Shown here: positions 1 through 64,000 of the stretch, piece after piece
Numbering within the stretch: the first letter of the stretch is position 1
How the letters are laid out: the number at the start of each line of letters is the position of its first letter
IMG/VR virus record: IMGVR_UViG_3300016476_001289
Strand: one strand, 5' to 3'
DNA: 64,000 nt
Origin: a virus
Notes under the pieces: generated by a model
Told to the model about the DNA's origin: nothing
Database searches by the model: none
Seen by the model: only the letters and a program-made list of their open reading frames with translations
Position numbers and translations under genes: made by a program

Positions 1-192
1 CCACAGCCCAACAAGCTGAGGAGTTCTTAAAGAAAAGAAAAGGGGAGGAACGAGTCTATTGGTGTAAAGAGGATTCCCCTTTATGTAGGGGAGAGGGGAT
101 AAAACATGAATGGGTAAAATTGGGTGGTAAAAGATAATAGTTTTTTAATGATTAACTCTATAATGAAAACTTATATAAAGGAGCATTTTTTT

Positions 193-3100
193 ATGAGTAT
201 GACTACAAATACGAGTGAAATTGAAAATGACATTGGAGCTCACAATGAGTGGATTAAAAACAAAGTTCTTAATCCCTACAAAGGAGCTTTCTATCGTCAA
301 TATGGGGCTAAGTTTAGCCGTAATAAAAAGTCTTATGGTCTTTTGAGAATCTATCAAATTCTTATTGCCCTAGATGACTATTTATTGGATAGAGTTGAAA
401 GAGCATTAAGAGGTGAAAAGATTATTTTCAATCTCGCTCCTGATTATATCTTGTCTGTAAAATGGCTTATTGATGCTTTTGAATATAATGGTTGGAAGGT
501 TGAAGCTGCCCAACTAGCTAATATTCACATGACTCTTTTGCCACAAATTAAAAAGATTGATAATCATATCAAGACAGATCTTGGTAATTTCTTTAAAGCT
601 AATGAAATAGGAAGCACTTCAACAGCTTCTATTTCTGAAGTAAATAAGATTTGGGAAGATTTTGTGGTTCAACCATTCTATCGCCAACTCGTATCTGATA
701 TGGGTAAAATGATCCAACTTATTTGTACTACTATCAATTTACCTGTTACCACAGATGAGAAGTATAACAAGATAACCCATGTTTATTATTTACAATTCTC
801 TATTGTTCCTAAGCCACAATTATCAACATCAGAAGCTAGTGAAGATTTAACTAAGCAAATTGAGTTCAATAAGAAACTAGCACAAGTTAAAGAAACCCTA
901 GTTAAAAAAGATTTTGTGTCTGAAGGCTTGTCCGTAAGTCGTTTAAGATTTGGTCCCTATATGCTTATGGTAGGTAGTGATCCAGGTGAAAAAGAAACTA
1001 TCACTGATGAAAAAACAGGTGAAGTTAAAGTTCAAAACAAGATGAAAAAAATCTATTGCGATCAATTTGCTGATAAAGGCTATTTTGAAAACATGAATGA
1101 ACTTAAAGCTTATGCCACAGAATACAACACTAAGTATAATGCTTTAAGATCACTTGTACATAATCCCAAGATTGTGCCTTCACAAGTTGAAATTGAAACC
1201 GTAGATGAAGTTACTGGACAAAAGAAAATTGAAAAGAAATACCAAACATCTTTTAAAGATGCTAATGGTCGTATTCTTGGTAAATTCTTAAACACTGAAA
1301 TTCAATATACCCAAATTCAAGCTAAACCTGGTGTGCGTGGTCAAGGTATCAAAACCAATAAAATCATTCATCAAGTCAGTAGATTAGATGAAGAAGCCAT
1401 GTCCCATGTTTATGGTGAAGTTAAGGTTCGTGAAATTAGTGATGTGGATCGTGATAATAAATTCACCCGATACTCTTTAAAGAGGAATCTTGAAACCCAA
1501 ATGGTTAAAGATAGTGTTGGTCGTGAAAGAATTATCATTACCACAGGTAAATATCGTGGCTACTTCCTTGAAGATATTGTTAATGTTGAAGGTCGTATGA
1601 TTGAAGGTAGTTCCTATACTTTCAATCTCAAAGGTCGTGTCAATAAATATGAATCCATTGTTAATGGGGAATTAAAAGTTGAAAACCTTGAAGAACCTTA
1701 TATCACTATATCACAAGATGCTGATTGTAAAAATGCTAAAACCAGTGAAGATAAAATAGCTAAATGTAGATTCTATCTTGGTATCCCTTACATTGCAGGT
1801 AAAACTAATATGTTTAAGGCTGAAAGAGATTCTATGTATCTTTTATCTAAAAAGATGTCAGATGTTCAACTCATTCCTGATACCAATCGTCAATTCTGGA
1901 CTTTTGGTCTATCTTCTTATGAATCAGTAAGAACAGCATTAGGTTCATGTGCATTATCAGCAAGTGCTGCTTCTTTACTCGACATCTACTATAAGGATCT
2001 CTTAAAGAAAGAATATGCCCTTAAAGAAGAAAATGTAAAACTCTATTCTGCTGAAAGAATCGGTGGGTTTAAAGCTAAATTGGCTAATAACGCTGATTTT
2101 AAACTCAACAATAAGCAAATGGAAGCTCTTGCATGGCTTGATGCTAATAACTTCACAGGTCTTATGGCACTTGATACAGGTGTTGGTAAGACTTTGTTGG
2201 CAACTGCTGCTATTATGTTGGCTAAAAAGAAAGAAAAAGAATCAGGTGAAAAAACAGAGAGAAAATTCTTATTTGTTCAACCTAAAGCTCTTGTAGGCAA
2301 TCTCGTTCAAAAGTCAGTTAATATTTTCTGTGAAAATCCAGGTGAAGTTGCTAAGAGAATCGTTGAAATTTCTTATGATGACTTTATGGATACTTGGTAC
2401 AAAGGTAAAAAAGTTGAAAATTCATCCTGGAGCATGGCTAAGGGTAATGCTCAAGTTACAAAAGAATATGGCGAAGATAAATTCTATGCTGTGTTCTTTG
2501 ATGAAATTAACTATGCTACTAAGGGTGATAAAGGTAGAGCAGTATCAGGCTTAAAACACTCAAGAAAAGTCCTACTCACAGGTAGTGCTATTGAAAAAGA
2601 CCCTACTGATCTTTTCAAGTTTGTTGCTTTAACTAAGGGCTTAGATATTAGCAAACCTGCTGAACAAAATAAATTTGTTCGTAAATATGCTAATGTTGTA
2701 GGTGGTCGTTTTGTTGGCGTTAAACCTGAAGTTAAAGGCGAGTTTGATACTTGGGTGAGAACTAATGCCTACTTTGCTGATAAACAAGAAGTTGATTATA
2801 AAGAAGTAGGACAACCTAAATTGTTGAAGCCTATTTCTAATAGTCATACTGTTGTAATGCCCACAGCATTACAAACTTTGTATTCAAAGAAAGCAGAACA
2901 AATAGAAAGTTCTCTTAAACAAATGTTGGCGATCTATTCACAATCTGCTAGTGAAAGAGGCGCTATCAATGATGAAAATAAGAAACTCTTAAAAGACTTA
3001 GCTCAAGGCTCACTTGCAAAAGAAATTAAATTCTTGCATGATCTTAGTTCTAATCCTAAGAGAGCTTTAGCTCGTATCTCTGATGCTGATCTAAGATCAA

Positions 3101-5304
3101 TGGGTTTAAATAAGAAAGAACTTTTAAGTGAAGGTAATCCTAAACTTAAAGCTTCTATCCAACTAGCTAAAGAACAAGATAGAAAAGGGGCTAAATCTCT
3201 TTACTTCACCGATGATAATAACCTTGCTATTGAAAATGCTATGGAACTAGCAAGTAATTTGCCTAGCGCCCATGTCGTTTGTTTACTCAATGAAATTCAT
3301 GTTTATCGTAATGGTGAATTAAAGAGAGTCTTTACTTCTAAGAATCCTACTGCAGATAAAGCAGAACAAGATAGAATTTTTAGAAATGCTGCTAAAAAAG
3401 AAGTTCCTGAAGAAAAGACACCCGAACAATTAGAACAAGAAACTAAATGGGCTCAATCTGTTCTTAAAGATATTATCATTGCTAATATCGCTGATGTTAA
3501 GACCATGACTTGTACTGCTCCTTTTGCTCGTGGTTTCAACTTCCAAGAATTTACCACCGTTATCCACCTAGATCGTAATGGCTGGTCTTCTGAAGAAATG
3601 AAACAAAGAACTGCTCGTTCTTATCGTCAAGGTCAATCTCAACAAGTTGAAGAGAAGTTCATTGATATGGTCTATGCTAATGATAAAGAATCAGTTGAAA
3701 AAGCTGTTTCTCTTATCGGTGCAGGTAAAGAAGCTGAGTTGTCTGATGGTTGGAAAAAACTTGTTTATGTTAAAGCAGGATTAAGACCTGCTATTGAACA
3801 ATATCGCTTCTCACCAGGTAACCTAGCTAATTACCTTCAAGGCTTACTCCTCAAAGAAAAAGGCGAAAAAGCTACTTCTATTGATGAACTTAAAGGACTC
3901 GTTCAAGGTAAAGACCAAGAATTTTTCAATGCTATCATTAAAGATGCTATGGGCTTAAACCTTTTACAATCCTATGAAGCTGTTCAAAGAGATACTTCTA
4001 AGAGCATTGGTACTAGTGCTAGATTGTTAATGAGAGCTATCAACCCCACTGAACAAAATGTTCAAAACATTCAAAATGCTCAAAGTGGTGCAGATAAAGC
4101 TCCTCTCTATTATGACACTCCTCTTGATGATAAACGCTTCAATAAAGTTAATCTCAAAGGTATCTCCACCCCATTGAATAGTGCTGATGTTCTTGATATG
4201 GCAGGTATCGGTGAAATTCTTAATGTTTCTAATAAACATTCAAGTAAAGCTGTTTCATTACCTAATGTTTCTAATGCCTTAATGAGTAATGAAATTACCA
4301 TTACTCAAGCAAGTGAAGAAACTCTTGTTAATAACCTCAAAGTAAGAATTAAACATGATGGTTCTAAACCCGTATCTGTTCAAATTGATTCTCTAGGTTT
4401 TAAGAATTGTGCACCACCTGATATGTTTGCTACTACTATCTTGTCTATGATCAAGAGTGCTGTTATGAGTGGAGCTAAAACATTATCTGTTAATGCTAAA
4501 GCAAATGAAGTTTCTGCCTATGTTAAATTAGGCTTTGATGCTAATATTCCTGTATCTCTTATCAAAACTTTAACCTCTGCATCTTCTAATGCAGATATTG
4601 CTAAAATCTTCTCTGATCTTGTTGAAGAAGCAGATGGTAATAAAGCAGATATTGTTAAACTTGGTTTATCAAGCTTGTTTAAGAAAATGAGTGGTACTCT
4701 TAGAGGTAGTGATGTTTGGAAACTTGCCCCCGTTGCTCTTAACTTAACTCTTGACCTCAATAATGATACTAGCATTGAACCTCTTATGATGTATTTCAAA
4801 ACTAAGGCTAAACAAGCAGGTATCAATTATAGTGAATTTTTCACCAAGAATGACATCCCCCCATTCCACACTCAAAGTGCTAAGTGCTGGATTGGTTTCT
4901 TGTCAGGTGGTTTTGATTCCCATGTCGATATGCCTAAAGAAGCTATCGTTAAGAAGTATCTTACCGAGCTTAAAAAAGTTATCATCAGTAATCCTGCTGA
5001 AGCACCTACTATCGTTAGAATGGTTGGTATGACTGCTCCTAGTGTGGCTAAACAACTTCAAACTATTATCTCTCGTCTTAATTCAACACCCGACTTAGCT
5101 TCTAAAGTTAAGTTTGTTGAAGATACTATGGATAAGAAAGCTAGTTTAAAGAAGAAAGCTAGTATCTTTGATGACCTCGATAATGACCCTGTTCTTAATG
5201 AAGTATGGGATACCCTTATTGAAGTAGATCAAGCTAAATTCACCCAAGCTGATATGGCTCTCGATGAAGGCAACTTCCTCGCAGCTGATATTCTTAAACC
5301 CTAA
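193..5304 (+). CDS. Giant SNF2/SWI2-family (SF2) helicase-ATPase, possibly virion-associated
   Basis: Motifs Q (LNNKQMEAL), I (ALDTGVGKT), II (VFFDEIN), III (LLTGSAIE), V-VI (ARGFNFQ...QRTARSYRQGQ). SD aaggag at 178-183 favours ATG 193 over the ORF-track start at 124. Confidence 0.85.
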   Translation: MSMTTNTSEIENDIGAHNEWIKNKVLNPYKGAFYRQYGAKFSRNKKSYGLLRIYQILIALDDYLLDRVERALRGEKIIFNLAPDYILSVKWLIDAFEYNGWKVEAAQLANIHMTLLPQIKKIDNHIKTDLGNFFKANEIGSTSTASISEVNKIWEDFVVQPFYRQLVSDMGKMIQLICTTINLPVTTDEKYNKITHVYYLQFSIVPKPQLSTSEASEDLTKQIEFNKKLAQVKETLVKKDFVSEGLSVSRLRFGPYMLMVGSDPGEKETITDEKTGEVKVQNKMKKIYCDQFADKGYFENMNELKAYATEYNTKYNALRSLVHNPKIVPSQVEIETVDEVTGQKKIEKKYQTSFKDANGRILGKFLNTEIQYTQIQAKPGVRGQGIKTNKIIHQVSRLDEEAMSHVYGEVKVREISDVDRDNKFTRYSLKRNLETQMVKDSVGRERIIITTGKYRGYFLEDIVNVEGRMIEGSSYTFNLKGRVNKYESIVNGELKVENLEEPYITISQDADCKNAKTSEDKIAKCRFYLGIPYIAGKTNMFKAERDSMYLLSKKMSDVQLIPDTNRQFWTFGLSSYESVRTALGSCALSASAASLLDIYYKDLLKKEYALKEENVKLYSAERIGGFKAKLANNADFKLNNKQMEALAWLDANNFTGLMALDTGVGKTLLATAAIMLAKKKEKESGEKTERKFLFVQPKALVGNLVQKSVNIFCENPGEVAKRIVEISYDDFMDTWYKGKKVENSSWSMAKGNAQVTKEYGEDKFYAVFFDEINYATKGDKGRAVSGLKHSRKVLLTGSAIEKDPTDLFKFVALTKGLDISKPAEQNKFVRKYANVVGGRFVGVKPEVKGEFDTWVRTNAYFADKQEVDYKEVGQPKLLKPISNSHTVVMPTALQTLYSKKAEQIESSLKQMLAIYSQSASERGAINDENKKLLKDLAQGSLAKEIKFLHDLSSNPKRALARISDADLRSMGLNKKELLSEGNPKLKASIQLAKEQDRKGAKSLYFTDDNNLAIENAMELASNLPSAHVVCLLNEIHVYRNGELKRVFTSKNPTADKAEQDRIFRNAAKKEVPEEKTPEQLEQETKWAQSVLKDIIIANIADVKTMTCTAPFARGFNFQEFTTVIHLDRNGWSSEEMKQRTARSYRQGQSQQVEEKFIDMVYANDKESVEKAVSLIGAGKEAELSDGWKKLVYVKAGLRPAIEQYRFSPGNLANYLQGLLLKEKGEKATSIDELKGLVQGKDQEFFNAIIKDAMGLNLLQSYEAVQRDTSKSIGTSARLLMRAINPTEQNVQNIQNAQSGADKAPLYYDTPLDDKRFNKVNLKGISTPLNSADVLDMAGIGEILNVSNKHSSKAVSLPNVSNALMSNEITITQASEETLVNNLKVRIKHDGSKPVSVQIDSLGFKNCAPPDMFATTILSMIKSAVMSGAKTLSVNAKANEVSAYVKLGFDANIPVSLIKTLTSASSNADIAKIFSDLVEEADGNKADIVKLGLSSLFKKMSGTLRGSDVWKLAPVALNLTLDLNNDTSIEPLMMYFKTKAKQAGINYSEFFTKNDIPPFHTQSAKCWIGFLSGGFDSHVDMPKEAIVKKYLTELKKVIISNPAEAPTIVRMVGMTAPSVAKQLQTIISRLNSTPDLASKVKFVEDTMDKKASLKKKASIFDDLDNDPVLNEVWDTLIEVDQAKFTQADMALDEGNFLAADILKP

Positions 5305-5319
5305 TCGGAGTTGATCTAA

Positions 5320-5574
5320 ATGCAACCACAAACTATTCAAGAATGGGTTTTATACATTACCCAAATCTCTGATGATGAACTCATTAACCAAGCTCGTGCT
5401 GCAGGTTCTTTAAAGTTCATTGAAATGCTACAAGAAGAAGGCTATTCTATGCAAGACATCGGTAAAATCCATACTGCTTTTGCACTTAGATTTAAAAAGA
5501 CTGGTCGTAGAATCCCCCTAGAACTCGAAGATTGCTCTGTCAATTACGCTTCTCTAGCAAATCCTGCCTTCTAA
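5320..5574 (+). CDS. hypothetical protein
   Basis: 84-aa ORF with ggag SD directly after the helicase. Confidence 0.6.
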   Translation: MQPQTIQEWVLYITQISDDELINQARAAGSLKFIEMLQEEGYSMQDIGKIHTAFALRFKKTGRRIPLELEDCSVNYASLANPAF

Positions 5575-5896
5575 GTATCAACATCTCACTTATATAGTGA
5601 TACTGACCTAAATTACTAATTATCCTATCTATATCATCAAATTTATTTACCACACTACATATATACCCATACATCATGTAATCATCTTCACTAAACTTAT
5701 CTAAATCCCACCCCATATCATTAAACCCACTCAAATTCTTATTGTCATTAAATGGGTCTTTTATATCCCTACCCTTATATTCACACCATAATCTATAATC
5801 ATATATCTCTATATCTTCACCTATAAATTGAAGATAATCTGCCCTTTCTCGTCTTATCATATCATAATAGTATTTAAGGGCAGAGGGGGGTTTCAT
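5540..5896 (-). CDS. hypothetical protein
   Basis: 118-aa ORF overlapping the stop of 5893..6375. Confidence 0.5.
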   Translation of the reverse strand: MKPPSALKYYYDMIRRERADYLQFIGEDIEIYDYRLWCEYKGRDIKDPFNDNKNLSGFNDMGWDLDKFSEDDYMMYGYICSVVNKFDDIDRIISNLGQYHYISEMLILRRQDLLEKRN

Positions 5897-6375
5897 ACTT
5901 TCAATGGTTCGCCATTATCATCAAACATTCTTTCAATGTCATATTTACCATCATCACCTACCTTAACACTCCACAAATCTTTTGTTGATTTATGCACAAG
6001 TTCACCTTCTAAATTTGTTCCTGCTACTACATAAAATCCCTCTAAGCTACTTACTCGCTTACTAGCTAAACGAACATTAGTTAATGGGGCTTGTGTGATT
6101 TTATTTGTGCCATCCCATTTAACAAACACATAGCCGTCCATAGCTGTCTTACGACCACCCATTGTATTTACAGCTGTCACAGTTCCCTTAGTGCCTTGTG
6201 TGGGTAAATTACCTGGAATGATTAAACCATTATTATGATAGGCATATACTCTTGCCCCATCTATCATAGATGATGTTTTAGCTTGTTTAACACTAACAAG
6301 TTCTCTTAATTGTGTGGTTTCTTCTAAGACGGTATCTATACTAGCTGTCTTACTTGTATTTACAAAACTAATCAT
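5893..6375 (-). CDS. hypothetical protein, possible virion protein
   Basis: 160 aa, SD aaggag, several K/R-x-A-S motifs (KTAS, RLAS). Confidence 0.55.
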   Translation of the reverse strand: MISFVNTSKTASIDTVLEETTQLRELVSVKQAKTSSMIDGARVYAYHNNGLIIPGNLPTQGTKGTVTAVNTMGGRKTAMDGYVFVKWDGTNKITQAPLTNVRLASKRVSSLEGFYVVAGTNLEGELVHKSTKDLWSVKVGDDGKYDIERMFDDNGEPLKV

Positions 6376-6434
6376 TTTGATTTACTCCCTTGTGGTTTTA
6401 AATTCTTAAACAATGGGAGTTTTATAGATAAATA

Positions 6435-6470
6435 AAAAAACCCCCAAGTATTTTCATACAAGGGGGTTTT
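6435..6470 (-). terminator. intrinsic terminator downstream of the SSB-like gene
   Basis: aaaacccc...ggggtttt stem followed by a T-run on the minus strand. Confidence 0.6.
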
Positions 6471-6513
6471 ACACAACAACAACTCGCAAACCACCTAAGT
6501 GGCATTACAAGGT

Positions 6514-7230
6514 TTAAATATCATCAAGTACGCTATTCAATACATCATCAACATTGCTAAATGATGAAGCTGTATTTGCCATACCTGCTACTGGACTACC
6601 ACCATTCTTACCTGCTAACTTCTCACGAATTTGTTCTACAGTCAAATCTTGAGCAATATCATCTTGTAAGCGATTATACAAATCTCTAGCAACACTGATA
6701 AGGTCATTATAGATTTGTGGGGTCTTTTCCTTTACACTAAGTAAAAGATTTTCACGAGCAGGAGAGAAAGACATCTTGTGGAATGTAGGGTCAGTCACAT
6801 CAGCTAAAACATCATGCTTAGTTAATGGGAATTCGCTGTTGGTGGTATCAAGTTGCTTATACTTATCGAGAGATAGAGTCCAAGTCTTTACTTCATATTC
6901 CCCACGAGCAAGGCGACTAGCATCAACTTTACCTGTGGTCATATCTACTGGCCAGAGAACAACAACTGTTGCGATAGCTACCTTTGATGGTTCAGTAGCA
7001 AACTTTTGAAACTCAGGACCATTGTCTAGGAAGTAGCCAACATCTTTGTTATACAATCTACGACCACCTTTGAACAAAGGAGCAGAAGCATTGAAATCAG
7101 GAGCGCCATTTTCGATACCAGGGAGAGCAACAAAGCTAATGCGATACTTGCCTTTTTGTGGTTTCCAACGAGCTTTGCCTGAGGAGAGGATTGGTGATGA
7201 ACCACCGAGTGTAAAAGTAGAAATACTCAT
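6514..7230 (-). CDS. probable phage single-stranded DNA-binding protein (gp32-like)
   Basis: 238 aa, beta-rich aromatic core, low-complexity linker and acidic tail ending DDVLNSVLDDI; no database check. Confidence 0.5.
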   Translation of the reverse strand: MSISTFTLGGSSPILSSGKARWKPQKGKYRISFVALPGIENGAPDFNASAPLFKGGRRLYNKDVGYFLDNGPEFQKFATEPSKVAIATVVVLWPVDMTTGKVDASRLARGEYEVKTWTLSLDKYKQLDTTNSEFPLTKHDVLADVTDPTFHKMSFSPARENLLLSVKEKTPQIYNDLISVARDLYNRLQDDIAQDLTVEQIREKLAGKNGGSPVAGMANTASSFSNVDDVLNSVLDDI

Positions 7231-7373
7231 TTGAGAGCTCCTATTTTTGAAAGTGTAAAAACTATGTCTTGTGCTAGGTTTTTTAAGAATTTACATTCAA
7301 CTCAACATTGCACTATCGACATTTATATCTTATATGATCACCTATAAAAAAGTTTAGCTTTTTTTATTTTTTT

Positions 7374-7820
7374 TTAAACAATAAAATTTATTGCTCTGAT
7401 TGCATTGTGAATCACAGGATAAACCATATTCTCAAATACTACTAAAGTCCCGAGAATATCGTGTTCTGTGGGGATCATCATATCCCCCATTCTCTTAACA
7501 TTTTCTATTCCTAGTTCTTTCATATTTAATTTAGATTCATTTTCATCACTATATTCTATATCCCATTGCTCATCACCTGCCTTATTTTTTATAGCTTCTA
7601 TACATAATTTAGATACTTCATCTAAAGATAGCTTCAACCCCCATGTCATCACCCGACCTTGAGAATTAGGTTTATCTACCCATTTAAGCTCATTCATTTT
7701 AGAATATCCTACTAATATAGGAGTGCAATGTGGTGGCACAGGCACTTCTAAAAATAAAGGGGCTTTTTTGTTTTCTACTTTAATCACTTCAAACGGGATG
7801 TTATTCATCGCTATTCTCAT
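7374..7820 (-). CDS. hypothetical protein
   Basis: 148-aa ORF in operon-like arrangement with 7801..8211. Confidence 0.55.
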   Translation of the reverse strand: MRIAMNNIPFEVIKVENKKAPLFLEVPVPPHCTPILVGYSKMNELKWVDKPNSQGRVMTWGLKLSLDEVSKLCIEAIKNKAGDEQWDIEYSDENESKLNMKELGIENVKRMGDMMIPTEHDILGTLVVFENMVYPVIHNAIRAINFIV

Positions 7821-8211
7821 CTTTCAGTTCATCTGTTGTTTCTAATTCATCTACCCCACCTAAAACCCATAACAATGCTGCTATGTCAGGATAGACCCTA
7901 GCTATTTCTCCCATATCTCCACTCGCTAATAAATCATCTACTTCTTTTTCAACATCCTCTTTTGTCTTATGTGGTTTAAAGAAGGGGCAATGTGGTGGAA
8001 CAGCATTATCACATATCATGCCTTCCCATTCTTTAGGCTTCTCTGCATCTAATAAACACACATAGAATAAATCATCGCCACTAGATCCCTTAACTAATCC
8101 TGAGTGCTTACAATTACATGGCTTACGAGATAAACCATTTCGTATCGCCTTTTGAACGATACGATACTTTACTTGTTTAAGCTTATGTCTTATTGAGCCT
8201 TCTGTTTTCAT
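7801..8211 (-). CDS. Cys-rich hypothetical protein
   Basis: PCNCKH...C...C...CPFF pattern. Confidence 0.55.
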   Translation of the reverse strand: MKTEGSIRHKLKQVKYRIVQKAIRNGLSRKPCNCKHSGLVKGSSGDDLFYVCLLDAEKPKEWEGMICDNAVPPHCPFFKPHKTKEDVEKEVDDLLASGDMGEIARVYPDIAALLWVLGGVDELETTDELKDENSDE

Positions 8212-8309
8212 TGTTTTACCTTATAGGGAATTTCTTAATGTCATTATACAATAGTCTTTTTATGAATTTACATATATATAATACAAACACATATTAAGGA
8301 GTATATTTC

Positions 8310-8567
8310 ATGTTTAGATCAAGAAAATCAGCTGCTATGCCTAATGTTTTCTCTCTTCAACTACAACAAGTTAAAGCTAAAGTAGAACAAGCTCAAGCTT
8401 TACTCGAACAAGCTAATCAAATGGCTTTTGATTTACCTACTTTTTCACCCGTAAGAGAAAAAGTTAAAGTCGCTGTCGCTAATACTATCGGTAAAAATAT
8501 TCACGAAATAGATAAAACACTCGATATGATTGAAAGAGTAGAATCTAATATTGATATGCTTAAATAA
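8310..8567 (+). CDS. small coiled-coil protein
   Basis: SD aaggag, heptad-rich 85 aa. Confidence 0.55.
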   Translation: MFRSRKSAAMPNVFSLQLQQVKAKVEQAQALLEQANQMAFDLPTFSPVREKVKVAVANTIGKNIHEIDKTLDMIERVESNIDMLK

Positions 8568-8588
8568 TTAAGCATTTAAGGTAGCAAG

Positions 8589-9344
8589 ATGTTTATTGCA
8601 ACTCATGGGATTATTAAACCCACTAATACCCCTAGTTTTATCTCAGGGGCTACCATGATTACCTATTGGGATATTCAAAATAGTTCATCTTATAGTGGTA
8701 GTGGCACTACTATCACTGACCTAGATGGCACTAATAATGGCACTCTTGTAGGGTCTGTTCCTTATACGAGTGGCACTCCTAAATATCTATCCCTTGATAG
8801 CACAACATCTAACTATGTAAGAACTTCTACTAACCTAAACTCATCTTTATCACCTGCTAATACAGGCACAAACATATCTGTTTTCACTTGGGTCTATCCT
8901 ACGAGTAATGGCGTTATCTTATCTGAACAAGGCACTACTACTCCAGATACTTCATGGTATGACTCACAAATAGAATGGGTCAGTGGCACTCCTAGATTTT
9001 CAGTCTGGCCCTATAATATAGGTGGTCCTCCCTTAATCACTTCCTCTGTTTCAGCAGGGTTAAATGCGTGGCACTATGTTGGCTTTACTTATAATGGCAC
9101 TACTTTAACTGCCTATGTTAATGGTCAATCGGCTGGTACTTCTAACATATCAAGACAAACTCCATATAACACAGGTGGTGGGGTAGGTTTATATTACACA
9201 CTAGGTTATCCTACTTCTACTAATATGGGAAGTGGAGCAGGGTCTAATTTTAGATTAGGTGCTTTCCATGTATGGAATAATGCCATAAGTGGAGCAACAA
9301 TTCTTAATAACTACAATGCCACTAAATCTACTTATGGGAAGTAA
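8589..9344 (+). CDS. LamG/concanavalin A-like domain protein (probable virion surface or adhesion protein)
   Basis: SVFTWVYP, WHYVGFTYNGTTLTAYVNG and FHVWNNAIS are LamG-like signatures. Confidence 0.8.
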   Translation: MFIATHGIIKPTNTPSFISGATMITYWDIQNSSSYSGSGTTITDLDGTNNGTLVGSVPYTSGTPKYLSLDSTTSNYVRTSTNLNSSLSPANTGTNISVFTWVYPTSNGVILSEQGTTTPDTSWYDSQIEWVSGTPRFSVWPYNIGGPPLITSSVSAGLNAWHYVGFTYNGTTLTAYVNGQSAGTSNISRQTPYNTGGGVGLYYTLGYPTSTNMGSGAGSNFRLGAFHVWNNAISGATILNNYNATKSTYGK

Positions 9345-9347
9345 AAT

Positions 9348-10610
9348 ATGTTTATAGCTACTCATGGGGTTGTTAAACAATCTTATTTTTTTATATCTGG
9401 GTCATCTATGATTACCTATTGGGATATTCAAAATAGTTCATCTTATAGTGGTAGTGGCGCTACTATCACTGACCTAGATGGCACTAATAATGGCACTCTT
9501 GTAGGCACTGTTGCTTACACAAGTGGCACTCCTAATTACCTATCTCTTGATAGTGGATCAACCAATTACATAAGAACAAATACTGATTTAAACTCATCTT
9601 TATCACCTGCTAATACAAGTGAAGTCATATCTGTTTTTGCTTGGGTCTATCCTACGAGTAATGGCGTTATCCTAACTGAGCAAGGGGCTACTACTCAAAG
9701 TAGTTCTAATGGCTGGAATATTTCACAGATAGAATGGGTCAGTGGCACTCCTAAATTTGCTGTTTATCCCTATGCTGGATTGACAAGGGTTAATATATAT
9801 AGCACTCATGGTGGTAATGGTAGCACTTCTCAATATGTAAATTATCCTACAACTACGGCAGAATTTGACAAGCTCTTTAACACAGCATACTCAAATACCA
9901 CTCTTGCTTGGAATGGTAATTTAAATGCTTCTGTTTCATTAAACAATAGCATTTATACTACCTTAACAGGAGCAGGTGCTACCGTACCCAATTCAGGCGA
10001 CTACTTCTCTCTTGAAGTCAATGGCGTTTTCATACCACAAGAAACAGGTAGCTATTCTTTTGGTATCAATTCCGATGATGGTAGTGATCTCTTTATTGGT
10101 GGGACTTTTGTTGTCAGTTATTATGGGGGTCATGGTATGGCAGGTCCTCAATATGGAACTATCTCTTTAACGGCAGGTCAAGCATATACATTTAGAGCTA
10201 GGATGCAAGAATATGGGGGAGGTGAAGGCTTACAAGTTGTTTGGAAAAGACCTTCTCAAAGTGTCTATTCTTTACAAACAGATGAGTTAAACCCATCATC
10301 TACTATCACTTCATCTATTTCAGCAGCCCTTAACACTTGGCACTATGTCGGTTATACCTATGACGGAACTACCTTGAGAGCTTATGTTAATGGTCAATCA
10401 GCAGGGTCAGCCACTCTAAATAGACAGACCTCTTATAACACTGAAACTAAAGGTTTATACTATGCACTAGGTTATCCCACAAGTACAAATATGGGAAGTG
10501 GTGCAGGAGCAAATTACCGACTCGGTGCTTTTCATGTATGGAATGATGCTATCAGTTCATCAAAAATTCTTAATAATTTTAATGCCACTAGAAATAAATA
10601 TGGAAAATAA
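9348..10610 (+). CDS. LamG-like protein with inserted PA14 domain
   Basis: Paralog of 8589..9344 plus PA14 signature (GVFIPQETGSYSFGINSDDGSDLFI...MQEYGGGEGLQVVWKRP). Confidence 0.8.
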   Translation: MFIATHGVVKQSYFFISGSSMITYWDIQNSSSYSGSGATITDLDGTNNGTLVGTVAYTSGTPNYLSLDSGSTNYIRTNTDLNSSLSPANTSEVISVFAWVYPTSNGVILTEQGATTQSSSNGWNISQIEWVSGTPKFAVYPYAGLTRVNIYSTHGGNGSTSQYVNYPTTTAEFDKLFNTAYSNTTLAWNGNLNASVSLNNSIYTTLTGAGATVPNSGDYFSLEVNGVFIPQETGSYSFGINSDDGSDLFIGGTFVVSYYGGHGMAGPQYGTISLTAGQAYTFRARMQEYGGGEGLQVVWKRPSQSVYSLQTDELNPSSTITSSISAALNTWHYVGYTYDGTTLRAYVNGQSAGSATLNRQTSYNTETKGLYYALGYPTSTNMGSGAGANYRLGAFHVWNDAISSSKILNNFNATRNKYGK

Positions 10611-10613
10611 AAT

Positions 10614-11186
10614 TTACCAATGACCACCTGTTTTTATAAATTGTTCTTTAGGACATTGTGAATAGACTAATGATATTGCCATTGTTTCTAAGGTGAAGAA
10701 ATCTTCTTTAAAGATACCACTAATTTTCTCTTTCCTGTCTATCACATCAAGAGCATACTTCCTACTTTGTCTATTACATCTATTACCACTATTATAATGA
10801 CATAAATGTGTATCCTCTACCCCCCAAACATTATTTATCATTTTTAAATGATCTACGGCTACCATACCTGCTAGAATATGATCTGTAAATTCATGACACT
10901 TGTATTCAGTAAATTTAGGGATAGCTTGAAATAAACCACAAGCTCCTTTACGACTGATAATAGACTCACCTCGTTCTTTAGTGTAGGTAAATCTTGTTTC
11001 AACATAAGCAACAGCGATAAGAGTTTGTACAAGTTCAATATCATACATAGTGGGATATTGAGCATTGTAGCTTATACCAATAGCAATAGGTTTAATTTTA
11101 CAGATAGAGTCTTTAGTTAAGAGTTTCTCTAAAGGAATCTCTTCACTGAGTAATAAAAGCATAGCCCATATGACCTTATAAATCAT
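10614..11186 (-). CDS. lytic transglycosylase (SLT/lysozyme-like fold)
   Basis: AVAYVETRF (catalytic Glu), SRKGACGLFQ and HYNSG motifs; hydrophobic N-terminus. Confidence 0.7.
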   Translation of the reverse strand: MIYKVIWAMLLLLSEEIPLEKLLTKDSICKIKPIAIGISYNAQYPTMYDIELVQTLIAVAYVETRFTYTKERGESIISRKGACGLFQAIPKFTEYKCHEFTDHILAGMVAVDHLKMINNVWGVEDTHLCHYNSGNRCNRQSRKYALDVIDRKEKISGIFKEDFFTLETMAISLVYSQCPKEQFIKTGGHW

Positions 11187-11285
11187 TATTCATCTCCTAT
11201 GTGTGATAAGGCATATCTCTTTTTATAGTATTAGATTTATATTTAGGTATATTATATACACATATATAACAAAGGATTTAAAGTT

Positions 11286-12482
11286 ATGAGCTATCGTAGG
11301 CAGTCCATTATTGTCCAAGAACAAGTCCCACAGCAACAAAAAAGAGCTACTGTTTTAGCTAAACCCCCCGTTCAAGAACAACCAAGTTATTTTGATATGA
11401 TGGAAGAAGCCTTATTACAAACCATTAGAAGTAGTTCAATGGCTTTACTTGATTTATATAAAAGAAGGGGTCAAGCTCAACAAGAACAAACTAAGTATCT
11501 ACCTCCTCCACCTAAATATTTACCTCCCCCACCTGTAATGACTTTGCCACCACAACCTATACAAAGAGCATTACCTACTATACAACCACCTAAAGCCCCA
11601 AGAGTATTACAACCTACTCCACCTAAAGCCCCTATTCCTGCTAAAATATCTTTAGATAATGCTAAACTAGAAAGCATAGCTAATAAAATTCTTAATGATG
11701 TAGATGACCTATTAGATGAGGATTTTGTTTTAATTGAAGTTCTAAATCAATCTCATACATGGAACTCACTTAGGGATAAACTTAACACAGAATCTTTAAA
11801 AGCTCTTGTTAAATGTATCAACTTAAAAATAGAGTCTATGTTTGAAGAGGTGGAATCCCCCCAAGAAGAAGTCAATGTGATTGAAAGTATTCTTAATGAT
11901 GTTTTTGCTATTTTCAAAAATACTAAACAAGCCATTGCTAATCCTCAAATGTTTGTTCAACTCTTAGATAAAACAGCTAAGTGGAATAAACTAGGTTCAC
12001 CTCAAAAGAAAGAAATTCTTAAACCTTTATATAATCAGTTCAATTCTCGTAAAGCTGATTTTATGAGAGATGTCTATCCCGTTGCTAAACCATCTGGATC
12101 TATGTCTACAGGTTCACCTACAAATAAAAATGATGGTAGTGATAAAGGTAGGGGCGTTCAAGAATTAGGCGAACCTAGTCAATATTCACCCGTTCATAGT
12201 TATGGGGTAAGTAATTTAGATAAATCCGATGCCTATGGTCGCACACCTGCTAATAATATGAACAACATTAGAGAAGTTCAAAATGCTCCTGGTAGTTCAA
12301 GAGTTATCCCTCAAAATAGTGGCTTTGTAAATAATGCTTCCACAGATAAATCTAGTCGTGTGTCCCAACTAAGAGAAGCTATTCTTAATGATGATATAGA
12401 TGATGATATGGATGACCTCTATCTCAGTGATGAAGATGATAATGTCTATGATGATGAAGATGATGGTGGGAATGAAGAATAA
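11286..12482 (+). CDS. Pro/Gln-rich protein with acidic tail
   Basis: 398 aa, KYLPPPP repeated twice, D/E-rich C-terminus. Confidence 0.6.
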   Translation: MSYRRQSIIVQEQVPQQQKRATVLAKPPVQEQPSYFDMMEEALLQTIRSSSMALLDLYKRRGQAQQEQTKYLPPPPKYLPPPPVMTLPPQPIQRALPTIQPPKAPRVLQPTPPKAPIPAKISLDNAKLESIANKILNDVDDLLDEDFVLIEVLNQSHTWNSLRDKLNTESLKALVKCINLKIESMFEEVESPQEEVNVIESILNDVFAIFKNTKQAIANPQMFVQLLDKTAKWNKLGSPQKKEILKPLYNQFNSRKADFMRDVYPVAKPSGSMSTGSPTNKNDGSDKGRGVQELGEPSQYSPVHSYGVSNLDKSDAYGRTPANNMNNIREVQNAPGSSRVIPQNSGFVNNASTDKSSRVSQLREAILNDDIDDDMDDLYLSDEDDNVYDDEDDGGNEE

Positions 12483-12712
12483 TGATTTATGCTCTATATA
12501 ATTCATCAAATAGCATACATGACAATTTACAGGATGTAAGAATTACATCACATGGGAATTTAAAATATAGTGTAAAGAATCAAGTCTTTATTAAAAACTA
12601 TATTGATATTTATAAGGACACTAGCCATAGAAGAGCCATAGGTCTATTCTGTGCAAGAACTCTAATCGCTAGTAAATGGAATATTAGTTCTAATGTATAT
12701 TTATCACCCTAA
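12482..12712 (+). CDS. family B small protein
   Basis: C-terminal RRAIGLFCARTLIASKWNISSNVYL matches the 57.5-59 kb array. Confidence 0.65.
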   Translation: MIYALYNSSNSIHDNLQDVRITSHGNLKYSVKNQVFIKNYIDIYKDTSHRRAIGLFCARTLIASKWNISSNVYLSP

Positions 12713-13129
12713 AGATAAATCCCACCCTTTTCTTATTGACCCCATAATATTATCACAGATACTATACATATCGGATGAACTTGATTCTTTATTGATAAAA
12801 CAATAAACTACTAAAACTTCAAATTTAGGCTTCATGTAAATATGAAAATTATCTACTATCTCATACATATCCCTATTCGCATCATAATAATAGACTCTTA
12901 AATTAAAGTCTTTATTTCCTAGTGTAAAATCCACTTTCACCTTAGTCGTCCCATTTTCTATATAGAAGGCATCTCCCTTTTTAACAAAATTAAACTCCCC
13001 TAATAAACTATCAAACAATTTAGCTAAGGTAGGTAATTGATAATCCCAATATATATCCTTATTTATCACCCTCTTGCCTTTTACCATTTTTGTATATGTT
13101 TTACTCATAACAATCCCCCCTTTACACAC
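12704..13129 (-). CDS. family A protein
   Basis: N-terminal YTKMVKGKRV, C-terminal IMGSIRKGW; start probably 13108. Confidence 0.6.
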   Translation of the reverse strand: MCKGGIVMSKTYTKMVKGKRVINKDIYWDYQLPTLAKLFDSLLGEFNFVKKGDAFYIENGTTKVKVDFTLGNKDFNLRVYYYDANRDMYEIVDNFHIYMKPKFEVLVVYCFINKESSSSDMYSICDNIMGSIRKGWDLSLG

Positions 13130-13551
13130 TTAACTGAGATATACCAAGCTTTTCTTACATCTTCTAAAATACGATTGAACATACCACTAATATCTGCCTT
13201 TAAGTTTTCCATATCATCCCCATATCTATGAAAACTATATTTATCACCTTCATCGGTATATTGATGAACTGCCATATATTTACAGGATTCTACCTTAGCC
13301 CCATTTAAAGACTCATACCATATTGAGATATGGTAATCCAAATCTAATAACACACAGACTACTTCAACATAAGGTGATTGACCCATACGATAATATTTCC
13401 ATTGATCTTTGGATATGTTCGCATCTAGTTTAAAACCTGATTCAATTAAGACTTCTTCAAAGATGTCTGCCATCTTATATAAATCCCCTTCCCATTCTAT
13501 CCCCTCTACAATATCTCTTAATCCTAAACCATTGATTCTAGTGTATTTCAT
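13105..13551 (-). CDS. family A protein
   Basis: MKYTRI...FNRILEDVRKAW. Confidence 0.6.
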   Translation of the reverse strand: MKYTRINGLGLRDIVEGIEWEGDLYKMADIFEEVLIESGFKLDANISKDQWKYYRMGQSPYVEVVCVLLDLDYHISIWYESLNGAKVESCKYMAVHQYTDEGDKYSFHRYGDDMENLKADISGMFNRILEDVRKAWYISVKCVKGGLL

Positions 13552-13552
13552 T

Positions 13553-14521
13553 TTATTTTCCTCTAAGGTGTTTCTTTACAATATGCTCACTACATCTATA
13601 TGTTTTTGCCAAGTCTTTAGTGGTCAATAAACCCTGTTTAAAGGCTTCTATATCACTAGCATTTATTTCAACTTCTCTATTGCCATATTTATACATAGCC
13701 ATTCTCACCGTAGATAAACTACAACCTAGTTCCTGAGCAATATCTTTAAAATCTCTATGTTGGTTTTCTTCACAAAACTCTTTTGTGAGGTTAAAGAGTT
13801 TTTTCTTACTGAGTCCTAATTGTTTAGCTCTTCTTAAAACTGAGATAGGGTGAACATTATGTTTATCTGCAATTTGTTCATAGGTGAGATTAGGGTAATC
13901 CTCAATTAAGACATCATCTTTTAATTTGGTTCTTGGTCCTGCCTTAGTATCTAAACCATAATGAGAAAGTAGGTGGCGAATATGATAAACAGTAGTAGCA
14001 TATTTAGAAGCAATATCACTTATAGACAAGTCTTTATAAAGAGATATGAGTTCATCTTTAGATAGGATAATCTCATAGACTTTTTTTCTATTGCCACGAC
14101 CTCTTAAAGGAATATTAAATCTATATAGCCAATTAAAAACAGCTTGACTTGATACATTATACATTTTAGCAATTTGACTACCTGTGTAGGTAGGATACAG
14201 ACTTTGTAATTCTTCTTTAGTGATTTTTAAGGTGACAACACTTTCAATTTTAGGGATTGGGATATTATGCAATTTACATAATTGATAAGTCCTAGCTAGG
14301 CTATAACCAATAGCGTCAGCTACTTTTTTAATGTCTTGTTTTTCTTGGATAAGTTTTTCAATCTCTTCTTTAGAGTCAATTTTCACCTGATTTAGATTAT
14401 AGTCTTTGAGAAGAGAATAGATTTTACTTGGGCTAACTTTTAAGTTCTTAGCCATTTTCTTAACATCGCCATTAAATCTATTTAATGCTTTAACTACTTT
14501 ATCTTGTGGTATGTATTTCAT
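13553..14521 (-). CDS. tandem multi-HTH DNA-binding protein
   Basis: About 7 repeats of KEEL..LY..L...IA..Y/L.VS...V...L..Y.I. Confidence 0.7.
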   Translation of the reverse strand: MKYIPQDKVVKALNRFNGDVKKMAKNLKVSPSKIYSLLKDYNLNQVKIDSKEEIEKLIQEKQDIKKVADAIGYSLARTYQLCKLHNIPIPKIESVVTLKITKEELQSLYPTYTGSQIAKMYNVSSQAVFNWLYRFNIPLRGRGNRKKVYEIILSKDELISLYKDLSISDIASKYATTVYHIRHLLSHYGLDTKAGPRTKLKDDVLIEDYPNLTYEQIADKHNVHPISVLRRAKQLGLSKKKLFNLTKEFCEENQHRDFKDIAQELGCSLSTVRMAMYKYGNREVEINASDIEAFKQGLLTTKDLAKTYRCSEHIVKKHLRGK

Positions 14522-14605
14522 AATGACATATCTTTCTTTTGTTTGTGTTTCTTTAGCAAGAAATCTAAATAGACTTCTACCGAGCCAACCCTATAAAAAC
14601 CCCCA

Positions 14606-15427
14606 TTAACTAGCTTTCCTAGTCTTTTTCACCTTAACTTCACTCACCTTAACTTCTTCAACCTTAGCAACAGGATTAAAATCTTTTCTCTCAGTTTCAT
14701 CACCTGCCACAACTTCCTCTAACTTAGCAACAGGATTAAATGCTTTTCTTGATACCTTCTCAATCGTCTTAGGTTCTCTTATAGGAATAAAACGATGACG
14801 GCTTAAAATCCCTGCTATCTTGCTCCCCTTAACAGCTATCACTTCTTCATCTTGTTTTAATCTATCACTAGCTGACTTAAAAGCAAAATTAGTAAAGTCA
14901 TTTTTTACTGCTAGTAAAACAATCTCTTTATCATCTTTAAATGAGTGTAGATATTTTAAAACACTACCTTCTTTTTTCACCAACTCAATCGCTATTGATC
15001 TATCTTCTTTAAAAGATTCATGTGCATAGAATATAGCACAGGGATCTTTTTCTATTGCCTTCTTTACGATAGCTTTATCTTGTTTAAGCTTATCATCAAT
15101 AAAGCTTATCAACCACCCATTACAAGTATCTAATAGCTCTAAAATGAATTTCTTATCTGATCTTAATTTAGAATCGGCATGAGATAAAGCATAACAATTT
15201 TGTTTAACTGCTAAGGTTATCACTTCTTTATCTGATTTTAATTTAGGGTTCGCATACTCTAAATTATTGCCATCCTTAGCTACTTGCTTTAAGACAACTT
15301 CTTTATCTGACCAATCAATTTTAGATTGAGTCTTTTCAATCTCTTGCTCAATCTCTTGTTCTTCTACTTGCTCAATAGCAACTTGCTCAACAACTTCTAC
15401 TTGCTCTACTGCTTTTTTCCTTGCCAT
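14606..15427 (-). CDS. DUF4116-repeat protein
   Basis: DKEVVLKQVAKDGNNLEYANPKLKSDKEV-type repeats; SD agagga favours the MARKK start. Confidence 0.7.
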   Translation of the reverse strand: MARKKAVEQVEVVEQVAIEQVEEQEIEQEIEKTQSKIDWSDKEVVLKQVAKDGNNLEYANPKLKSDKEVITLAVKQNCYALSHADSKLRSDKKFILELLDTCNGWLISFIDDKLKQDKAIVKKAIEKDPCAIFYAHESFKEDRSIAIELVKKEGSVLKYLHSFKDDKEIVLLAVKNDFTNFAFKSASDRLKQDEEVIAVKGSKIAGILSRHRFIPIREPKTIEKVSRKAFNPVAKLEEVVAGDETERKDFNPVAKVEEVKVSEVKVKKTRKAS

Positions 15428-15467
15428 TTTGTCCTCTTTCTTGTGTTGTGTTAGTATGTTTGTATCA

Positions 15468-15496
15468 TGTATAACTAATCTATGACTTATTGTCAA
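15468..15496 (-). promoter_or_regulatory. sigma70-like promoter
   Basis: TTGACA-17 nt-TATACA on the minus strand; same downstream leader (tacaaacatactaac) as the 22789 promoter. Confidence 0.55.
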
Positions 15497-15511
15497 GTAG
15501 TTTTTGTAGGA

Positions 15512-15859
15512 TTACGCATTTATTAAAGTCTTATTAGGTGAAGGGTAGTTATCATAATACTCTTTCAATATTAGATACTTCTCTTCATCTATCTGAAGTT
15601 TCTCTAATGCCATCTTCTCTTTTTTCTTTTGGTAATATATTTTTGCTTTCTCATTCCTAGAATCTCTATTCTTTTCTCTATATATCTTACCAGTTTCTAG
15701 TATCTTCTCTTTATTCGCTTCATAATAAATCCTAGCCTTTTCAGCTAAAACTTCTTTATTCTCTTTCCTCCTCTTCCTTTGAGCTTCTGCTCTTTTTTCC
15801 TTATTCTTTTCTGCATACTCTTTCATATATGTAGCTTTGTCTTTGTTCTTATATCCCAT
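15512..15859 (-). CDS. basic low-complexity helical-repeat protein
   Basis: YYEANKEKILE-type repeats. Confidence 0.5.
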   Translation of the reverse strand: MGYKNKDKATYMKEYAEKNKEKRAEAQRKRRKENKEVLAEKARIYYEANKEKILETGKIYREKNRDSRNEKAKIYYQKKKEKMALEKLQIDEEKYLILKEYYDNYPSPNKTLINA

Positions 15860-16142
15860 TAAGTATTTCTCCTTTTTTGTGTCTTTTGTAAGAGTTTTTA
15901 AATAAACCTATTTGTTTATCCGTCAATAGCTCACCTTCAGATACGAGTAAGCTTAAGTTAAATGCTAATTCTCTGACTTTCTCATCACTAGCATTCTCAT
16001 ATAACTCTTTAGCTTGAGATAAAAAATCAAAGTCTTTAAAACAATGTCTTTCTAAATTTCTCATAGGATATTCAAAATGAGTTAAGACAGAATAATAATC
16101 ACATTCTAATTTTTGATACGCTATCATTTTATCACCACCCAT
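15849..16142 (-). CDS. hypothetical protein (LTDKQ motif)
   Basis: SLLVSEGELLTDKQ resembles the motif in 33557, 61939 and 43925. Confidence 0.5.
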   Translation of the reverse strand: MGGDKMIAYQKLECDYYSVLTHFEYPMRNLERHCFKDFDFLSQAKELYENASDEKVRELAFNLSLLVSEGELLTDKQIGLFKNSYKRHKKGEILNGI

Positions 16143-16453
16143 ATATTACTAGGATCAATAGCTTTCCAGTATCTTTGCTTAGGATGTTCTTTATCTGATT
16201 TTTGTCCTATAAACTTCCACCCATTGCTCACCCTACTTCCTAAGGGCGTTCTAGTGAATTGCTCCACTATTTCCCATTCATAATAACTTGTCCCCAAGTC
16301 ATATATAATCTTATTGTCATCACCTGAAAATTGATCTAATCTATATTCAGTCGATAACATACCATAGACAAATTTACATACTTCAATTTGTAAATCGAAG
16401 TTATCAAAATTCTCATATACATTTAATTGTTTTGCTATATCGTTTAATCTCAT
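16124..16453 (-). CDS. hypothetical protein
   Basis: 109-aa ORF in a packed operon. Confidence 0.55.
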   Translation of the reverse strand: MRLNDIAKQLNVYENFDNFDLQIEVCKFVYGMLSTEYRLDQFSGDDNKIIYDLGTSYYEWEIVEQFTRTPLGSRVSNGWKFIGQKSDKEHPKQRYWKAIDPSNIWVVIK

Positions 16454-16458
16454 AATGC

Positions 16459-16899
16459 TTAATCCTTATAAATAATGTTGTGTTTGATTTTACAAAAATC
16501 CTCTAATAACCATCCCTCATTCCTATACTTCCAAGAGATAACTACTTCTCTACCCTGATAGGTGGGGCAAGTAAATTTAACATATCCATCATGCCTTCTT
16601 AAAACAAGATTGTAATCTTTATGCACATTGTAAATTGTAATAGGATTACCTTCATCATCTATAATAGGATTCCCATCAACATCTTCTTCATCTATTTGAA
16701 TTAAATCATCACCTTCTTTTTGAATGATGGCATTTTTAGATTCTACTTTAAAATCTTGATTGGGGAAGTTGTTATTGAATTGAATTAAGAATCTGTTGTT
16801 TTCCATTTGAGTCAATTCAATATCTGCCATTAAGCAATATTCTTCAAAAGCATCTACTCTAATTTGTAGATCAACGCTATTAGTGTGTTTATTAAACAT
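16459..16899 (-). CDS. hypothetical protein
   Basis: 146-aa ORF with internal DGNPI/EGNPI repeat. Confidence 0.55.
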   Translation of the reverse strand: MFNKHTNSVDLQIRVDAFEEYCLMADIELTQMENNRFLIQFNNNFPNQDFKVESKNAIIQKEGDDLIQIDEEDVDGNPIIDDEGNPITIYNVHKDYNLVLRRHDGYVKFTCPTYQGREVVISWKYRNEGWLLEDFCKIKHNIIYKD

Positions 16900-16902
16900 A
16901 GA

Positions 16903-17439
16903 TTAAACTCCTTCTGTGAATTGTTGAATGTTATCAATTTTGTATGTTTTAAGTTTCTCAGTTTCTAGCTTATAATTTTTCTTAATCACATTCTTTAATT
17001 GAACGATGATTCCACTAGTGCTAGGTTTATAAGGTGTGGGGTTCGCATCTTTTACTAGAATCTCTTCACTTACGATTATCCCAGTGATATAATTATCACC
17101 TGTCTTTTTAGATATTTTAATGTAAGGTAAGCTAGGGTGCTTGTCATATTGAGAATCCGTTGAATCAGGATTGCTACCATTTAAAGATTGCTCCATACCT
17201 ACCACTAAACCTTTTCTACCATAGACTTGACCATACATGGCATCATTTAAATCTTGGTCGGTGAAGGTTAATCCCTTAGATTGACAAAGTGCTTTACATT
17301 GATCAAAGGGAATTGATTTTAGTGTATTAATATCATTAGCTAACATTGACTTGTAATCAAAATCTACAATGAGTTTTACATTAACAATGTCTTTGCTGTT
17401 GCCTTGTTTTTGTGTTTGAAAAGATATAAGTTTTAACAT
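16903..17439 (-). CDS. hypothetical protein
   Basis: 178-aa ORF with SD aagga. Confidence 0.6.
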   Translation of the reverse strand: MLKLISFQTQKQGNSKDIVNVKLIVDFDYKSMLANDINTLKSIPFDQCKALCQSKGLTFTDQDLNDAMYGQVYGRKGLVVGMEQSLNGSNPDSTDSQYDKHPSLPYIKISKKTGDNYITGIIVSEEILVKDANPTPYKPSTSGIIVQLKNVIKKNYKLETEKLKTYKIDNIQQFTEGV

Positions 17440-17445
17440 AATTTT

Positions 17446-17760
17446 TTAATCCTTGTTTTGAGAAAACCATAATAATGTGTTGGGTTCATTGTTTCTTAAT
17501 CCAAATCCTAAAAGCTTTTCAGCTTCACTTTTGTTTTTAGTGTTTAGGTATTTAGCAAATTTATCTCTTATTGCTTCCCATTTATAGCAATCACCACCAG
17601 TGAATATCACTGCTAAGGTGTGCTTACATGGAACTTCTCTTTTAATGCACGAAGTTTTGAAGTGGATACAAGAGCATGAAAAATATTGCTGACCATATTC
17701 ATCTAAAAAACCTTTAACGACATAAGTCTTTACAGGTGTGGTGAAAATTAAGTTTTTCAT
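17446..17760 (-). CDS. SWIM zinc-finger protein
   Basis: CSC...CKH pattern (FSCSCIHF...PCKHTLAV). Confidence 0.7.
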   Translation of the reverse strand: MKNLIFTTPVKTYVVKGFLDEYGQQYFSCSCIHFKTSCIKREVPCKHTLAVIFTGGDCYKWEAIRDKFAKYLNTKNKSEAEKLLGFGLRNNEPNTLLWFSQNKD

Positions 17761-18483
17761 TTAAATGCCTTTCTTTGCTAGGAATTTGAAAATTGTTTTA
17801 TGAAGTTTCTTTGCTAGTTTTTCTTTTTCTTTGTTATTTAAAGAAACTGACATACCATTAGCATTACGAATTTCAATCTCAATAACTTCGGTTTCTTCAC
17901 CTTCATCAAGGGGTTCGCAATCATCATCACTAATTAGCAAAGTTTTTAGTGCAGGGTCTATTTTTGCTAGTTCTAATTCATGTGAATAGCTAAGAACATT
18001 TGCATAATTGATAGCTTCACTAAATTGTCTTTCAATTAAATGAATTAGATCTTTGCTATAACCATTAAGAGAAAGTGCGAGTATCCAATTAGATAAAGTG
18101 CCTTCAAGGTAATTGTTAAAAATCATTGTTTCATGTTGAAGTTTTTCTAATGAATCACTTTCTAAAACTCTAAAAATGTGGTGCTTTGCAAATTCACTTT
18201 GTTCAATCGCAAGTTCAGGTGATAGATCTAAAAGACATTGAGCTTTAAAATCTAACCTACTAGCAATAGTAGTAAAATCAAGGGTACGATTTAAATCTAC
18301 AAAAATTTGTGGATGTTCTACACTTGCGATAAGATCAAGTAGTCGTGTTGTCATAGGTTTTTCTTCCTCTTTTTGTGAAAGGTCGATTGTGTTTTGAGCC
18401 ATTTTTGTTGTGAGAATTACCATAGGTTTTTCCTCTTGTGTTGTAGGTTGTGTGTTGTTTTGTGTATAGATCGAGATAATCAT
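17761..18483 (-). CDS. hypothetical protein with three in-frame SD+ATG starts
   Basis: First gene of the left arm of the 18.5-kb element; ATGs at 18483, 18423 and 18354. Confidence 0.6.
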   Translation of the reverse strand: MIISIYTQNNTQPTTQEEKPMVILTTKMAQNTIDLSQKEEEKPMTTRLLDLIASVEHPQIFVDLNRTLDFTTIASRLDFKAQCLLDLSPELAIEQSEFAKHHIFRVLESDSLEKLQHETMIFNNYLEGTLSNWILALSLNGYSKDLIHLIERQFSEAINYANVLSYSHELELAKIDPALKTLLISDDDCEPLDEGEETEVIEIEIRNANGMSVSLNNKEKEKLAKKLHKTIFKFLAKKGI

Positions 18484-18973
18484 AGGTGTTAATCCTTTGT
18501 GTAGTGTTTTGATTCTCTATGCTTAACCTATGTTTTGAATGGTTTTTTTCAACGATTTTAAAAAGTTTAGATATTTTGATAACTTAGAAGTGCGCCCTGC
18601 GGCGCATAATATGTAGAAATCTAGGCTCGGATATTATGTAGAAATCTACTTATATATATATACATATATAGGGGGTCCGCATCTCACCCATTAGTGTATT
18701 CTTAATAGGTAAATATAGACAAATATAAGCAATTTTAATTTTAGAAAGAGGGTAGATGCGGACCCATCACCAGACCCCTATATAGCCCTAGATTTCTACA
18801 TTTTATCTGAGAGTAGATTTCTACATTTTATCGGGTGGGGCGAAAAAATCAAATATTTGAAATATCTAAGCTTTTTTTTTGCGTTGAAAAAACAAGCTTA
18901 AAACATAGGAAAAGCATGAGAATGAAAAATGAAAATTCTCTTAACATAGCAATTTAAATGAAAGGATTATGCT
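18484..18973. promoter_or_regulatory. divergent M1/M2/IHF-box element
   Basis: M1 at 18611 and 18636; M2 at about 18673 and inverted at about 18755; inverted M1 at 18789 and 18814; AAAACATA boxes at 18529 (-) and 18900 (+). Confidence 0.85.
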
Positions 18974-19192
18974 ATGAAATTCAATTTAGAAAAACACATG
19001 AATGAATATGTCGCAAATGATCAAGCTTTTAGAGATAGTGAAAATCTCAAAAGAGCAGGATTTAAGCAAATCAACGCACATCAATTCATCAACGCCCATC
19101 GTTTAATCACAATCAAAGCAAGTATGTATTTACTCAAAGATTTGAAAAACGACTTCACCTTAACCTTAACCTCAATAGAAGGGATCAAATAA
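18974..19192 (+). CDS. hypothetical early-type protein
   Basis: First ORF after the right arm, SD aaagga. Confidence 0.6.
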   Translation: MKFNLEKHMNEYVANDQAFRDSENLKRAGFKQINAHQFINAHRLITIKASMYLLKDLKNDFTLTLTSIEGIK

Positions 19193-19273
19193 TGCTATTT
19201 ACTTCAATACTAGTAATTATTTTCTTTGCTTTCATCATTTAACCTAACCTACTTCCCATAAGGATAAAAACCT

Positions 19274-19657
19274 ATGAAAAACATTTTCAATGCTATTAAG
19301 CACAATTTTTGGTGTGGTGAGATTTACTCCCACGATTTAAACGACAAAGGTAGTCGTGTTGTCTTTTCAAAGTATCAAGATGGTAGAAAAGATGACACTG
19401 ACCATATTGTTATGTGTCTTTATGATGCGGATGTCCTACATGAGATAGCAATTAGCTATGAATCACTCTTAACAAAGAAAAAGAATCGTATAGAAATTAG
19501 TATGTTTGGACATTCAAATATATGTGTAGAAAATAATGGTAATTACACATATTACACTGATGTGAATGAATGTGCAAAAGCAGTGTGCCATCAAATTACA
19601 ACCTTTTTAGTAGATGAATTTCACAACCACCACAACATAAAAGTTGAAAGGATTTAA
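19274..19657 (+). CDS. hypothetical protein
   Basis: SD aagga plus acctATG start context. Confidence 0.6.
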   Translation: MKNIFNAIKHNFWCGEIYSHDLNDKGSRVVFSKYQDGRKDDTDHIVMCLYDADVLHEIAISYESLLTKKKNRIEISMFGHSNICVENNGNYTYYTDVNECAKAVCHQITTFLVDEFHNHHNIKVERI

Positions 19658-19662
19658 AACCT

Positions 19663-19920
19663 ATGAATCAAGTAAATAATTTCGTAAAACAAATTGATGA
19701 GAAAGTATTTAATAAATACAAAGATAATGATGCTGTAAATGTTCATCAACATGATGTTAAATACAATCAAGAAAATGACACCTACACTCTTATATTGTAT
19801 GTGTGGAAAGCTTTAAGAGATGAAGAATTTATTTCTATCGATTTAGGTAAACTTGTCAATGGCAAAATGACTAGAACTTTAGATCAAGTTTTTCAAGATA
19901 TTAAAAAGGCTGTAAAATAA
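19663..19920 (+). CDS. hypothetical protein
   Basis: SD aaagga plus acctATG. Confidence 0.6.
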   Translation: MNQVNNFVKQIDEKVFNKYKDNDAVNVHQHDVKYNQENDTYTLILYVWKALRDEEFISIDLGKLVNGKMTRTLDQVFQDIKKAVK

Positions 19921-20474
19921 TGAATGAAGTGAATGATGTAAAGAAAGAGATTTACTCTCTACTTGATACCTGCACAAATCACATTATTGCTTTTGAAGTA
20001 AGAGATGATTTGAGATATTTATCTCAATATGTTGCGAACCCATCTCTAGATTTTCTCAAAGGTCTAGCAAATAAACTTAAACAACACCAACCTAAAGGAT
20101 TAACACCTATGAATATGGATAACCTAAAAACATTAATTGATAATAATGTTGAATGGCGTTTAGTCGATTCTCATTACACTGATAAGCTTATGTATTTAAT
20201 TCTCTGTGTAAATGTTGAAGGTGAAGACATTGAAGTTAGTTTTACTTTAAAAGTAAAAGACAATGGCATTCAAACTGATGTTGAAATAACAAGATGTGAT
20301 GATGTGATTATTGTTGAAGGCAATGATGTGTTCTCTAAGAACGATGAAGAATTAGAAAATAGCATATATGATTGGCTTAAAACCCAAGTGCAATATGGAA
20401 TTGATGAAGTGATAAGCTATAATGCTTTAGGTGATGAAGAAGAGGATGAGGAAGAAGAAGAGATTGAAGAATAA
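19920..20474 (+). CDS. acidic protein; C-terminal part (from internal ATG 20109) paralogous to 21095..21412
   Basis: VEGNDVFSKNDEELE...WLKTQVQYG shared with 21095. Confidence 0.6.
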   Translation: MNEVNDVKKEIYSLLDTCTNHIIAFEVRDDLRYLSQYVANPSLDFLKGLANKLKQHQPKGLTPMNMDNLKTLIDNNVEWRLVDSHYTDKLMYLILCVNVEGEDIEVSFTLKVKDNGIQTDVEITRCDDVIIVEGNDVFSKNDEELENSIYDWLKTQVQYGIDEVISYNALGDEEEDEEEEEIEE

Positions 20475-20504
20475 TCCACCACTAAAAACTAAAACCACCA
20501 CTAA

Positions 20505-20590
20505 AAACAAAGGATTAACACCTATGAAAAACACTAACAAAGGATTTTCACCTATGAAAGACACTAACAAAGGATTAACACCTATGAAAA
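20505..20590 (+). repeat. 3 x 30-bp tandem repeat of an SD+ATG unit
   Basis: aacaaaggatt(aa/tt)cacctATGaaa with ATGs at 20524, 20554 and 20584. Confidence 0.85.
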
Positions 20591-21066
20591 AATTCACAAC
20601 ACTCAACCACAATATTGAGTTAGAGGTCTCTTATGAATCTCACAAACAACTTACCTTCAAAAAACTTACAAAGTTCTTTAAGGAAATTCAGTTTAACAAC
20701 AAAGTAGTCGTAGATAGTGAAACCACTCTTTTTCACCATTCTATGCCAATCGCTGAAGATGTTTATATCAATGTTCAACTTGATGAAGATTATATCGATT
20801 ATGAAGATCGTGAAAGTGAAAAGAATAAAAATCTTTATGTCATCTATGTTGGCTTCGATAAAATGGAAGTAGGTCCTGCCTTCATCATTCCTAAAGATGA
20901 TGAAAAAGAAGAATTGAAAAGACCCTTAACACTCTTAATTGAATCTCAAGACCCATCTCTTCAAAAGTATGATGATAAATATTCTATCATCACAGACACA
21001 AAAGACTTTTTAGATTTGATCTTAAGTCTAGTAAGAAAACAAATCAAATTGAGCATTAACAAATAA
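20524..21066 (+). CDS. hypothetical protein
   Basis: Real start at one of the three SD+ATG repeats rather than at 20431. Confidence 0.6.
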   Translation: MKNTNKGFSPMKDTNKGLTPMKKFTTLNHNIELEVSYESHKQLTFKKLTKFFKEIQFNNKVVVDSETTLFHHSMPIAEDVYINVQLDEDYIDYEDRESEKNKNLYVIYVGFDKMEVGPAFIIPKDDEKEELKRPLTLLIESQDPSLQKYDDKYSIITDTKDFLDLILSLVRKQIKLSINK

Positions 21067-21094
21067 CAATAAACTAAACAAGGATTAAACACCT

Positions 21095-21412
21095 ATGAAT
21101 TTCAATACACTTAAAAATCTTATTAGTTCTCACACTGAATGGGAATTAGAATCTATTACTAGTAATCAAGATAGTATCCTATTTGGATTAACTCTTCCTA
21201 ATGGTCTTGAAGTATTAGCTGACTTTTCAGTTAGATCTAATGGCATTATCTCAAATATTGAGGTGAGAAAATGGGATGCGGACACTCAAGAAGAAGAGAT
21301 TCTAGTTGAAGGTAATGATGCATTCTCTAAGAATGATGATGATTTAGAAATGACTTTATTCACATGGCTTAAAAAACAAGTCCAATATGGCTTAGAAGAA
21401 ATTCAAGGATAA
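21095..21412 (+). CDS. acidic hypothetical protein, paralog of 20109..20474
   Basis: Shared C-terminal motif, SD aagga. Confidence 0.65.
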   Translation: MNFNTLKNLISSHTEWELESITSNQDSILFGLTLPNGLEVLADFSVRSNGIISNIEVRKWDADTQEEEILVEGNDAFSKNDDDLEMTLFTWLKKQVQYGLEEIQG

Positions 21413-21416
21413 GAAA

Positions 21417-22154
21417 ATGAGTCTTAAAAACGCAATTAATAAATATGGCAAAAAATTTGTTAAGAGATATACCGACCTTCCTAATTTGGAAGATCCTGTT
21501 GACAACCTAGTAGATTCAGTTGAACTTAGTGAATTTATATCTAATTGGAATGAGGAACAAAAAGATAATAAAGACCTTGTAAGAATCATCTTTCTTAACA
21601 CCTATCAAGGTTGGCAATTAAAATATGTCAGTGATAGATTAAAGAATGATAAAGATGTTGTTATTGAAGCTATCCAATCTGATGTAGCTGCGATCCCTCA
21701 TATAGGTGATTCACTAAATGATGATGATGAAGTGATTCAATTAATCACTGATCCTAATCTTTATCTTCATCAAGTATCTGGATTTATTTCTAATCCCGAA
21801 GGCTTTGGTGATCCTTATGAAATGGCAATAAAATATGCACCTAAGGAATTACTAGCATCAAAAGAATTTAGAGACCTAGTTTTTAGATTTGCTAATGGGT
21901 ATAGTAAATTTGTAGGTGAAGATAATGATATGGCTATGAATGAACCTATAAATGAAAGAATATTATCTGAGATTTTTGCTTTCTTTGATCAAGGTGAAGA
22001 TGTTCTACAATATAAACAACTGATTGTTAAAAATATGGAACAACAAGATAAGATGTTTTGTGTGTTTAAGAAAGACACAGAAGGTAATCGATATGGTCAA
22101 TTTTTAGATGGTTCAAAAATTCAATTACACACTATGAGTAAAGAAGGGATTTAG
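21417..22154 (+). CDS. DUF4116-containing protein
   Basis: LKYVSDRLKNDKDVVIEAIQ motif. Confidence 0.6.
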   Translation: MSLKNAINKYGKKFVKRYTDLPNLEDPVDNLVDSVELSEFISNWNEEQKDNKDLVRIIFLNTYQGWQLKYVSDRLKNDKDVVIEAIQSDVAAIPHIGDSLNDDDEVIQLITDPNLYLHQVSGFISNPEGFGDPYEMAIKYAPKELLASKEFRDLVFRFANGYSKFVGEDNDMAMNEPINERILSEIFAFFDQGEDVLQYKQLIVKNMEQQDKMFCVFKKDTEGNRYGQFLDGSKIQLHTMSKEGI

Positions 22155-22238
22155 TTCTTCTTTATTTATAGTGTGTTGTTTTTTTGTTTAGGGGTGTAGA
22201 AATCTAGGTATCATTATAAAATAGGGGGTAGTAGGAAA

Positions 22239-22805
22239 ATGTATAAACAATCTAGATTAGATTTACTTAAAACTTTATATAACTTAAAAAAGCCTATACA
22301 AGTTATATCTGATAATTTATTTTATGGTTATACTTATGAACAAGCTATCTTATATATAGGGAAGGACAGGGCTAAAGAGATATATAAAGTTCAACAGAGT
22401 AGAATGAGGGCATATAAGAAAGCTGATTTAAATAGAATAGGATTACACCCTGTAGAGAGTAAGAAATCGGGTGATAAGTTATATCTCTTGGTGAATGACA
22501 TGGGATATTATATATTTGATGTAGATTTAAAAGTTTTAGGGACTGATCCCCATTATGTAAAACCTAGAATAATAGGTGAAGGTGAATGGGATAGGATATG
22601 GGAAGTCATCATAAGGAATGAAGCTAGGGTGAATGAGTTTACTGATATACCTATAAAGGTAAGTTTTACTAATGAATATGGTATATATAAGGAAGGTATA
22701 TTATATGAGTTTATAGAAGTTATGGGCTGTATTGCTTACGGTTCTATTCTATCTGATGAAATAACTTATAATATCCCTATCTTTTTTCTTGACATATCCA
22801 CATAG
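22239..22805 (+). CDS. hypothetical protein
   Basis: 188-aa ORF with SD agga. Confidence 0.5.
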   Translation: MYKQSRLDLLKTLYNLKKPIQVISDNLFYGYTYEQAILYIGKDRAKEIYKVQQSRMRAYKKADLNRIGLHPVESKKSGDKLYLLVNDMGYYIFDVDLKVLGTDPHYVKPRIIGEGEWDRIWEVIIRNEARVNEFTDIPIKVSFTNEYGIYKEGILYEFIEVMGCIAYGSILSDEITYNIPIFFLDIST

Positions 22806-22817
22806 AGTGTTTATAAT
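22789..22817 (+). promoter_or_regulatory. consensus sigma70 promoter
   Basis: TTGACA (22789-22794), 17 nt, TATAAT (22812-22817). Confidence 0.8.
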
Positions 22818-22851
22818 CAATACAAACATACTAACTAGGAGAAAAAAAACG

Positions 22852-23550
22852 ATGAGTGATTTGAGAAAAAGCATAAGACAAGCGTTAACAGAAGTGATAA
22901 GTTCCTTAGAAGAAGGGGCGACAATCGAAAAGAAAGTTGCTAAGAAAATGATCCTAGAAAAATTAGGGGCAACTGATGATAAGAAGTGGGGAGTGAGTAA
23001 TGGTGGTATAAGTGTATTTCAATCAAATCTTTCAAATATTGTAGATGATATGAGAAAGAAAGGTCTATTAAGCACCCCAAGTTCAGACACCTATGGACAT
23101 CCAAATATGAGTAATTTACAAAACACAAGAAAAGCGTTTAATCCTATTGCTAAGATAGAAGAAGAACCTAAGACAAGAAAAGCGTTTAATCCTATTGCTA
23201 AGATAGTAGAAGAACCTACTAAGGTGGTGGCAGATAAACCTATATCATTTGATAATGATGATAAGATAGTCTTAATAGAAGAACCTAAGAAAGTTGTTCT
23301 CAAAAGTAAAGCAGTAGATGAAACTTCTTTATTTGAAGACTTAGATGAACCTAAGTCAGATGCTGAGAGAATATTTAGGGGTTATGTTAAAGAAAGAGGT
23401 CTTAATTTACTTAACATGGCAATCAATGACTTTGTAGGTAAAAAAGGACAAGGTGGTTGTTATGGGGATTATACACAAGGTGATGAAGCCTGTGATGGTA
23501 ATCCTAGTTGTCCTTTGAGAGGTTTCTGTAAAAAAGAAAAAGGTATGTAA
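22852..23550 (+). CDS. Mrr_N-like winged-helix protein with C-terminal Cys cluster
   Basis: GGISVFQSNLSNIVDDMRKKGLLSTPS resembles the Mrr N-terminal domain; CYG...C...CPLRGFC; SD agga before ATG 22852. Confidence 0.5.
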   Translation: MSDLRKSIRQALTEVISSLEEGATIEKKVAKKMILEKLGATDDKKWGVSNGGISVFQSNLSNIVDDMRKKGLLSTPSSDTYGHPNMSNLQNTRKAFNPIAKIEEEPKTRKAFNPIAKIVEEPTKVVADKPISFDNDDKIVLIEEPKKVVLKSKAVDETSLFEDLDEPKSDAERIFRGYVKERGLNLLNMAINDFVGKKGQGGCYGDYTQGDEACDGNPSCPLRGFCKKEKGM

Positions 23551-23588
23551 TCTATATATAGGTCTTATATATACAGGGAGATGTATAT

Positions 23589-24089
23589 ATGAAAACAACA
23601 TTTGAGAGTATGAGTAAAGAAGAAGCTGATGTTCTTCGTAAAGAGATAGCTAAAAAGATAATATATCAAAAGCAATGGGCATCACCAGATAAACCTAAAC
23701 ATATATATCATGGTAGTCCTAGTAGGATAACTCAATTTGAGTTAAGAAATCATTATTTAGCTGATGATGATGCCGTGATATTTGGGACACCAAATAGGAC
23801 ATTAGCTTTAACCTTTTTAGGATATTGGAGAGATTTTGATTTTGAGCAGAGTGTAAAGAGTGGTGTTGTATATATGAGAGAACAATACACAGGTGCTTTT
23901 GAGAAAGTGTATAAGGGTAAGAGAGGGTATATATATGAATTTGATCCAAGTACATTTGAGTGGGGGCATCAATTAAGTAGATCAGAGTTTATAAGTAGGG
24001 TTTTACCTAAGGTGTTGAGTGTAGAGGAAGTAGATGTATATAAGGAGTTAAAGAGAGAGATCGTAAAAGGGAATTTAGTTGTTTGTTAA
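23589..24089 (+). CDS. ADP-ribosyltransferase-like protein
   Basis: IYHGS...VIFGTPN...GYIYEFD pattern as in Arr/ART-fold proteins. Confidence 0.45.
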   Translation: MKTTFESMSKEEADVLRKEIAKKIIYQKQWASPDKPKHIYHGSPSRITQFELRNHYLADDDAVIFGTPNRTLALTFLGYWRDFDFEQSVKSGVVYMREQYTGAFEKVYKGKRGYIYEFDPSTFEWGHQLSRSEFISRVLPKVLSVEEVDVYKELKREIVKGNLVVC

Positions 24090-24148
24090 TTAGTTTATAT
24101 CTATGGATTATTTATAGGTGTGAAAAAACTCAATAAGGAGAAGTATAA

Positions 24149-25834
24149 ATGTCTAGATATGAGCAAGAATACGAAAAAGATATGGGATTGATAGCTACAA
24201 GACAAGCTTTATATGTAAAGCTTTTAGCTTATTGGAAGCCTGAATTACAAAGGGTACTCGCCAATACATCAATGACAACAGAAGAGAAAGTCCAATATTT
24301 ATTAGGGACTGTTGTGGCAAAAAAGATACTAACAAGTTTTGATAAAGAACCAAAGAGTTTAGAAGGTGCTTTAACAAAGTATGTTGAGACACAAGACGAG
24401 AAGGTCTTATTAAACAGAATCACAGCACTTGCCGAATCAGCAACAGAAAAGCAACAGTTAAGTAAAGCTAGAAGTAACTTAACTTCTATCGTTCCTGAAA
24501 AGATTTTGGGATATTTACCTACAAATTTAGTAGTGAATACAGATCCACAAGGTCAAATACTTGATGTCTATACAAGATTTGCTAATAAAGAAAAGAATCT
24601 TGGGATTAAGATTGAAAAACAAAAAGCGTTTATGAAAGTAAAGAGTCGTTTTGAAGCAATCTTAAATAATCAAATGCGGTCAAACGATCCAAAAACAAGA
24701 ATGAAAGCTTTAATTATAGCTATTATGTATGAAACAGGAGTAAGACCAGGTGAAGTAGGTAAGGGACATTCTACTGTAACTCAAAGATATGAGATGGTAA
24801 ATGGCGTTAAAGTAAAATTAGAAGAACCTATCGTAGAAGAATTTGATACTTTTGGTGCTATCAGTTTACTACCTGAACATATTAAGATCATTAATGGTGT
24901 CGCCAATTTAGTCTTTCATGGTAAAGCAGGTACGGTTAATAAAGCTCATATTAGCAATATGGAATTAAATAAACAGTTGATAGAAGTAGTAAAGAAATTT
25001 GTAGGATCACAAAATACACCTCTATTTTCAGTAGATGGTACAATCTTTACACAAGCCACTTTAACAGAGTATTATAAAAAGTTATTGGAAGCTGCAGGTT
25101 TTCCTGAAAGTGAAACCAAAGGTCATACTTTAACAGATATGAGAAAACTCAAATCTTCTACCACCTTACATCAAGCTTTATTAGATGAAAAAGAAGATTT
25201 AAATGAGAAGCTCCTTGAAATTGAAGATATCTATTCAGATAAAGCTTTGAAGCAAATTCAAAAAGTAATTGTAGAGTCTTTAGAGAGAGCATTTACTAAA
25301 TCAGAAACAGCTTTAAACCATACTACTATGAGTATGACTATTAATAGTTATATCAATCCTAAAATTTTATTAAACTATTTCCAAAACTCAGGTGATATTG
25401 ATGAGAGTTTTGCTGATATTATTGAAAATGATGGTATCTTGAAATTTAATCTAAGAGATTTTGTAAATCAAGCTTCTTATAGTCGTTTTGTAAATAATGA
25501 AGGTTGGAAGCCTGCTGTTGAATCAGGTTATTTAGGTATGTCTCGTGAAGAAAAGCTTGAAGATGATGAATTGGCTAAACAATATAGTCCTCTTTCAGGT
25601 TATAGAATGGCTAAATTGAATAAGAAGGTGATTGTAGTAGATCGTATTGAAGGCAATAAAGTTGTCTGTAGCTATGGTCGTTCTACTTTCATTATGCCTT
25701 TAATGGCTTTACCTGTAGGTGTTAAAGAAGGTATGTCTTTAGAAATTAACTTAAAACCTATCAATACTAAATTTGTAAAAAATAAACTTAACCAAGTAGC
25801 TGTTATGGATAGTGGTGATACTTTTCATATATAA
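24149..25834 (+). CDS. type IB topoisomerase-fold protein 1 with C-terminal DUF3006-like domain
   Basis: ETGVRPG, FGAISLLPEHI, FHGKAG, TDMRK, NHTTMSMTINSYINP (R-K-R-H-Y); C-terminal VVDRIEGNKVVC...LPVGVKEGMSL. Confidence 0.8.
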   Translation: MSRYEQEYEKDMGLIATRQALYVKLLAYWKPELQRVLANTSMTTEEKVQYLLGTVVAKKILTSFDKEPKSLEGALTKYVETQDEKVLLNRITALAESATEKQQLSKARSNLTSIVPEKILGYLPTNLVVNTDPQGQILDVYTRFANKEKNLGIKIEKQKAFMKVKSRFEAILNNQMRSNDPKTRMKALIIAIMYETGVRPGEVGKGHSTVTQRYEMVNGVKVKLEEPIVEEFDTFGAISLLPEHIKIINGVANLVFHGKAGTVNKAHISNMELNKQLIEVVKKFVGSQNTPLFSVDGTIFTQATLTEYYKKLLEAAGFPESETKGHTLTDMRKLKSSTTLHQALLDEKEDLNEKLLEIEDIYSDKALKQIQKVIVESLERAFTKSETALNHTTMSMTINSYINPKILLNYFQNSGDIDESFADIIENDGILKFNLRDFVNQASYSRFVNNEGWKPAVESGYLGMSREEKLEDDELAKQYSPLSGYRMAKLNKKVIVVDRIEGNKVVCSYGRSTFIMPLMALPVGVKEGMSLEINLKPINTKFVKNKLNQVAVMDSGDTFHI

Positions 25835-25890
25835 TATATTTATAGATAACTCTCTTATAGATTTATAAAACTTATGAGAGGGATAACATT

Positions 25891-28800
25891 ATGAGATACA
25901 ATAGATTTGCTACCGAACCTAAAAAAACTACTCCTGGGTGGTCTCGAAAAGAAGATGTTCAAGAAAAATATGACTCAGGACAAGTTGCTGAATACGAAAA
26001 AAACAAACAAGAACTAGATGCCCAAGTTCAAGAGTTGTTTGATGAATTTATTGAACTCTTTACAGATGAAAAAGAAACTCTAAAGAAGTTTATTGAATTA
26101 ACACCTACTGAAGAAAACACTAGTAATGATGAACTCACTGAAGATGATGAATATCGTATCTTCTTATCAGGTGTAATGAGTGAACCACCTAAATTTAAAA
26201 ACTTAAATCACCAACCTTATGACTCTGATGCTGTTAAAAAGAAAAAAGATCAAGTTCGTAAAGTTCTAAGTGATGAATCCACCCGTTCTTTCTTTAGACT
26301 CCTACTAGACAAAGTCTCAGAAGAAGAGTTTAAGAAAACTTACTTAAATGGTGAATATAGAAATGCTAGTTTAAGAAAAAGAGCAGCCTTAGATAAGACT
26401 ACTGAATTGGAATTAGTTAAGAATGGGGTTAATAAACCTACTACTCTTATGGTATTAGAAACCGACTCAGAAGATGTTAAAGTAGCAAAAAATTTCATTA
26501 AGAGTATCTTAGCGGATCATAGTGAAATTCTTGAATGGGCTGTAGGTGAAGGTGACGAGACTTTAAGTGAAGAATATTTTACTATCAAGAAAGACATACT
26601 AGGAGATTTAAGTAATCTTGATCAAGAAAATAAAAAGATAGATCAAGAAATTGAAAAAGAGGTTCTTAAATCTCATATAGAAAATACAGAAATTCCTAAT
26701 GATGAGAAAGAAGTAATAAAACAAAATATTCTTATTGATATGAATTCTGAAAAGCATGAAAGAAATCAAGAAGAAGAAAAAGAAGAAAAAGAAGAAGAAA
26801 AGGAAGAAGAACCCATTTCTTATAATCTAACACATATAGATAAACTTCTACTTAAAAAAGTAGGGGTAGAAAACTTACCTCTCGATTATACTACTTCCCT
26901 CACTGAAGAACAGAAAAAAACACTTCTTTCAGATAAGAATAAGACTAGTAAAAAGTTTATCAATATTGTTAAAGATTTAACTAAAAAGAAATATGATCTT
27001 CCTTATATAGAGGGAGCTAAAGAAGTCCATAAAAAAGTAGATTTTGCAGAAGTTTGTTTTATTGCTATTACTAAGATAGAAGATGAAATAACTGTTAATG
27101 CAGCTAATAAGATTGTTGCTAATAAGACAGATGTTAGCAAAATGAATAATTGGAATTGGATCGATATTGAGTATTGTGTTTTACAATACAAAACAATCTT
27201 AGGTAGCGACCTTACAGAATATGAACAAGTATTAAAAGACATCTTTATAGATCAAGGTATTAACACCTTTATTAAAGCAGAAAAAGAAGAAAAGAAAAAG
27301 ATAGAAGATTTAAAAGAAGAATCTAAAAAATTCACCGATAGAATTAAAGAAATTAAGACTAAATACTTATCAGGTAATGCTTATAGAACATCTAGGTTAT
27401 CTAAGAGTATAGATGAGGAAGTAGTAAAAGAAAGAGAATCCGCTTTAAATAAAAAACAAAAAGGTGAAGATTTAAATCTTTTAGATCAATTCTATATTGA
27501 GCGTATAGAATTAGAAGAAAAATGGGAAGCTTCTTATAAGTTAAGAGTAAATAAAGGTTGGATTGAGAATATCCAAAAGAAGTTATCTAAGGGTACACAA
27601 ATTACAGATAAAGACACTTTAGATTCTATTAAAGAAAATATAGATGACAATAATGTTCTTACACTTGAAGAAAAAGAAGCACTTAAATTAAAAATAGATA
27701 ATGGTGAGATATTAACAGAGACGGAAATATCTTATATTGACCCTGCTGTTAAAGCACTTCAAAGACAACCATTAAGTGAAAAAGAAATAGAAATACTTAA
27801 AAACAAAGTAGATAATAGTTCAGATAAAGAGAAGATTACAAAACTTAAAAACAATCCTGAAGCAGTACTCGCTACCAATAAAAAAGAATTATCTGAAGCT
27901 AAGAAGAAACAAACACAAAAGAAAAACTTAACTGATTTTGAAAAAGAACTACTTCACCACGATAAAGTAGTTAAAGAAAAAGCAAAAGCAGACGCTCCTT
28001 TATCTAAACTCTCTATCTTCATAGAGAAATGTAAAAAAGACCCTAAGATTCATCAATTCTTCCAAAAAGCCTTATGTGCTAATAAGGTGAAAGACTTCGA
28101 TTCTTATCAAAAGAAAGTCTTACATGAAGTTTATTCTATGATTGCTAATGAAAGTAAAGAAGAAGTAGTAGCAAGAAATAAAGATCGTATTAAGTTCCTT
28201 ATTGGTGAAGCCACCAAAGAATGTAATATGAGAGATAAGAGACAAAACTTACATGAAACTTTAGCTAAATATAAAGATGCTGATGGTGCTACTCTCTTAG
28301 ATTTCCTCCCTAATAATATGATTGTTGAAGTTGATGATACAGGAACTATTAATAAACTCTTCTCTATGTATGATAACAAGCTATCTGATCTTAAAGATAA
28401 AATTGATATACAAGAAAACCTAATGGATAAATTTGAACTTGTTAAAGACAAAATCTATTTTGATCTTAAACAAAAACCATCCGGTGATCCTACAACCGAT
28501 TCAGAATCTTACATGATTGTTAAAAAGAATCTCTTATCTCTTATTGCTGCTATCGCCCTTGAAACAGGTCTTCGTCCTGCTCCTGTTAAAAACTTAAAAG
28601 ACGAATCAGGTGAAGACTTTGGTGATGAAGCAGGTGGTATGTCTTATAAGAAAACCTTAAAGAAAGACTTAACAGATGAAGGTAAAAAACAATATGAAAA
28701 GAATCTTATAGAGACTTATGGTATTGCTACACTTAAACCTGAACATATTAAATTCTTTGAAAAGAGTCTATCCGCTAATTTAAAGTTCTATGGTAAAAGA

Positions 28801-29484
28801 GGTGTAGAAAATGCTTCTAAATTAACACAACCTGAACTTGTTAAAGAACTTGAAAAATTAGTTAATGTCGCTTCAGGTAATATAGGTGGGCCTAAATCCC
28901 TATTCGTATTACCTAATGGCAAATTAGTCAATAACACCGATATTGTTGTTTACTTCGAGTCTCTTGCACATAAAGCTGGTCTTAAACGATTAAAGATCAC
29001 CGACTTCCGTAAACTCAAAGCCGTTTCTACTATTCACCAATCTCTATTGCAACAACAAGGTTACTTGTATAAACAAATTGCTAAACTAAAAGCTATTGAA
29101 ACTGAAGCTGCTAAAGTTAAAATCGCAGAACTCGTTATGGAAACCGTTGATAAAGCTTATAAAGACGCACAAAAAGCTTTATCACACTCTTCCGTTAATG
29201 AAACTATTAATAGCTATGTTAATCCTAAACTACTCCTTAACTTCTTGTCTTCCGGTGGTGTAGAAACAGCTATTGAAAAAGCCCTTGAAAGTAAAACTTC
29301 TCTCAAATTCGATCCCGAAGTATTTATGGTTCAAGCCCTTGCTTATACGGGTGTTGATCTCGAAAGTGCTCCCAACTCACTAGATAAAAAAGACCAAGCT
29401 ATCCTAGATAAAACAGAAGATAATATCTTTAAGAAGATTCTCACTATGGGTAAAGAATTCCTATCTAAATTTGCAAGGAAATAA
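25891..29484 (+). CDS. type IB topoisomerase-fold protein 2 with about 780-aa charged N-terminal extension
   Basis: ETGLRP, YGIATLKPEHI, FYGKRG, TDFRK, SHSSVNETINSYVNP. Confidence 0.8.
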   Translation: MRYNRFATEPKKTTPGWSRKEDVQEKYDSGQVAEYEKNKQELDAQVQELFDEFIELFTDEKETLKKFIELTPTEENTSNDELTEDDEYRIFLSGVMSEPPKFKNLNHQPYDSDAVKKKKDQVRKVLSDESTRSFFRLLLDKVSEEEFKKTYLNGEYRNASLRKRAALDKTTELELVKNGVNKPTTLMVLETDSEDVKVAKNFIKSILADHSEILEWAVGEGDETLSEEYFTIKKDILGDLSNLDQENKKIDQEIEKEVLKSHIENTEIPNDEKEVIKQNILIDMNSEKHERNQEEEKEEKEEEKEEEPISYNLTHIDKLLLKKVGVENLPLDYTTSLTEEQKKTLLSDKNKTSKKFINIVKDLTKKKYDLPYIEGAKEVHKKVDFAEVCFIAITKIEDEITVNAANKIVANKTDVSKMNNWNWIDIEYCVLQYKTILGSDLTEYEQVLKDIFIDQGINTFIKAEKEEKKKIEDLKEESKKFTDRIKEIKTKYLSGNAYRTSRLSKSIDEEVVKERESALNKKQKGEDLNLLDQFYIERIELEEKWEASYKLRVNKGWIENIQKKLSKGTQITDKDTLDSIKENIDDNNVLTLEEKEALKLKIDNGEILTETEISYIDPAVKALQRQPLSEKEIEILKNKVDNSSDKEKITKLKNNPEAVLATNKKELSEAKKKQTQKKNLTDFEKELLHHDKVVKEKAKADAPLSKLSIFIEKCKKDPKIHQFFQKALCANKVKDFDSYQKKVLHEVYSMIANESKEEVVARNKDRIKFLIGEATKECNMRDKRQNLHETLAKYKDADGATLLDFLPNNMIVEVDDTGTINKLFSMYDNKLSDLKDKIDIQENLMDKFELVKDKIYFDLKQKPSGDPTTDSESYMIVKKNLLSLIAAIALETGLRPAPVKNLKDESGEDFGDEAGGMSYKKTLKKDLTDEGKKQYEKNLIETYGIATLKPEHIKFFEKSLSANLKFYGKRGVENASKLTQPELVKELEKLVNVASGNIGGPKSLFVLPNGKLVNNTDIVVYFESLAHKAGLKRLKITDFRKLKAVSTIHQSLLQQQGYLYKQIAKLKAIETEAAKVKIAELVMETVDKAYKDAQKALSHSSVNETINSYVNPKLLLNFLSSGGVETAIEKALESKTSLKFDPEVFMVQALAYTGVDLESAPNSLDKKDQAILDKTEDNIFKKILTMGKEFLSKFARK

Positions 29485-29488
29485 GTAA

Positions 29489-31327
29489 ATGAATCCTACT
29501 CTCTCTGAATATATTGATTTAGCTAAAGATACTTTACTCAGTATTATCACCCAAGCTAAACCCCTTGTTAAGAAATCTGATACCCCCAGAGCCCTTACCG
29601 CTCTTCTTAAGACTAAAACTTTCTTTAAGTCTTTTGTTAAACAATTTGGTGGTAAAGATAATATCGACTCAAGAACTAATACTCTCTCTTATATCGTTAG
29701 AGATGCCCTCTATGATAAGTCTTTTGACCTCACCTCTAAACTCATAGAACTTGAGTCTTTTCTCAGAAAGACTTATAGAGAAACCTATCCTGAAGATTTA
29801 GCTACTAAACAAAAACTTAAAGAACAAAAAGCTAAAGAATTTGAAAAAGATGTTAAGGGTGCTGTCCAAGCTCAAACTAAAGCTAAGAAAGAATATCTTA
29901 ATATCTTCACCTCTATGGCTACTACTCTTAAAGCAGAAGCTTCTAAAGCAAGTGAACCTCGTGCTTTCACAGCTATACTCAAAATCTACGCTTCTAAAAA
30001 TGATAACCTTATAGGTAAATTTGTCGCTGACTATTTTGAAGGCTCAGATAACCAATCTAGTAGGGTGAATACTTTTATCTATACTATTAGAGATATGTTC
30101 TTTAAACCTACACCTAAACCTGGTACTTCTTTACCTTCTACACCTAGTGAATGGTATGATCTTAAATTAGCAGGTATTGTTAAGTCTTCCCATAAGAGTA
30201 AAATACTTAATGATGAAAGAGATGCTATTGAATCAGCTTTACCTAAAACTTTTCTTAAGTTCCTACCTAAAACCCTTATTGTTGAAGTTGATAAAAATAA
30301 AAAGATCACAGGTCTTAAATCTAAATTCGCTGAGAAATTAGATGACATCGGTTCTAAAATAGAAAGACAAAAATTACTACTTCAAGGTCTTACTAAACTT
30401 GAAACTAAGGTGAAAAAAGATTTAGTATCACCTGACCATGATACTAAAATGAAAGCACTTCTTGTTTATCTTATGCTCGATACAGGTATCAGACCAGGTG
30501 ATGAAGATAATAAAGTTAAACTTAAAGATATTGATTTAGATGACCTTGAAGAAGGTGAAGAAGTAGATCAATATCTTGAAACCTATGGTGCTACTACTCT
30601 TAATAAACACCATATACAATTCATCAGAGATAATTATGTGTCTTTAGAATTTATAGGTAAAAAAGGTGTTATCAATATCGCTAATATCAGTGATGTTGTT
30701 TTAGCTAAAGCACTTAAAGACCTCGTAGATAAAACTAAGTCTAATAAAAAGAGTAATTATCTTTTCTTAGATAGTGAAGGCAAAGTCTTTAGCCAACCTA
30801 AAGTCACTGAATACCTTAGATCTATTATCCCCGGTCTTAATCTCACCGACTTCAGAAAACTCAAATCTACAAGAGTCCTACTTGAAGCACTTAGACAAAA
30901 ACAAGAAATGATTACTGGTATGATATACGACATCACACAAGATCAAGTTGCTGATGTTAAAGGTGAAATCGTTGATGTTATTGCTGATGTTGTTGAACAA
31001 GCTTATAAAGAATCTGTTAAAGCACTCAGCCACCAAAGTATGAATACCACCATTAAATCCTATATTAATCCACAAGTCATTTTAAACTTCCTAGCCACAG
31101 GCAAAGTCGCTGATAAAATTGAAGATATTGTATTTAAAGATCAAAAACTCGTCTTTGATCCCCAAGTCTTTATCACCCAAGCTTTAGCTTATGGATCAGC
31201 TACTGAACAACTCTACGGCAAAGAAGATTATACTAGTTTAGATGACTCTGGTAACAATATGCTTAAAAAAGCTTCTATACGATTGAGCTTTATACTCTCT
31301 AGATTCTTATCTAATGCCTTTATATAA
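29489..31327 (+). CDS. type IB topoisomerase-fold protein 3
   Basis: DTGIRPG, YGATTLNKHHI, FIGKKG, TDFRK, SHQSMNTTIKSYINP; duplicated N-terminal module (PRALTA...SRTNT / PRAFTA...SRVNT). Confidence 0.8.
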   Translation: MNPTLSEYIDLAKDTLLSIITQAKPLVKKSDTPRALTALLKTKTFFKSFVKQFGGKDNIDSRTNTLSYIVRDALYDKSFDLTSKLIELESFLRKTYRETYPEDLATKQKLKEQKAKEFEKDVKGAVQAQTKAKKEYLNIFTSMATTLKAEASKASEPRAFTAILKIYASKNDNLIGKFVADYFEGSDNQSSRVNTFIYTIRDMFFKPTPKPGTSLPSTPSEWYDLKLAGIVKSSHKSKILNDERDAIESALPKTFLKFLPKTLIVEVDKNKKITGLKSKFAEKLDDIGSKIERQKLLLQGLTKLETKVKKDLVSPDHDTKMKALLVYLMLDTGIRPGDEDNKVKLKDIDLDDLEEGEEVDQYLETYGATTLNKHHIQFIRDNYVSLEFIGKKGVINIANISDVVLAKALKDLVDKTKSNKKSNYLFLDSEGKVFSQPKVTEYLRSIIPGLNLTDFRKLKSTRVLLEALRQKQEMITGMIYDITQDQVADVKGEIVDVIADVVEQAYKESVKALSHQSMNTTIKSYINPQVILNFLATGKVADKIEDIVFKDQKLVFDPQVFITQALAYGSATEQLYGKEDYTSLDDSGNNMLKKASIRLSFILSRFLSNAFI

Positions 31328-31424
31328 TATATGCAAAGAAGAAAAGTGTCAGCTATATACAGGTGTTTGAATCCTATGACTTTATAGGTTTTAACTTTTT
31401 CCCTATAAACGAGGTGGCGATAAG

Positions 31425-31506
31425 GGTCTAGACTTCTATCTTTTAAGACCTTAGATTTCTTGCTTTTGGATTAAAAAAAAATCTCAGTAGCGAGTTTTTA
31501 AACTCA
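31425..31506 (-). terminator. cassette end: hairpin, T-run and degenerate M1 pair
   Basis: gagtttttaaactc hairpin, A8 on the + strand, tagatttcttgc and ctagacttcta. Confidence 0.55.
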
Positions 31507-31698
31507 CTACTCAGCTCTATATTCATCGAACCATCTACCTACACGATTTGTGTATCTAATTCGCTCTGCACTTGTACAAGTGCTACTACTTGTTTCAGGG
31601 TTCGCACAATGTGCTTGGGCTTGTTCAAGAGTCAATCCTCTTTGGATAACTCTATTTGAGTTAGTTCTTTGAAAGTGTCTTACAATTTCGTATCTCAT
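31507..31698 (-). CDS. small hypothetical protein
   Basis: 63 aa, GLTLEQAQAHC motif. Confidence 0.6.
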   Translation of the reverse strand: MRYEIVRHFQRTNSNRVIQRGLTLEQAQAHCANPETSSSTCTSAERIRYTNRVGRWFDEYRAE

Positions 31699-31867
31699 TT
31701 TTTATCTCTTTCTATCATAGTATGATAAGGTGGATTTATTCATGTTTTTGAATTTTGGGAATAAACTAATATCTATCTTTTCACCATAGACATTAATTGA
31801 TTTAGGTTTTTGAATTTCTAAACCTAAGTAAAACGCTACTGCTTCAGATTGAAGCAATCCTAGATCT

Positions 31868-32104
31868 TTATTTCTTTTCATTTTGAATCTTTCCTATGAG
31901 TTTTGTCATTGTGTTTAAAATGTTCTCATTTGTCATCTCACAAGTCTTAGACTCGTAATGATCTTTATCATAAACTGTGACTTTTGATTTTGTTCTAAAG
32001 TGATGTATGATCACGAATAGTGACCCCGCATACACAATATCGCCATCTTCATTTATCTCAAAATTGAGATTTGTTAGTCTTTTTAAATATCCTACAAGTT
32101 CCAT
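31868..32104 (-). CDS. hypothetical protein
   Basis: 78 aa, SD aaagg. Confidence 0.55.
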   Translation of the reverse strand: MELVGYLKRLTNLNFEINEDGDIVYAGSLFVIIHHFRTKSKVTVYDKDHYESKTCEMTNENILNTMTKLIGKIQNEKK

Positions 32105-32231
32105 TTTTTACTGCCTTTCTTTATGATTGTTAGGTTTTTGTTTGTGTTGACCATTGCTTTAGCTTGGTGAAGCGTTAATTCACTAGCTATAGATTTTTTA
32201 CCCTTGCTTGTTTTATCAATCACAAAATACA

Positions 32232-32360
32232 TTATTCGTCTTCTTCCTCAAGGTAGGATTCAATGATAAATTCTTCAAATTTATCACATGAATCATCAGA
32301 TGATTCTAAACATTCTTCATCGACATATGATAAAATCATAAATTCTTCAAAGTCATTCAT
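32232..32360 (-). CDS. 42-aa very acidic peptide (not in the ORF track)
   Basis: MNDFEEFMILSYVDEECLESSDDSCDKFEEFIIESYLEEEDE; SD aaagga; first ORF after a promoter arm. Confidence 0.6.
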   Translation of the reverse strand: MNDFEEFMILSYVDEECLESSDDSCDKFEEFIIESYLEEEDE

Positions 32361-32696
32361 AGCTTAATCCTTTCATTGATTTATTGTTTTGCTATTTCCT
32401 ATACTCATTATATGTTTTAGGTGGAGTTTTTAAATCAGGTGAAAATGTTTATATATTTCAATAACTTACACGATTCGCCGCGCCACATAATATGTAGAAA
32501 TCTAAGGTGATATAAAAGGCTATTATGTAGAAATCTTGCATAGGGTCCGCATACTTTCACCCCACTTCCACCCCCACCCCTAGATTTCTACATATTAAAA
32601 GGCTAGATTTCTTCACAGGGGGTCCGCATACTTTTAGATTTCTTTCTCCTACCACAAAAAAAAACAACTCGATAAAGAGAAGCTTCTCTTTATCGA
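32361..32696. promoter_or_regulatory. M1/M2 junction: leftward promoter arm plus terminator of the upstream cassette
   Basis: AAAACATA (-) at 32411, IHF-like box at 32456, M1 at 32492 and 32525, M2 at 32543 and 32620, inverted M1 at 32581, hairpin cgataaagagaagcttctctttatcg. Confidence 0.8.
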
Positions 32697-33059
32697 TTAG
32701 GTTCTTTCAATAAATTTAGCAGTGAAAATCTCATTTTCAATTTTAACTTTATAATAATTTGAATATTGAAAATCATGATAATACTTTTTGCCGTCAATTA
32801 CTTCCCAGGTTTTATCGATAAAAAGTATAAATTCAACATTGATTAAATGGGTATTAAGATAAACTTCAGCATTTAAATCATAGTCTTTTATTCTAAAAGT
32901 AATATCTTGACATTTTTCAATCTCTTCATGAAATTTATTTTCTAATGAATGATGAATCTCTTGATAAACACTTTCAATCATAAAATCATCATGATTTTTT
33001 TCAATCATTCTCTTTATAAAGCCTCGCATACCTATTTCGTATCTTAACTCTCTAATCAT
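32697..33059 (-). CDS. hypothetical cassette protein
   Basis: SD aaagga favours ATG 33059 (MIRELR) over the ORF-track start at 33077. Confidence 0.6.
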   Translation of the reverse strand: MIRELRYEIGMRGFIKRMIEKNHDDFMIESVYQEIHHSLENKFHEEIEKCQDITFRIKDYDLNAEVYLNTHLINVEFILFIDKTWEVIDGKKYYHDFQYSNYYKVKIENEIFTAKFIERT

Positions 33060-33077
33060 AGCTTTAAATCCTTTCAT

Positions 33078-33556
33078 TGATTTATTTGTTAATTGCTATA
33101 CTCATTATATGTTTTAGGTGAGATTTTTAATATAGGTGAAAATGTTTATATATATCAATAACTTACACGATTCCCACATCCTGATAATATGTAGAAATCT
33201 AAAAGGATAAAATGTAGAAATCTAGGTGAAACCCCTATAATGTCCGCATACTTATCACCCCACCCTAGATTTCTACATATAAAGCCATAAGGATATTTTA
33301 TTCACCCAAATACATGGTCCGCATACTTTCACCATACTCGCCCTAGATTTCTACATTTTAGGGTATTTCTAATATTCACCTAGACCCCTTAGATTTCTAC
33401 ATATTATCAGTATATGTAAATCTCGTAAGTGATTAAAATGTATAGCTTTTTTTACCTACATTAAAATTATCACCTAAAACATATATTGAGTATAACTTAA
33501 CAACATAGATGATTGTTAAGTCTTTTAACATAGCTTAACATAAAGGATATAATGCT
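33078..33556. promoter_or_regulatory. divergent M1/M2/IHF-box element
   Basis: Perfect WATCAANNNNTTR at 33153-33165; M1 at 33189 and 33212; M2 at 33242 and 33316; inverted M1 at 33266, 33344 and 33390. Confidence 0.85.
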
Positions 33557-34057
33557 ATGACAAGTTTCAATAAAACTCAATTTCTTTCTCAATTTGCTTC
33601 TTTTACTCCTAAAAATGAATGGGAAGAAAAATTTAGTAAATCTCTTCACCGACAAGTAGAAAAGTATGGTAAAGAGTTATCTGAAAAACAAATTGAATGT
33701 TGGACAAAATTAATTGCTCCTAAGACTCAAGTTAAGGTAGAATCTTTATCTGAAACTGCTTTAAGTGAATTAACAAAAGCAAATAATGTTCTTGTTTATG
33801 CTACTGAAGTTAAAGATATTGAATTTGCTAAAAGCTTAAAATCTCAAATTTTAGAAGGTAAAGAACTTAGCTCAAAACAAGCTTATTTCTTAGGATTAAT
33901 TGAGAAAAGAGTAAGCCCAAAGGTTGAAGCTCCTAAGGTTGAAACTGCTAAAGCTCCTAAGACTGCTAAAGCTAAGGTTGAAGCTCCTAAGGTTGAAGCT
34001 CCTAAGACTGCTAAAACTGCTAAAGCTAAAAAAGAAGTAAAAACATTACCATTCTAA
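33557..34057 (+). CDS. cassette protein with two LS.KQ motifs and a Lys/Ala/Pro-rich tail; paralog of 61939..62394
   Basis: Near-identical N-terminal about 125 aa; APKVE/TAK repeats. Confidence 0.75.
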   Translation: MTSFNKTQFLSQFASFTPKNEWEEKFSKSLHRQVEKYGKELSEKQIECWTKLIAPKTQVKVESLSETALSELTKANNVLVYATEVKDIEFAKSLKSQILEGKELSSKQAYFLGLIEKRVSPKVEAPKVETAKAPKTAKAKVEAPKVEAPKTAKTAKAKKEVKTLPF

Positions 34058-34066
34058 TTAGCTTGT

Positions 34067-34226
34067 CTTAACTAGCTTATTGACTTAATTGTCTTTAAGC
34101 TAGTTAAGGTTTTTTTTTGTTTAGGAAGCAAGAAGTCTATCCTACCCCCTAGCAGATAAAGAAATCTAGCCTTTAATATGTAGAAATCTAGGGTGGTAAA
34201 TAAATTGATATTTTTGTATGCGACCC
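34067..34226 (+). terminator. cassette end: terminator, M1 pair and inverted M2
   Basis: 13-bp stem at 34067-34108, T-run, gaaatctag twice, gtatgcgacccc. Confidence 0.75.
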
Positions 34227-34799
34227 CTATAGACATACTTTATAGGTGGGTTTAGGTAATAGCTTAATAATATCTATCACATCTAAATTATCTATAATCC
34301 TAACTCTACCATCCTGAACACTCCCATCCTTAAATGAAGGGATTAAATCACCCATAGTCTTAGGTTGATAGACATCAAAAATATCTTTAGGGATTTTAAA
34401 TTCAGTAGGAACACTTGTCTTTTCAGCTAAGATATAATCTGGATCTAAATAAGCTAATACTTCACCTTTAACAGCAAAGATAAAAGGATCTGTTAAATTG
34501 GATCTATCTTTTAAACCTAAGCTATCAGATAAAACTTTAACCACATGGGTGATAACATTAGATTTTCCTCTTAATCTTTGGTGAAGTATAATATATTCAC
34601 CTTGAGTTTCTTTAAACTTATTAGGACAATGTGAATAAATATTACCTGTAGGTAAATTGACACCTAAAGAGATAGGTGTCAATAAAGAACTTTTTGTTTT
34701 AGGTTTAGAATGTATAGAACATAAACCATCTTTTTCTTGGTGAAGATATCCAAACTTATTAGGATTCTCCTGATGATTAATTAACTTATGATAGATCAT
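34227..34799 (-). CDS. hypothetical protein
   Basis: 190 aa, SD aaggag. Confidence 0.6.
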   Translation of the reverse strand: MIYHKLINHQENPNKFGYLHQEKDGLCSIHSKPKTKSSLLTPISLGVNLPTGNIYSHCPNKFKETQGEYIILHQRLRGKSNVITHVVKVLSDSLGLKDRSNLTDPFIFAVKGEVLAYLDPDYILAEKTSVPTEFKIPKDIFDVYQPKTMGDLIPSFKDGSVQDGRVRIIDNLDVIDIIKLLPKPTYKVCL

Positions 34800-34935
34800 A
34801 TAAACTCCTTATAGGTGAATAAAGATAAACCATATTATATTATTCACTTATAAGGCAGTATCTTCACCTTAAGATTATCACCTATAAGATTCACCTATAG
34901 GATTAGTCTATAATAATATAATATTATAGTCAGTA

Positions 34936-35036
34936 CATAATACTATTATAGACTATATAATATACTAAGAAGAATATAATACTATTATAGACTATAATAT
35001 ACTTAAAAGACATAATACTATTATAGTCTATAATAC
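34936..35036 (+). repeat. three imperfect AT-rich direct repeats
   Basis: ataatactattatag(a/t)cta at about 34937, 34976 and 35012. Confidence 0.7.
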
Positions 35037-35117
35037 ACCTAAGAGAAACATAATATCTTATATACTGTTAGTCCTATATTTCCTATAATATAGTCCTATA
35101 AGGAGAAAGGACTCATT

Positions 35118-36248
35118 ATGTTAGATAAAGAAAAATTAGAAGAACTATTTAATCAATTCACCATTAAAGATATTAGTGGAATACTTAATACTAGTCCAGC
35201 TAATGTTAGAAAACATATTAAAATCTATGATCTAAAAAAACCTATCAGAGATAAAAACAAAAAAGCAATAGATCCTAATCTTATTCATTCTCTCTTTAAT
35301 GAAGGTAAATCTATAGTCCTTATAGCTAAAGAACTTAATGCTAGTTATGACTGTATAGCTAACTTCCTTAAACCATCTAAAATTAAAAACTCTAAATACT
35401 CCACCTTAAAAGTTTTATATGCCACCCAAAAGAAGTCTATTCCTGAAATTTCTAAAATTCTAAATATATCACCCACCACCATCTGGAGATGGATAAAGAG
35501 ATATAATTTACAAAGACACTCACCTATAACTAAACCCACCCTACAAGACCTGTATCTAAATAAAAAACTACCTATTTACCAAATAGCTAAAAAACTTAAT
35601 ATCCCTATTGATGATGTCTCCATAGCTATTAAAAACTATGACCTGAAAAACACCCACCCTCAAATCTCTAAAGAACAAATATTAAACTTTTACCCCGCCT
35701 TGTCTCTTAAAGAAACTTCTTCTATTTTAAATATCCCTATAACACACTTTATGAAACTCTTATCCTCCTATAATATACCTATAAGAAAAAAAGGTAAAAC
35801 ACCTATAACCATATCCCAAGAGGTCTTATCTGATTTATACATCACCCAAAATAAATCAATAGATGCCATCTCTACTATACTTAAAGTAAGCGATAAAGTT
35901 ATTAGACAGAGAATTAAACTCTATGGTCTTATTAAACACTCTAAAGCAACTAAAAATAAAGTCTTATCTATCTCTAAAAGAGAACTTGAAAACCTTTACT
36001 CTTTTGAAGGTATCAAAGCTGTCTGTTCTAAATTTAATGTCACTCTTAAAGCTGTTAAAGATGCCCTAGATAAATATGGTATTCTCCACAATAGTAATAA
36101 ACTCCCTAAAGAAAGAATTATAGACCTATATGTAAATACCTATGCTGTATATAAAGCACATATAGCTATTGATGAAATAGCTAAAGAACTTAATCTATCA
36201 AGAAGAGAAATTACAGAGTTTATAAGATATAATAAAATTAAAAGATAG
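35118..36248 (+). CDS. tandem multi-HTH DNA-binding protein
   Basis: About 8 HTH-like repeats (e.g. SIPEISKILNISPTTIWRWIKRYNL). Confidence 0.7.
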   Translation: MLDKEKLEELFNQFTIKDISGILNTSPANVRKHIKIYDLKKPIRDKNKKAIDPNLIHSLFNEGKSIVLIAKELNASYDCIANFLKPSKIKNSKYSTLKVLYATQKKSIPEISKILNISPTTIWRWIKRYNLQRHSPITKPTLQDLYLNKKLPIYQIAKKLNIPIDDVSIAIKNYDLKNTHPQISKEQILNFYPALSLKETSSILNIPITHFMKLLSSYNIPIRKKGKTPITISQEVLSDLYITQNKSIDAISTILKVSDKVIRQRIKLYGLIKHSKATKNKVLSISKRELENLYSFEGIKAVCSKFNVTLKAVKDALDKYGILHNSNKLPKERIIDLYVNTYAVYKAHIAIDEIAKELNLSRREITEFIRYNKIKR

Positions 36249-36288
36249 GTATTATATATAGCCCACTCATATTAGAATAAGGATATAT

Positions 36289-36540
36289 ATGCTATATACT
36301 GAACCTGAATTAGAAGATATTGATATTAATGAAGATGAAGATATAATTTTCATCTTACATAAAGGTGGAGACTTTTCTATTATTCCACCTGAAGATGAAG
36401 ATAAAGTTTCCCATATACAAGTATTACTACTAGAACAAATATTAGTATCTGTAAGACCTTCTATATTTTTATTGATCGCCCTTAAAACAGAAATTGCTTT
36501 TGTAAAGTTATGGAACTGGATTGTAAATAGAGATTCTTGA
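36289..36540 (+). CDS. family C small protein
   Basis: P(E/K)D...PS.F/W L...L..E..F motif shared with 52803 and the C-terminus of 53350. Confidence 0.5.
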   Translation: MLYTEPELEDIDINEDEDIIFILHKGGDFSIIPPEDEDKVSHIQVLLLEQILVSVRPSIFLLIALKTEIAFVKLWNWIVNRDS

Positions 36541-36601
36541 CATTTACATTTATGGTATTATATATAACCAAACTTCACCCTATATATAGGAGATTATATA
36601 A

Positions 36602-36862
36602 ATGAGCATTATTAAGCCCCTTAGAGATTCCGTTCTCATTAAAAAAGACACACCTGATGTAAAAACCGCTAGTGGTTTATATATCCCTGCTACAAGTAAT
36701 ACTAATCAAACCACAGGCACTGTTGTTGCCGTTGGTAAAGATGTTAAAGAAATTAGTGTTAATGACACCGTTGTGTTCCTATCCCCTGGTATTGAACTCA
36801 CCCAAGATAATCAAAAAGTTTATCTTATGAGTGAAACAGATATTCTCGCTATACTTGGATAA
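36602..36862 (+). CDS. groES: co-chaperonin GroES
   Basis: IKPLRDSVLI, KTASGLYIP mobile loop, GTVVAVG, MSETDILAI. Confidence 0.9.
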   Translation: MSIIKPLRDSVLIKKDTPDVKTASGLYIPATSNTNQTTGTVVAVGKDVKEISVNDTVVFLSPGIELTQDNQKVYLMSETDILAILG

Positions 36863-36864
36863 CC

Positions 36865-38701
<1,837 letters not shown>

Positions 38702-38705
38702 AATA

Positions 38706-39254
38706 CTAAATAGTGGTTTGAGATAATGTATATTTAACACCGAAGTGTAAAGATTTACCACCTGGTCTAGACCCTTTCTTTAAGGTGCTTTTTTTAGCCC
38801 ATAAGAATTGATCTGTTTCACCATCATTAGAAACCAAGTTCCATTTTTCTTTTTGATCTAATGTAATATCAGCTATAAAAGTAATATATCTAAAACCACA
38901 ATCTTCATATTCAGTTTTCTTAATGATTTGAGCATTATTGAATTTAGGTGGTAAAGAACCACATTCTTCTTTAACTTCTTTTCTAGCTGTTCTTAAAAAT
39001 ATAGTGTCATTAGTAATAGGATCATCTATAGGTGTATCATTCCAATCTTCACCACCTAACCCACCACCTGCAATCCCCCATGTGTTAGGTTGATCTACCC
39101 AGGATGCTCTTAAAAGAAGTAATACGGTATCGTCTTCAGAACAGATAAACATCATACCTGCTCCTCCCTTACCCCAATATTGTTTTTTCTTACATTTAGC
39201 AAATAAAGACTTTGCTATCCTATTTAAGATCTTAGATTTCTTATTGTCTAACAT
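38706..39254 (-). CDS. NUDIX hydrolase
   Basis: LLLLRA...WGIAGG...ARKEVKEECG Nudix box with an insertion. Confidence 0.75.
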   Translation of the reverse strand: MLDNKKSKILNRIAKSLFAKCKKKQYWGKGGAGMMFICSEDDTVLLLLRASWVDQPNTWGIAGGGLGGEDWNDTPIDDPITNDTIFLRTARKEVKEECGSLPPKFNNAQIIKKTEYEDCGFRYITFIADITLDQKEKWNLVSNDGETDQFLWAKKSTLKKGSRPGGKSLHFGVKYTLSQTTI

Positions 39255-39299
39255 ATTAATATCTCTCCCTTATGTTTCTTTACACATAAGAAAGAGATA

Positions 39300-40214
39300 T
39301 TATAAAGATATTAATTGCTCTGCTAAACTTAATACATCCTTAGACCAGTATTGTGAAGGTCTAGGTTTAGATGTAGTACCTACAATAGCTTCACAAGTAG
39401 TAATACTATCTATCCATTGTTTAGGTAGAGATTTAAGACCATAAACAGCACCAAATAAAGCACCTAAGATCGCACTATGGGTATCCGCATCACCCCCTTT
39501 TCTTATAGTTATATCTAGTGCCTTAACTATATCTCCTGTATGATATAGGTGATACATAGCATTCTGAATACCTACAAGACAAGTGCCTTTAAACATATTA
39601 GTAGGTGCTTTAGTTTTAGCTTGTATTAAAGTTTCTCTTACCTTAGGTATAGTCGCCCAATCTACCATTTGTTGAAATAAATCTTTAGGTGCTATATCTG
39701 ATCTAATAGCAAGACTAATAGCCCTAGCATATATACTATTTACTTCAAAGACAATATCATTTTCATGAGTACATTCAGCATCAGCAATAGCTAATGCACC
39801 TACTATATCTAAGTCTTTATTTACACCATATATACCTATAGGGGCAATTCTCATAAGAGCACCATTAGATATAGATTCAGGGTTATACAAGTCATGCCAT
39901 AAAGCATTACTTGTAGTAGTGCCTATATCAAAAGGCTTACTCTCAGACCAATCTTTATAAGCATTTAAGACATTAGTGTAATTAAACTCTTTATCTCTAA
40001 TAAGAGTCCTAGCAAGAGTGATAGCAAGTTCACCATCATCAGTAGGTTGACCTGCTCTTAAATCAAAAGTGCCACCTCTATTTATTAGATCTTTAAACCC
40101 TTTAGGGTAAAGAGATTTTACAATATCAGGTGATTGAAATTCAACTAATGCACCTAAGTTATCACCTGCAATTAAACCTGCAAAGCAACCTTGAGCTTTT
40201 TCTAATACATTCAT
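39300..40214 (-). CDS. ADP-ribosylglycohydrolase (ARH/DraG family)
   Basis: GDNLGALVEF, PTDDGE, SNGALMRIAP, GGDADT motifs. Confidence 0.9.
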   Translation of the reverse strand: MNVLEKAQGCFAGLIAGDNLGALVEFQSPDIVKSLYPKGFKDLINRGGTFDLRAGQPTDDGELAITLARTLIRDKEFNYTNVLNAYKDWSESKPFDIGTTTSNALWHDLYNPESISNGALMRIAPIGIYGVNKDLDIVGALAIADAECTHENDIVFEVNSIYARAISLAIRSDIAPKDLFQQMVDWATIPKVRETLIQAKTKAPTNMFKGTCLVGIQNAMYHLYHTGDIVKALDITIRKGGDADTHSAILGALFGAVYGLKSLPKQWIDSITTCEAIVGTTSKPRPSQYWSKDVLSLAEQLISL

Positions 40215-40910
40215 TTATTTGTCCTTTCCTTTTACATATTTTTTAGCGATTCCATATTGTATCCTTAAATAAGATACAAGAGATTGACTGACCCCTAGAA
40301 TTTGAGCTATTTCACTTTGTTTTAAGTGGGAGAGTTTTTCTAGTTCTTCTTTAGAAGGTCTTTTGAGACCTAGATCAAGTTCCCTTCTCCATTTAACGAC
40401 AGTCCCTGCACTTACCTTATATTTAGTAGCAGTTTCATTTACACTTAAGTTTTTAAGATCTTCTCTAGGTGGTAAAGGTATCTTCCTAACTTTTCCTTTA
40501 GTGGGAAGGAAAGTAATCCCATATTCTTTTCCCCATAGAGAAACAGATTGTTTAGTAACACCATAAAATTCTGCTATTTGTTTTTGAGATAGGTGAGTTA
40601 ATTTTTCTAGTTCTTCTTTACTAGGTTTAATTATATCTTCTTTCTCTTTACGAGCAAATTTTAAATCATAAACCCTTGCCCATAGTCTTACACAAGATAT
40701 TTTAACTTGGTATTTCTCAGCTATTTGATATACATTTAAGTGGGAGAGTTTTTCTAGTTCTTCTTTACTAGGTCTTTTCTTAGAAAAAGAAATACCATAG
40801 GATTTAGAAACAGAATAAATCGTTGCTAAAGAGACACCTAGTTTTTCAGCTACCTGTTTGTAAGTTAGGTGGGTAAGTTCTTCTAATACTTCTCTAGTTA
40901 AAAAAGTCAT
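40215..40910 (-). CDS. tandem multi-HTH DNA-binding protein
   Basis: Five repeats of PSKEELEKL.HL...QIA...GVS. Confidence 0.75.
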   Translation of the reverse strand: MTFLTREVLEELTHLTYKQVAEKLGVSLATIYSVSKSYGISFSKKRPSKEELEKLSHLNVYQIAEKYQVKISCVRLWARVYDLKFARKEKEDIIKPSKEELEKLTHLSQKQIAEFYGVTKQSVSLWGKEYGITFLPTKGKVRKIPLPPREDLKNLSVNETATKYKVSAGTVVKWRRELDLGLKRPSKEELEKLSHLKQSEIAQILGVSQSLVSYLRIQYGIAKKYVKGKDK

Positions 40911-41141
40911 TTATTTGTTCCTTAAAAAGATTTTATGTGCAAGTGAGTAGTAATCTGCGTCATGTTCTTCTACTTCTACATAGGAAGTTTTATCCACAAT
41001 AGAATCCCAGTTATGGGGAATCTCATTTATACCGAATGGGTAAAAGAGATTTTCATTTTCATCATCTACAATAACATATAAAGTTCCACCTTCAAGTAAA
41101 TCTATTGAGTGGGAATTGAAGTGTATAATTGACTTGTACAT
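40911..41141 (-). CDS. hypothetical protein
   Basis: 76 aa, SD ggag. Confidence 0.5.
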   Translation of the reverse strand: MYKSIIHFNSHSIDLLEGGTLYVIVDDENENLFYPFGINEIPHNWDSIVDKTSYVEVEEHDADYYSLAHKIFLRNK

Positions 41142-41142
41142 T

Positions 41143-41910
41143 TTATTTACTCTCCTTATTAAGACAAGATAGTGTTTTTTGGATCATCTCAGCAGAAAGC
41201 ATACCTGCTTTTCTTTTAATGTTTAAAGTTAAATTGTTTAGATCTATAATATCAAAATCTTCTTTTATGTTTGTATTCCTGCCTAAATCATCTTCTACTT
41301 CTTTTTCAAGAGGAATGGTGAAAGTTGCAGAATCTTTATATCCATTGATACGAATTTTCTCTATTGTCTTAGAAGTTAAAAGTTTATATGTTTTACTAGA
41401 AGGCTTAGTCCATGTTGTGATACCGTTACCATCACAACTAAACCTTACTTCATTTGTAATCTTATGGGTGGTATTATCCGTGAACTTAAACTCTACGGTA
41501 TTAGAGTCATCATAGCATTTTATGTGGGATGCTATAAAAGACAATAGAATATCGCCTTTTAATAAAGTTACTTTAATCATAAGAAAGTTATTGTCTAAGG
41601 ATAAATGGAAGTATTTATTAGAATAAGAAAGACTACCATCAATTTCATCTTTAATTTCTTTAAAGAGAAACTTCTTACAATCCTCTTCAATAAAATTTCT
41701 TTTTCTCTCTAAGAGAAGTTCTGTTCTTAAATTCGTTTCTTCTCTTATATATTCTTGAGTTCGTCTTTTCTTCTCTTGTTCTATAAGAGTCTTTCTCTTT
41801 TCTTCTTCTTGTCTTAACTTTTCTTCTTTGTTAATTCCAGAATCTAAAGGTAATTCTTTAGTTTCAGTACAAGCAAAAACAAAACATACACATAACAATA
41901 AATATCTCAT
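41143..41910 (-). CDS. putative lipoprotein
   Basis: MRYLLLCVCFVFAC signal/lipobox-like N-terminus. Confidence 0.5.
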   Translation of the reverse strand: MRYLLLCVCFVFACTETKELPLDSGINKEEKLRQEEEKRKTLIEQEKKRRTQEYIREETNLRTELLLERKRNFIEEDCKKFLFKEIKDEIDGSLSYSNKYFHLSLDNNFLMIKVTLLKGDILLSFIASHIKCYDDSNTVEFKFTDNTTHKITNEVRFSCDGNGITTWTKPSSKTYKLLTSKTIEKIRINGYKDSATFTIPLEKEVEDDLGRNTNIKEDFDIIDLNNLTLNIKRKAGMLSAEMIQKTLSCLNKESK

Positions 41911-41911
41911 T

Positions 41912-42187
41912 TTATTTTCCTTCTTTTAGGGTTCGCATTTTATCTTCTAGTATAAGGTTTTCTTCTCTATACGCTCTTGATACTATCTCTAAAGTAAGAT
42001 AGTTATTTTTCATTCTCTCATATTTTTCTATATGTTCATAGATCAATGAGAATAGACTAAGCACCCAGGTGGTGCTCAATGGTATTGTAAAGGCAAATAA
42101 CAAAAAGACTTTTATCATCTCATTTTCTGTCTTTAAAAATACCGACCAACATATTGTGAGTAAACAAGTTATATATATCGTAATCAT
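41912..42187 (-). CDS. small membrane protein
   Basis: Two hydrophobic segments followed by a coiled coil. Confidence 0.5.
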   Translation of the reverse strand: MITIYITCLLTICWSVFLKTENEMIKVFLLFAFTIPLSTTWVLSLFSLIYEHIEKYERMKNNYLTLEIVSRAYREENLILEDKMRTLKEGK

Positions 42188-42188
42188 A

Positions 42189-42923
42189 TTAATGAGTGAA
42201 GTTATTTGTGATATACTCTACAAAAGTATCTCTTGGGATAGGTGGTATTTTACCAGCATCTACAAAATTATCTGTTCCTTTTACCCACATAGCTACTTTC
42301 ACTTGTGCTTCAATTTCCATATCACCTAAAATATAGGTGAGTCTTACATTAGTTCTCATATCTAATATATGTATATATGCTGAACGATTTTCAATATACA
42401 TCGTTATTTGCTTATCTATCTTTTTCTGAAACCCTTGAGCTATCTTATAGAAAGTATATGTTTCTATATTACTATCAATATTACATATCTTATTTTTGAA
42501 ATTAGAAGGATTAATATAACTTCCTGTTACAATATTTGTATACCATTTGGACATTAAATTCTTTACAATGGTATCTAATATAAGGTAGGTGTCATTTTGT
42601 AATTGATGACTTTTACTATAATATAGGATATTGTTATCTTTATGGTTTAATCGATTTGCTTCAAATAACTCCTGTGCTTTATGAAACTCACCCACTAAAG
42701 ATTTTATATTCTCTAAGAGATAATCTTCATTAAGATACTTTTTAAAATCTTCACCAAGTTTTAAATCTTCAACTTTATAATCTTTGTTGAGTCCTAAGTA
42801 TCTTCTTTGAGTCTTTTGTATTTTTTCAAGTAGATCTATTGATTCTCTAATAGAATCAATTTCTCTTAGAAATTTATTTTCAATGTCTTTTTTGTTTTGT
42901 AAATCTTCTACATAAGTTGTCAT
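42189..42923 (-). CDS. hypothetical protein
   Basis: 244-aa ORF in operon. Confidence 0.55.
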   Translation of the reverse strand: MTTYVEDLQNKKDIENKFLREIDSIRESIDLLEKIQKTQRRYLGLNKDYKVEDLKLGEDFKKYLNEDYLLENIKSLVGEFHKAQELFEANRLNHKDNNILYYSKSHQLQNDTYLILDTIVKNLMSKWYTNIVTGSYINPSNFKNKICNIDSNIETYTFYKIAQGFQKKIDKQITMYIENRSAYIHILDMRTNVRLTYILGDMEIEAQVKVAMWVKGTDNFVDAGKIPPIPRDTFVEYITNNFTH

Positions 42924-42929
42924 ATTTTT

Positions 42930-43145
42930 TTAGCCTTCAAAAGTTTCTGTTAATTCAATAGGTGTTTGGTTATTCATTTCATCTTGGATAATCTCTTTTG
43001 TTAAAGAGATAGCATTATAGATGTTTTTGTAATGTTGGTCCGCATTGTCTGTAATAAGACTCTCTTCAAGTAATGAGAGAATGCTTAAAATGTTAATTGT
43101 CTTAATCTCATAGAGTTTATTATCGACTACAATTTTTTTACTCAT
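42930..43145 (-). CDS. hypothetical protein
   Basis: 71 aa, SD aaagga. Confidence 0.5.
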   Translation of the reverse strand: MSKKIVVDNKLYEIKTINILSILSLLEESLITDNADQHYKNIYNAISLTKEIIQDEMNNQTPIELTETFEG

Positions 43146-43354
43146 AGTAAATCCTTTAAATGTTTAGCTTTTGTCTGGTGAATCCTATAAACTTCCATAC
43201 CATTAAATTCTATCATGTCACCTACTCTTGAAGTTCTTTTAAACTCATTAAGTTCAGTAACATCAATTTTATCCATTCTTAGAAAACGAATAAAATCTTC
43301 AAATTTAACAAGCAGGGGCATTGTCTCATTAACTTGTTTTAGTAGAACGAGCAT
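43142..43354 (-). CDS. hypothetical protein
   Basis: 70 aa, SD aaagga. Confidence 0.5.
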   Translation of the reverse strand: MLVLLKQVNETMPLLVKFEDFIRFLRMDKIDVTELNEFKRTSRVGDMIEFNGMEVYRIHQTKAKHLKDLL

Positions 43355-43426
43355 TTATTTTCCTTTCTTTGCTTTAATGTTTTCAATGATTATGTGATCT
43401 AACATAGTTTAGTTGTTCCTTTCTTA

Positions 43427-43912
43427 TTACCAGTTAGCTCCCAACTTATTTCCCACACCCCAGGCTTTTCTTGCACCTTCTAATATGAGATTAAAAAACT
43501 CTTCAAAATTATATTCGAGCTTCTTTTTTCCCTTATCTATCGTATAAAATGGTTTTAGATTTTCAACTGACTTAATATCTTTTAAAGAATAATAATCACT
43601 ACTCTTTTTGTCATATTGCCAATCCATATATATTTTAGGTGTCACATCTTGTTGGTTTATCATAACAGAAACAAAATTATTGCCGTCTTCTATTATAGAA
43701 ACATTTGGCAGTTTCACATTCATATATAAACCTATTAAAGACCTAGTTGGATCTTGATACTCTTCAAATCCAATTTCTTGGATAAAAGATTTAAACAAGG
43801 TGTTTACTTTTTCTTCACCATAGTTTTTTACTATGTCTATATTAGACTTAGCTACTTTCTTTTTCACCTCAACACCATCTACCCCAATGATTTTAATTTC
43901 AGTGATACTCAT
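43427..43912 (-). CDS. family A protein
   Basis: FIQEIGF...FEEFFNLILEGARKAW. Confidence 0.65.
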   Translation of the reverse strand: MSITEIKIIGVDGVEVKKKVAKSNIDIVKNYGEEKVNTLFKSFIQEIGFEEYQDPTRSLIGLYMNVKLPNVSIIEDGNNFVSVMINQQDVTPKIYMDWQYDKKSSDYYSLKDIKSVENLKPFYTIDKGKKKLEYNFEEFFNLILEGARKAWGVGNKLGANW

Positions 43913-43924
43913 TTAAATCCTTTC

Positions 43925-44596
43925 TTAGAGAATGTTGTATTCAGTTAGTTTTTTAGCAATAATATCTTTTTGTCTTTGAGTGAATGACGCTTTAGGTCCA
44001 AATCTCTTAATCCCATCTAAGATACTTAAACTAAAATTATGAGTCCATTCATCACCTTTAGCTTGTGATGCTGAACATAAAGCATTTATCTTATTTTGAA
44101 ATTCTACTTGTTCTTCACTTAACACTTTCTTTACAGGTGTATATTTTTTATTCAACATACTTAACACCTTATCACTCAACACTTGACCATTACTTACTTT
44201 TTGTAAATTCTCTTTATAAAAATCACTCTTGTCCCAATCAGGAATTGATTGTATCTTAACACTCATTTCAATTTGATATTGTTGTAATTCTTCAGGTGTC
44301 ATGTGGATTTGTTTTTCATAGAAGTGCGTTTTAGCTTCATAGATAGCTTTCCAATGATTCACTACTTTAAAAGCTACATCGGAACTTTCAGGTAGCTTAG
44401 GAAAGTCTTTAGAATTTAAAACTCTATTTAAACTCTCAGACCATAAAACACTTGTGAATTTAATCACATTGTCACTTTGAATTGTGGTGTTTATCTTCAC
44501 ACTAACTTTAGGTGAAAGGTGAACGAGATACTCAGAACTTCTTTTAGTAAAAGTTAGAGTTAAAAAAGATTTTTCAAAATCATTACGAGTCATCAT
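43925..44596 (-). CDS. hypothetical protein (LS.K/FT.RQ motifs related to 33557)
   Basis: DEWTHNFSLSI...FTQRQ versus NEWEEKFSKSL...LSEKQ. Confidence 0.55.
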   Translation of the reverse strand: MMTRNDFEKSFLTLTFTKRSSEYLVHLSPKVSVKINTTIQSDNVIKFTSVLWSESLNRVLNSKDFPKLPESSDVAFKVVNHWKAIYEAKTHFYEKQIHMTPEELQQYQIEMSVKIQSIPDWDKSDFYKENLQKVSNGQVLSDKVLSMLNKKYTPVKKVLSEEQVEFQNKINALCSASQAKGDEWTHNFSLSILDGIKRFGPKASFTQRQKDIIAKKLTEYNIL

Positions 44597-44646
44597 TTTA
44601 TTATTCCTTATGTTTATTTTTGTTTATAGATGAAGGGGTTCGCATA

Positions 44647-45033
44647 CTATGCAATAATTACAGGTGCATATTCCTTAATGAGTGATTCAAGTTGATCCCA
44701 ACTAAAATCTACCGTAGCAACTTCTTCCATACAATCTTCTACTGAATCTTCGGAATCTTCATCATAGGTTCTCACCATGATAAAAACTTCAATAGTATTA
44801 TCCTCAAGATCACAATAAATTTGAGCTTGTTGTGGGAGTCCAGTTTCAACTTCATCTTGCATATGATTTACAAAGATTGAGAAAAATGGTTCACCACCAT
44901 GTAAAGCACTATCTTCTAAGAGAAGATTATCATAACCTGATTTTTGAATTAGGTTAAGAGCAGTTTGAGCAACAACAGCTTGGCTACCAATAACAGGAGC
45001 GCCACTTAAATATCTTAAAACATGATCTTTCAT
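44647..45033 (-). CDS. acidic protein, paralog of 45066..45443
   Basis: LEDSAL.GG..FSIFVN...G.P..A.IYCDL...DFSW shared. Confidence 0.65.
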   Translation of the reverse strand: MKDHVLRYLSGAPVIGSQAVVAQTALNLIQKSGYDNLLLEDSALHGGEPFFSIFVNHMQDEVETGLPQQAQIYCDLEDNTIEVFIMVRTYDEDSEDSVEDCMEEVATVDFSWDQLESLIKEYAPVIIA

Positions 45034-45065
45034 GTATAACTTCCTTTTTGGAATGGGGTTTTTGT

Positions 45066-45443
45066 TTAGAGATAGGTTTTTGAGGAATATTCAATGATAA
45101 GGTCTTCAAGTCTTTGCCATGTAAAATCATAAATGATCTCATCAGCATATTTAACATGAATGTCTTTTTCTTCATCAAAGGTTTCAGCCATTTGTGAAAT
45201 TCTAATTTGCTTATCTTCGGTGATTAAATCACAATAGATAATTGCATGAACAGGATAACCACTCTTCACTGTGTTTTGATTGAAATTTACGAGTATTGAA
45301 AATTCAGCGTGTCCATTGTATAGACTAGAATCTTCTAACTCAACATTGTGTAAATTCAAATCTTTTACAAGTGCTGTGATTTTGTTAAGCAATGCAGATT
45401 GCTTTGTATTTACAGGTTTTCCTAAAATTTTATTGATATACAT
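45066..45443 (-). CDS. paralog of 44647..45033
   Basis: LEDSSLYNG..FSILVN...IYCDL...DFTW. Confidence 0.65.
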   Translation of the reverse strand: MYINKILGKPVNTKQSALLNKITALVKDLNLHNVELEDSSLYNGHAEFSILVNFNQNTVKSGYPVHAIIYCDLITEDKQIRISQMAETFDEEKDIHVKYADEIIYDFTWQRLEDLIIEYSSKTYL

Positions 45444-45483
45444 TTAAATGCCTTTCTATGTGTTGTTAAAGTGTTGTTAAGGT

Positions 45484-46938
45484 TTATCCTCTTAAATTAT
45501 TGCCTCTTGGAATATAAACTACCTTATGCCCATTAGGAATATAAGTTTTAGTTCCTAAAGACCTATCCATTTTGTTAATTTCTTTTTCAGCTTTCTCTTG
45601 TAATTTATCGAGAGTGTCTGTGCTAAAATCACCTTGATCTAATTTTTGCTTAATTGATTCCACTAAATCTTTTTTGCTTCTAGATTGACCATTAGAAATT
45701 TTGTCCGATTTTTCCTCAGATTCTTTCATCTTATCATTTTTCTTATTATCATCCTTACCTTTACCCTTACCATCATCATCTTCATCATCCTCTTTACCAT
45801 CTTTACCATCCTTACCATCTTTACCATCCTTACCATCTTTACCATCTTCTTCATCATCACCTTCTTCTGAATCACCTTCACCTTCATCGCCTTTTTCTTC
45901 ATCATCATCTTCCCCTTCACCATTAGTTCCTTGACCATTACCTTGATTGCCACCAGGACCTTGAGGAGGACATTGAGTTTTATCATCACCAGGTTGTTGT
46001 GGTGGTTCTTGTTGTTGTTCATCAACAAGAGTCTTTAACTCAATTAGCAATTCAATAGCTGCTACCATTGGACAATGTAAAGTTCCATCAATATCATTAG
46101 AATTGATTTGATTCATTCTCACCAAAGGCATTAATGTATCTTGAACTAAATCCCATTCAGTTTTAAACTTGGTCTTATAAAACTTGAATCGTTCATCTAG
46201 GATAGGAGCGACATGGTTTTTACCAATGTCCCTCATCATCACAATGATGATGTTCAAAGAATCAGCTTTATCTAAACCTTCATTTTCTAATTCTAAAATA
46301 CATTTTTGAACATCAACGAATCTTTGTTTAGTAGGAGGATACATAACAGGCATCATGTTCTCTAAACGAATATCTGCAAAGAGATTTGAGAATTTAGCTA
46401 ATTGCTGAATATATGGATCAAAATATGAATTTTTAAGGTTTGGATTTTGAACATAATCAAAACTATTGACTAGCTTTTTGAGTGATTTTACAATAGGTTC
46501 AAAGAAACCCTTAGGGGTCATTTTATTTGCTTTATCACAAAGAATATGTCCTAATTCATGTTCTGCACCACCTAAACCTACTGACTTATTTGCGCCCATA
46601 GAAAAGAGTGCTGCAACAGGATCAGGTAAATACAAAATAATATCTTCCTTAGCATTTTCTACTTTGGAAATTTCATTTTGTGCGTGTCTTGTGTAATCAT
46701 CTACAATTTGAGAATCACTTGTCTTGAGAAAATACTCAAATCTCTTATTTTTCAAAAATGACATAACAAGGCTATTACAAGTTGTCGCTCTTACTGCGAA
46801 TCCTGTGCCACCACGAACGACCTTTACATTGTTTTGAGTGCAAAGACCAATGAATGCGCCTTCACCCATTCTCATGGGATCATTTTGAAGTGCAAACGCA
46901 ACGATTTTACTACGATCAGTATTACTTTGAGGTAGCAT
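45484..46938 (-). CDS. HExxH metallopeptidase-like protein (N-terminal region typical of MoxR-associated VWA proteins) with acidic linker
   Basis: AEHELGHIL and NLFADIRLEN motifs, then G/D/E/K-rich linker; no VWA domain seen. Confidence 0.55.
   Translation of the reverse strand: MLPQSNTDRSKIVAFALQNDPMRMGEGAFIGLCTQNNVKVVRGGTGFAVRATTCNSLVMSFLKNKRFEYFLKTSDSQIVDDYTRHAQNEISKVENAKEDIILYLPDPVAALFSMGANKSVGLGGAEHELGHILCDKANKMTPKGFFEPIVKSLKKLVNSFDYVQNPNLKNSYFDPYIQQLAKFSNLFADIRLENMMPVMYPPTKQRFVDVQKCILELENEGLDKADSLNIIIVMMRDIGKNHVAPILDERFKFYKTKFKTEWDLVQDTLMPLVRMNQINSNDIDGTLHCPMVAAIELLIELKTLVDEQQQEPPQQPGDDKTQCPPQGPGGNQGNGQGTNGEGEDDDEEKGDEGEGDSEEGDDEEDGKDGKDGKDGKDGKDGKEDDEDDDGKGKGKDDNKKNDKMKESEEKSDKISNGQSRSKKDLVESIKQKLDQGDFSTDTLDKLQEKAEKEINKMDRSLGTKTYIPNGHKVVYIPRGNNLRG
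45792..45845 (-). repeat. 6 x 9-bp coding tandem repeat (DGK)
   Basis: c(t/c)ttaccat x6. Confidence 0.85.
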
Positions 46939-47399
46939 ATATACTCCTGTATAGAGTTAAGGGTTTAACAAAAAAGAGATTTTTCATTCTCATGCTTAAC
47001 CTATGTTTTGAGTCAATTTTTTCAACGATTTTAAAATGTTTAGATATTTCAAACACTTACGAATTTCGCCTGCGGCGGATAATATGTAGAAATCTAGCCT
47101 AAGATAAAATGTAGAAATCTACCTATATATAGGTCTAAAAAGGGGGGTCCGCATCTACCCTAATACTGAATATATACTTAGTTATATATTAGTCTATTAT
47201 ATATAGAATTAGGGTGTATGCGGACCCTATATAATCAATATAACAATACTAGATTTCTACATAATATCTGAGCCTAGATTTCTACATTTTATGCGCCGCA
47301 GAGCGCACTGCTAAGTTATCAAAATTTCTTAACTTTTTTAAATCGTTGAAAAAAAAGACTCAAAATATAGCGTGTATATAAGCTCAAAAAGAAAGGTTT
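46939..47399. promoter_or_regulatory. divergent M1/M2/IHF-box element (closest relative of the 18.5-kb element)
   Basis: M1 at 47084 and 47109; M2 at about 47145 and inverted at 47216; inverted M1 at 47250 and 47275; right arm is a close reverse complement of 18525-18648. Confidence 0.85.
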
Positions 47400-47405
47400 T
47401 TGATT

Positions 47406-48104
47406 ATGAAAAAATACACTTATTCCGAATTAAGTGACAAAGCTAAACAAGTAGTTATTGAAGCTAATAGAGATTGCTTTGATTATGATTGGTGGGACGG
47501 GTCCTATGATCTTATTACTTGTACATTAGAAGATGAATTTGATCTTACTGCATCCATCGAAGAATTTGATGTATCTAGAGATTGCTATATTGAATTAGGA
47601 TTGAAAATAGATAGCATCTCTTCTTTTCTCAAAAAGAATCAAAAATATTTTGATAGAGAATCTTATCTCTTAATGACACATTTACCTTATTACAATATGT
47701 CTTTTAAGTATGAGTACTTTAAATATTGTGAAAGTAAAATTGATGGTGTTAAGAAAGATAGATGGATAGATAATTCAGGTTTTTTTGACACAGAACAATT
47801 TGATACTTGTGATTCTTGTGGTAAAGAAAAAGCATGGGAAGAAGATAGAGATTATGAAGAACAAGAATATTGTGATTGTTCTTATCCACTTGATATTATC
47901 AATCTAGATTTAGAAAAGCTATCAAGTTGTATAGCTGAAGTTTTAGAAGATGCTTCTAAAAGATCATATGAGATTTTATCCGGTGATTACGAGTATTATT
48001 CTTCCGATGAATATATATCGAATCAATTAGAAGAATGTGATGATCGTTTCTACACTGAGGACGGTGAAGAAGTAGAAAATGATGATGATGATGAAAATAA
48101 CTAA
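47406..48104 (+). CDS. very acidic hypothetical early-type protein
   Basis: YSELSDKAK...DWWD...YEYYSSDE...FYTEDG; D/E-rich. Confidence 0.65.
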   Translation: MKKYTYSELSDKAKQVVIEANRDCFDYDWWDGSYDLITCTLEDEFDLTASIEEFDVSRDCYIELGLKIDSISSFLKKNQKYFDRESYLLMTHLPYYNMSFKYEYFKYCESKIDGVKKDRWIDNSGFFDTEQFDTCDSCGKEKAWEEDRDYEEQEYCDCSYPLDIINLDLEKLSSCIAEVLEDASKRSYEILSGDYEYYSSDEYISNQLEECDDRFYTEDGEEVENDDDDENN

Positions 48105-48135
48105 ATGCGAACCCCCCATTAGAAAGGACTAAAAA

Positions 48136-48534
48136 ATGACTTTACTCATAAAAAAAGATAACAAAAAACAAGTGAATCGTGAGTCTATTATAGAATTTCA
48201 CAATAAATACTATGACACAAGATTTGATTCTTCACCTGAAGAAAGAGACCAAGAGATTCTTTTACTTTTGAATCAATTTTTCACTGAATGTAATATACCT
48301 AATATCTCTTATGATGGTAAATGGTCTTATGACAAATTGCGTTTTGAATATGACCGAGAGAATTTATATGGTTATGTATATGAATCTAAAGTCTTAGAAT
48401 ATTCTTTGAAAGATACTGAAAGTATTTTAATAGGTGGAACATTCCGTATAAATGATGGTATTCACCACACTCTTAAATCGTTCTTAGAATTACTTCTAAA
48501 AGATATAAGAAAAGTATGGAGTGATAATAAATGA
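48136..48534 (+). CDS. family A protein
   Basis: C-terminal LLKDIRKVW. Confidence 0.65.
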   Translation: MTLLIKKDNKKQVNRESIIEFHNKYYDTRFDSSPEERDQEILLLLNQFFTECNIPNISYDGKWSYDKLRFEYDRENLYGYVYESKVLEYSLKDTESILIGGTFRINDGIHHTLKSFLELLLKDIRKVWSDNK

Positions 48535-48926
48535 AATTCACTTGTATTACAGATAAAAGAATATCCATACCTAATGATGAAATAGTGAAATACTATAATG
48601 AATGTGAAGACACCTATAAAATCTTAGAGAGTTTTTTTAGAGAAATAGGTTTTGAACTTTCTTTTGTGAGTCAACATATCAATAAAAGACATAATAGTAA
48701 AATGAGTATCATTACTATTCAAATAGATACTCTTCTAAAAATGCTTATCTTATATACTACAGGAAAAGAGAATTATGGCATCGATTACTATGATGATGCG
48801 GACCACCCCTTTATCATAAAGGGTATTAAATTAAACTTTGAAGAAGGATTAAACCAAATACTAAGAGTCATAAGAGAATTATGGCAGAAAGAGCAATTAA
48901 ATGCCTTACACAAAAATAGTAAATAA
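48531..48926 (+). CDS. family A protein
   Basis: FFREIGF...FEEGLNQILRVIRELW. Confidence 0.7.
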   Translation: MKFTCITDKRISIPNDEIVKYYNECEDTYKILESFFREIGFELSFVSQHINKRHNSKMSIITIQIDTLLKMLILYTTGKENYGIDYYDDADHPFIIKGIKLNFEEGLNQILRVIRELWQKEQLNALHKNSK

Positions 48927-49353
48927 AAGAAGAGTTTCTCTTACTGAAGAAGAGATTCAAAAGAACCAATGGTTTACTAAGGGAGGTGAAATGATTATGA
49001 CTTTCTTATTTGAAGTAGGATTCGTAATCGCTACACAAAAAGATATTTATGACTCTTTAGGTGAAAAAACAGATAATTTTGTAATTTACCAGCATCAAAA
49101 ACTACCTAATATGTCCTTAGCTCTACCTAGTATATATGGTGAGTCAAGTGATAAACTTATCTTCTATTATGAAGATAGGGAAGTTGCTAGATCAGGTTTA
49201 AGATTCTGTTTTGATCTAAGAGAAGTAGGCAAGTCTTGGAAGACTCCTTTTAGGACGGAAAAAGACTTAGACCTAAATTATGAAGATGGTTTTAACTATA
49301 TACTCAACACAATCCGTTCCATTTGGGAACTTAATCAAAGGAATAAAATATGA
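48901..49353 (+). CDS. family A protein
   Basis: YTKIVNKRRV...YEDGFNYILNTIRSIW. Confidence 0.7.
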   Translation: MPYTKIVNKRRVSLTEEEIQKNQWFTKGGEMIMTFLFEVGFVIATQKDIYDSLGEKTDNFVIYQHQKLPNMSLALPSIYGESSDKLIFYYEDREVARSGLRFCFDLREVGKSWKTPFRTEKDLDLNYEDGFNYILNTIRSIWELNQRNKI

Positions 49354-49799
49354 ACTACACTCAATTTAGATATGGTAAAAGAGTCGCCAATCCTGATGTT
49401 CAATGGATAGTCGAAGGCTTAAAACCAAATGGGACAAAAAGCTTAAAAAACTTAAAAGCTAATGGTACATTGGATTACTTTATAAATCATGTACTCCAGA
49501 TAATCCAAGAAATAGGATTTATAGAAAAATCTTATAATAAGCGATATGTAGGTGATGTCTGTCTTTCTCTCTATTTTTATGATGAATATATAGAATTTAT
49601 CCTATCTAAAGGTGAAGATAAATGTGTCATTAAGGTGGAAGAGTTTAAATCAACAAATCCCAAACTCACTGAGACTTGGGAAAAAACTAAAAATACTAAA
49701 AACCTTAGTGATTCTTATTCTTATCTTAATCAAGATTGTCAATACCGATTTATAGATACTCTTATACATAACACTAGAACCCTATGGGAGATAAAATAA
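49350..49799 (+). CDS. family A protein
   Basis: MNYT...KRVANP...TRTLW. Confidence 0.7.
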   Translation: MNYTQFRYGKRVANPDVQWIVEGLKPNGTKSLKNLKANGTLDYFINHVLQIIQEIGFIEKSYNKRYVGDVCLSLYFYDEYIEFILSKGEDKCVIKVEEFKSTNPKLTETWEKTKNTKNLSDSYSYLNQDCQYRFIDTLIHNTRTLWEIK

Positions 49800-49800
49800 A

Positions 49801-50211
49801 ATGAAATACACAGAAGTTAAATACAAGAAAAGAGTCGCCAATCCTAATGCTAAATGGGTATCTGATGCCTTACAATCTAGTGATATTTCATCTCATATAG
49901 AAGAGCTCTTATATGAAATGAAATTTGAAAAAAGAGATATTAACTACCATTTAGGTGATGTTCGTATTTCCTTCAGTATAAAGGATGAGTGTATATCTTT
50001 TTACCTAACTAAAAATGAAGGTGAAAGTAAAGAATTTTGTGCTCTTTCCTTACACGATTATAAGGGGAAACTTCCAATATATAAAATATATTGGGAAGAA
50101 AGTGAAAATATAAAGGGGTCTGAAAGAGACATTCCTCTTAATCTAGATTATCAACACCGATTTATAGATACCATTATAGAATGCACTCGAACCCTATGGA
50201 AGATAATATAA
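49801..50211 (+). CDS. family A protein
   Basis: MKYT...KRVANP...TRTLW. Confidence 0.7.
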   Translation: MKYTEVKYKKRVANPNAKWVSDALQSSDISSHIEELLYEMKFEKRDINYHLGDVRISFSIKDECISFYLTKNEGESKEFCALSLHDYKGKLPIYKIYWEESENIKGSERDIPLNLDYQHRFIDTIIECTRTLWKII

Positions 50212-50212
50212 A

Positions 50213-50593
50213 ATGAATTTAACACATATCGTAGATAATAAAAGAGTCGCTAAAGATAATAACTTCCTTTTTGAACAATTTAAACATACTTGGGGTGGAT
50301 GTTCTCTTCTTAAACTATTGGAAGAAGAACTTTCATTTAATAGAGTAGAGGAAGGTCATATTATGACCTTAACTCATAAGCAAATGCCCCACCTAGTTAT
50401 AAAATTGGAATATAAGGAAGGGATATTACATATCTATTATAAAGGTCGAATATTGGATACTATTAGGACAATGGGTGGGGGAGTTTATACTAAGTATAAA
50501 ATAAACAACAAGATCTCCCTCCCGTATAATAATTATGAAGAGACTTTCAACTTTATTATTAACAAAATCAGAAACCTATGGGAGTTAAAATGA
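50213..50593 (+). CDS. family A protein
   Basis: KRVAKDNN...YEETFNFIINKIRNLW. Confidence 0.7.
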   Translation: MNLTHIVDNKRVAKDNNFLFEQFKHTWGGCSLLKLLEEELSFNRVEEGHIMTLTHKQMPHLVIKLEYKEGILHIYYKGRILDTIRTMGGGVYTKYKINNKISLPYNNYEETFNFIINKIRNLWELK

Positions 50594-51015
50594 TTACCTT
50601 AACTGAAATTAAAAACAAGAAAAGAATCGCACTAGATAATACAACTCTCACAGAAAAAACAAAGACTTATAGACTTGAAATTATTATTGACTTGTTTCTT
50701 AATGAGATAGGATTTGAGTCTGAAATAAGAGCAAATTCAAATAGACCGGGTTATGTTGAAGTCTATACTCATAAAAAAATCAATTATCTTGAAATAATAG
50801 GTGATGCGGAAAACCATAGTTTAATGTTAGTTAATACATCCACTAAAGACTCTTATACTATCCAATATTCTAAAATGGACTTTGACGAATATGATAAACT
50901 CTATCTTAAAGAAGTATTCCGCCCTTTCTTTGTAAAAGGTATAGGTTACTTTACCTTTGAAGAAGGTTTCAATTACATACTAACCACCATAAGAACCTTA
51001 TGGGAGATGAAATAA
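50590..51015 (+). CDS. family A protein
   Basis: KRIA...FEEGFNYILTTIRTLW; SD ggag before ATG 50590. Confidence 0.7.
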   Translation: MITLTEIKNKKRIALDNTTLTEKTKTYRLEIIIDLFLNEIGFESEIRANSNRPGYVEVYTHKKINYLEIIGDAENHSLMLVNTSTKDSYTIQYSKMDFDEYDKLYLKEVFRPFFVKGIGYFTFEEGFNYILTTIRTLWEMK

Positions 51016-51021
51016 AATAAA

Positions 51022-51396
51022 ATGAACTACACTGAAATTAAAGACAACAAAAGAATATCTAAAGATAACAACTTCCTTTTTGAACAATTTAAAAATCATG
51101 CCTTCCCTATGTCTGCTCTTAGCCTACTCTTTGAAGAACTTTCTTTTCTTGGAGACCCCTTAGGACGAAAAAGAGTTTTCACCCATAAGCAAATCCCCCA
51201 CTTAGTTATAAAAATAGACCTTAAGAAAAACCTCTTACTTATATTCCATAAAGGTAAGAAAACAGATACCCTTACAGGATTTACCACCACAGAACAATTT
51301 ACTAAATATAAAATAAACGACACCGACATCTTCACCTATGAAGAAACTTTCAACTTTATCATTAACAAAATCAGAACCCTATGGGGAAGTAACTAA
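51022..51396 (+). CDS. family A protein
   Basis: MNYTEIKDNKRI...YEETFNFIINKIRTLW. Confidence 0.7.
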   Translation: MNYTEIKDNKRISKDNNFLFEQFKNHAFPMSALSLLFEELSFLGDPLGRKRVFTHKQIPHLVIKIDLKKNLLLIFHKGKKTDTLTGFTTTEQFTKYKINDTDIFTYEETFNFIINKIRTLWGSN

Positions 51397-51397
51397 A

Positions 51398-51772
51398 ATG
51401 AAACTAACACATATTGTAGATAATAAAAGAGTCGCTAAGACTAACAACCTACTTCAAAACTCACTTAAATACAAAGACCCCTGCTCTTCTCTTATTACAC
51501 TTCTTGAAGAAGAATTAGAATTTACTATGATAGATGAATCTTACGATGAATATAAATTTACATATATACATAGTCGTATTCCACACCTACTTATTCAAGT
51601 AGACTATAATGAAGCAATCTTACATATCCTGTATAAAGGTGAAATTAAGCATACTATCAATGTAGGAGATGTTTCCCCTTACTATAAGATAGACGATTTT
51701 AATTCCCAAAACTATGAAGAAACTTTCAACTTTATCATTAACAAGATTAGAACCCTATGGGGAAGTAAATGA
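51398..51772 (+). CDS. family A protein
   Basis: MKLTHIVDNKRV...YEETFNFIINKIRTLW (start reassigned from 51338). Confidence 0.7.
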   Translation: MKLTHIVDNKRVAKTNNLLQNSLKYKDPCSSLITLLEEELEFTMIDESYDEYKFTYIHSRIPHLLIQVDYNEAILHILYKGEIKHTINVGDVSPYYKIDDFNSQNYEETFNFIINKIRTLWGSK

Positions 51773-52173
51773 AATACACTGAAATTAAAGACTCTAAAAG
51801 AATTGCTCTTACAGATATTAAATTCCTACCACATAATCTTTCTTATGATATGGATAACATAAAAATAACATTACATGAGATTTTATCTGAAATGAACTAT
51901 GTAAAATTTGGTGAATACAATTATAGACTAGGTGATAAAATTAACATCGTATTTGGTGCTTTTCATAATTCTATCTTCTTATCTATAGACAACAAAAAAA
52001 ACAATTACTATATCTCTGTTCTCTTCCAAGAAAATGGTATTAACAATATCACCATAGATAAAGACACTCACCTAAATTCTAAGAGTAGAATCTTATCTAA
52101 AAAGATAACTTCAGACTCTATGTTTATAGACGCTATTTTAGAATATACTCGTAAACTCTGGGATATGAAATAA
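51769..52173 (+). CDS. family A protein
   Basis: MKYTEIKDSKRI...FIDAILEYTRKLW. Confidence 0.7.
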   Translation: MKYTEIKDSKRIALTDIKFLPHNLSYDMDNIKITLHEILSEMNYVKFGEYNYRLGDKINIVFGAFHNSIFLSIDNKKNNYYISVLFQENGINNITIDKDTHLNSKSRILSKKITSDSMFIDAILEYTRKLWDMK

Positions 52174-52236
52174 TTTTTACCTAGACTTCTTATATACTAT
52201 AAGTATATATAGGTAACACTCATAAGAAAGAAATAC

Positions 52237-52611
52237 ATGAAACTCGTCACTAAACAAGGTAATAAAAAAGTGTCTATTCCTAATGATGATATCCTTAGGG
52301 AATTTGAACTCTTTGAAACACACCAACTTTTAAATTACTTTTTCAGAGAAATTAAATTCGATCTTTATAACTTTAACTATAAAGATAATGACATCCCTAT
52401 TACGATAAGAAAACATAGAGGTATGTTTAATATTGAAATTCATGTAGATGAAGGATCAAAGATGGTTTATATATATGCTAAAAACCAATTAGATACTATT
52501 CTAGTATATACTAATGATATGGATAATCCTTTTAAAATTAACGACACTTATTATAACTACGAAAATGGGTTTAACTTCATTCTCAATAAAATAAGAGAAA
52601 TTTGGCTCTAA
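52237..52611 (+). CDS. family A protein
   Basis: KKVSIPND...YENGFNFILNKIREIW. Confidence 0.7.
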   Translation: MKLVTKQGNKKVSIPNDDILREFELFETHQLLNYFFREIKFDLYNFNYKDNDIPITIRKHRGMFNIEIHVDEGSKMVYIYAKNQLDTILVYTNDMDNPFKINDTYYNYENGFNFILNKIREIWL

Positions 52612-52802
52612 GGCTTCATATATACATTATTCTCATTTATCCAATGAGGCTTGATAAGACACCTTGCTACATATAAAGCTATTATATCTCTATTTACACC
52701 TGTAAGATAAGAACAATGTCCTATTTTAGGTGTACTACTAAAACAAATCACCCATGAAGTATTTGTTCTTACTACATTACTGTCTAATACAAAATAAACC
52801 AT
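52608..52802 (-). CDS. family B small protein
   Basis: IALYVARCLIKPHWINENNVY. Confidence 0.65.
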   Translation of the reverse strand: MVYFVLDSNVVRTNTSWVICFSSTPKIGHCSYLTGVNRDIIALYVARCLIKPHWINENNVYMKP

Positions 52803-53012
52803 TCATTCATCGCTTTCTATTATAGACCTTACAAACCAAGTAATTTTATAAAATATCACTTCTATCCTTAGAAAAAAGGATAAAACCCAACTTGGTTCTA
52901 AAGCCACTGCTATCTTTGACATCATATCAAATTGCTCAGATGTTAAATCTTCTGGCGCTTTATATGACACTTTACCATTTTCATCTATGGTGAGTATAAA
53001 TCGTTTTTCCAT
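52803..53012 (-). CDS. family C small protein
   Basis: PEDL...EPSWVLSFFLRIE. Confidence 0.55.
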   Translation of the reverse strand: MEKRFILTIDENGKVSYKAPEDLTSEQFDMMSKIAVALEPSWVLSFFLRIEVIFYKITWFVRSIIESDE

Positions 53013-53067
53013 TTTCGACTCCTTTTACATATATTATATTATAATATATATATGAAAGGACACCACT

Positions 53068-53346
53068 ATGACTAAATACCTACTTACCCTATCTCTCTTT
53101 ATCTTCTCTTGTGAAACCCCTATTACAAAACAAGAACTTTCCCTTATTGAGAAACATAAATCTCTAAGACTCAAATACCATAAACTTATGGGACACCACC
53201 TACAAGAGAATTTAACCCTCGATACTTCTAACCCTGAAGAAAAAGAACTTAGCCTCGTTCATATTGAACTCGCTAAAGAATATGCTAAACTCTATCTTAA
53301 AGAAGATGGGATCATTAAACTTCTCGAAGAAGAAAGCACACCCTAA
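53068..53346 (+). CDS. putative small lipoprotein
   Basis: MTKYLLTLSLFIFSC. Confidence 0.5.
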   Translation: MTKYLLTLSLFIFSCETPITKQELSLIEKHKSLRLKYHKLMGHHLQENLTLDTSNPEEKELSLVHIELAKEYAKLYLKEDGIIKLLEEESTP

Positions 53347-53349
53347 TCC

Positions 53350-53928
53350 ATGTTCGACTTCAAAAAACTTAAAGACAACCCAGAACTCGTCTACCATGTA
53401 GAACCCCACCTCAAAAAAGATAAAGACTTTATCCTTAAATGTGTCTCTGTTAATGGTAACTGTATCAACTGGGCAGACCCTTCCCTCCACCAAGATACCC
53501 AAATTGTACATACGGCTATTACTAATAGCCCACTCGCTTATGCCTTTATTGATAATACATCTATAAGAGATGATAGAGAACTTGCTAAAATAGCTCTCCT
53601 CAATAATGGTCTCGCTTTACAATTCCTATCTGAGAAATTAAAAGATGATGAACATCTAGTAGAGATCGCTATGGCTCAAAACCCCTTAGCTTTTATATAT
53701 GCTAGTAATAGAATTAAACACTTCCACCTTGTATCACTCGATAAAACTAAATTACATATCCACATAGACACTGAAGGCTTTGCCTCTTTCTTTATCCCTA
53801 AAGATATGTCTAAAGAACAATTAAAAGTTTTTAAGGTTCTCCACCTTATTAAAGAACCTAGTTGGTTTCTCTCTCTTGTATTATGGATCGAACTCTTATT
53901 TAAAAGACTCTTAAATAAATGGATGTAA
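53350..53928 (+). CDS. DUF4116 repeats fused to a family C domain
   Basis: LALQFLSEKLKDDEHLVEIA plus PKDM...EPSWFLSLVLWIE. Confidence 0.65.
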   Translation: MFDFKKLKDNPELVYHVEPHLKKDKDFILKCVSVNGNCINWADPSLHQDTQIVHTAITNSPLAYAFIDNTSIRDDRELAKIALLNNGLALQFLSEKLKDDEHLVEIAMAQNPLAFIYASNRIKHFHLVSLDKTKLHIHIDTEGFASFFIPKDMSKEQLKVFKVLHLIKEPSWFLSLVLWIELLFKRLLNKWM

Positions 53929-53929
53929 T

Positions 53930-54169
53930 ATGGAAGAAAGTGTTAAGTTCCTACTCACAGATTTAAACAACCCTCCCCACTCTATTATATATAATCACGG
54001 AAGACCACATATCATTATTGAAAATGAAAATGTTATTGACACATGGTCTCTTACTAACCACTCAGGTGAATATTCCTACTATATAGATGAAGAACTATAT
54101 ACCTATAAACTACACAGAGAAATTAAATCTTCACCCATTGATAAAATCAATCTCAAAATTAAACCTTAA
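53930..54169 (+). CDS. hypothetical protein
   Basis: 79-aa ORF. Confidence 0.45.
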   Translation: MEESVKFLLTDLNNPPHSIIYNHGRPHIIIENENVIDTWSLTNHSGEYSYYIDEELYTYKLHREIKSSPIDKINLKIKP

Positions 54170-55472
54170 ATTCTATACTCGACCACACATTCACTATACT
54201 AAATACCTTATCTAATATCCACCTTAACCTATTAGCAGGAAATGGCACTCTTAATTTATCCTGATCTAAATCTTCTATCCTATTTAACCCTGTGTTATTA
54301 TATATCACCCTTAATGGTGCTTGTAGTCCATATTTAATTATCTCATCTTCCACCTCTTCACTTAACTTATATAAAGCTAACACTAAACCCTCTCTTATCA
54401 CACCACCCTGTATAGCACTTACTAAAGTCTGTATAGATTTCTCCACCTGCACTCTTTTATTTCTAGCTTCTACTTCTGTATAACCACCTACCTTCACTCT
54501 TAATAAACTCCCACTTAATGCACTTATCCTCTCTTTTAATCCTTCTCTCATAAAATATAAATCACTTGTATAGGATTCAGCTTGGTGGTTTAATTGATCT
54601 ATTCTCTTAGATGTCAATTCCACCTTATCTTCATATTGCTCAAATATAACTTCATTATGTTTTATCTTTATCTCATAAGCAGAGCCATACCAATCTAAAT
54701 CAAATTCTTTTTTAAATTCATTTTGTACTTCGCCACCTACAAAAGATTCTAAATCCTTTAACCACTCACCTACCCAATTTACTTTAGGTGTTTCTAAAGC
54801 ATAAGCATCTATAACACCTTTATTTCTATTTAAGGTGATCATATCTAAAACAGCCTTAGAGAAATAAGGGGCGACTACTACAATAGGTCTCCCTTCTATT
54901 TTATTTTCTAAAGCAGGGATTATCTCTTCTACCTTATTTACAGGTCTATTATACATAACTACCATAGGACCTTTAAGTGATATTTCTTTCTCATATTTAT
55001 GAGAACACTTAGCTATAAATCCTTCACTATGTATAACTTCTATATCTACTTTATCACCTACTTCTACTGAGATATGTATATCTGTTCCATTAGATAATAA
55101 AGCTTCATATATAAGAGTAGGTAAATCAGGTGCTATCTTTTCTAAATCTTCTCTTGTAGGTTTCTCTATTCCTTTATCACTTAAAACAGGTTTAGATAAG
55201 GGATAAGGTCTATTTAGTTTATTTAATCCTATGAGTAAACTTGTTAAGATAAACACAGCTGTTTTACAGCCATCACCTTCACCACATACTTCATATAAGA
55301 ATCCTCTTACATATTTATTAGTCTTCCAAGCTAGTAAAGTAGTTTTAGCTGAAGGGTTTATCAATAATGCTTTATTTCTGTATAGCATTATATTCTTATT
55401 ATTAGATAAATGACTACTTGCCAATAAGGTGGTTATCTCTTTTAAGTCTTCTAAGTAAATTATCATATTCAA
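54159..55472 (-). CDS. degenerate GroEL/Cpn60-like protein
   Basis: GEGDGCKTA (for AGDGTTTA), ERISALSGSLLRVKVGGYTEVE...AIQGGV, LQAPLRVIYNNTG. Confidence 0.75.
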   Translation of the reverse strand: MNMIIYLEDLKEITTLLASSHLSNNKNIMLYRNKALLINPSAKTTLLAWKTNKYVRGFLYEVCGEGDGCKTAVFILTSLLIGLNKLNRPYPLSKPVLSDKGIEKPTREDLEKIAPDLPTLIYEALLSNGTDIHISVEVGDKVDIEVIHSEGFIAKCSHKYEKEISLKGPMVVMYNRPVNKVEEIIPALENKIEGRPIVVVAPYFSKAVLDMITLNRNKGVIDAYALETPKVNWVGEWLKDLESFVGGEVQNEFKKEFDLDWYGSAYEIKIKHNEVIFEQYEDKVELTSKRIDQLNHQAESYTSDLYFMREGLKERISALSGSLLRVKVGGYTEVEARNKRVQVEKSIQTLVSAIQGGVIREGLVLALYKLSEEVEDEIIKYGLQAPLRVIYNNTGLNRIEDLDQDKLRVPFPANRLRWILDKVFSIVNVWSSIEFKV

Positions 55473-55520
55473 ATCTCCTTAAGTCTATCATACCATAATA
55501 ACAGATAAACCCTAGTGTCA

Positions 55521-55592
55521 ATATTTCTACATTTTAAGGGCTAGATTTCTTGCTCCCTGCACAAAAAAAACCCAACCTAGCAAAAAGCTAGG
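55521..55592 (-). terminator. cassette end: terminator and M1 variants
   Basis: cctagcaaaaagctagg hairpin, A8, ctagatttcttgc, atttctaca. Confidence 0.7.
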
Positions 55593-55892
55593 TTATTTAT
55601 CATCAGCAAAGTTATGTGTAGTAGATATTTGTAAATATCTAGGATGATAGAACCAAGCTAAATCTCTATTCATAGGATTATCATAAATCTGAAAGAAATA
55701 ATGAAATTTCTCACCTTGATATTCAATCTCAAAGCTACCTTTATTAAGGTTGAAATTTTGACATGATAGCTTGTATCCAATCAAAAGAGTGGTTCTGTCT
55801 TGTGGTAATTCTAAAAGGATAATATCCTTTTTTAATTTTGCTTTTTGGGTTTTATTCATTGAGGGGCAGTTGATTTTAATACTCATAGTCAT
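55593..55892 (-). CDS. hypothetical cassette protein
   Basis: SD aaagga; single gene between a promoter arm and a terminator. Confidence 0.6.
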   Translation of the reverse strand: MTMSIKINCPSMNKTQKAKLKKDIILLELPQDRTTLLIGYKLSCQNFNLNKGSFEIEYQGEKFHYFFQIYDNPMNRDLAWFYHPRYLQISTTHNFADDK

Positions 55893-56372
55893 AGCTTTTT
55901 CCTTTCATTTATTGTTAATTGCTATACTTAATATATGTTTTAGATATTGATTTTAGTATAGGTGAAAAAGCTTAGGTATTTCAATCACTTATGAGATTAA
56001 AAAACTAGGATAAAATGTAGAAATCTAAGCACTATTAGGCTAATATGTAGAAATCTAGGTGAAAGGGTAAAAAGGGTCCGCATACAAAATTTTAGGTTTG
56101 TTTTGGCAATTTTGGCTTCACCTAGATTTCTACATATAACCTTATCCTGAGTTGCTAGGAAAAAGGTCAAAAATAGGTAAAAAGGGTCCGCATACTTTTT
56201 TTGGCTTCACCTAGATTTCTACATATTATCCACACCCTAGATTTCTACATTTTATCCTAATGGGTGAATTCCCTAAGTATCTAAAACCCTTAAATTTTCT
56301 TATTTTAGTGAAAAAAACCCTTAAAAACATAGAATAAGTATAGCAAATAACAATAAATGAAAGGATTTAGCT
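55893..56372. promoter_or_regulatory. divergent M1/M2/IHF-box element
   Basis: M1 at 56015 and 56045; M2 at 56074 and 56184; inverted M1 at 56123, 56212 and 56238. Confidence 0.85.
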
Positions 56373-56621
56373 ATGAATTTTCAAGACTTGATTAAAGAAC
56401 TTGCGTTATTAGGATATTTTGAACTTGATTTATCTCTTAAAGATAATATGATTCACTTCAATAATAATGATGAATTATTTATCAATGATGAATTATCTCT
56501 ATATGAAGTTAATCATGAAGGTAGAAGATTTGAATTATGTATAGTCGAATCTGTGGATGATGTGATTTTCTATATTGAAGAAAATCAATTTACCCCTGAT
56601 TCTTCCGACTGCCCAAATTAA
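56373..56621 (+). CDS. acidic cassette protein, paralog of 63589..63831
   Basis: MNF..L.KEL.LLG.FE...LC..ESVDDV..Y.E. Confidence 0.7.
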   Translation: MNFQDLIKELALLGYFELDLSLKDNMIHFNNNDELFINDELSLYEVNHEGRRFELCIVESVDDVIFYIEENQFTPDSSDCPN

Positions 56622-56881
56622 ATCCTAGCTTTTTGCTAGGTTGGGTTTTTTTTTGTGATTGAAGCAAGAAATCTAGTCTTTATTTTGTAGAAATCTAGGT
56701 GAAGTGGGTGATGTTAAGAAAAAGTATGCGGACCCCTATGGTATTCCACCCTAGATTTCTACAAAATATCCAAATCCCCAAATCCCATAAGTGATTGAAA
56801 TATCTAAGCTTTTTCACCTATGTTAAAACCATCACTTAAAACATATATTAAGTATAGCAATAACAAAACAAAGGATAAAAA
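56622..56881. promoter_or_regulatory. terminator, M1/M2 junction and rightward promoter arm
   Basis: cctagctttttgctagg plus T-run; M1 at 56686; inverted M2 at 56724; inverted M1 at 56751; IHF-like box at 56788; AAAACATA at 56838. Confidence 0.85.
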
Positions 56882-57424
56882 ATGATTGACTTCACTAAAT
56901 ACAATTTTTCAAAATTCTATGATCTTGTAGTAGGAAAAAATAAAGCTAAGAGGGTAGAAAAGAAAAAGAAATTCATTGAGACTTATGGTGGTAATGAAGA
57001 AGTTATACGAACCCTTATTCAAAAAGTAGGTATCTATGAAGTATACAAGTATATTGCGCCTCATAATCCTATATTCAAAGATTATGAGCTTGTGAAAAAG
57101 TGTTTAAAGAAAGAGGTACTCTTTTTCAAGAAAATTCCAGTGAAATATAGAACTGAAGAACTTGTGTTGATATTCATGAAGTATGAGATGAAATATGACA
57201 TGAATTACAAGGGAATTGAAAAATCAATCAATAGTAAATTTCAATATCTCCTTGAGTCTAAATGGTGGAAAAAATATGTTGAAGAAAATATCAAGCTTCA
57301 ACAAAAAGAAAAAGATATGAAAATTTGGTGGCGAGAGAATAGTAAAAAGTATTCATCGGAAGATAGTGCAATTACAGCACTTGAAAGAAAATTTGGGAAG
57401 ATGAAAGACTACTTTGAGATTTAG
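56882..57424 (+). CDS. basic hypothetical cassette protein
   Basis: 180 aa, SD aaagga. Confidence 0.6.
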   Translation: MIDFTKYNFSKFYDLVVGKNKAKRVEKKKKFIETYGGNEEVIRTLIQKVGIYEVYKYIAPHNPIFKDYELVKKCLKKEVLFFKKIPVKYRTEELVLIFMKYEMKYDMNYKGIEKSINSKFQYLLESKWWKKYVEENIKLQQKEKDMKIWWRENSKKYSSEDSAITALERKFGKMKDYFEI

Positions 57425-57431
57425 GTTGGGC

Positions 57432-57535
57432 GTTGCCTTTACGGCAACAAAGATTTTTTTTGTGTAGGAAGCAAGAAGTCTATGGGTGGGCTAGGCAAGT
57501 AGAAATCTAGCCCTTATTTTGTAGAAATCTAGGGT
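57432..57535 (+). terminator. cassette end: terminator and M1 pair
   Basis: gttgcctttacggcaac hairpin, T-run, gtagaaatctag at 57499 and 57521. Confidence 0.7.
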
Positions 57536-57765
57536 GAATATCCTATATAGACATTATTTGTATTTAACCAAGTTGGTTTAGGTAGTGTTCTAGCTGTGTA
57601 TAAAGCAACTGATTGTCTTATGTTAAGAGGACTGATATAGAAACCTAATCCTTTAATTTCTTTTTTAGGGTGGGCAGGTGAAAAAGTAGATGAGAATAAA
57701 CCTATATTTTGAACTGAGTGAAAAATATTATTCCCATGACAATAAAAGAAAGGTGGGTTATTCAT
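57529..57765 (-). CDS. family B small protein
   Basis: RQSVALYTARTLPKPTWLNTNNVYIG. Confidence 0.7.
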   Translation of the reverse strand: MNNPPFFYCHGNNIFHSVQNIGLFSSTFSPAHPKKEIKGLGFYISPLNIRQSVALYTARTLPKPTWLNTNNVYIGYSP

Positions 57766-57766
57766 A

Positions 57767-57997
57767 TTATCTTCCTATATAGACATTATCTGTGTTTTGC
57801 CAATTTGATTTAACTAAAGACCTTACACTATATAAGGCTATTGATCTTCTCATAGCTATGTTATCCATAGGTATATAATACCCCATACCTTTTATTTCAC
57901 CTCTACTTAAATGACCTGCTGAGGTAGATGAGAAGAAATTGGTGAACTGTATAGCTTGAAAGATATTATTAGCATTACAATTAAAAAAGAAGATCAT
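57767..57997 (-). CDS. family B small protein
   Basis: RRSIALYSVRSLVKSNWQNTDNVYIG. Confidence 0.7.
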   Translation of the reverse strand: MIFFFNCNANNIFQAIQFTNFFSSTSAGHLSRGEIKGMGYYIPMDNIAMRRSIALYSVRSLVKSNWQNTDNVYIGR

Positions 57998-58248
57998 TTA
58001 TCTTCTCTTCCTATATAGACATCATTAGAATTTTGCCAATTAGCTTTAGGTAAAGACCTGATACAAAACATAGCAACTGACCTTCTAAGGTTTTCTATAT
58101 TGTTCTCATATATAAGGACACCTTTACCTTTTATTCTATTATCTTTATGTTGCATGGTATGGGTAGAGAAGATACTTGTATATTGTTTAGCATGAAATAT
58201 ATCATTATTCTCATAATAGACAGAGAAGATAGCTTTATCATAGAACAT
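57994..58248 (-). CDS. family B small protein
   Basis: RRSVAMFCIRSLPKANWQNSNDVYIG. Confidence 0.7.
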   Translation of the reverse strand: MFYDKAIFSVYYENNDIFHAKQYTSIFSTHTMQHKDNRIKGKGVLIYENNIENLRRSVAMFCIRSLPKANWQNSNDVYIGREDK

Positions 58249-58253
58249 AGGTT

Positions 58254-58499
58254 TTATTCTCTTCCTATATAGACATCATTAGAGTTTATCCAATTAGCTT
58301 TAGGTAAAGACCTAACACTAAATAAAACTATTGACCGTCTTATATTTTCTAAAGGTTCTTTATACATAAAGATGCCACCTAAATAAGTTTGATATTTAGG
58401 TTTAGAAGTATAATTTAAAGATAAAAAGCAAGTTTCTTGTTGTGCTTTAAAGATATTATTATTAGAACAGAAAAAGAAAGCTATCGGTTGAATATCCAT
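58254..58499 (-). CDS. family B small protein
   Basis: RRSIVLFSVRSLPKANWINSNDVYIG. Confidence 0.7.
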   Translation of the reverse strand: MDIQPIAFFFCSNNNIFKAQQETCFLSLNYTSKPKYQTYLGGIFMYKEPLENIRRSIVLFSVRSLPKANWINSNDVYIGRE

Positions 58500-58501
58500 A
58501 G

Positions 58502-58741
58502 TTAATTCTCTCTTCCTAAGAAGACATTATTAGTATTCATCCAAGTATGAATAGGTAAAGACCTGATACTATAAACCACTATACTCTTTCTTAAAATATC
58601 TTGATCCACAAAAATAGCACTACTTTTTGATCTATTATTTGTTCTTAAAGAGTATTCAGAAGATAAAACACAAGTTTTTACTTTCCCATGAAAAAGATCA
58701 TTAGAATCACAAAGTAAAAAAAAGAAGGTGTAGTTATTCAT
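58502..58741 (-). CDS. family B small protein
   Basis: RKSIVVYSIRSLPIHTWMNTNNVFLG. Confidence 0.7.
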   Translation of the reverse strand: MNNYTFFFLLCDSNDLFHGKVKTCVLSSEYSLRTNNRSKSSAIFVDQDILRKSIVVYSIRSLPIHTWMNTNNVFLGREN

Positions 58742-58744
58742 TTT

Positions 58745-58951
58745 CTATTCCTTATAAAAGACATCACAATTATTTACCCATGTGTGTTTAGGTAATGACC
58801 TAACACTAAATAATACTATACTCCGTCTCATAGATTCTTTACTTAAGGGTATCCCATGATTTATGGAACTATTACTTGATAGAAAACAACTATGTCTTAT
58901 AAAGACACTATGGTAGATGTCATTCCCTATAAAGAAAAAGTATCCTATCAT
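58745..58951 (-). CDS. family B small protein
   Basis: RRSIVLFSVRSLPKHTWVNNCDVF. Confidence 0.7.
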   Translation of the reverse strand: MIGYFFFIGNDIYHSVFIRHSCFLSSNSSINHGIPLSKESMRRSIVLFSVRSLPKHTWVNNCDVFYKE

Positions 58952-60480
58952 TCTTTTAAAAACCCATGTTCATAAACACCAGGTCTTAACTTATCTCCTA
59001 GTGCCTTATGTAAATCCTTTAACACCTTAAAGTCGTCCTTATACTCAATTTCCCAAAACCCCTTTAACTGATACCACCCACAATCCCAACAAGTTAATTG
59101 TAATTCAGGATTTGCCAAAGCATAGGCTTCTCTTGTATCTAAGGACTTAACCCATAAGTTAGTAGCATGGACTAATAAATCCTCAGCTTCTTTACTAAGT
59201 GTAAGTTCCCCAATTAAGGTCGCCACATAAGACTCTTCATAATGTTTTTCAAAATCTTCATACAATAAAGGACACTTCTCTTTTAATAAGCCTTTAATGC
59301 CATATCTCTCTAACCAAAAGAAATGATTTTTAATTTGCCAAATTTCGCCACCCCAAGAGACATCTCTCATACTTGTACAATTATTCTTTGTCTCAAAGAT
59401 ACTATATATATGACAATCATCTACCCACTGTTCATAACCTTCTTTTAATTCAGAAGGTTGTATATAAGTCCCATTCTCATCTAACCACTTTTGTGTAAAA
59501 GGAATTATAGGGTGATCTATATATGGGATTTCTTTAGGTGGGGCTTTCTTAATAGGTCCTGTCTTTTCTCTTTCTTTAATCTTTAAGCCACTTGTCATAA
59601 TAGGGTATTCATAAACCTCCATGCCTTCAATAGGTTCTCTCACCCATTCACTAGCTGACTTATGGTTATCGCAGTTATAAATTTGTTTCCACCCTACATG
59701 ACTAGCATCTAGTTCTCTAATAGAGAGAATAGGTTCTTCAGTATTTTCACCTTCAGACCATATAGTAAAGCCTACACCCCATTCAGAAGAAACACCTGAG
59801 AAAGCACTAGCATTAAAGAAGAATCCTTGTTGGAATTTAAAATCTCTATAATACCATTTACGGAATTTTTGAGCTGTCTCTTGGATCATGAATTTAATAG
59901 GTGAGAATAGACAGATAGAAACTTTAGTATAACCGAAGTTCCTAGCTTGTCTTACGGCTTCAAAGATAAATTGAAAGTATAAATTAGAGCGACAAGCACC
60001 TACCATAGACATAAGGTTCTTCACCTTAGTCTCAGACACACCTTCTTTATTTTCTTCATCGTCAGCTAAAGTACCTGCTGCGGCATAAGGAGGGTTCATA
60101 AAGAATACAAGTCTCTTATCTGTATTCTTAGATAAGAGATTAAAGGCATATTCCGATAAAGGATTCTCATAAGAGAATAGGTCTAGGTCAGGGTTAAGGA
60201 AGTCATATTTAAAAGCATTGGTATAACCTTGTTTAACGAGTAGGTCTACTTCAGGTTGTTCGAGTGTAGAGATAATGAGATTTTTAAAATCATATTCTCT
60301 TGTTAAGTTACCTGACCCTGCACAACAATCCCATACGACACATTCATCTTTCCAGTTTTCACCTAAGACTTTGGTGGTGAGTTTATGTGCTTCATCTACC
60401 CATAATTTAGGGGTGAAGAAAGCACCTTGTCTAGTTCTAATTTCATTTACTATGGTTTGATCATAATTTTCAATCTTCAT
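58948..60480 (-). CDS. N6-adenine DNA methyltransferase (gamma-class motif order)
   Basis: GAFFTP (X), VWDCCAGSGNL (I), FMNPPY (IV). Confidence 0.8.
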   Translation of the reverse strand: MKIENYDQTIVNEIRTRQGAFFTPKLWVDEAHKLTTKVLGENWKDECVVWDCCAGSGNLTREYDFKNLIISTLEQPEVDLLVKQGYTNAFKYDFLNPDLDLFSYENPLSEYAFNLLSKNTDKRLVFFMNPPYAAAGTLADDEENKEGVSETKVKNLMSMVGACRSNLYFQFIFEAVRQARNFGYTKVSICLFSPIKFMIQETAQKFRKWYYRDFKFQQGFFFNASAFSGVSSEWGVGFTIWSEGENTEEPILSIRELDASHVGWKQIYNCDNHKSASEWVREPIEGMEVYEYPIMTSGLKIKEREKTGPIKKAPPKEIPYIDHPIIPFTQKWLDENGTYIQPSELKEGYEQWVDDCHIYSIFETKNNCTSMRDVSWGGEIWQIKNHFFWLERYGIKGLLKEKCPLLYEDFEKHYEESYVATLIGELTLSKEAEDLLVHATNLWVKSLDTREAYALANPELQLTCWDCGWYQLKGFWEIEYKDDFKVLKDLHKALGDKLRPGVYEHGFLKE

Positions 60481-60735
60481 AAAGTTCCTTTTCTCTTATA
60501 TAGAAGAATATCTATAATGTTCTTCTATTATATTATACATAATACTTATATATCTTTATAATTACTTAGTACTGAGTATTAGAATATAGTCTTATAAGTA
60601 GATTCCACCTATATCTATTCTCACCTATATATTATTCACCTATATATCTTATATAAAATATTTTTAGAAACCCTATATGTGTTGGATAATATAAAATATC
60701 ATTTATGACCTTTATAACTTTTGGAGTAAAAGATA

Positions 60736-60936
60736 ATGTACGATTCTTTATCTGAGAATAGATTATATTTCCATGATCTCACCGAAGATACTTATGTTCA
60801 AGTATCAAGAGATTTTTTTGATGTTGTCCGTCTTCACTATATACAAAAAGAAGATATTGTTAAAACCCAAACATATAAGTATGAAGAGTTCTCTGAAGAT
60901 GTATTCAATAAATTTATCTCAGAGATTTGTAGCTAA
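60736..60936 (+). CDS. hypothetical protein
   Basis: 66 aa, SD ggag. Confidence 0.45.
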   Translation: MYDSLSENRLYFHDLTEDTYVQVSRDFFDVVRLHYIQKEDIVKTQTYKYEEFSEDVFNKFISEICS

Positions 60937-61353
60937 ACATATTTGTATATCTATATCATCTAACTTATCTAAGTGTTTTATCATTAAACTTTTTACATCT
61001 TCCCAATTTAAACCACCACGACCACACCCTAATTTAGGAAATGCTATTGAGTCTATTCCTAATCCCTTATAGGTCTTTACAAAATGTTCTAATCCCTTAT
61101 CTATATAAGATAAACTAGATCCTGATTTCCAATGTCTCTTAGTAGGGAAGTTATATACTTCACCATATAGATAAGGTTCACCTATTTTAAACTCTTCTCT
61201 CATACACCTATGATAATAATCTTTATACATATCAGGGTATCTAGTTTTAAATTCTAAGGCTATACCTATTCCCATTACACCTACAATATTAACAGCATTA
61301 ACTAAAACTTTAGCATCTGTTTCAAATACATTTTTATCAGTAAAGAAAAGCAT
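60919..61353 (-). CDS. DarG/Poa1p-like macrodomain protein
   Basis: LVNAVNIVGVMGIGIALEFK, NFPTKRHWK, SIAFPKLGCGRGGLNW. Confidence 0.85.
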   Translation of the reverse strand: MLFFTDKNVFETDAKVLVNAVNIVGVMGIGIALEFKTRYPDMYKDYYHRCMREEFKIGEPYLYGEVYNFPTKRHWKSGSSLSYIDKGLEHFVKTYKGLGIDSIAFPKLGCGRGGLNWEDVKSLMIKHLDKLDDIDIQICLATNL

Positions 61354-61408
61354 AGATTTCTACTTTCGAGAATAAAAAAAACATCACATCAGCTACAAGA
61401 GATTTATC

Positions 61409-61738
61409 TTATAGGATAAATCCCTTGCAACCGATGATATTACCACTAGCATCTCTTAAAGTATCAGGAGCAAGTAAATCTTTACGACCTACTTTCTTAC
61501 CTGCTTCAAGGACGATTAAGCTAACAATATAAAACACATTATCTTGGGGCGCAGGTAAATCAACTATCTCACCTAAGATACTCATTTTTAATGGTATTAA
61601 GATACCATCTAAATCAAGAGTAGGTAAATCGAGATTTGTTTGATTCACACGAGGCAAGATACCACTCTTTTCAAAAGTAGTGGTAGTTCCATTATAGATC
61701 AGGTGAACATCATGGGGTGTTGCATTAATGATTTGCAT
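61409..61738 (-). CDS. N-x-T-P-H family protein (possible ring-nuclease-like)
   Basis: IINATPH...LPAP...YIVS...DLLAPD..RD..G.IIGC; SD aaagga before ATG 61738. Confidence 0.55.
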   Translation of the reverse strand: MQIINATPHDVHLIYNGTTTTFEKSGILPRVNQTNLDLPTLDLDGILIPLKMSILGEIVDLPAPQDNVFYIVSLIVLEAGKKVGRKDLLAPDTLRDASGNIIGCKGFIL

Positions 61739-61751
61739 TTTAAGTCCTTTC

Positions 61752-61946
61752 TTATTTGTTGTTTTTGTTTTTGAGTGAAGCAATTACTTTGTCATCATAA
61801 GCATTAGCAAAGCTATGAATAGATTTAGCTTTAATGCCATAATCTAAAAGATCAAAATCTTTGAAAGATAAAGATCTTTTTGTATTAGTGGTTTTAGGTG
61901 TTCTAAAAATTTTTCCTTTTGGGAAGGTGTTGTAAGTCTTAGACAT
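61752..61946 (-). CDS. small hypothetical protein
   Basis: 64 aa, SD aaagga. Confidence 0.5.
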   Translation of the reverse strand: MSKTYNTFPKGKIFRTPKTTNTKRSLSFKDFDLLDYGIKAKSIHSFANAYDDKVIASLKNKNNK

Positions 61947-62394
61947 TTTTTTCCTTTGTGGTTTTGGTTTTAGGTGTCTTAGGTGCTTTAGCAGTCTTGG
62001 GTGCTTCTTCTACTTTGGGTGCTTCAACTTTAGGTGATACTCTTTTCTCAATCAATCCTAAGAAATAAGCTTGTTTTGAGCTAAGTTCTTTACCTTCTAA
62101 AATTTGAGATTTGAGTGATTTAGCAAATTCAATATCTTTGACTTCAGTAGCATACACTAAAACATTATTAGCCTTAGTTAATAATCCTAATGAATCATCA
62201 CTTAAAGTCTCTACCTTGACTTGAGTCTTAGGTGATACAAGCTTATTCCAGCATTGTAATTGCTTTTCGGATAGCTCTTTACCTTGCTTTTCTACTTGTT
62301 TATGTAGACTCTTGCTAAATTTCTCTTCCCATTCATTAGATGGTTTAAAAGAAGAGAATTGATTGAGAAATTGTGTTTTATTGAAACTTGTCAT
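61939..62394 (-). CDS. paralog of 33557..34057
   Basis: MTSFNKTQFL...identical stretch NNVLVYATEVKDIEFAKSLKSQILEGKELSSKQAYFLGLIEKRVSPKVEAPKVE. Confidence 0.75.
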   Translation of the reverse strand: MTSFNKTQFLNQFSSFKPSNEWEEKFSKSLHKQVEKQGKELSEKQLQCWNKLVSPKTQVKVETLSDDSLGLLTKANNVLVYATEVKDIEFAKSLKSQILEGKELSSKQAYFLGLIEKRVSPKVEAPKVEEAPKTAKAPKTPKTKTTKEKNV

Positions 62395-62949
62395 AGCGTT
62401 TTATCCTTTATGTTATGCTATGTTAAAAGACTTATCAATCATCTATGTTGATAAGTTTAAGAGTTTATCTTTATCTCTTATACTACTTGTATGTTTTAGG
62501 TGATAATTTTAACACAGGTGAAAAAGCTTATATATATCAATAGGTTGTAGAATATGCTCACTTGGATATTATGTAGAAATCTAGGAATTTTAAAAACTAG
62601 GCTATTATGTAGAAATCTAGGTGAAAATAGATAGGGGGTTCGCATACTTTTTTCACCCACCCTAGATTTCTACATATTAATGTGGCATCACCTTAATATG
62701 GGGTCCGCATACTTTCACCCAAATTCTTTTAGATTTCTACATTTTAGGGTATTATCTCGTCACCCTAGATTTCTACATATTATCAAGATACCTAAATCGC
62801 CTAAGTTATTGATATATATAAGCTTTTTCACTTATGTTAAAAATATTACCTAAAACATATATTGAGTATAAGAGATAAAGATAAGCTCTTATGCTTAACA
62901 ACATTGATGATTGTTAAGCTCAACATAGCAAAACAAAGGATTTAAAGCT
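62395..62949. promoter_or_regulatory. divergent M1/M2/IHF-box element
   Basis: Perfect IHF consensus at 62535-62547 and 62802-62814 (rc); M1 at 62571 and 62607; M2 at about 62637 and 62701; inverted M1 at 62663, 62730 and 62766. Confidence 0.85.
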
Positions 62950-63246
62950 ATGAAATTTAGAAAAGATAATTTTGATAATACCTCTTGCGATTTACCTAGA
63001 ATCGAAACACCTAGCAATGAAACAGAGCAAGTCTTAAAAAGCGTTGATTTTGGTGTTTTTAGAACCGACAAAGAAACTCACTACCTTCATAATGGTTTAG
63101 GTTGTCAAGTGATTCATTGTCGATATGGGTATTTAGTAAGAGATTTTATTCAATATACCGGGCAAGTTAAGCGCCCTGCTCTTCATACTATTGAGAAGCT
63201 TCTTGAGGCACTTGATGATGCTAGAACTTGGAAAAATTGGAAGTAA
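62950..63246 (+). CDS. hypothetical cassette protein
   Basis: 98 aa, SD aaagga. Confidence 0.6.
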   Translation: MKFRKDNFDNTSCDLPRIETPSNETEQVLKSVDFGVFRTDKETHYLHNGLGCQVIHCRYGYLVRDFIQYTGQVKRPALHTIEKLLEALDDARTWKNWK

Positions 63247-63274
63247 TAAGCTTCTTATCGTGGATTGAGTTTTG

Positions 63275-63588
63275 AGATAACTAATTGACTTAATTGTCTT
63301 TTAGTTATCTTGTCTTTTTTTTGTGGTAGGAGAAAGAAATCTAGCCTTTATTTTGTAGAAATCTAGGGTGGGGTGAAAAACCCAAATTTTTGTATGCGGA
63401 CCCCCCCTATGGTATTTCACCCTAGATTTCTACAAAATAAAGGCTAGATTTCTACATAATAGCCCAATACTCAAATCCTGTAAGTAATTGAAATATCTAA
63501 GATTTTTCACCTGATTTAAAAACTTCACCTAAAACATATATTAAGTATAGGAAATAGCAAATAACAAAAATCATGAAAGGATTTAGCT
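63275..63588. promoter_or_regulatory. terminator, perfect 36-bp inverted repeat junction and rightward promoter arm
   Basis: IR at 63335-63370 / 63418-63453; inverted M2 in the spacer; IHF-like box at 63481; AAAACATA at 63531. Confidence 0.85.
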
Positions 63589-63831
63589 ATGAATTTTGAT
63601 AGTTTAGTTAAAGAACTTACCTTGCTCGGTCTCTTTGAGGATGAATTATATATCCAAGATAATGTAATTCACTTTAAGAATCACTATTTAGAGATTCATT
63701 CAGACCTTTCACTATTCCAAGTTGAAGTTTATGAATACCTAAATGAGCTTAACCCAAGTGGTAAGCTTCAGTTATGCACTATTGAAAGTGTTGATGATGT
63801 TCTTTACTATATGGAAGATGATGATGAATAA
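63589..63831 (+). CDS. acidic cassette protein, paralog of 56373..56621
   Basis: Shared N- and C-terminal motifs and the same terminator hairpin. Confidence 0.7.
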   Translation: MNFDSLVKELTLLGLFEDELYIQDNVIHFKNHYLEIHSDLSLFQVEVYEYLNELNPSGKLQLCTIESVDDVLYYMEDDDE

Positions 63832-63837
63832 AGTATG

Positions 63838-63945
63838 CGACCTAGCTTTTAGCTAGGTTGTGTTTTTTTTGTTTAGGAAGCAAGAAGTCTATTACACCCC
63901 CTAGCAGATAAAGAAATCTAGCCTCTATTATGTAGAAATCTAAGG
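63838..63945 (+). terminator. cassette end: terminator and M1 pair
   Basis: cctagcttttagctagg plus T-run; downstream 70 bp nearly identical to 34110-34190. Confidence 0.75.
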
Positions 63946-64000
63946 GGGGGTTAAAAAAATTTCTGCGCTAAAGCTATATAGATTAAAACGACTATACAGA

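Follow-up and report, generated by a model that had tools for sequence, protein, structure and literature searches.

Three phage proteins composed of five to eight tandem HTH units, encoded in one region of a huge freshwater phage genome

Genes and unit anatomy

The window, i.e., the whole 64,000-nucleotide stretch of the IMG/VR record IMGVR_UViG_3300016476_001289 that was analyzed, comes from a huge, freshwater, uncultured phage and carries three open reading frames, referred to here as genes A, B, and C, with the following coordinates and unit bounds:

13553..14521, minus strand: gene A, 322 aa, 7 tandem three-helix HTH units (residues 1-48, 49-99, 100-152, 153-199, 200-244, 245-285, 286-322)
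35118..36248, plus strand: gene B, 376 aa, 8 tandem HTH units (residues 1-50, 51-94, 95-138, 139-182, 183-231, 232-284, 285-328, 329-376)
40215..40910, minus strand: gene C, 231 aa, 5 tandem HTH units (residues 1-45, 46-95, 96-146, 147-184, 185-231)

The first-pass annotation of this DNA had described three reading frames consisting wholly of 5-8 tandem HTH-like repeats with no catalytic domain. Both statements are borne out, as the coordinates are exact, the 7, 8, and 5 units run end to end, and the longest stretch outside the unit envelopes is only 9 aa in A, 7 aa in B, and 8 aa in C (values taken from P0039, P0041, and P0001, whose identity to A, B, and C is 99-100%). The unit size, however, which had been given as 40-48 aa, needs to be widened to 37-53 aa, with a mean of 46. 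Hand segmentation together with MAFFT shows that all 20 units share one pattern, L/I-S/T-K-E-E-L..LY followed by ..eIAk.lgVS..tV...lk.YgI, and that they are joined by linkers of 6-18 aa, which in most cases are K/R-rich. The three proteins are all basic (pI 9.55-9.88, with A at 9.55), and the mean identity among the units inside one protein amounts to 19%, 26%, and 37% in the three proteins, with no ABAB pattern.

A profile made from all 20 units recovers the 7, 8, and 5 units of A, B, and C, respectively, and when run on the window as 420 six-frame stretches it finds nothing beyond these proteins below E 0.1; among 300 shuffled versions the best score was E 0.12. Since this profile is circular, profiles from the units of single proteins were also made. 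The A-only profile detects C (E 2.8e-25) and B (2e-16), and A is in turn detected by the B-only (1.1e-17) and the C-only profile (2.1e-19); the latter two give no mutual match at E<0.01, and BLASTP joins B and C at 6e-7.

Fold and family assignment

As whole proteins, A, B, and C match Pfam HTH_23 (PF13384)/HTH_28 (PF13518) with 58.9 (A, to HTH_23, cutoff 24.6), 71.8 (B), and 59.3 bits (C) against cutoffs of 24.6-25, these scores being sums across units. Of the lone units, only unit 3 of B passes the Pfam cutoff (39.6 bits), and 18 of the 20 match no Pfam family at E<=1e-4. With just two single units giving a match, the HTH assignment thus comes from summed weak matches together with the fold. 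The best 25 of the 48-70 Pfam families listed per protein are all of HTH type; NUMOD1, an HTH family of homing endonucleases, is absent from these 25 for the whole proteins, and from the single units at E<=1e-4. An assignment as sigma-70 factors was rejected, as region 2 is lacking, Sigma70_r4/r4_2 match merely as generic HTH, and the units fill the whole length; TIGR02937 gives 24-30 bits against a cutoff of 42.9.

The AF2 models contain 15 helices for C (5x3; pLDDT 77.5, pTM 0.29) and 24 helices for B (8x3; pLDDT 75.5, pTM 0.31), with linkers of low confidence and a packing between units that is not fixed. Individual units superpose on solved HTH domains with rmsd values of 1.1-2.2 A across 35-41 residues and Z of 4.5-6.0. 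Among these DNA-bound domains, the one of the immunity repressor in 7tz1 gives the best match (rmsd 1.8 A over 41 residues, Z 6.0), and others are from GcrA, Mos1, Fis, NtrC4, and Tn3 resolvase; in every case Z is below 8, a range that possibly reflects just a common helical arrangement. In a sequence search of the PDB, unit 3 of C matches 7r6r (E 6e-4) and B gives no match. Foldseek with the whole models returns no PDB match at E<=1e-3, as is expected of a flexible chain. The ESM Atlas yields generic HTH clusters only, with scores of up to 0.90, and the PADLOC matches are generic small HTH models. The earlier view of the proteins as HTH-like units that read DNA in a modular fashion is supported by homology and fold only, through the Pfam scores, predicted helices, unit superpositions, basic linkers, and the kinship with homing endonucleases, from which we infer A, B, and C to be modular DNA readers.

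Relatives, conservation, and selection

A, B, and C are real genes, and collinear orthologs of each exist in related metagenomic phages. A has five of them at 32-41% identity, B has two at 53% identity, one of which is without unit 7, and C has about ten at 44-69% identity, every one with 5 units. The order and number of units are maintained among orthologs down to 32-45% identity, and orthologous units at the same index are 53% identical, compared to 37-38% at other indices; unit 3 of C is conserved across every lineage seen. The dN/dS ratios of 0.33 for B and 0.46 for C are below 1, which demonstrates purifying selection, and they are 2-9 times those of seven neighboring genes, an elevation that is as compatible with conflict or relaxed constraint as with a regulatory role.

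Relatives of the three families number in the hundreds, with as many as 12 units detected and frequent fusions to nucleases or helicases, the unit type being joined there to HNH_3, GIY-YIG, Vsr-like, and helicase domains. Scans of IMG/VR with the single proteins turned up a weak locus for C only, with no locus for A or B, and in scans with alignments, A3 yielded one single-unit match and A2 no match. Among GenBank phages, tblastn found no match for C at 1e-5, one weak match for A, which is annotated TPR, and six weak matches for B, all of which lie in Vibrio-phage genes annotated "Hef-like homing endonuclease", having N-terminal units and a weak Vsr match, or in an unannotated stretch of a Lak megaphage. 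The 185,579 species genomes searched contained no C-family ortholog or target-like array, the only hits being two single-unit matches, both in archaeal MAGs. The open-access literature searched yielded no paper on phage tandem-HTH array proteins.

Genomic setting

B is the first gene of a row that runs into GroES/GroEL, and A lies at the far end of a row of leftward genes beginning at the 18.6-kb M1 cluster. The stop codon of C adjoins the start of an ADP-ribosylglycohydrolase gene; here and in four relatives the reading frames of the pair either touch or overlap, and the ADP-ribosylglycohydrolase gene follows C in four of the seven relatives with downstream sequence. C also travels with a NUDIX gene, with a Macro gene close by. 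Both B and C are syntenic in the relatives and occupy the same positions in the relative L002. Scans for sigma-70-type promoters and terminators around A and B gave no excess of sites over shuffles, so that statements on gene rows and operons are drawn from spacing only. Repeat analysis and a pattern search pointed to one further feature, in the 318-bp spacer upstream of B:

34864..35066, no strand assigned: candidate repeat block

It comprises a 13-bp unit three times and then a 36-39-bp unit three times, with the palindrome TATTATAG-N-CTATAATA in each, a pattern that matches three times in the window, where 0.33 matches would be expected. L002, whose spacer is about 70 bp, does not have this block, for which a local array of operators or promoters is one possible reading.

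The repeats M1 (CCTAGATTTCTACATWWTAT) and M2 (GGGTCCGCAT) both flank small gene cassettes. M1 is a single conserved block of ~21 bp, occurring chiefly in pairs 22-36 bp apart (22 to 89 bp in the full range) and not in arrays of 5-8. Although the window is about 90% coding, none of the 34 exact copies of M1 falls inside an ORF, and 27 of them point at the next gene start. As M1 is thus strictly intergenic and mostly faces gene starts, some protein must read it. The placement of A and B at island edges, proposed earlier, holds only in part: between B and the last exact M1 of the 32.4-34.2 kb cluster there are 928 bp with one gene, and the distance from A to its nearest exact copy is 4,091 bp, with a degenerate M1-like element at 14560-14581 immediately upstream of the gene. 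For C it is 6,025 bp.

Possible targets and alternative explanations

The first-pass annotation had also named the three proteins as candidates for binding the spaced M1/M2 arrays. Such binding would be akin to that of Cbp1 on CRISPR repeats or of the cluster A mycobacteriophage repressor on its many stoperators. The proposal is not supported by the results, some of which speak against it, and we now consider it unlikely even for a single one of the three. The intergenic, gene-facing placement of M1 and the degenerate copy next to A argue for it, as do the length of an M1 pair (~45 bp), a stretch within the reach of five units, and the fact that all lineages seen retain the M1 core TAGATTTC as well as unit 3 of C. 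HTH proteins that read many dispersed or spaced sites also have a precedent (PMC10883916; PMC9283540). Exact M1 copies, however, are 0.9-6 kb away from the three genes, and they are identical to one another, whereas the units within each protein are dissimilar. Moreover, the M1 spacing is too wide to be bridged from unit to unit by linkers of 6-18 aa. The M1 core is unchanged across lineages, yet the identity of B to its L002 counterpart is only 53%, and that of A to its relatives only 32-41%. In the C orthologs the identity of the recognition helix (helix-3) follows the overall divergence and not the M1 variant, being just 45% in L009, where the M1 12-mer is unchanged, and 49-51% in L003/L004, where the 3' half of M1 differs. 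A position upstream of gene starts would equally fit a promoter element for RNA polymerase.

A target in host DNA is comparably improbable, with the proteins acting as take-over or counter-defense factors on long host sites such as promoters, CRISPR repeats, or defense loci. The raised dN/dS relative to the neighboring genes points in this direction, as does the company of C, since ADP-ribosylglycohydrolase, NUDIX, and Macro families are often tied to host-phage conflict; Cbp1, the nearest curated family, reads CRISPR repeats. Against it stand the outcome of the species-genome search, with its two archaeal single-unit matches only, and the generic character of the PADLOC matches. It also appears unlikely that the proteins are nuclease-less descendants of homing endonucleases, in which the DNA-binding arm is inert or decaying, or serves as a site blocker that protects the phage's own targets against related endonucleases during co-infection. 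The unit type is the DNA-binding part of HNH, HNH_3, GIY-YIG, and Vsr-like proteins, PHROGs 8446, 7545, and 59 match, PHROGs named HNH or homing endonuclease do so at 1e-17 to 1e-21, phage endonucleases are among the BFVD structure matches, and the fast evolution of the proteins and the GenBank phage matches of B would also agree with such a descent. This is countered by the tiling of the whole proteins by units, with no nuclease remnant, by the constant place of B and C in relatives, which differs from presence/absence insertion, and by the unit number and order kept among diverged orthologs, while dN/dS below 1 speaks against decay. Finally, binding of RNA or a function as protein scaffolds is very improbable. 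SelB, whose tandem winged-helix domains bind an mRNA hairpin, provides the top row of the whole-model Foldseek search through its C-terminal fragment, albeit without significance (E 0.039), and the better-supported sequence and per-unit matches are all to DNA-binding HTH domains.

Proposed mode of action

We favor, with moderate confidence, a model in which each of the three genes encodes a separate, stand-alone poly-HTH protein that binds DNA, likely as a regulator or architectural factor of phage-DNA transcription. Each protein would be a chain of 5, 7, or 8 independent three-helix HTH domains on flexible, mostly basic linkers of 6-18 residues. As these linkers are short, adjacent units would be held within about one to two helical turns, and one molecule would therefore span a continuous ~40-80 bp, an estimate scaled from Cbp1 with its three HTH units per ~25-bp repeat. 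Because the units differ within a protein and keep their identity across orthologs, the target would be a long asymmetric composite site and not a row of identical repeats. In C, the conserved units 3 and 5 may anchor the protein, and reading specific to the lineage would fall to units 1, 2, and 4. The regulatory context would be given by the position of B at the head of the GroES/GroEL row and by the co-transcription of C with the ADP-ribosylglycohydrolase and NUDIX gene, as the spacing suggests.

A more specific and highly speculative extension is that C is the putative DNA-addressing partner of the adjacent ADP-ribosylglycohydrolase, the two forming a site-directed de-ADP-ribosylation device that would strip ADP-ribose from DNA or DNA-bound proteins at defined places and so counter ADP-ribosylating host defenses. 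In a wider sense, poly-HTH arrays of phages would then serve as natural, modular address tags in which some units are conserved anchors and others fast-changing readers.

Tandem HTH arrays are a simple route to long DNA addresses from small modules, and to our knowledge Cbp1, with three modules, is the only well-studied prokaryotic case, while the region described here holds three separate HTH-array families of 5-8 modules each in one phage. If each unit reads its own subsite, this would be a natural, evolvable DNA-reading system, and binding maps would then offer a first entry point into the gene regulation of huge phages, for which, as far as we know, the function of almost every gene is unknown.

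Comparison with known systems

A close parallel is Cbp1/Cbp2 (NCBIfam NF040595; PDB 2LVS), which likewise stand alone and consist entirely of three-helix HTH domains in tandem that do not interact and are joined by basic flexible linkers, with each repeat more conserved among orthologs than within the protein, and which read a regularly spaced DNA repeat; PMC3597662 and PMC10883916 describe binding of the 25-bp repeat by the non-interacting HTH domains and the basic linker. NF040595 (HTH_Cbp1) is the best NCBIfam match of A (32.2 bits) and B (57.5 bits), with profile positions 8-132 of 135 aligning to B units 2-4, and C is not listed. As the scores are far under the curated cutoff of 140 and C gives no match, membership in the Cbp1 equivalog was rejected, even though this is the nearest curated family. 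There are 3 units in Cbp1 and 2 in Cbp2, compared to 5-8 in the phage-encoded A, B, and C; Cbp1/Cbp2 are crenarchaeal and chromosomal, 2LVS ranks only 25th in the whole-model Foldseek search (E 0.77), and no CRISPR array was seen within the window.

Free-standing homing endonucleases of phages (Hef-like/Vsr-like, HNH_3, GIY-YIG; for example Vibrio phage VAP7 gp151) have a DNA-binding arm of the same unit type as A, B, and C, often in 2-4 tandem copies, as detected by the unit profile and tblastn. A, B, and C differ in having more units and no nuclease domain, and B and C are syntenic instead of inserted. With no stretch outside the units exceeding 9 aa and no sporadic insertion of B or C, the identification as free-standing homing endonucleases was rejected. 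PHROG 323, labeled "transcriptional regulator, D5-like" after the phage T5 protein D5, matches A (E 2.2e-17), B (9.1e-16), and C (3.5e-11) with partial profile coverage, where PHROGs carry no curated cutoff and the function is a label only; a Vibrio phage "D5 protein" is among the BFVD structure matches (E 5e-3), and nothing usable on the T5 D5 architecture came from the open-access literature searched.

Myb with 3 repeats, paired/Pax with 2, and Pipsqueak Psq with 4 resemble A, B, and C as beads-on-a-string HTH repeats reading adjacent subsites, and relative P0054 matches HTH_psq. These eukaryotic tandem readers, to which Cbp2 has also been likened (PMC3597662), have fewer units and belong to another domain of life, and their likeness to A, B, and C is one of architecture. 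The immunity repressor of cluster A mycobacteriophages (7R6R/7TZ1), the best solved-structure match for a single unit, is a monomer of linked domains that binds an asymmetric site, with many sites in the phage genome (PMC9283540); it has one HTH and a different second domain in place of an array, and the likeness is at the generic-HTH level (Z<8).

Architecture and predicted fold of the three arrays

The first-pass annotation described three open reading frames as consisting entirely of tandem HTH-like repeats, and all three are present exactly as claimed:

13553-14521, minus strand: protein A, 322 aa, seven units
35118-36248, plus strand: protein B, 376 aa, eight units
40215-40910, minus strand: protein C, 231 aa, five units

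The proteins are made of such units alone (three-helix HTH modules of 37–53 aa), the longest gap being 7–9 aa. Alignment of the 20 units gives one pattern, in which the first of three helices is short (S/T-K-E-E-L..LY), the second reads ..eIAk.lg, VS forms the turn and the last helix closes with YG-I/L. The corresponding profile recovers seven units in A, eight in B and five in C. No other stretch of the window scores below E 0.1, and 300 shuffled controls gave E 0.12 at best. Profiles made from the units of a single protein retrieve the other arrays at E 1e-16 to 1e-25, except for the B–C pair, where neither profile retrieves the other; the similarity of B and C is detected by BLASTP (6e-7). 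All three proteins are basic (pI 9.55–9.88, net charge +18 to +34), and the linkers between units comprise 6–18 residues, mostly K/R-rich.

AlphaFold2 models of C and B, built with ortholog alignments, contain 15 helices (pLDDT 77.5) and 24 helices (pLDDT 75.5), respectively, i.e. three per unit in each case. The pTM of about 0.3 and the low-confidence linkers indicate that the models are chains of separate beads that do not pack into a solenoid, and whole-model Foldseek searches of the PDB gave no match at E≤1e-3. At the level of the single unit, the best VIA-align match is the mycobacteriophage immunity repressor–DNA complex 7tz1 (Z 6.0, rmsd 1.8 Å over 41 residues); others include GcrA, the Mos1 and Tc3 transposases, Fis, NtrC and the Tn3 resolvase. 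All of these are classical DNA-binding HTH domains, matched at Z<8 throughout, which demonstrates a common fold only. The proposal that A, B and C read DNA is well supported by inference from homology and fold.

Relatives and the identity of each position

Some ten orthologs of C were found (44–69% identity, 226–244 aa), all with five units, and two of B (about 53–54% identity), one of which is missing unit 7. For A, a word search returned no ortholog, and an exhaustive HMMER search returned five that are collinear with it at 32–41% identity. The latter search matched 397 proteins at E≤1e-3; among the best 150 of these, 24 are pure arrays of at least four units, 95 combine at least four units with a further region of at least 60 aa, and 31 have fewer than four detectable units, the highest unit number being 12. 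Domains fused to the units in relatives include a helicase (protein P0050), HNH_3 (protein P0040), HNH, GIY-YIG and a Vsr-like cluster, and many of the extra regions have no Pfam family. Matches in GenBank phages are weak: Vibrio-phage "Hef-like homing endonuclease" genes, in which the units are N-terminal and Vsr is weakly matched, and an unannotated stretch of a Lak megaphage. In BFVD, 22 viral models match at E≤1e-3, the majority being phage proteins that are uncharacterised and a few being endonucleases. No orthologs of A, B or C were found in IMG/VR or among 185,579 species genomes, and the open-access literature searched yielded no papers on phage HTH arrays.

Within one protein the units share a mean identity of 19% (A), 26% (B) or 37% (C), and no alternating pattern among them was found. 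Across phages, units of the C family at the same index are 53% identical, vs 37–38% for other pairings. Together with the low identity within each protein, this marks the arrays as old and fixed, with each position having its own identity. The Cbp2 paper (PMC3597662) describes the same per-position repeat pattern for Cbp1 and Myb. The recognition helices of C are most conserved in unit 3 (0.85) and unit 5 (0.72) and variable in units 1, 2 and 4 (0.48–0.56), and units 3 and 5 are predicted to act as anchors.

Genomic setting and selection

The window is AT-rich (GC 28–36%) and densely packed with short ORFs, 15 of 93 of which (A, B and C left out of the count) match a Pfam family, including an SNF2-type helicase, three topoisomerase-IB-like genes, GroES/GroEL, NUDIX, ADP-ribosylglycohydrolase (ARH), Macro and three DUF4116 proteins. 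The longest contig that carries protein B measures 371,667 bp. One DUF4116-repeat gene lies directly upstream of A. Downstream of A lie two small genes that are distant paralogs of each other (23% identical across 131 residues, E 2e-4) and match nothing in Pfam or PHROG.

14606-15496, 21417-22154 and 53350-53928: DUF4116-repeat proteins
12704-13551: the small paralogous pair downstream of A, 148 aa and 141 aa
34864-35066: repeat block in the 318-bp spacer upstream of B

The block upstream of B comprises a 13-bp repeat in three copies and then a 36–39-bp tandem repeat, also in three copies, each of which carries the palindrome TATTATAG-N-CTATAATA with TATAAT within it on both strands. This pattern occurs nowhere else in the window (3 matches vs 0.33 expected); in L002, a related metagenomic phage locus, the spacer at B is about 70 bp long and lacks the block.

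The order C-ARH-NUDIX-GroEL-GroES-orf-B is common to L002 and the window. C and ARH are adjacent in four of the seven relatives with downstream sequence, and C has a different neighbour in L003–L005.

Coordinates of the C + ARH gene pair
Window: 39300-40910
L002: 3858-5494
L006: 7610-9192
L008: 694-2317
L009: 9130-10565

In all five, with gene starts called by a first-start rule, the C stop abuts the ARH start or overlaps it by 7–11 nt, which suggests that the two are translationally coupled. For the window–L002 pair, B has a dN/dS of 0.33 and C one of 0.46, vs 0.05–0.19 for seven neighbouring genes; B and C are functional yet fast-evolving. Over the same comparison, dS across window 34227-40910 spans a roughly 17-fold range in 7 kb (0.08 to 1.48), and GroEL is 98.7% identical at the protein level, B about 53–54%; the region looks mosaic.

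The M1 and M2 repeats as candidate targets

The dominant repeat of the window, M1, is TAGATTTCTACA, with 34 exact copies, none of them within an ORF, and a conserved block of about 21 bp, CCTAGATTTCTACATAtTAtc. Most copies (27/34) point toward the next gene start, 113–389 bp off; the other seven (22195, 32581, 34179, 56686, 57520, 63354 and 63931) face gene 3' ends, which makes M1 more than a promoter-side element. Several of these seven are paired with a variant, TAGATTTCTTTATCTGCTAGGGGG, 22 bp away. M1 is mostly paired at a spacing of 22–36 bp, the pairs facing outward on either side of an inverted repeat of GGGTCCGCAT (taken to be M2); one M1 pair lies at 18789-18835 and an M2 inverted repeat at 18665-18770. 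A degenerate M1-like element is present upstream of A, within 14555-14600. The M1 core, TAGATTTC, is kept in L002, L003, L004, L006 and L009. L006 and L009 have the 3' half TACA, as does the window, L002 has TACTTA, and L003 and L004 have ATATG. In the latter two, the C ortholog has an M1 copy directly downstream of it.

The first-pass annotation named A, B and C as candidates for binding the M1/M2 arrays, for which tests of distance, unit diversity and co-variation gave no support. The nearest exact M1 lies 928 bp from B, 4,091 bp from A and 6,025 bp from C, and the M1 copies are identical, whereas the units of one protein are diverse (19–37% identity). Moreover, the C ortholog of L009 is only 45% identical in helix 3 despite sharing the window's M1, while those of L003 and L004, where M1 differs, reach 49–51%. 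Helix 3 therefore tracks overall divergence, and no co-variation of the recognition helices with the M1 3' half was found among six lineages. Unit 3 of C could still read the M1 core TAGATTTC, both being conserved, a reading that we consider improbable.

Comparison with known families

A sigma-factor identity of A, B and C was rejected. The nearest curated family is that of Cbp1, a protein of archaea that binds the DNA of CRISPR repeats (NF040595), the top NCBIfam match for both A and B, the full three-repeat profile of which aligns to units 2–4 of B. At 57.5 bits (B) and 32.2 bits (A) against a cutoff of 140, both proteins fall outside this family and were discarded as members. Cbp1 and Cbp2 are described as non-interacting HTH domains joined by a basic linker, three domains together spanning a single repeat of roughly 25 bp (PMC3597662; PMC10883916), and by analogy they provide a mechanistic model for A, B and C. 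Phage homing endonucleases carry the same unit type in their DNA-binding arm, but A, B and C differ from these enzymes in having no nuclease and in being syntenic. They are further representatives of an already known protein type.

Follow-up and report, generated by a model that had tools for sequence, protein, structure and literature searches.

Oriented M1 and M2 repeats at the borders of shuffled gene cassettes in a 64-kb viral DNA window

Cassettes, repeats and junctions

The window, by which we mean the whole 64,000-nucleotide stretch of viral DNA analysed here (IMG/VR record IMGVR_UViG_3300016476_001289), contains seven single-gene cassettes of 80-180 aa, and repeats of two motifs, M1 and M2, border these and other units in five islands (Table 1). 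The islands and their coordinates had been described in an earlier note made from the letters alone and are right, including the degenerate terminator-side copies at 31427-31463, 34157, 55520, 57498, and 63909. Shine-Dalgarno (SD) sites are used by 68 of 96 genes. A Pfam scan of two cassette payloads gave no match, a scan of the window for tRNA and tmRNA found none, and an Rfam search of the window at gathering thresholds returned no match to RNA families.

The M1 core GTAGAAATCT has 37 exact matches in the window as compared with 0.46 expected (shuffles, maximum 3), and GGKTCCGCATAC, standing for M2, has 12 matches at ≤1 mismatch as compared with 0.07 expected. Counting also the hub variant GGTCCGCATC and copies that match less well, M2 is found 15 times in the islands and once more between genes at 44637, which bears out the counts of about 37 and about 16 reported before. 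The motifs also lie almost only between genes, as had been claimed: every M1 copy is intergenic except 61354-61363, which overlaps a start codon, and the "in-gene" flags on repeats reflect spurious 40-57 aa ORFs spanning them and nothing else.

M2 (gGGGTCCGCATAc) lies between M1 copies that face each other. In 8 of 8 mixed M1 clusters of the window, each + copy is left of each - copy, a pattern with a probability of about 10^-5.8 by chance, and M1 copies converge on the junction in 43 of 43 distinct clusters in the related contigs considered below; the oriented grammar is thus without exception. Facing M1 copies are a variable distance of 45 to 160 bp apart, and their complementarity goes ≤1 nt past the core in 37 of 51 junctions. 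The palindrome around M2 in hub 2 reaches about 20 nt. Minimal junctions measure 63-79 bp, with inverted M1 copies at both ends.

Table 1. Coordinates of junctions, terminator-side modules, a predicted promoter, and cassette payloads in the window (> and <, direction of a motif)
Feature	Coordinates	Strand	Layout or content	Neighbourhood
Hub 1	18613..18824	.	M1> M1> M2> / AT-rich centre / <M2 <M1 <M1	divergent operons, 17761-18483 (-) and 18974 onwards (+)
Hub 2	47086..47285	.	layout as hub 1	operons 45484-46938 (-) and 47400 onwards (+)
Head-to-tail junction, two minus-strand units	32494..32650	.	M1> M1> M2> <M1 <M1(degenerate) M2> <M1(degenerate)	terminator of 32697-33077 comes next
Head-to-head junction	33191..33400	.	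M1> M1> M2> <M1 M2> <M1 <M1	
Head-to-head junction	56017..56248	.	M1> M1> M2> <M1 M2> <M1 <M1	
Minimal head-to-tail junction	56665..56762	.	M1(degenerate)> M1> <M2 <M1	
Head-to-head junction	62573..62776	.	M1> M1> M2> <M1 M2> <M1 <M1	
Head-to-tail junction	63335..63455	.	perfect 36-bp inverted repeat, two M1 units per arm, M2' in spacer	
Terminator-side M1, degenerate	14570..14581	-	GTAGAAGTCTA	after 14606-15496
Single M1	22196..22205	+	directly behind T-run	follows 21417-22154; 33 nt ahead of start of co-oriented gene 22239-22805
Terminator-side M1 pair, degenerate	31427..31463	-		after minus-strand operon ending at 31507
Terminator-side module	34120..34226	+	T-run, AGAAGTCTA, AAGAAATCTA, ATGTAGAAATCTA, then degenerate M2'	opposite 3' end of convergent gene 34227-34799
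Terminator-side M1 pair, degenerate	55520..55552	-		cassette 55593-55892
Terminator-side module	57473..57531	+	AGAAGTCTA, aGTAGAAATCTA, tGTAGAAATCTA	opposite convergent operon 57529-60480
Single terminator-side M1	61354..61363	-	3' end overlaps ATG of macro-domain gene 60919-61353	after 61409-61783
Terminator-side module	63880..63941	+		after 63589-63831
Predicted sigma-70-like promoter	56795..56824	+	TTGAAA-18-TATGTT; -35 box 32 nt from closest M1	cassette 56882-57424
Payload	32697..33077	-	126-aa ORFan with own terminator	
Payload	33557..34057	+	166 aa, basic, paralog of 61939-62394	
Payload	55593..55892	-	99 aa	
Payload	56373..56621	+	82 aa, acidic	
Payload	56882..57424	+	180 aa	
Payload	62950..63246	+	98 aa	
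Payload	63589..63831	+	80 aa, acidic, paralog of 56373-56621	

A metagenome scan yielded 46 related loci with the motifs and grammar of the window, all on freshwater giant-phage contigs (up to 300 kb) and with 2-12 M1 and 1-5 M2 copies each; they were retrieved by their M1-M2 pattern, so that at least one exact M1-M2 pair per locus is built in and clades with an altered motif would escape it. Genes in these loci often have just 65-75% DNA identity to the window, and many of the loci have almost no other DNA-level likeness to it. No M1/M2 locus was found in the isolated phages, IMG/VR, or bacterial genomes searched, and three query genes compared with isolated phages at the DNA and protein levels gave no match apart from generic GroEL. 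Because the phage is without similarity to isolated phages, membership in the T4 group is not established.

The hub 1 layout is found again in most related loci, and over 51 distinct hub arms only M1, M2, TAAGT..TTGAAAT, and AAAACATA are ≥90% conserved. In the hubs, direct repeats with a spacing of 22-25 bp form two inverted sets flanking an AT-rich centre, with divergent operons outside, and one could read them as replication origins in which M1 copies are iterons for a phage initiator and the small junctions are decayed or duplicated origin pieces. A perfect DnaA-box-like TTATCCACA in one spacer (56222-56238) would be in keeping with this reading. We nevertheless consider it very unlikely because the window contains two hubs and about ten further junctions with identical sites, one whole subclade has C-runs instead of AT-rich sequence at the hub centre, and the fixed register of the sites with promoters and terminators, described next, indicates transcription.

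Register with promoters and terminators

Upstream of cassette genes, a -35-like TAAGTnnTTGAAAT is followed after 18 nt by TAnnnT, and a consensus scan predicts sigma-70-like promoters of the form TTGAAA-18-TATGTT, TTGAAA-18-TATACT, and TTGATA-18-TATGTT. Each cassette ends in a predicted hairpin and T-run, with 7 intrinsic terminators found at 55.4-57.7 kb as compared with 0.9 expected; promoter-like sites and terminators alike are where the earlier note put them. The distance from M1 to the -35 box is 32-33 nt in 40 of 45 contexts, and that from the T-run to M1 is 12 nt in 21 of 27. Hairpins vary among cassettes, and what is conserved is the T-run and the M1 module 12 nt behind it.

A position weight matrix built from 236 distinct contexts shows M1 to be an asymmetric motif of 19 nt (ATAAWATGTAGAAATCTAgg), with TAAWAT immediately 5' of the invariant core and AGG following it, although the positions 3' of the core are only ~50% G. 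In 423 kb, the core occurs as 292 exact copies and as 42 copies with one mismatch. Terminator-side copies, of which there are one to three per site, are without the TAAWAT part and degrade in a gradient, becoming increasingly canonical further from the terminator.

The asymmetry of M1, with TAAWAT ahead of the core and AGG behind, is what one might expect if a phage-specific RNA polymerase or sigma factor used M1 as its promoter. The ~19 conserved nt of M1 would then end at the initiating A/G, M1 would fire across the junction into the far unit, and the hubs would hold convergent middle/late promoters stacked upstream of sigma-70-like early ones. In hubs as well as head-to-tail junctions, one or more M1 sets are indeed aimed at a gene 190-360 nt downstream, and the single M1 at 22196 stands shortly before a co-oriented gene. 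However, the tail-to-tail copies (34157/34180, 57499/57521, and 31427-31463) aim into the 3' ends of convergent genes, and the promoter-side copies of head-to-tail junctions aim back into the upstream terminator; a large share of M1 copies would therefore yield antisense RNA only. The modest G content after the core and the degrading, TAAWAT-less terminator-side copies also speak against such a promoter, and the window showed no phage RNA polymerase, so we regard this reading as improbable.

Cassette exchange among relatives

In the related contigs, the self-contained promoter/SD/ORF/terminator cassettes proposed earlier are swapped, replaced, and re-joined within the junction framework; a given slot can hold different genes, and a given gene can sit in different slots. 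In L068, the 98-aa and 180-aa cassettes, which are 6 kb apart in the window, are joined, so that the 180-aa cassette comes after the 98-aa one and not after the 82-aa one. In L090, the 82-aa cassette adjoins a homolog of 61939-62394, and the unit at 56373..56621 is about 98% identical to its L090 counterpart solely from the AAAACATAG box to the T-run, with other neighbours there. The payload 32697..33077 is swapped in L106 for an unrelated 157-aa ORF and terminator, and the adjoining junction 32494..32650 is about 97% identical up to 32635, where the replacement begins. Homologs of 33557..34057 occupy the first position behind a junction in different surroundings (L094, L097, L061, and L072), and L094, L102, L077, and L079 keep the anchors (a 510-aa gene, a GroEL-like gene, and a 190-aa gene) while the cassettes between or beside them differ. 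Gain and loss of genes also occur within operons, far from M1 (L107, L072, and L094).

Nucleotide alignment allowed us to map four crossovers (L068, two cases in L090, and L106), and these fall in four different blocks, namely, ≤35 nt around an M1, in the promoter, at the leader box AAAACATA/GTATAGCAA, and at the T-run or terminator-side M1; of n=4 crossovers at this level, one thus coincides with an M1, and a degenerate M1 is where a second one ends. Since they hit different blocks of the framework, shuffling would be by homologous recombination between repeated regulatory modules. Cassette exchange, as far as the alignments go, fits homologous recombination like that of the promoter-early stem-loop (PeSL) modules of T4-type phages rather than one dedicated recombination site. 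M1 as the recombination or shuffling site, which the earlier note had proposed along with loop anchoring, is not supported, given the crossovers in four blocks and the turnover far from M1. The comparison of relatives that it called for does reveal swapping, replacement, and re-joining of cassettes but gives no sign of inversion, since collinearity runs through both hubs in two relatives with about 97% identity (hub 2 with L107 at 96.9% identity).

Dedicated site-specific recombination at M1/M2 (excision, insertion, or inversion in the manner of a shufflon or integron) has in its favour that inverted multi-copy sites bracket every unit with a second oriented motif between them, and that one crossover and one replacement end touch M1 copies. 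Candidates for the enzyme are three paralogs with a type IB topoisomerase fold, whose genes lie beside an island at 24149-31327: two of them, of 612 aa and 561 aa, match the catalytic core of Topoisom_I and are both conserved in relatives, and the 612-aa protein additionally matches Deinococcus TopIB. Type IB topoisomerases are not known to recombine cassettes in vivo. The remaining crossovers lie in the promoter, leader box, and T-run, the hubs are collinear in close relatives, site spacing varies, and neither Pfam nor PHROGs gave an integrase, invertase, or transposase among the proteins tested. The related metagenome contigs also have no terminal overlaps and none is circular, a result that says little on excised mini-circles of the PeSL kind, which bear a single cassette and a single chimeric module. 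On this evidence, we think site-specific recombination unlikely.

Inverted M1 copies bound the minimal junction much as terminal inverted repeats would, and the repeats could in principle be parts of a selfish MITE-like intergenic element with no function for the phage, or of a transposon with multi-site ends. We give the selfish-element reading the least credence of all, since the cores do not vary in relatives whose spacers and flanks have drifted apart freely, copy number, spacing, and inner content vary, complementarity of the inverted repeats ends at the core, and the sites keep a strict register with promoter and terminator. No transposase was detected (HTH matches only), and neither presence/absence polymorphism of whole junctions nor empty sites were seen in the relatives.

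A proposed shared framework and comparable known systems

The best explanation, in which we have moderate confidence, is a shared framework with shuffled cassettes in which M1 and M2 are read by a conserved sequence-specific factor; that confidence applies jointly to the window coming from an uncultured freshwater giant phage that uses sigma-70-like promoters, SD sites, and intrinsic terminators. Along the direction of the genes, the successive elements of the framework would be promoter-side M1 copies (1), TAAGTnnTTGAAAT 32-33 nt after M1 (2), a -10-like TAnnnT (3), the leader box AAAACATA..GTATAGCAA (4), the SD site (5), the payload ORF(s) (6), a hairpin and T-run (7), one to three M1 copies 12 nt on (8), M2 (9), and the M1 copies of the following unit pointing back (10). 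As comparison with relatives shows, payloads (SD, ORF, and terminator) and whole units are swapped, replaced, and re-joined via any available conserved block, and the M1/M2 repeats would provide extra homology for crossovers.

The likeliest reading of M1 and M2 themselves is that they are double-stranded sites, each recognised by a conserved sequence-specific factor, because the core is invariant in diverged relatives, the register is fixed, and there is no complementarity beyond the core. Such a factor would mark both ends of each transcription unit, with the promoter-proximal M1 centred near -72, the next near -97, and further copies right behind each terminator, and its role would most likely be regulation or insulation of early transcription; it might work by activation, shut-off, looping, or as a roadblock or topological barrier. 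A role tied purely to promoters, however, does not account for the terminator-side copies, where there is no promoter to regulate. Two multi-HTH proteins adjoin the islands (13553-14521 and 35118-36248); they retain just 53% and 33% identity in relatives in which GroEL retains 99% and 93%, which makes them a poor fit as the reader of a site that does not vary. The earlier interpretation is thus partly supported: the cassettes and their PeSL likeness stand, the protein sites at unit ends are supported by inference from the same three features, and M1 as the recombination site is not supported.

Integrons (attC/attI/IntI) likewise have arrays of single-gene units with imperfect inverted repeats between them and slot payloads that vary by genome. 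Integron cassettes, however, usually have no promoter, and a tyrosine recombinase acting on folded single-stranded attC moves them, whereas here each unit has its own predicted promoter and terminator, the proteins scanned showed no integrase domain, facing-repeat complementarity ends at the 10-12 nt core, and crossovers have no fixed point. Shufflons and other multiple-inversion systems, such as Rci/sfx of plasmid R64, also have short inverted repeats around DNA segments, but shufflon segments are parts of one coding region inverted at high frequency by a dedicated recombinase, whereas here the units are complete transcription units and no inversion is seen between close relatives. Some bacterial repressors act through multi-site looping operators; in the gal repressosome, for instance, a site for an architectural protein separates two operators, and the loop encloses the promoter. 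The window likewise has pairs of sites, about 50-160 bp apart and near promoters, that flank a third site of a different kind, but the promoters lie outside the M1-M2-M1 interval, and sites follow terminators too.

The comparison with PeSL cassettes, drawn in the earlier note, is apt. In T4-type phages, the repeated intergenic modules combine an early promoter, strong and sigma-70-like, with a terminator in the form of a stem-loop, and indels and replacements that end in the repeated modules are explained by homologous recombination (Arbiol et al. 2010, PMC2839356; Comeau et al. 2014, PMC4122927). Here too, a repeated intergenic motif comes with a predicted sigma-70-like early promoter, the stem-loop terminator belongs to the repeated module, the modules cluster in variable regions ahead of small ORFans, and indels and replacements end in modules (L068, L090 twice, and L106). 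What differs is an extra junction of 60-210 bp between promoter and terminator, made of tandem and inverted M1 sets with M2 between them, both motifs being invariant, strictly convergent in orientation, in fixed register to promoter and terminator, and conserved over a deeply diverged clade, beyond merely similar promoters. Gene turnover also takes place away from the modules. Judging from sequence comparison, this phage would keep small early genes in exchangeable promoter-gene-terminator units, as T4-type phages do. Cassette shuffling itself is already known, and the new element is the two-motif, oriented boundary at the unit borders.

Orientation and layout of the motifs

The M1 core GTAGAAATCT occurs 37 times in the window against 0.46 copies expected, and the M2 12-mer occurs 12 times at one mismatch or fewer against 0.07 expected, with 16 intergenic M2 copies when looser and hub variants are counted. 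All M1 copies are intergenic except one that overlaps a start codon, and other apparent in-gene copies are confined to spurious ORFs of 40–57 aa spanning the repeats, in agreement with the roughly 37 M1 and 16 M2 copies that the earlier note had placed almost entirely between genes. In all eight window clusters with M1 on both strands the plus copies lie left of the minus copies, and thus M1 always points into the junction, i.e., the motif-bearing DNA between units.

We sought relatives in metagenome contigs with the pattern M1-N(5-35)-M2, which returned 65 loci, 46 of them with 30–37% G+C, 2–12 M1 and 1–5 M2 copies, where the retrieval builds in at least one exact M1-M2 pair per related locus and leaves altered-motif clades invisible. 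Freshwater assemblies are the source of these 46 loci, some of which lie on contigs 180–300 kb long; JACCDT010258718, JACCDU011417809 and JACCDY010548567 are among the related contigs. In BLASTN the closest are 97% identical to the window, others as little as ~65%, and some have nothing alignable. Their commonest cluster pattern is the hub, a large head-to-head junction, and the convergent rule is kept in 43 of 43 distinct mixed clusters, so that the grammar first noticed in the window, with M1 pointing to the junction centre, extends to the relatives. The M1 consensus from 236 distinct contexts in these loci is (ccc)gATAAWATGTAGAAATCTAgg, an asymmetric 19-mer holding the short palindrome TAGA-AA-TCTA, and that of M2 (91 contexts) is gGGGTCCGCATAc. 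The M1 core occurs in 292 exact copies in 423 kb versus just 42 one-mismatch variants, and tandem copies are mostly spaced 22–25 bp apart.

Reading the islands in gene direction yields one common layout. First come one to three promoter-side M1 copies, followed after 32 nt by the −35-like TAAGTnnTTGAAAT, ~18 nt further on by TAnnnT, and then by a conserved leader box AAAACATA..GTATAGCAA, an AAAGGA-type Shine-Dalgarno (SD) site, the ORF or ORFs, and a hairpin with T-run. Twelve nucleotides past the T-run comes a copy resembling AGAAGTCTA or AAGAAATCTA, in many cases followed by another, and then a full ATGTAGAAATCTAgg; beyond these terminator-side copies lie M2 and the back-facing M1 copies that belong to the following unit. 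Where two promoter sides meet head-to-head, at 18.7 and 47.2 kb, they form the large hubs (M1 M1 M2 / centre / M2′ M1′ M1′). In 40 of 45 contexts 32–33 nt separate the end of the last promoter-side M1 from the −35-like box, and in 21 of 27 the first M1-like copy begins 12 nt past the T-run. Consensus scans place predicted promoter-like sites and terminators where this layout expects them, which upholds the earlier description of self-contained promoter–SD–ORF–terminator units. Only M2, two M1 copies, TAAGT..TTGAAAT and AAAACATA are at least 90% conserved across 51 distinct aligned hub arms. In a diverged subclade (L051, L055, L065, L088, L091, L099, L111) the hub centres between M2 and M2′ are not AT-rich and carry a conserved asymmetric C-run motif (aaaCCCCCCATTTTT .. 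aCCCCCC next to M2′), often with three M1 copies on one side.

Facing M1 copies lie 45–160 bp apart, and in 37 of 51 junctions their complementarity reaches no more than one base past the core; Rfam and tRNA scans of the window, the former a check proposed earlier, gave no match. Because complementarity ends at the core and the spacing varies, we rejected a hairpin or cruciform, and M1 and M2 appear to behave as individually read double-stranded sites.

Searches elsewhere returned chance matches: single ones for the M1 15-mer in IMG/VR, three for M1 plus M2 in IMG/VR, and 28 loci for M1 plus M2 in bacterial and archaeal genomes (27 with a single M1, L140 with two), which offer neither a host clue nor a cellular counterpart. 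M1-doublet matches in IMG/VR fell on unrelated contigs and were set aside; most of these contigs look like virophages or polinton-like elements, lack M2 and have TCTA-type promoter clusters of their own. Ten such contigs of 20–26 kb (L021, L026, L037, L038, L043, L046, L017, L036, L027, L035), whose capsid-like genes resemble those of virophages or polinton-like elements, carry intergenic GTAGAAATCTA clusters, with copies in either orientation and AGATAT..GTAGAAATCTAA as their context, but neither M2 nor other similarity to the window; these clusters are probably their own TCTA-type promoters.

The window itself has 31% G+C and dense, mostly small genes, 68 of 96 with SD sites, and its recognisable products comprise a SNF2-type helicase, GroEL, an ADP-ribosylglycohydrolase, a macro domain, type IB topoisomerase (TopIB)-fold proteins and a virion protein; we take it to belong to a giant phage with a bacterial host. 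Isolated phages gave no DNA match to the window; at the protein level neither the TopIB paralog nor the 1726-aa helicase had a match there, and those of GroEL were generic.

Features of the window and their coordinates
Feature	Coordinates	Strand	Observation
Hub (18.7 kb)	18613..18824		
Hub (47.2 kb)	47086..47285		
126-aa payload	32697-33077	-	
82-aa payload	56373-56621	+	Paralog in another island, 63589-63831; both acidic, 80-82 aa, ~45% identity
180-aa payload	56882-57424	+	
98-aa payload	62950-63246	+	
Paralogous payloads in different islands	33557-34057 / 61939-62394		Near-identical across ~130 N-terminal residues; lysine/alanine/proline-rich tails differ
190-aa gene	34227-34799		
161-aa gene	43427-43912		
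M1 copy overlapping start codon	61354-61363		
Macro-domain gene	60919-61353	-	Pfam E 7e-16; ATG is 3′ end of terminator-side M1 (GTAGAAATCTATG); directly behind upstream gene's terminator; promoter or strong SD not evident
Paralog array	57529-58951		Six small genes, 68-84 aa; copy number and sequence vary in every relative
Stop of conserved 68-aa gene	58738		Shared point of high-identity loss in four relatives (L068, L072, L094, L102)
Multi-HTH protein	13553-14521	-	HTH_23/HTH_28/sigma-70 region 4-like matches along chain; adjoins repeat island; 53% identity in relatives
Multi-HTH protein	35118-36248	+	Same matches; adjoins repeat island; 33% identity in relatives
1197-aa TopIB-fold paralog	25891-29484		1375 aa in close relative (L106:4446-8573), middle part unalignable; adjacent 612-aa paralog 96% identical in L106

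Cassette exchange and the position of crossovers

When the gene maps of the relatives were compared with the window by BLASTP, the cassettes proved to be modular, as the earlier note had supposed. In L068 the 98-aa cassette (98% identical) is the immediate neighbour upstream of the 180-aa cassette (91%); in the window the two lie at 62.9 and 56.9 kb. L090 carries a homolog of 61939-62394, then the 82-aa cassette (98%), then a gene not in the window. The 510-aa operon is retained in L094, where it and a GroEL-like gene are anchors with other cassettes between, and in L102, where other cassettes follow it, while L077 and L079 retain the 190-aa gene with different cassettes adjoining. In L106, ~97% identical to the window over the 32.5-kb junction, an unrelated 157-aa ORF with its terminator replaces the 126-aa payload.

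BLAST HSP ends cluster on M1, but this clustering is confounded by framework paralogy, and we therefore trusted only three-way alignments for breakpoints. The L068 crossover lies in a 35-nt interval around a promoter-side M1; the left join of L090 falls within the promoter, between leader and −35 region, and its 82-aa cassette is nearly identical from the AAAACATAG box to the T-run; and in L106 one end falls between M2 and the degenerate M1 on the terminator side, the other at GTATAGCAA in the leader box. Judged from these alignments, crossover ends appear spread over the conserved framework blocks, as homologous recombination between repeated regulatory modules would predict, the process described for the promoter-early stem-loop (PeSL) cassettes of T4-type phages (Arbiol et al. 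2010, PMC2839356; Comeau et al. 2014, PMC4122927).

Genes also turn over away from the motifs. In operons that have no M1, the 161-aa gene is absent from L107, L072 and L094 contain additional genes, and the paralog array at 57.5–58.7 kb varies. L107, 99% identical, lacks exactly the 161-aa gene (L107:815-824 vs window 43427-43917), and since the two alignment blocks overlap by ~10 nt, a microhomology-mediated indel within the operon, away from M1, is suggested. Synteny breaks compared with M1 presence in all relatives gave an odds ratio of 1.2 (P 0.84), in a crude Fisher test that is uninformative, since a majority of the "novel" genes may simply fall beyond the 64-kb window; it cautions that M1 junctions are not the sole places of change. 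The idea of shuffling at junctions survives in part, whereas M1 as the recombination site is not supported: the ends do fall in the framework, but they are scattered over its blocks, and turnover also occurs in operons without M1. Inversion, which the earlier note had proposed to look for, left no sign, as two relatives at ~97% identity are collinear with the window through both hubs, and no circular contigs were found among the related metagenome contigs.

A possible reader of M1 and M2

A conserved, sequence-specific reader is suggested by the invariance, asymmetry and tandem spacing of the motifs, by their fixed promoter and terminator register and by their presence at both ends of every unit. 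Of the promoter-side M1 copies, the nearest is centred near −72 and the next near −97, typical positions for upstream regulators; copies behind terminators would need a different role, e.g., roadblock, looping or domain boundary. Resemblances to known elements are all partial: those of M1 are to sigma-28 −10 boxes, Spo0A boxes, T7-type promoters and palindromes of the CRP/TyrR type, that of M2 is to a tRNA T-arm. That M1 is itself a promoter is less likely, because antisense transcription at tail-to-tail borders would follow. A dedicated recombination system of M1 and M2 is improbable and finds no specific support; TopIB-fold paralogs adjoining an island are real, and their link to the motifs is conjecture. 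The multi-HTH proteins diverge too rapidly to be convincing candidates for the binder, and the small conserved paralogs of the array have no recognisable domain.

We consider it rather improbable that the giant-phage clade has a dedicated boundary system made up of M1 and M2, in which a conserved phage factor would bind oriented M1 arrays at both ends of every early unit, with M2 at the apex, to give an insulated loop or topological domain, or in which the sites would let an enzyme, possibly one of the adjacent TopIB-fold trio, exchange cassettes precisely. If true, either version would amount to an insulator or a cassette machinery encoded by a phage and without described counterpart.

Comparison with known early-gene cassettes

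It is accepted that large phages can renew host-takeover genes by shuffling early-gene cassettes through repeated promoter–terminator modules, and the window locus is a clear case beyond cultured T4-type phages. Its unusual second layer consists of two short motifs that keep every letter and a strict orientation at each border between units, across phages whose genes are 65–75% identical in DNA. Motif invariance, orientation and fixed register together would imply that a conserved reader exists and that early phage transcription therefore involves a regulatory or architectural mechanism as yet undescribed; the 19-nt M1 and 13-nt M2 are direct probes for finding it. We found no account of the oriented M1/M2 boundary. 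The framework is functionally of the PeSL type, with the four sequence-testable PeSL features present here, whereas the oriented boundary, conserved in an uncultured freshwater giant-phage clade, is absent from the PeSL description.

Follow-up and report, generated by a model that had tools for sequence, protein, structure and literature searches.

Comparison with described systems

In T4-like phages, PeSL cassettes carry a composite terminator/promoter motif that flanks small variable ORFs of unknown function in plastic regions, so that each ORF becomes its own transcription unit (PMC2839356, PMC4122927). The control modules of about 120 bases described here (hereafter arms) are a clade-wide promoter class of a huge uncultivated freshwater phage, with unusually strict spacing. 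They share with PeSLs the conserved promoter and stem-loop terminator around variable small ORFs, an arrangement that we find in nine cassettes of the g2 type. PeSLs, however, are short and use a host sigma-70 early promoter, whereas the phage arms are ∼120 bp long, rigid, and built on a non-canonical AAAACATA core; they have no conserved -35 element, and T stands at -7 in only 45% of them, so a promoter of the PeSL type was rejected. A further difference is that the M1 and M2 repeats of the phage arms bracket both ends, at ∼86-88 bp from the core and 12 nt from the T-run.

Promoters at which IHF assists upstream activators include the sigma-54 promoters Pu and nifH and those of Caulobacter flagellar genes, and IHF also stimulates lambda pL and Mu Pe. 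The arms resemble these promoters in having upstream sites at about -90 to -120, a predicted bend site at about -50, a core, and strict distances, and the consensus of their box A and T-tract contains the canonical elements of a predicted IHF site. In contrast to sigma-54 promoters, -24/-12 boxes (GG at -24 and GC at -12, TGGCAC-N5-TTGC) are absent from the aligned arms and from the clade consensus, and no enhancer-binding ATPase was identified; in addition, M1 of the phage also lies behind terminators.

T4 late promoters are read at TATAAATA by gp55, gp33, and the sliding clamp gp45, and need no upstream DNA sites. The arms are similar to T4 late and phage-sigma promoters in their 8-bp AT-rich box of the -10 type ending in ATA, the lack of a conserved -35, and their apparently phage-specific recognition; but the arm core is AAAACATA rather than the T4 box, and ∼90 bp of conserved upstream architecture precede it. 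The sites of TTF-I and Reb1 (Pol I terminators and promoter-proximal sites) and of mitochondrial mTERF belong to eukaryotic or organellar systems, and they offer an analogy of mechanism only, with no homology implied: one oriented element lies downstream of termination and upstream of the next promoter, bracketing the units. The phage instead uses an intrinsic hairpin and T-run, with the M1 element 12 nt beyond as a putative roadblock.

Inventory of the arms

Within the window (the whole 64-kb stretch of DNA that was analyzed), 13 modules serve small gene cassettes and four long operons (Table 1). All 13 arms listed in the preliminary description were recovered, and an nhmmer profile built without M1 gave exactly 13 matches in the 64 kb, which are the same 13 arms. 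The core occupies each of the 13 sites, as AAAACATA or, at 47362, as the variant AAAATATA; outside the arms, AAAACATA occurs nine more times in the whole window, which is the chance level (9.2 expected). The repeats are far above expectation in the window: M1 (TAGATTTCTACA, with at most one mismatch) has 39 copies (1.5 expected) and M2 (GTATGCGGACC) has 13 (0.05 expected), and M1 copies bracket every cassette at both ends. The 13 arms, spread over 45 kb, are all oriented toward a gene, and the claim that an SD and an ORF come after each arm holds in 13/13 cases: an AAGG- or AGGA-like SD and an ORF of 42-484 aa follow at 38-103 nt (the ORF behind the arm at 33476 was assigned by eye).

The genes behind the arms (macro domain, ADP-ribosylglycohydrolase, NUDIX, and small ORFans) have the look of early genes or of genes for host takeover.

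Table 1. Arms, terminator units, and multi-HTH genes in the window; mismatches of each 13-bp box to WATCAANNNNTTR (reverse complement) are in parentheses.
Feature	Span	Strand	Core	Box	M1	Target or remark
Arm 1, g1 (nhmmer match)	18529-18648	-	18529-18536	18574-18586 (3)	18612-18623, 18637-18648	leftward operon, first ORF 17761-18483
Arm 2, g1	18789-18907	+	18900-18907	18850-18862 (1)	18789-18800, 18814-18825	rightward operon from ORF 18974-19192, reaching topoisomerase-IB paralogs
Arm 3, g2	32411-32537	-	32411-32418	32456-32468 (1)	32493-32504, 32526-32537	small ORF 32232-32360
Arm 4, g2	33108-33224	-	33108-33115	33153-33165 (0)	33190-33201, 33213-33224	ORF 32697-33059
Arm 5, g2	33344-33483	+	33476-33483	33426-33438 (2)	33344-33355, 33390-33401	leader hairpin, then ORF 33557-34057
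Arm 6, g1	47002-47121	-	47002-47009	47047-47059 (1)	47085-47096, 47110-47121	leftward operon from ORF 45484-46938
Arm 7, g1	47250-47369	+	47362-47369 (variant)	47312-47324 (3)	47250-47261, 47275-47286	rightward operon, 47400 onward, 11-gene paralog array
Arm 8, g2	55934-56057	-	55934-55941	55979-55991 (1)	56016-56027, 56046-56057	ORF 55593-55892
Arm 9, g2-like, degenerate box	56212-56331	+	56324-56331	56274-56286 (3)	56212-56223, 56238-56249	ORF 56373-56621
Arm 10, g2, single M1	56752-56845	+	56838-56845	56788-56800 (1)	56752-56763	ORF 56882-57424
Arm 11, g2	62490-62619	-	62490-62497	62535-62547 (0)	62572-62583, 62608-62619	long leader with two hairpins, then ORF 61939-62394
Arm 12, g2	62730-62859	+	62852-62859	62802-62814 (0)	62730-62741, 62766-62777, third copy 62663-62674	ORF 62950-63246
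Arm 13, g2	63423-63538	+	63531-63538	63481-63493 (1)	63423-63434, 63445-63456	ORF 63589-63831
Terminator unit (example)	56624-56697	+			inverted 9-bp core from 56667; full inverted M1 56686-56697	hairpin 56624-56645, T-run, 12 nt, M1 core
Terminator unit		-			core 22195	
Terminator unit		+			core 31452	
Terminator unit		+			core 32635	
Terminator unit		-			core 34131	
Terminator unit		+			core 55542	
Terminator unit		-			core 57474	
Terminator unit		+			core 61353	
Terminator unit		-			core 63335	
Terminator unit		-			core 63883	
Multi-HTH gene	40215-40910	-				five tandem three-helix HTH modules
Multi-HTH paralog	13553-14521	-				
Multi-HTH paralog	35118-36248	+				

Spacing in the window and in relatives

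When the window arms are aligned, every box occupies -50 to -38, counted from the core, so the reported gap of 37 bp between box and AAAACATA holds in 13/13; the gap between M1 and box is, as reported, 24 bp in ten arms and 25 bp in three (18529, 47002, and 47362). The M1-free profile found 78 distinct arms in the window and related freshwater metagenome contigs together, where the related loci had been fetched via an M1-pair pattern, so that the association of M1 with arms outside the window is biased. Among the arms of the related contigs, 45 have 37 bp and 22 have 38 bp between box and core; between M1 and box, 30 have 24 bp, 39 have 25 bp, four have 26 bp, two have 23 bp, and one has 22 bp. 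The geometry that had been called invariant is better described as rigid: the box-to-core gap is constant across the window, but relatives differ by 1-2 bp. Downstream of 73/78 arms, at 28-151 nt, come an SD and an ORF of 40 aa or more.

Pairwise identity within the spacers is 0.33-0.38 (0.31 for random sequence), and spacer lengths differ by no more than 1-2 bp. Because the lengths are fixed though the sequences are near-random, the spacing itself appears to be under selection, which fits a protein-DNA architecture. The M1-M1 spacing (20-50 bp) and the distance from core to ATG (28-151 nt) vary freely. The core is exactly AAAACATA in 74% of the matches to the upstream module; in related contigs the same module is also paired with a different core, of the CTATATAT type, and is thus not tied to AAAACATA.

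The core element

The proposal that the arms are phage-specific, oriented, gene-proximal promoter modules is supported, and we hold with high confidence that the arms are promoters. AAAACATA, the 3′-most conserved element of the arm, is probably a -10-like element that works without a conserved -35. Transcription would start at about +8 to +16 from its first base; leader hairpins begin at +15 to +19, and in one relative the SD is as near as +22. The statement that the core fits neither sigma-54 nor well-spaced sigma-70 is borne out, since the arms have no sigma-54 boxes and no conserved -35/-10 pair. A conserved sigma-70 promoter was rejected on the frequency of T at -7 given above and on positions +8 to +11, which carry almost no information. 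In relatives, no conserved -10 element follows the TTGAAA of box A at a distance of 16-18 bp; sigma-70-like pairs are present in window arms, but they are not conserved in relatives, and a scan of 55500-64000 found 37 such pairs versus 42 expected. No sigma-like gene was identified in the DNA examined.

Box A, the T-tract, and a possible DNA-bending protein

The preliminary description had likened the 13-bp box to the IHF consensus, perfect in three arms, with one mismatch in six, and more degenerate in four, and our counts agree (Table 1). A WATCAR-N4-TTR 13-mer with at most one mismatch has a background of 0.0014 per position and strand, or about once per 350 bp of AT-rich DNA, so the match to the 13-mer alone is weak evidence. 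Canonical IHF sites combine WATCAA, TTR, a pair of AA kinks spaced by 9 bp, and a tract of 4-6 A (PMC1874591; bioRxiv 10.1101/382655). All four elements are found in the right order in the arm consensus (p ∼0.02, post hoc, as was the recognition of the resemblance itself): the essential center T of TTR (A at -49 in arm orientation) is kept in 71/71 arms, AA at -32/-31 and TT at -43/-42 stand 9 bp apart, and a T5 tract occupies -28 to -24 (80-86% per position). This tract is 9-10 nt from the 13-mer, as compared with 8 nt in the H′ site. In the window, the composite pattern has 22 occurrences versus 14.6 in simulations, and nine of the 22 are in arms.

The clade consensus reads (W)TTCAA-N4-TTA, in which C, AA, and TT are conserved and position 2 is mismatched in ∼70% of arms; TTCAA instead of ATCAA is a mismatch at a well-conserved IHF position, and four window arms have two to three mismatches. 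Conservation also extends to GT at -47/-46 and to T at -37, positions that IHF ignores. The predicted U-turn would be centered at about -37, nearly halfway between the proximal M1 (44 bp away) and the core (40.5 bp away). No match to PF00216 was found among 80 window ORFs, and an HU/IHF signature pattern gave none in the window, a 64-kb part of the 372-kb genome, or in 818 kb of related loci. Judging from the sequence, we consider an IHF/HU-type bender at box A/B plausible, while leaning somewhat against it.

M1 and the terminator-side units

M1 had been proposed as the site of an upstream activator, which does not suffice, since its 9-bp core also lies exactly 12 nt past the T-run of cassette terminators and the spacing of the distal M1 is loose. 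With its core fixed behind terminator T-runs, M1 looks like a polar boundary element and not simply an enhancer. The window contains ten terminator units: nine are the ends of the nine g2 cassettes, so that each g2 arm is paired one-to-one with a hairpin and T8 unit at the cassette 3′-end, and the tenth (22195) lies within the rightward g1 operon. In 53/66 cases, the distance from the M1 start to the beginning of an A-run is exactly 21 nt, and a hairpin of -8 kcal/mol or stronger is found in 40/54 terminator-side cases. Since the M1 12-mer is exact in many contigs with diverged flanks, a specific protein very likely binds it. The multi-HTH protein is a candidate for this role, but a doubtful one; its structure model has five separate three-helix modules on flexible linkers (mean pLDDT 81).

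Alternative explanations

The host sigma-70 polymerase could read the arms unaided, as strong early promoters of the ordinary kind, with the A-tract hexamer at -16 to -11 ((T/G)TGAAA) as -35, the core TA and the next four bases (+6 to +11) as -10 after a 16-nt spacer, and T-tract plus box A as UP element. This layout is seen in GTGAAA-16-TAGAAT (56308-56335) and TTTAAA-16-TATATT (63515-63542), arms 32411 and 33108 have a perfect TATAAT, +6 is always T and +7 always A, and the early-like genes behind the arms would suit it. We nevertheless find it unlikely: the -35 hexamer is poorly conserved across subfamilies, the invariant AAAAC would fall unexplained in the spacer, and the composition at -7 and +8 to +11 and the lack of enrichment of sigma-70-like pairs, described above, also speak against it. 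That the modules are kept mainly as recombination scaffolds for cassette shuffling (PeSL- or TIR-like), with spacing inherited and not selected, is quite unlikely as well, as the spacers are substitution-saturated yet nearly indel-free, where neutral descent predicts otherwise, and the exactness of M1 argues for protein recognition; this reading draws on the fact that the same repeats enclose small ORFs unrelated to one another, on arms and leaders that are near-identical to each other in some cassettes, and on the PeSL precedent in T4-like phages (PMC2839356, PMC4122927), and a part in recombination would not exclude one as promoter. Origin iterons or att-type arms, which the preliminary description had allowed for, would account for repeated M1 units, an IHF-like site, and AT-rich tracts, but are extremely improbable given thirteen copies in 45 kb all facing an SD and ORF, terminator units matching the nine g2 arms, and dozens more arms in relatives, each before a gene.

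The promoter class could also operate without IHF, if a phage-encoded elongated DNA binder (an array of five to eight HTH modules) read M1, box A, T-tract, and A-tract, the fixed spacing being the pitch of its modules. The island has three multi-HTH array genes, of which two belong to arm-driven operons, and homologs occur in ∼25 M1-bearing contigs, but this co-occurrence may just reflect a shared early-region location. Among the best PHROG matches of these proteins are DNA-binding regions from homing endonucleases and from phage regulators, readers of long targets, and the flexibly linked modules of the model would fit such a reader, as would the conservation of box A positions that IHF ignores and the lack of an HU/IHF gene in the DNA searched (window and related loci). 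Against it, the boxes are unlike each other, whereas the modules of one HTH protein are alike, and the mimicry of a full IHF site by box A and T-tract is left unexplained. We regard this version as possible but rather doubtful.

Proposed mechanism

For the IHF-type reading, we propose that AAAACATA would serve as a -10-type element for RNA polymerase with a phage-supplied specificity factor, not for unaided host sigma-70, and that box A (TAAGTnnTTGAAAT) and the T-tract would form one ∼34-bp site for an IHF/HU-type DNA-bending protein. The U-turn near -37 would fold the proximal M1 (center at about -81) onto the core (center at about +3.5), where a sequence-specific phage protein on M1, possibly one of the multi-HTH array proteins, would contact polymerase at the promoter. 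At the other end of the cassette, where M1 lies 12 nt beyond the terminator T-run, this same protein would serve as roadblock or insulator. Taken as a whole, this chain is tentative, and we would put it at a little under an even chance. The arms would then be the promoter halves of composite terminator/boundary/promoter junctions, which may split the host-takeover region, in this phage and its relatives alike, into transcription units insulated from each other.

Conserved Geometry of the Promoter Arms

The 13 promoter arms of the window align without a gap from the proximal M1 (the copy nearest the IHF-like box) to beyond the core, and all of their elements lie where the preliminary description, which had proposed this alignment as a check, had placed them. 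It had given the gap between the 13-bp IHF-like box and the core as 37 bp in every arm and the gap between M1 and the box as 24 bp in ten arms and 25 bp in three, with an SD and an ORF downstream of each; we obtained the same counts for all 13 arms, and the mismatches of each box to the IHF consensus agree exactly. The core AAAACATA occurs 21 times in the window (9.2 expected), 12 of these being arm cores; the remaining arm carries AAAATATA instead. M1 (TAGATTTCTACA, at most one mismatch) is found in 39 copies against 1.5 expected, and M2 (GTATGCGGACC), the other short repeat bracketing the cassettes, in 13 against 0.05. A profile built without M1 picks the 13 arms and no other site in the 64 kb.

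The arms fall into two subtypes: four g1 arms stand at the head of long divergent operons, and each of the nine g2 arms precedes a cassette (one to a few genes) closed by a matched terminator. Each g2 arm contains two TCACCT boxes flanking the A-tract, at -24 to -19 and -6 to -1. Three copies of TCACCT(ATA), spaced 13-15 bp apart, are also found in two intergenic regions that lack M1 (Table), and a second regulator may use the motif as its operator. Separately, a short GC-rich hairpin lies between the proximal M1 and box A in two places in the window and in many related arms, with compensatory differences among arms (GCGCC-GCAG-GGCGC, CAGCC-GCAA-GGCTG, GGGG-CGAG-CCCC); it is missing from most g2 arms.

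Table. Elements of the arm consensus (numbered from the first A of the core as 0) and positions of associated features in the window.
Feature	Sequence	Position	Coordinate system
M1 with extension	TAGATTTCTACATnTTaT	starts -86 to -88	arm
Box A	tAAGTnnTTGAwwT	-50 to -37	arm
Box B	TArrn then T5	T5 at -28 to -24	arm
Box C	(G/T)(G/T)kAAAAA	-17 to -9	arm
Box D (core)	AAAACATA	0 to +7	arm
g1 arms		18529, 18900, 47002, 47362	window
Terminator-side M1 core starts	AGATTTCT, inverted	22195, 31452, 32635, 34131, 55542, 56667, 57474, 61353, 63335, 63883	window
Multi-HTH genes		13553-14521(-), 35118-36248(+), 40215-40910(-)	window
TCACCT(ATA) repeats, M1-free		34864-34905, 60602-60652	window
M1-box A hairpin		18624-18640, 47262-47300	window
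Tandem SD-start repeat	AACAAAGGATTAACACCTATGAAAAACACT	20506-20591	window
Tandem AT-rich repeat	ATAATACTATTATAGACTATAAT-like	34918-35066	window

We scanned metagenome contigs for M1 pairs, which gave 118 stretches (many of them low-GC freshwater contigs that also contain M2), and iterated profile searches gave 97 hits, representing 78 distinct arms from 52 sources. The geometry had been called invariant: it is rigid but not literally so, since the gaps in relatives vary by 1-2 bp. Box and core are 37 bp apart in 45 of the 78 distinct arms and 38 bp apart in 22, and the gap from M1 to the box is 24 or 25 bp in 69 (range 22-26); an SD with an ORF of at least 40 aa follows 28-151 nt downstream in 73. 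The sequence between the boxes had been described as divergent, which holds among the relatives, with a pairwise identity of 0.33-0.38 compared to 0.31 for random sequence. Since these segments have diverged yet kept their length, selection acts on the length, an indication of a fixed protein-DNA architecture. The distance between M1 copies (20-50 bp) and the length of the leader both vary freely.

The exact core is present in 45 of 61 relatives retrieved by boxes A-C alone, and most of the others are one-off variants (AAAACAAAG, GAAAACACAG, AAAACCATA, TAAATATA). Five of the 61 join a different core, of CTATATAT type, to the same upstream module, so the upstream module is a general platform on which the core sets the class. 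Box A, the T-tract and the A-tract are joined to a TTRACTATATAT-type core at the same position in related contigs (L022:3824, L054:13196(-), L098:548(-), L108:336(-), and L022:11212(-)), which suggests that a second promoter class shares the platform.

The Core and the Promoter Type

The core had been reported to match neither sigma-54 nor well-spaced sigma-70 promoters, and both parts of this hold: the arms have no sigma-54 boxes, and their sigma-70-like pairs are unconserved among relatives. Some window arms contain TTGAAA-18-TATGTT or an A-tract hexamer-16-TAnnnT, but the relatives do not keep these pairs, and sigma-70-like pairs show no enrichment in the scanned part of the window (55500-64000; 37 vs. 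42 expected). No -35 element is conserved at the usual distance from the core. Positions +8 to +11 hold nearly zero information, with T at the would-be -7 in 45% of arms. The nearest SD, in a relative, is at +22, and leader hairpins (weak one by one, with z-scores of -0.5 to -2.9) begin at +15 to +19; together these bound the start site to about +8 to +16. From this bound, and from the lack of sigma-54 or conserved sigma-70 pairs, we infer that AAAACATA is a -10-type element, probably read with a putative phage-supplied specificity factor.

Other assignments were rejected. A sigma-54 promoter is ruled out by the absence of -24/-12 boxes; the TTGAAA of box A could pass for a -35 in some window arms, but relatives have no -10 at the TTGAAA-18-TATGTT position; and a downstream TATAG has no room to serve as -10, with an SD as near as +22. 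The AR9/phiKZ-type AACA-N6-TW element is excluded because +12 is not T, and the conservation profile fits neither the Bacteroidetes TAnnTTTG element nor a T7-like contiguous 20-bp promoter. For a hairpin between the T-tract and the A-tract there is no covariation signal, as both tracts are invariant; longer inverted repeats exist in a few arms but are not general. Searching the literature for AAAACATA in a promoter role turned up nothing relevant.

A Possible IHF-Type Bend

Matches to the IHF 13-mer with at most one mismatch have a background of 0.0014 per position and strand, so that a conserved 90-bp module has about a one in five chance of containing one; on its own, the 13-mer match is weak evidence for IHF. 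The canonical site has four elements: WATCAA, a TTR four bases on, kink steps consisting of two AA 9 bp apart, and a tract of 4-6 A in the other half (PMC1874591; bioRxiv 10.1101/382655). On the opposite strand, the arm consensus reads A5, G, CTTAGATA, TTTCAA, N4, TTA: it has the A-tract, its kink steps are TT at -43/-42 and AA at -32/-31 with 9 bp between, and all 71 of 71 arms conserve the essential centre T of TTR. This composite pattern is found 22 times in the window (14.6 in simulations), nine times in arms, and the probability that a module shows it by chance is about 0.02, a post hoc figure. The implied bend centre, at about -37, is separated by 44 bp from the middle of the proximal M1 and by 40.5 bp from that of the core. 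A U-turn there would bring M1 and core together and would account for the constancy of both gaps. Against IHF, the arms have TTCAA where the canonical site has ATCAA, their conserved bases include ones that IHF does not read, four window arms have a degenerate box, and neither the window nor 818 kb of related loci yielded an HU/IHF gene. We consider an IHF/HU-type bender at the arms plausible, with a probability that we place somewhat short of even.

M1 at the Terminators

The 9-bp M1 core, inverted, also sits behind the cassette terminators. The order there is a hairpin, T8, exactly 12 variable nt, and inverted AGATTTCT(A): across the clade, the distance from the start of M1 to the A-run on the M1 strand is exactly 21 nt in 53 of 66 distinct cases, and a hairpin of -8 kcal/mol or stronger is present in 40 of 54 terminator-side cases. 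Of the ten units in the window, one (22195) lies within the rightward g1 operon; the other nine close the nine g2 cassettes. Whether at the 5′ or the 3′ end of the adjacent gene, M1 is always oriented into it. This placement makes M1 more than a site for an upstream activator: it resembles a polar boundary element, and a protein on the terminator-side M1 would meet the polymerase while its active site is over the T-run.

One reading, which we regard as rather unlikely in its full form, is that M1 is a polar transcription boundary, where one binder insulates the cassettes and activates the promoter through an IHF-type U-turn. A single sequence-specific phage protein, possibly a multi-HTH array, would occupy M1 at both ends of every cassette; 12 nt beyond the T-run it would block the polymerase and insulate the unit, and upstream of the next gene the U-turn would fold it onto the -35-less AAAACATA promoter, activating it. 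The outcome would be plug-and-play gene cassettes with insulation built in.

Candidate binders are encoded by three paralogous genes in the window, whose products are built solely from HTH units repeated in tandem, each about 48 aa long. Five three-helix modules are seen in the model of the 231-aa product (mean pLDDT 81, pTM 0.36). Homologs are found in about 25 of the M1-bearing related contigs, and the best PHROG matches are phage regulators and the DNA-binding parts of homing endonucleases. By co-occurrence only, these proteins are candidates for binding M1 or the arm.

The bacterial genomes searched yielded only unrelated palindromic TGTAGA-N2-TCTACA arrays. Such tandem arrays, whose palindrome includes the M1 12-mer, were observed in unrelated higher-GC genomes and contigs (L121:4326-4373, L122:5903-5955, and, for example, L074, L079, and L040); some family of dimeric DNA binders may commonly target the TCTACA half-site.

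Genomic Setting

The window (GC about 31%) has no match among GenBank phages at the DNA or protein level and matches no Rfam family; a search of IMG/VR found just two M1 matches, both chance, and no relative of the 484-aa protein. Its genes encode GroEL/GroES, three topoisomerase-IB-fold paralogs, macro domain, ADP-ribosylglycohydrolase, NUDIX, and DUF4116 proteins, and many small ORFans, a set typical of an early or host-takeover region. The metagenome locus L096 is identical to the window where compared (18814-18907 and 22195-22260), so the public metagenome collection contains this phage genome or one nearly identical to it. Two tandem repeats were also observed: a 30-bp unit with an SD and ATG is repeated 2.9 times, its SD-start string being also the leader of arm 18529, and an AT-rich unit of 36-39 bp is repeated three to four times immediately 5′ of the 376-aa multi-HTH gene.

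Relation to Known Systems

Among known systems, the PeSL cassettes of T4-like phages, which combine terminator and promoter in one composite, come closest (PMC2839356; PMC4122927). Four features set the present system apart from PeSL: the core is non-canonical, the module upstream of it is long and rigid, there is an IHF-like site, and boundary repeats stand at fixed distances from promoter and terminator. The arms would work like promoters built from an upstream activator, a bend, and a core, yet belong to neither the sigma-54 nor the sigma-70 class; if true, the M1 boundary system would be a bacterial-virus counterpart of the TTF-I/Reb1 terminator-plus-promoter-proximal arrangement.

Huge phages are known nearly exclusively through metagenomes, and little has been described of how they program transcription. 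Four conserved boxes, the exact spacings between them, and a terminator-side element that matches them now define a clade-wide promoter class at the sequence level. The class can be used at once to annotate transcription units in these genomes, and it raises a mechanism concrete enough to test, in which a bent promoter is combined with a boundary element. If the boundary or roadblock reading is true, it would provide compact promoter, insulator, and terminator parts for synthetic biology, and would represent an unusual viral way to insulate many small host-takeover genes.
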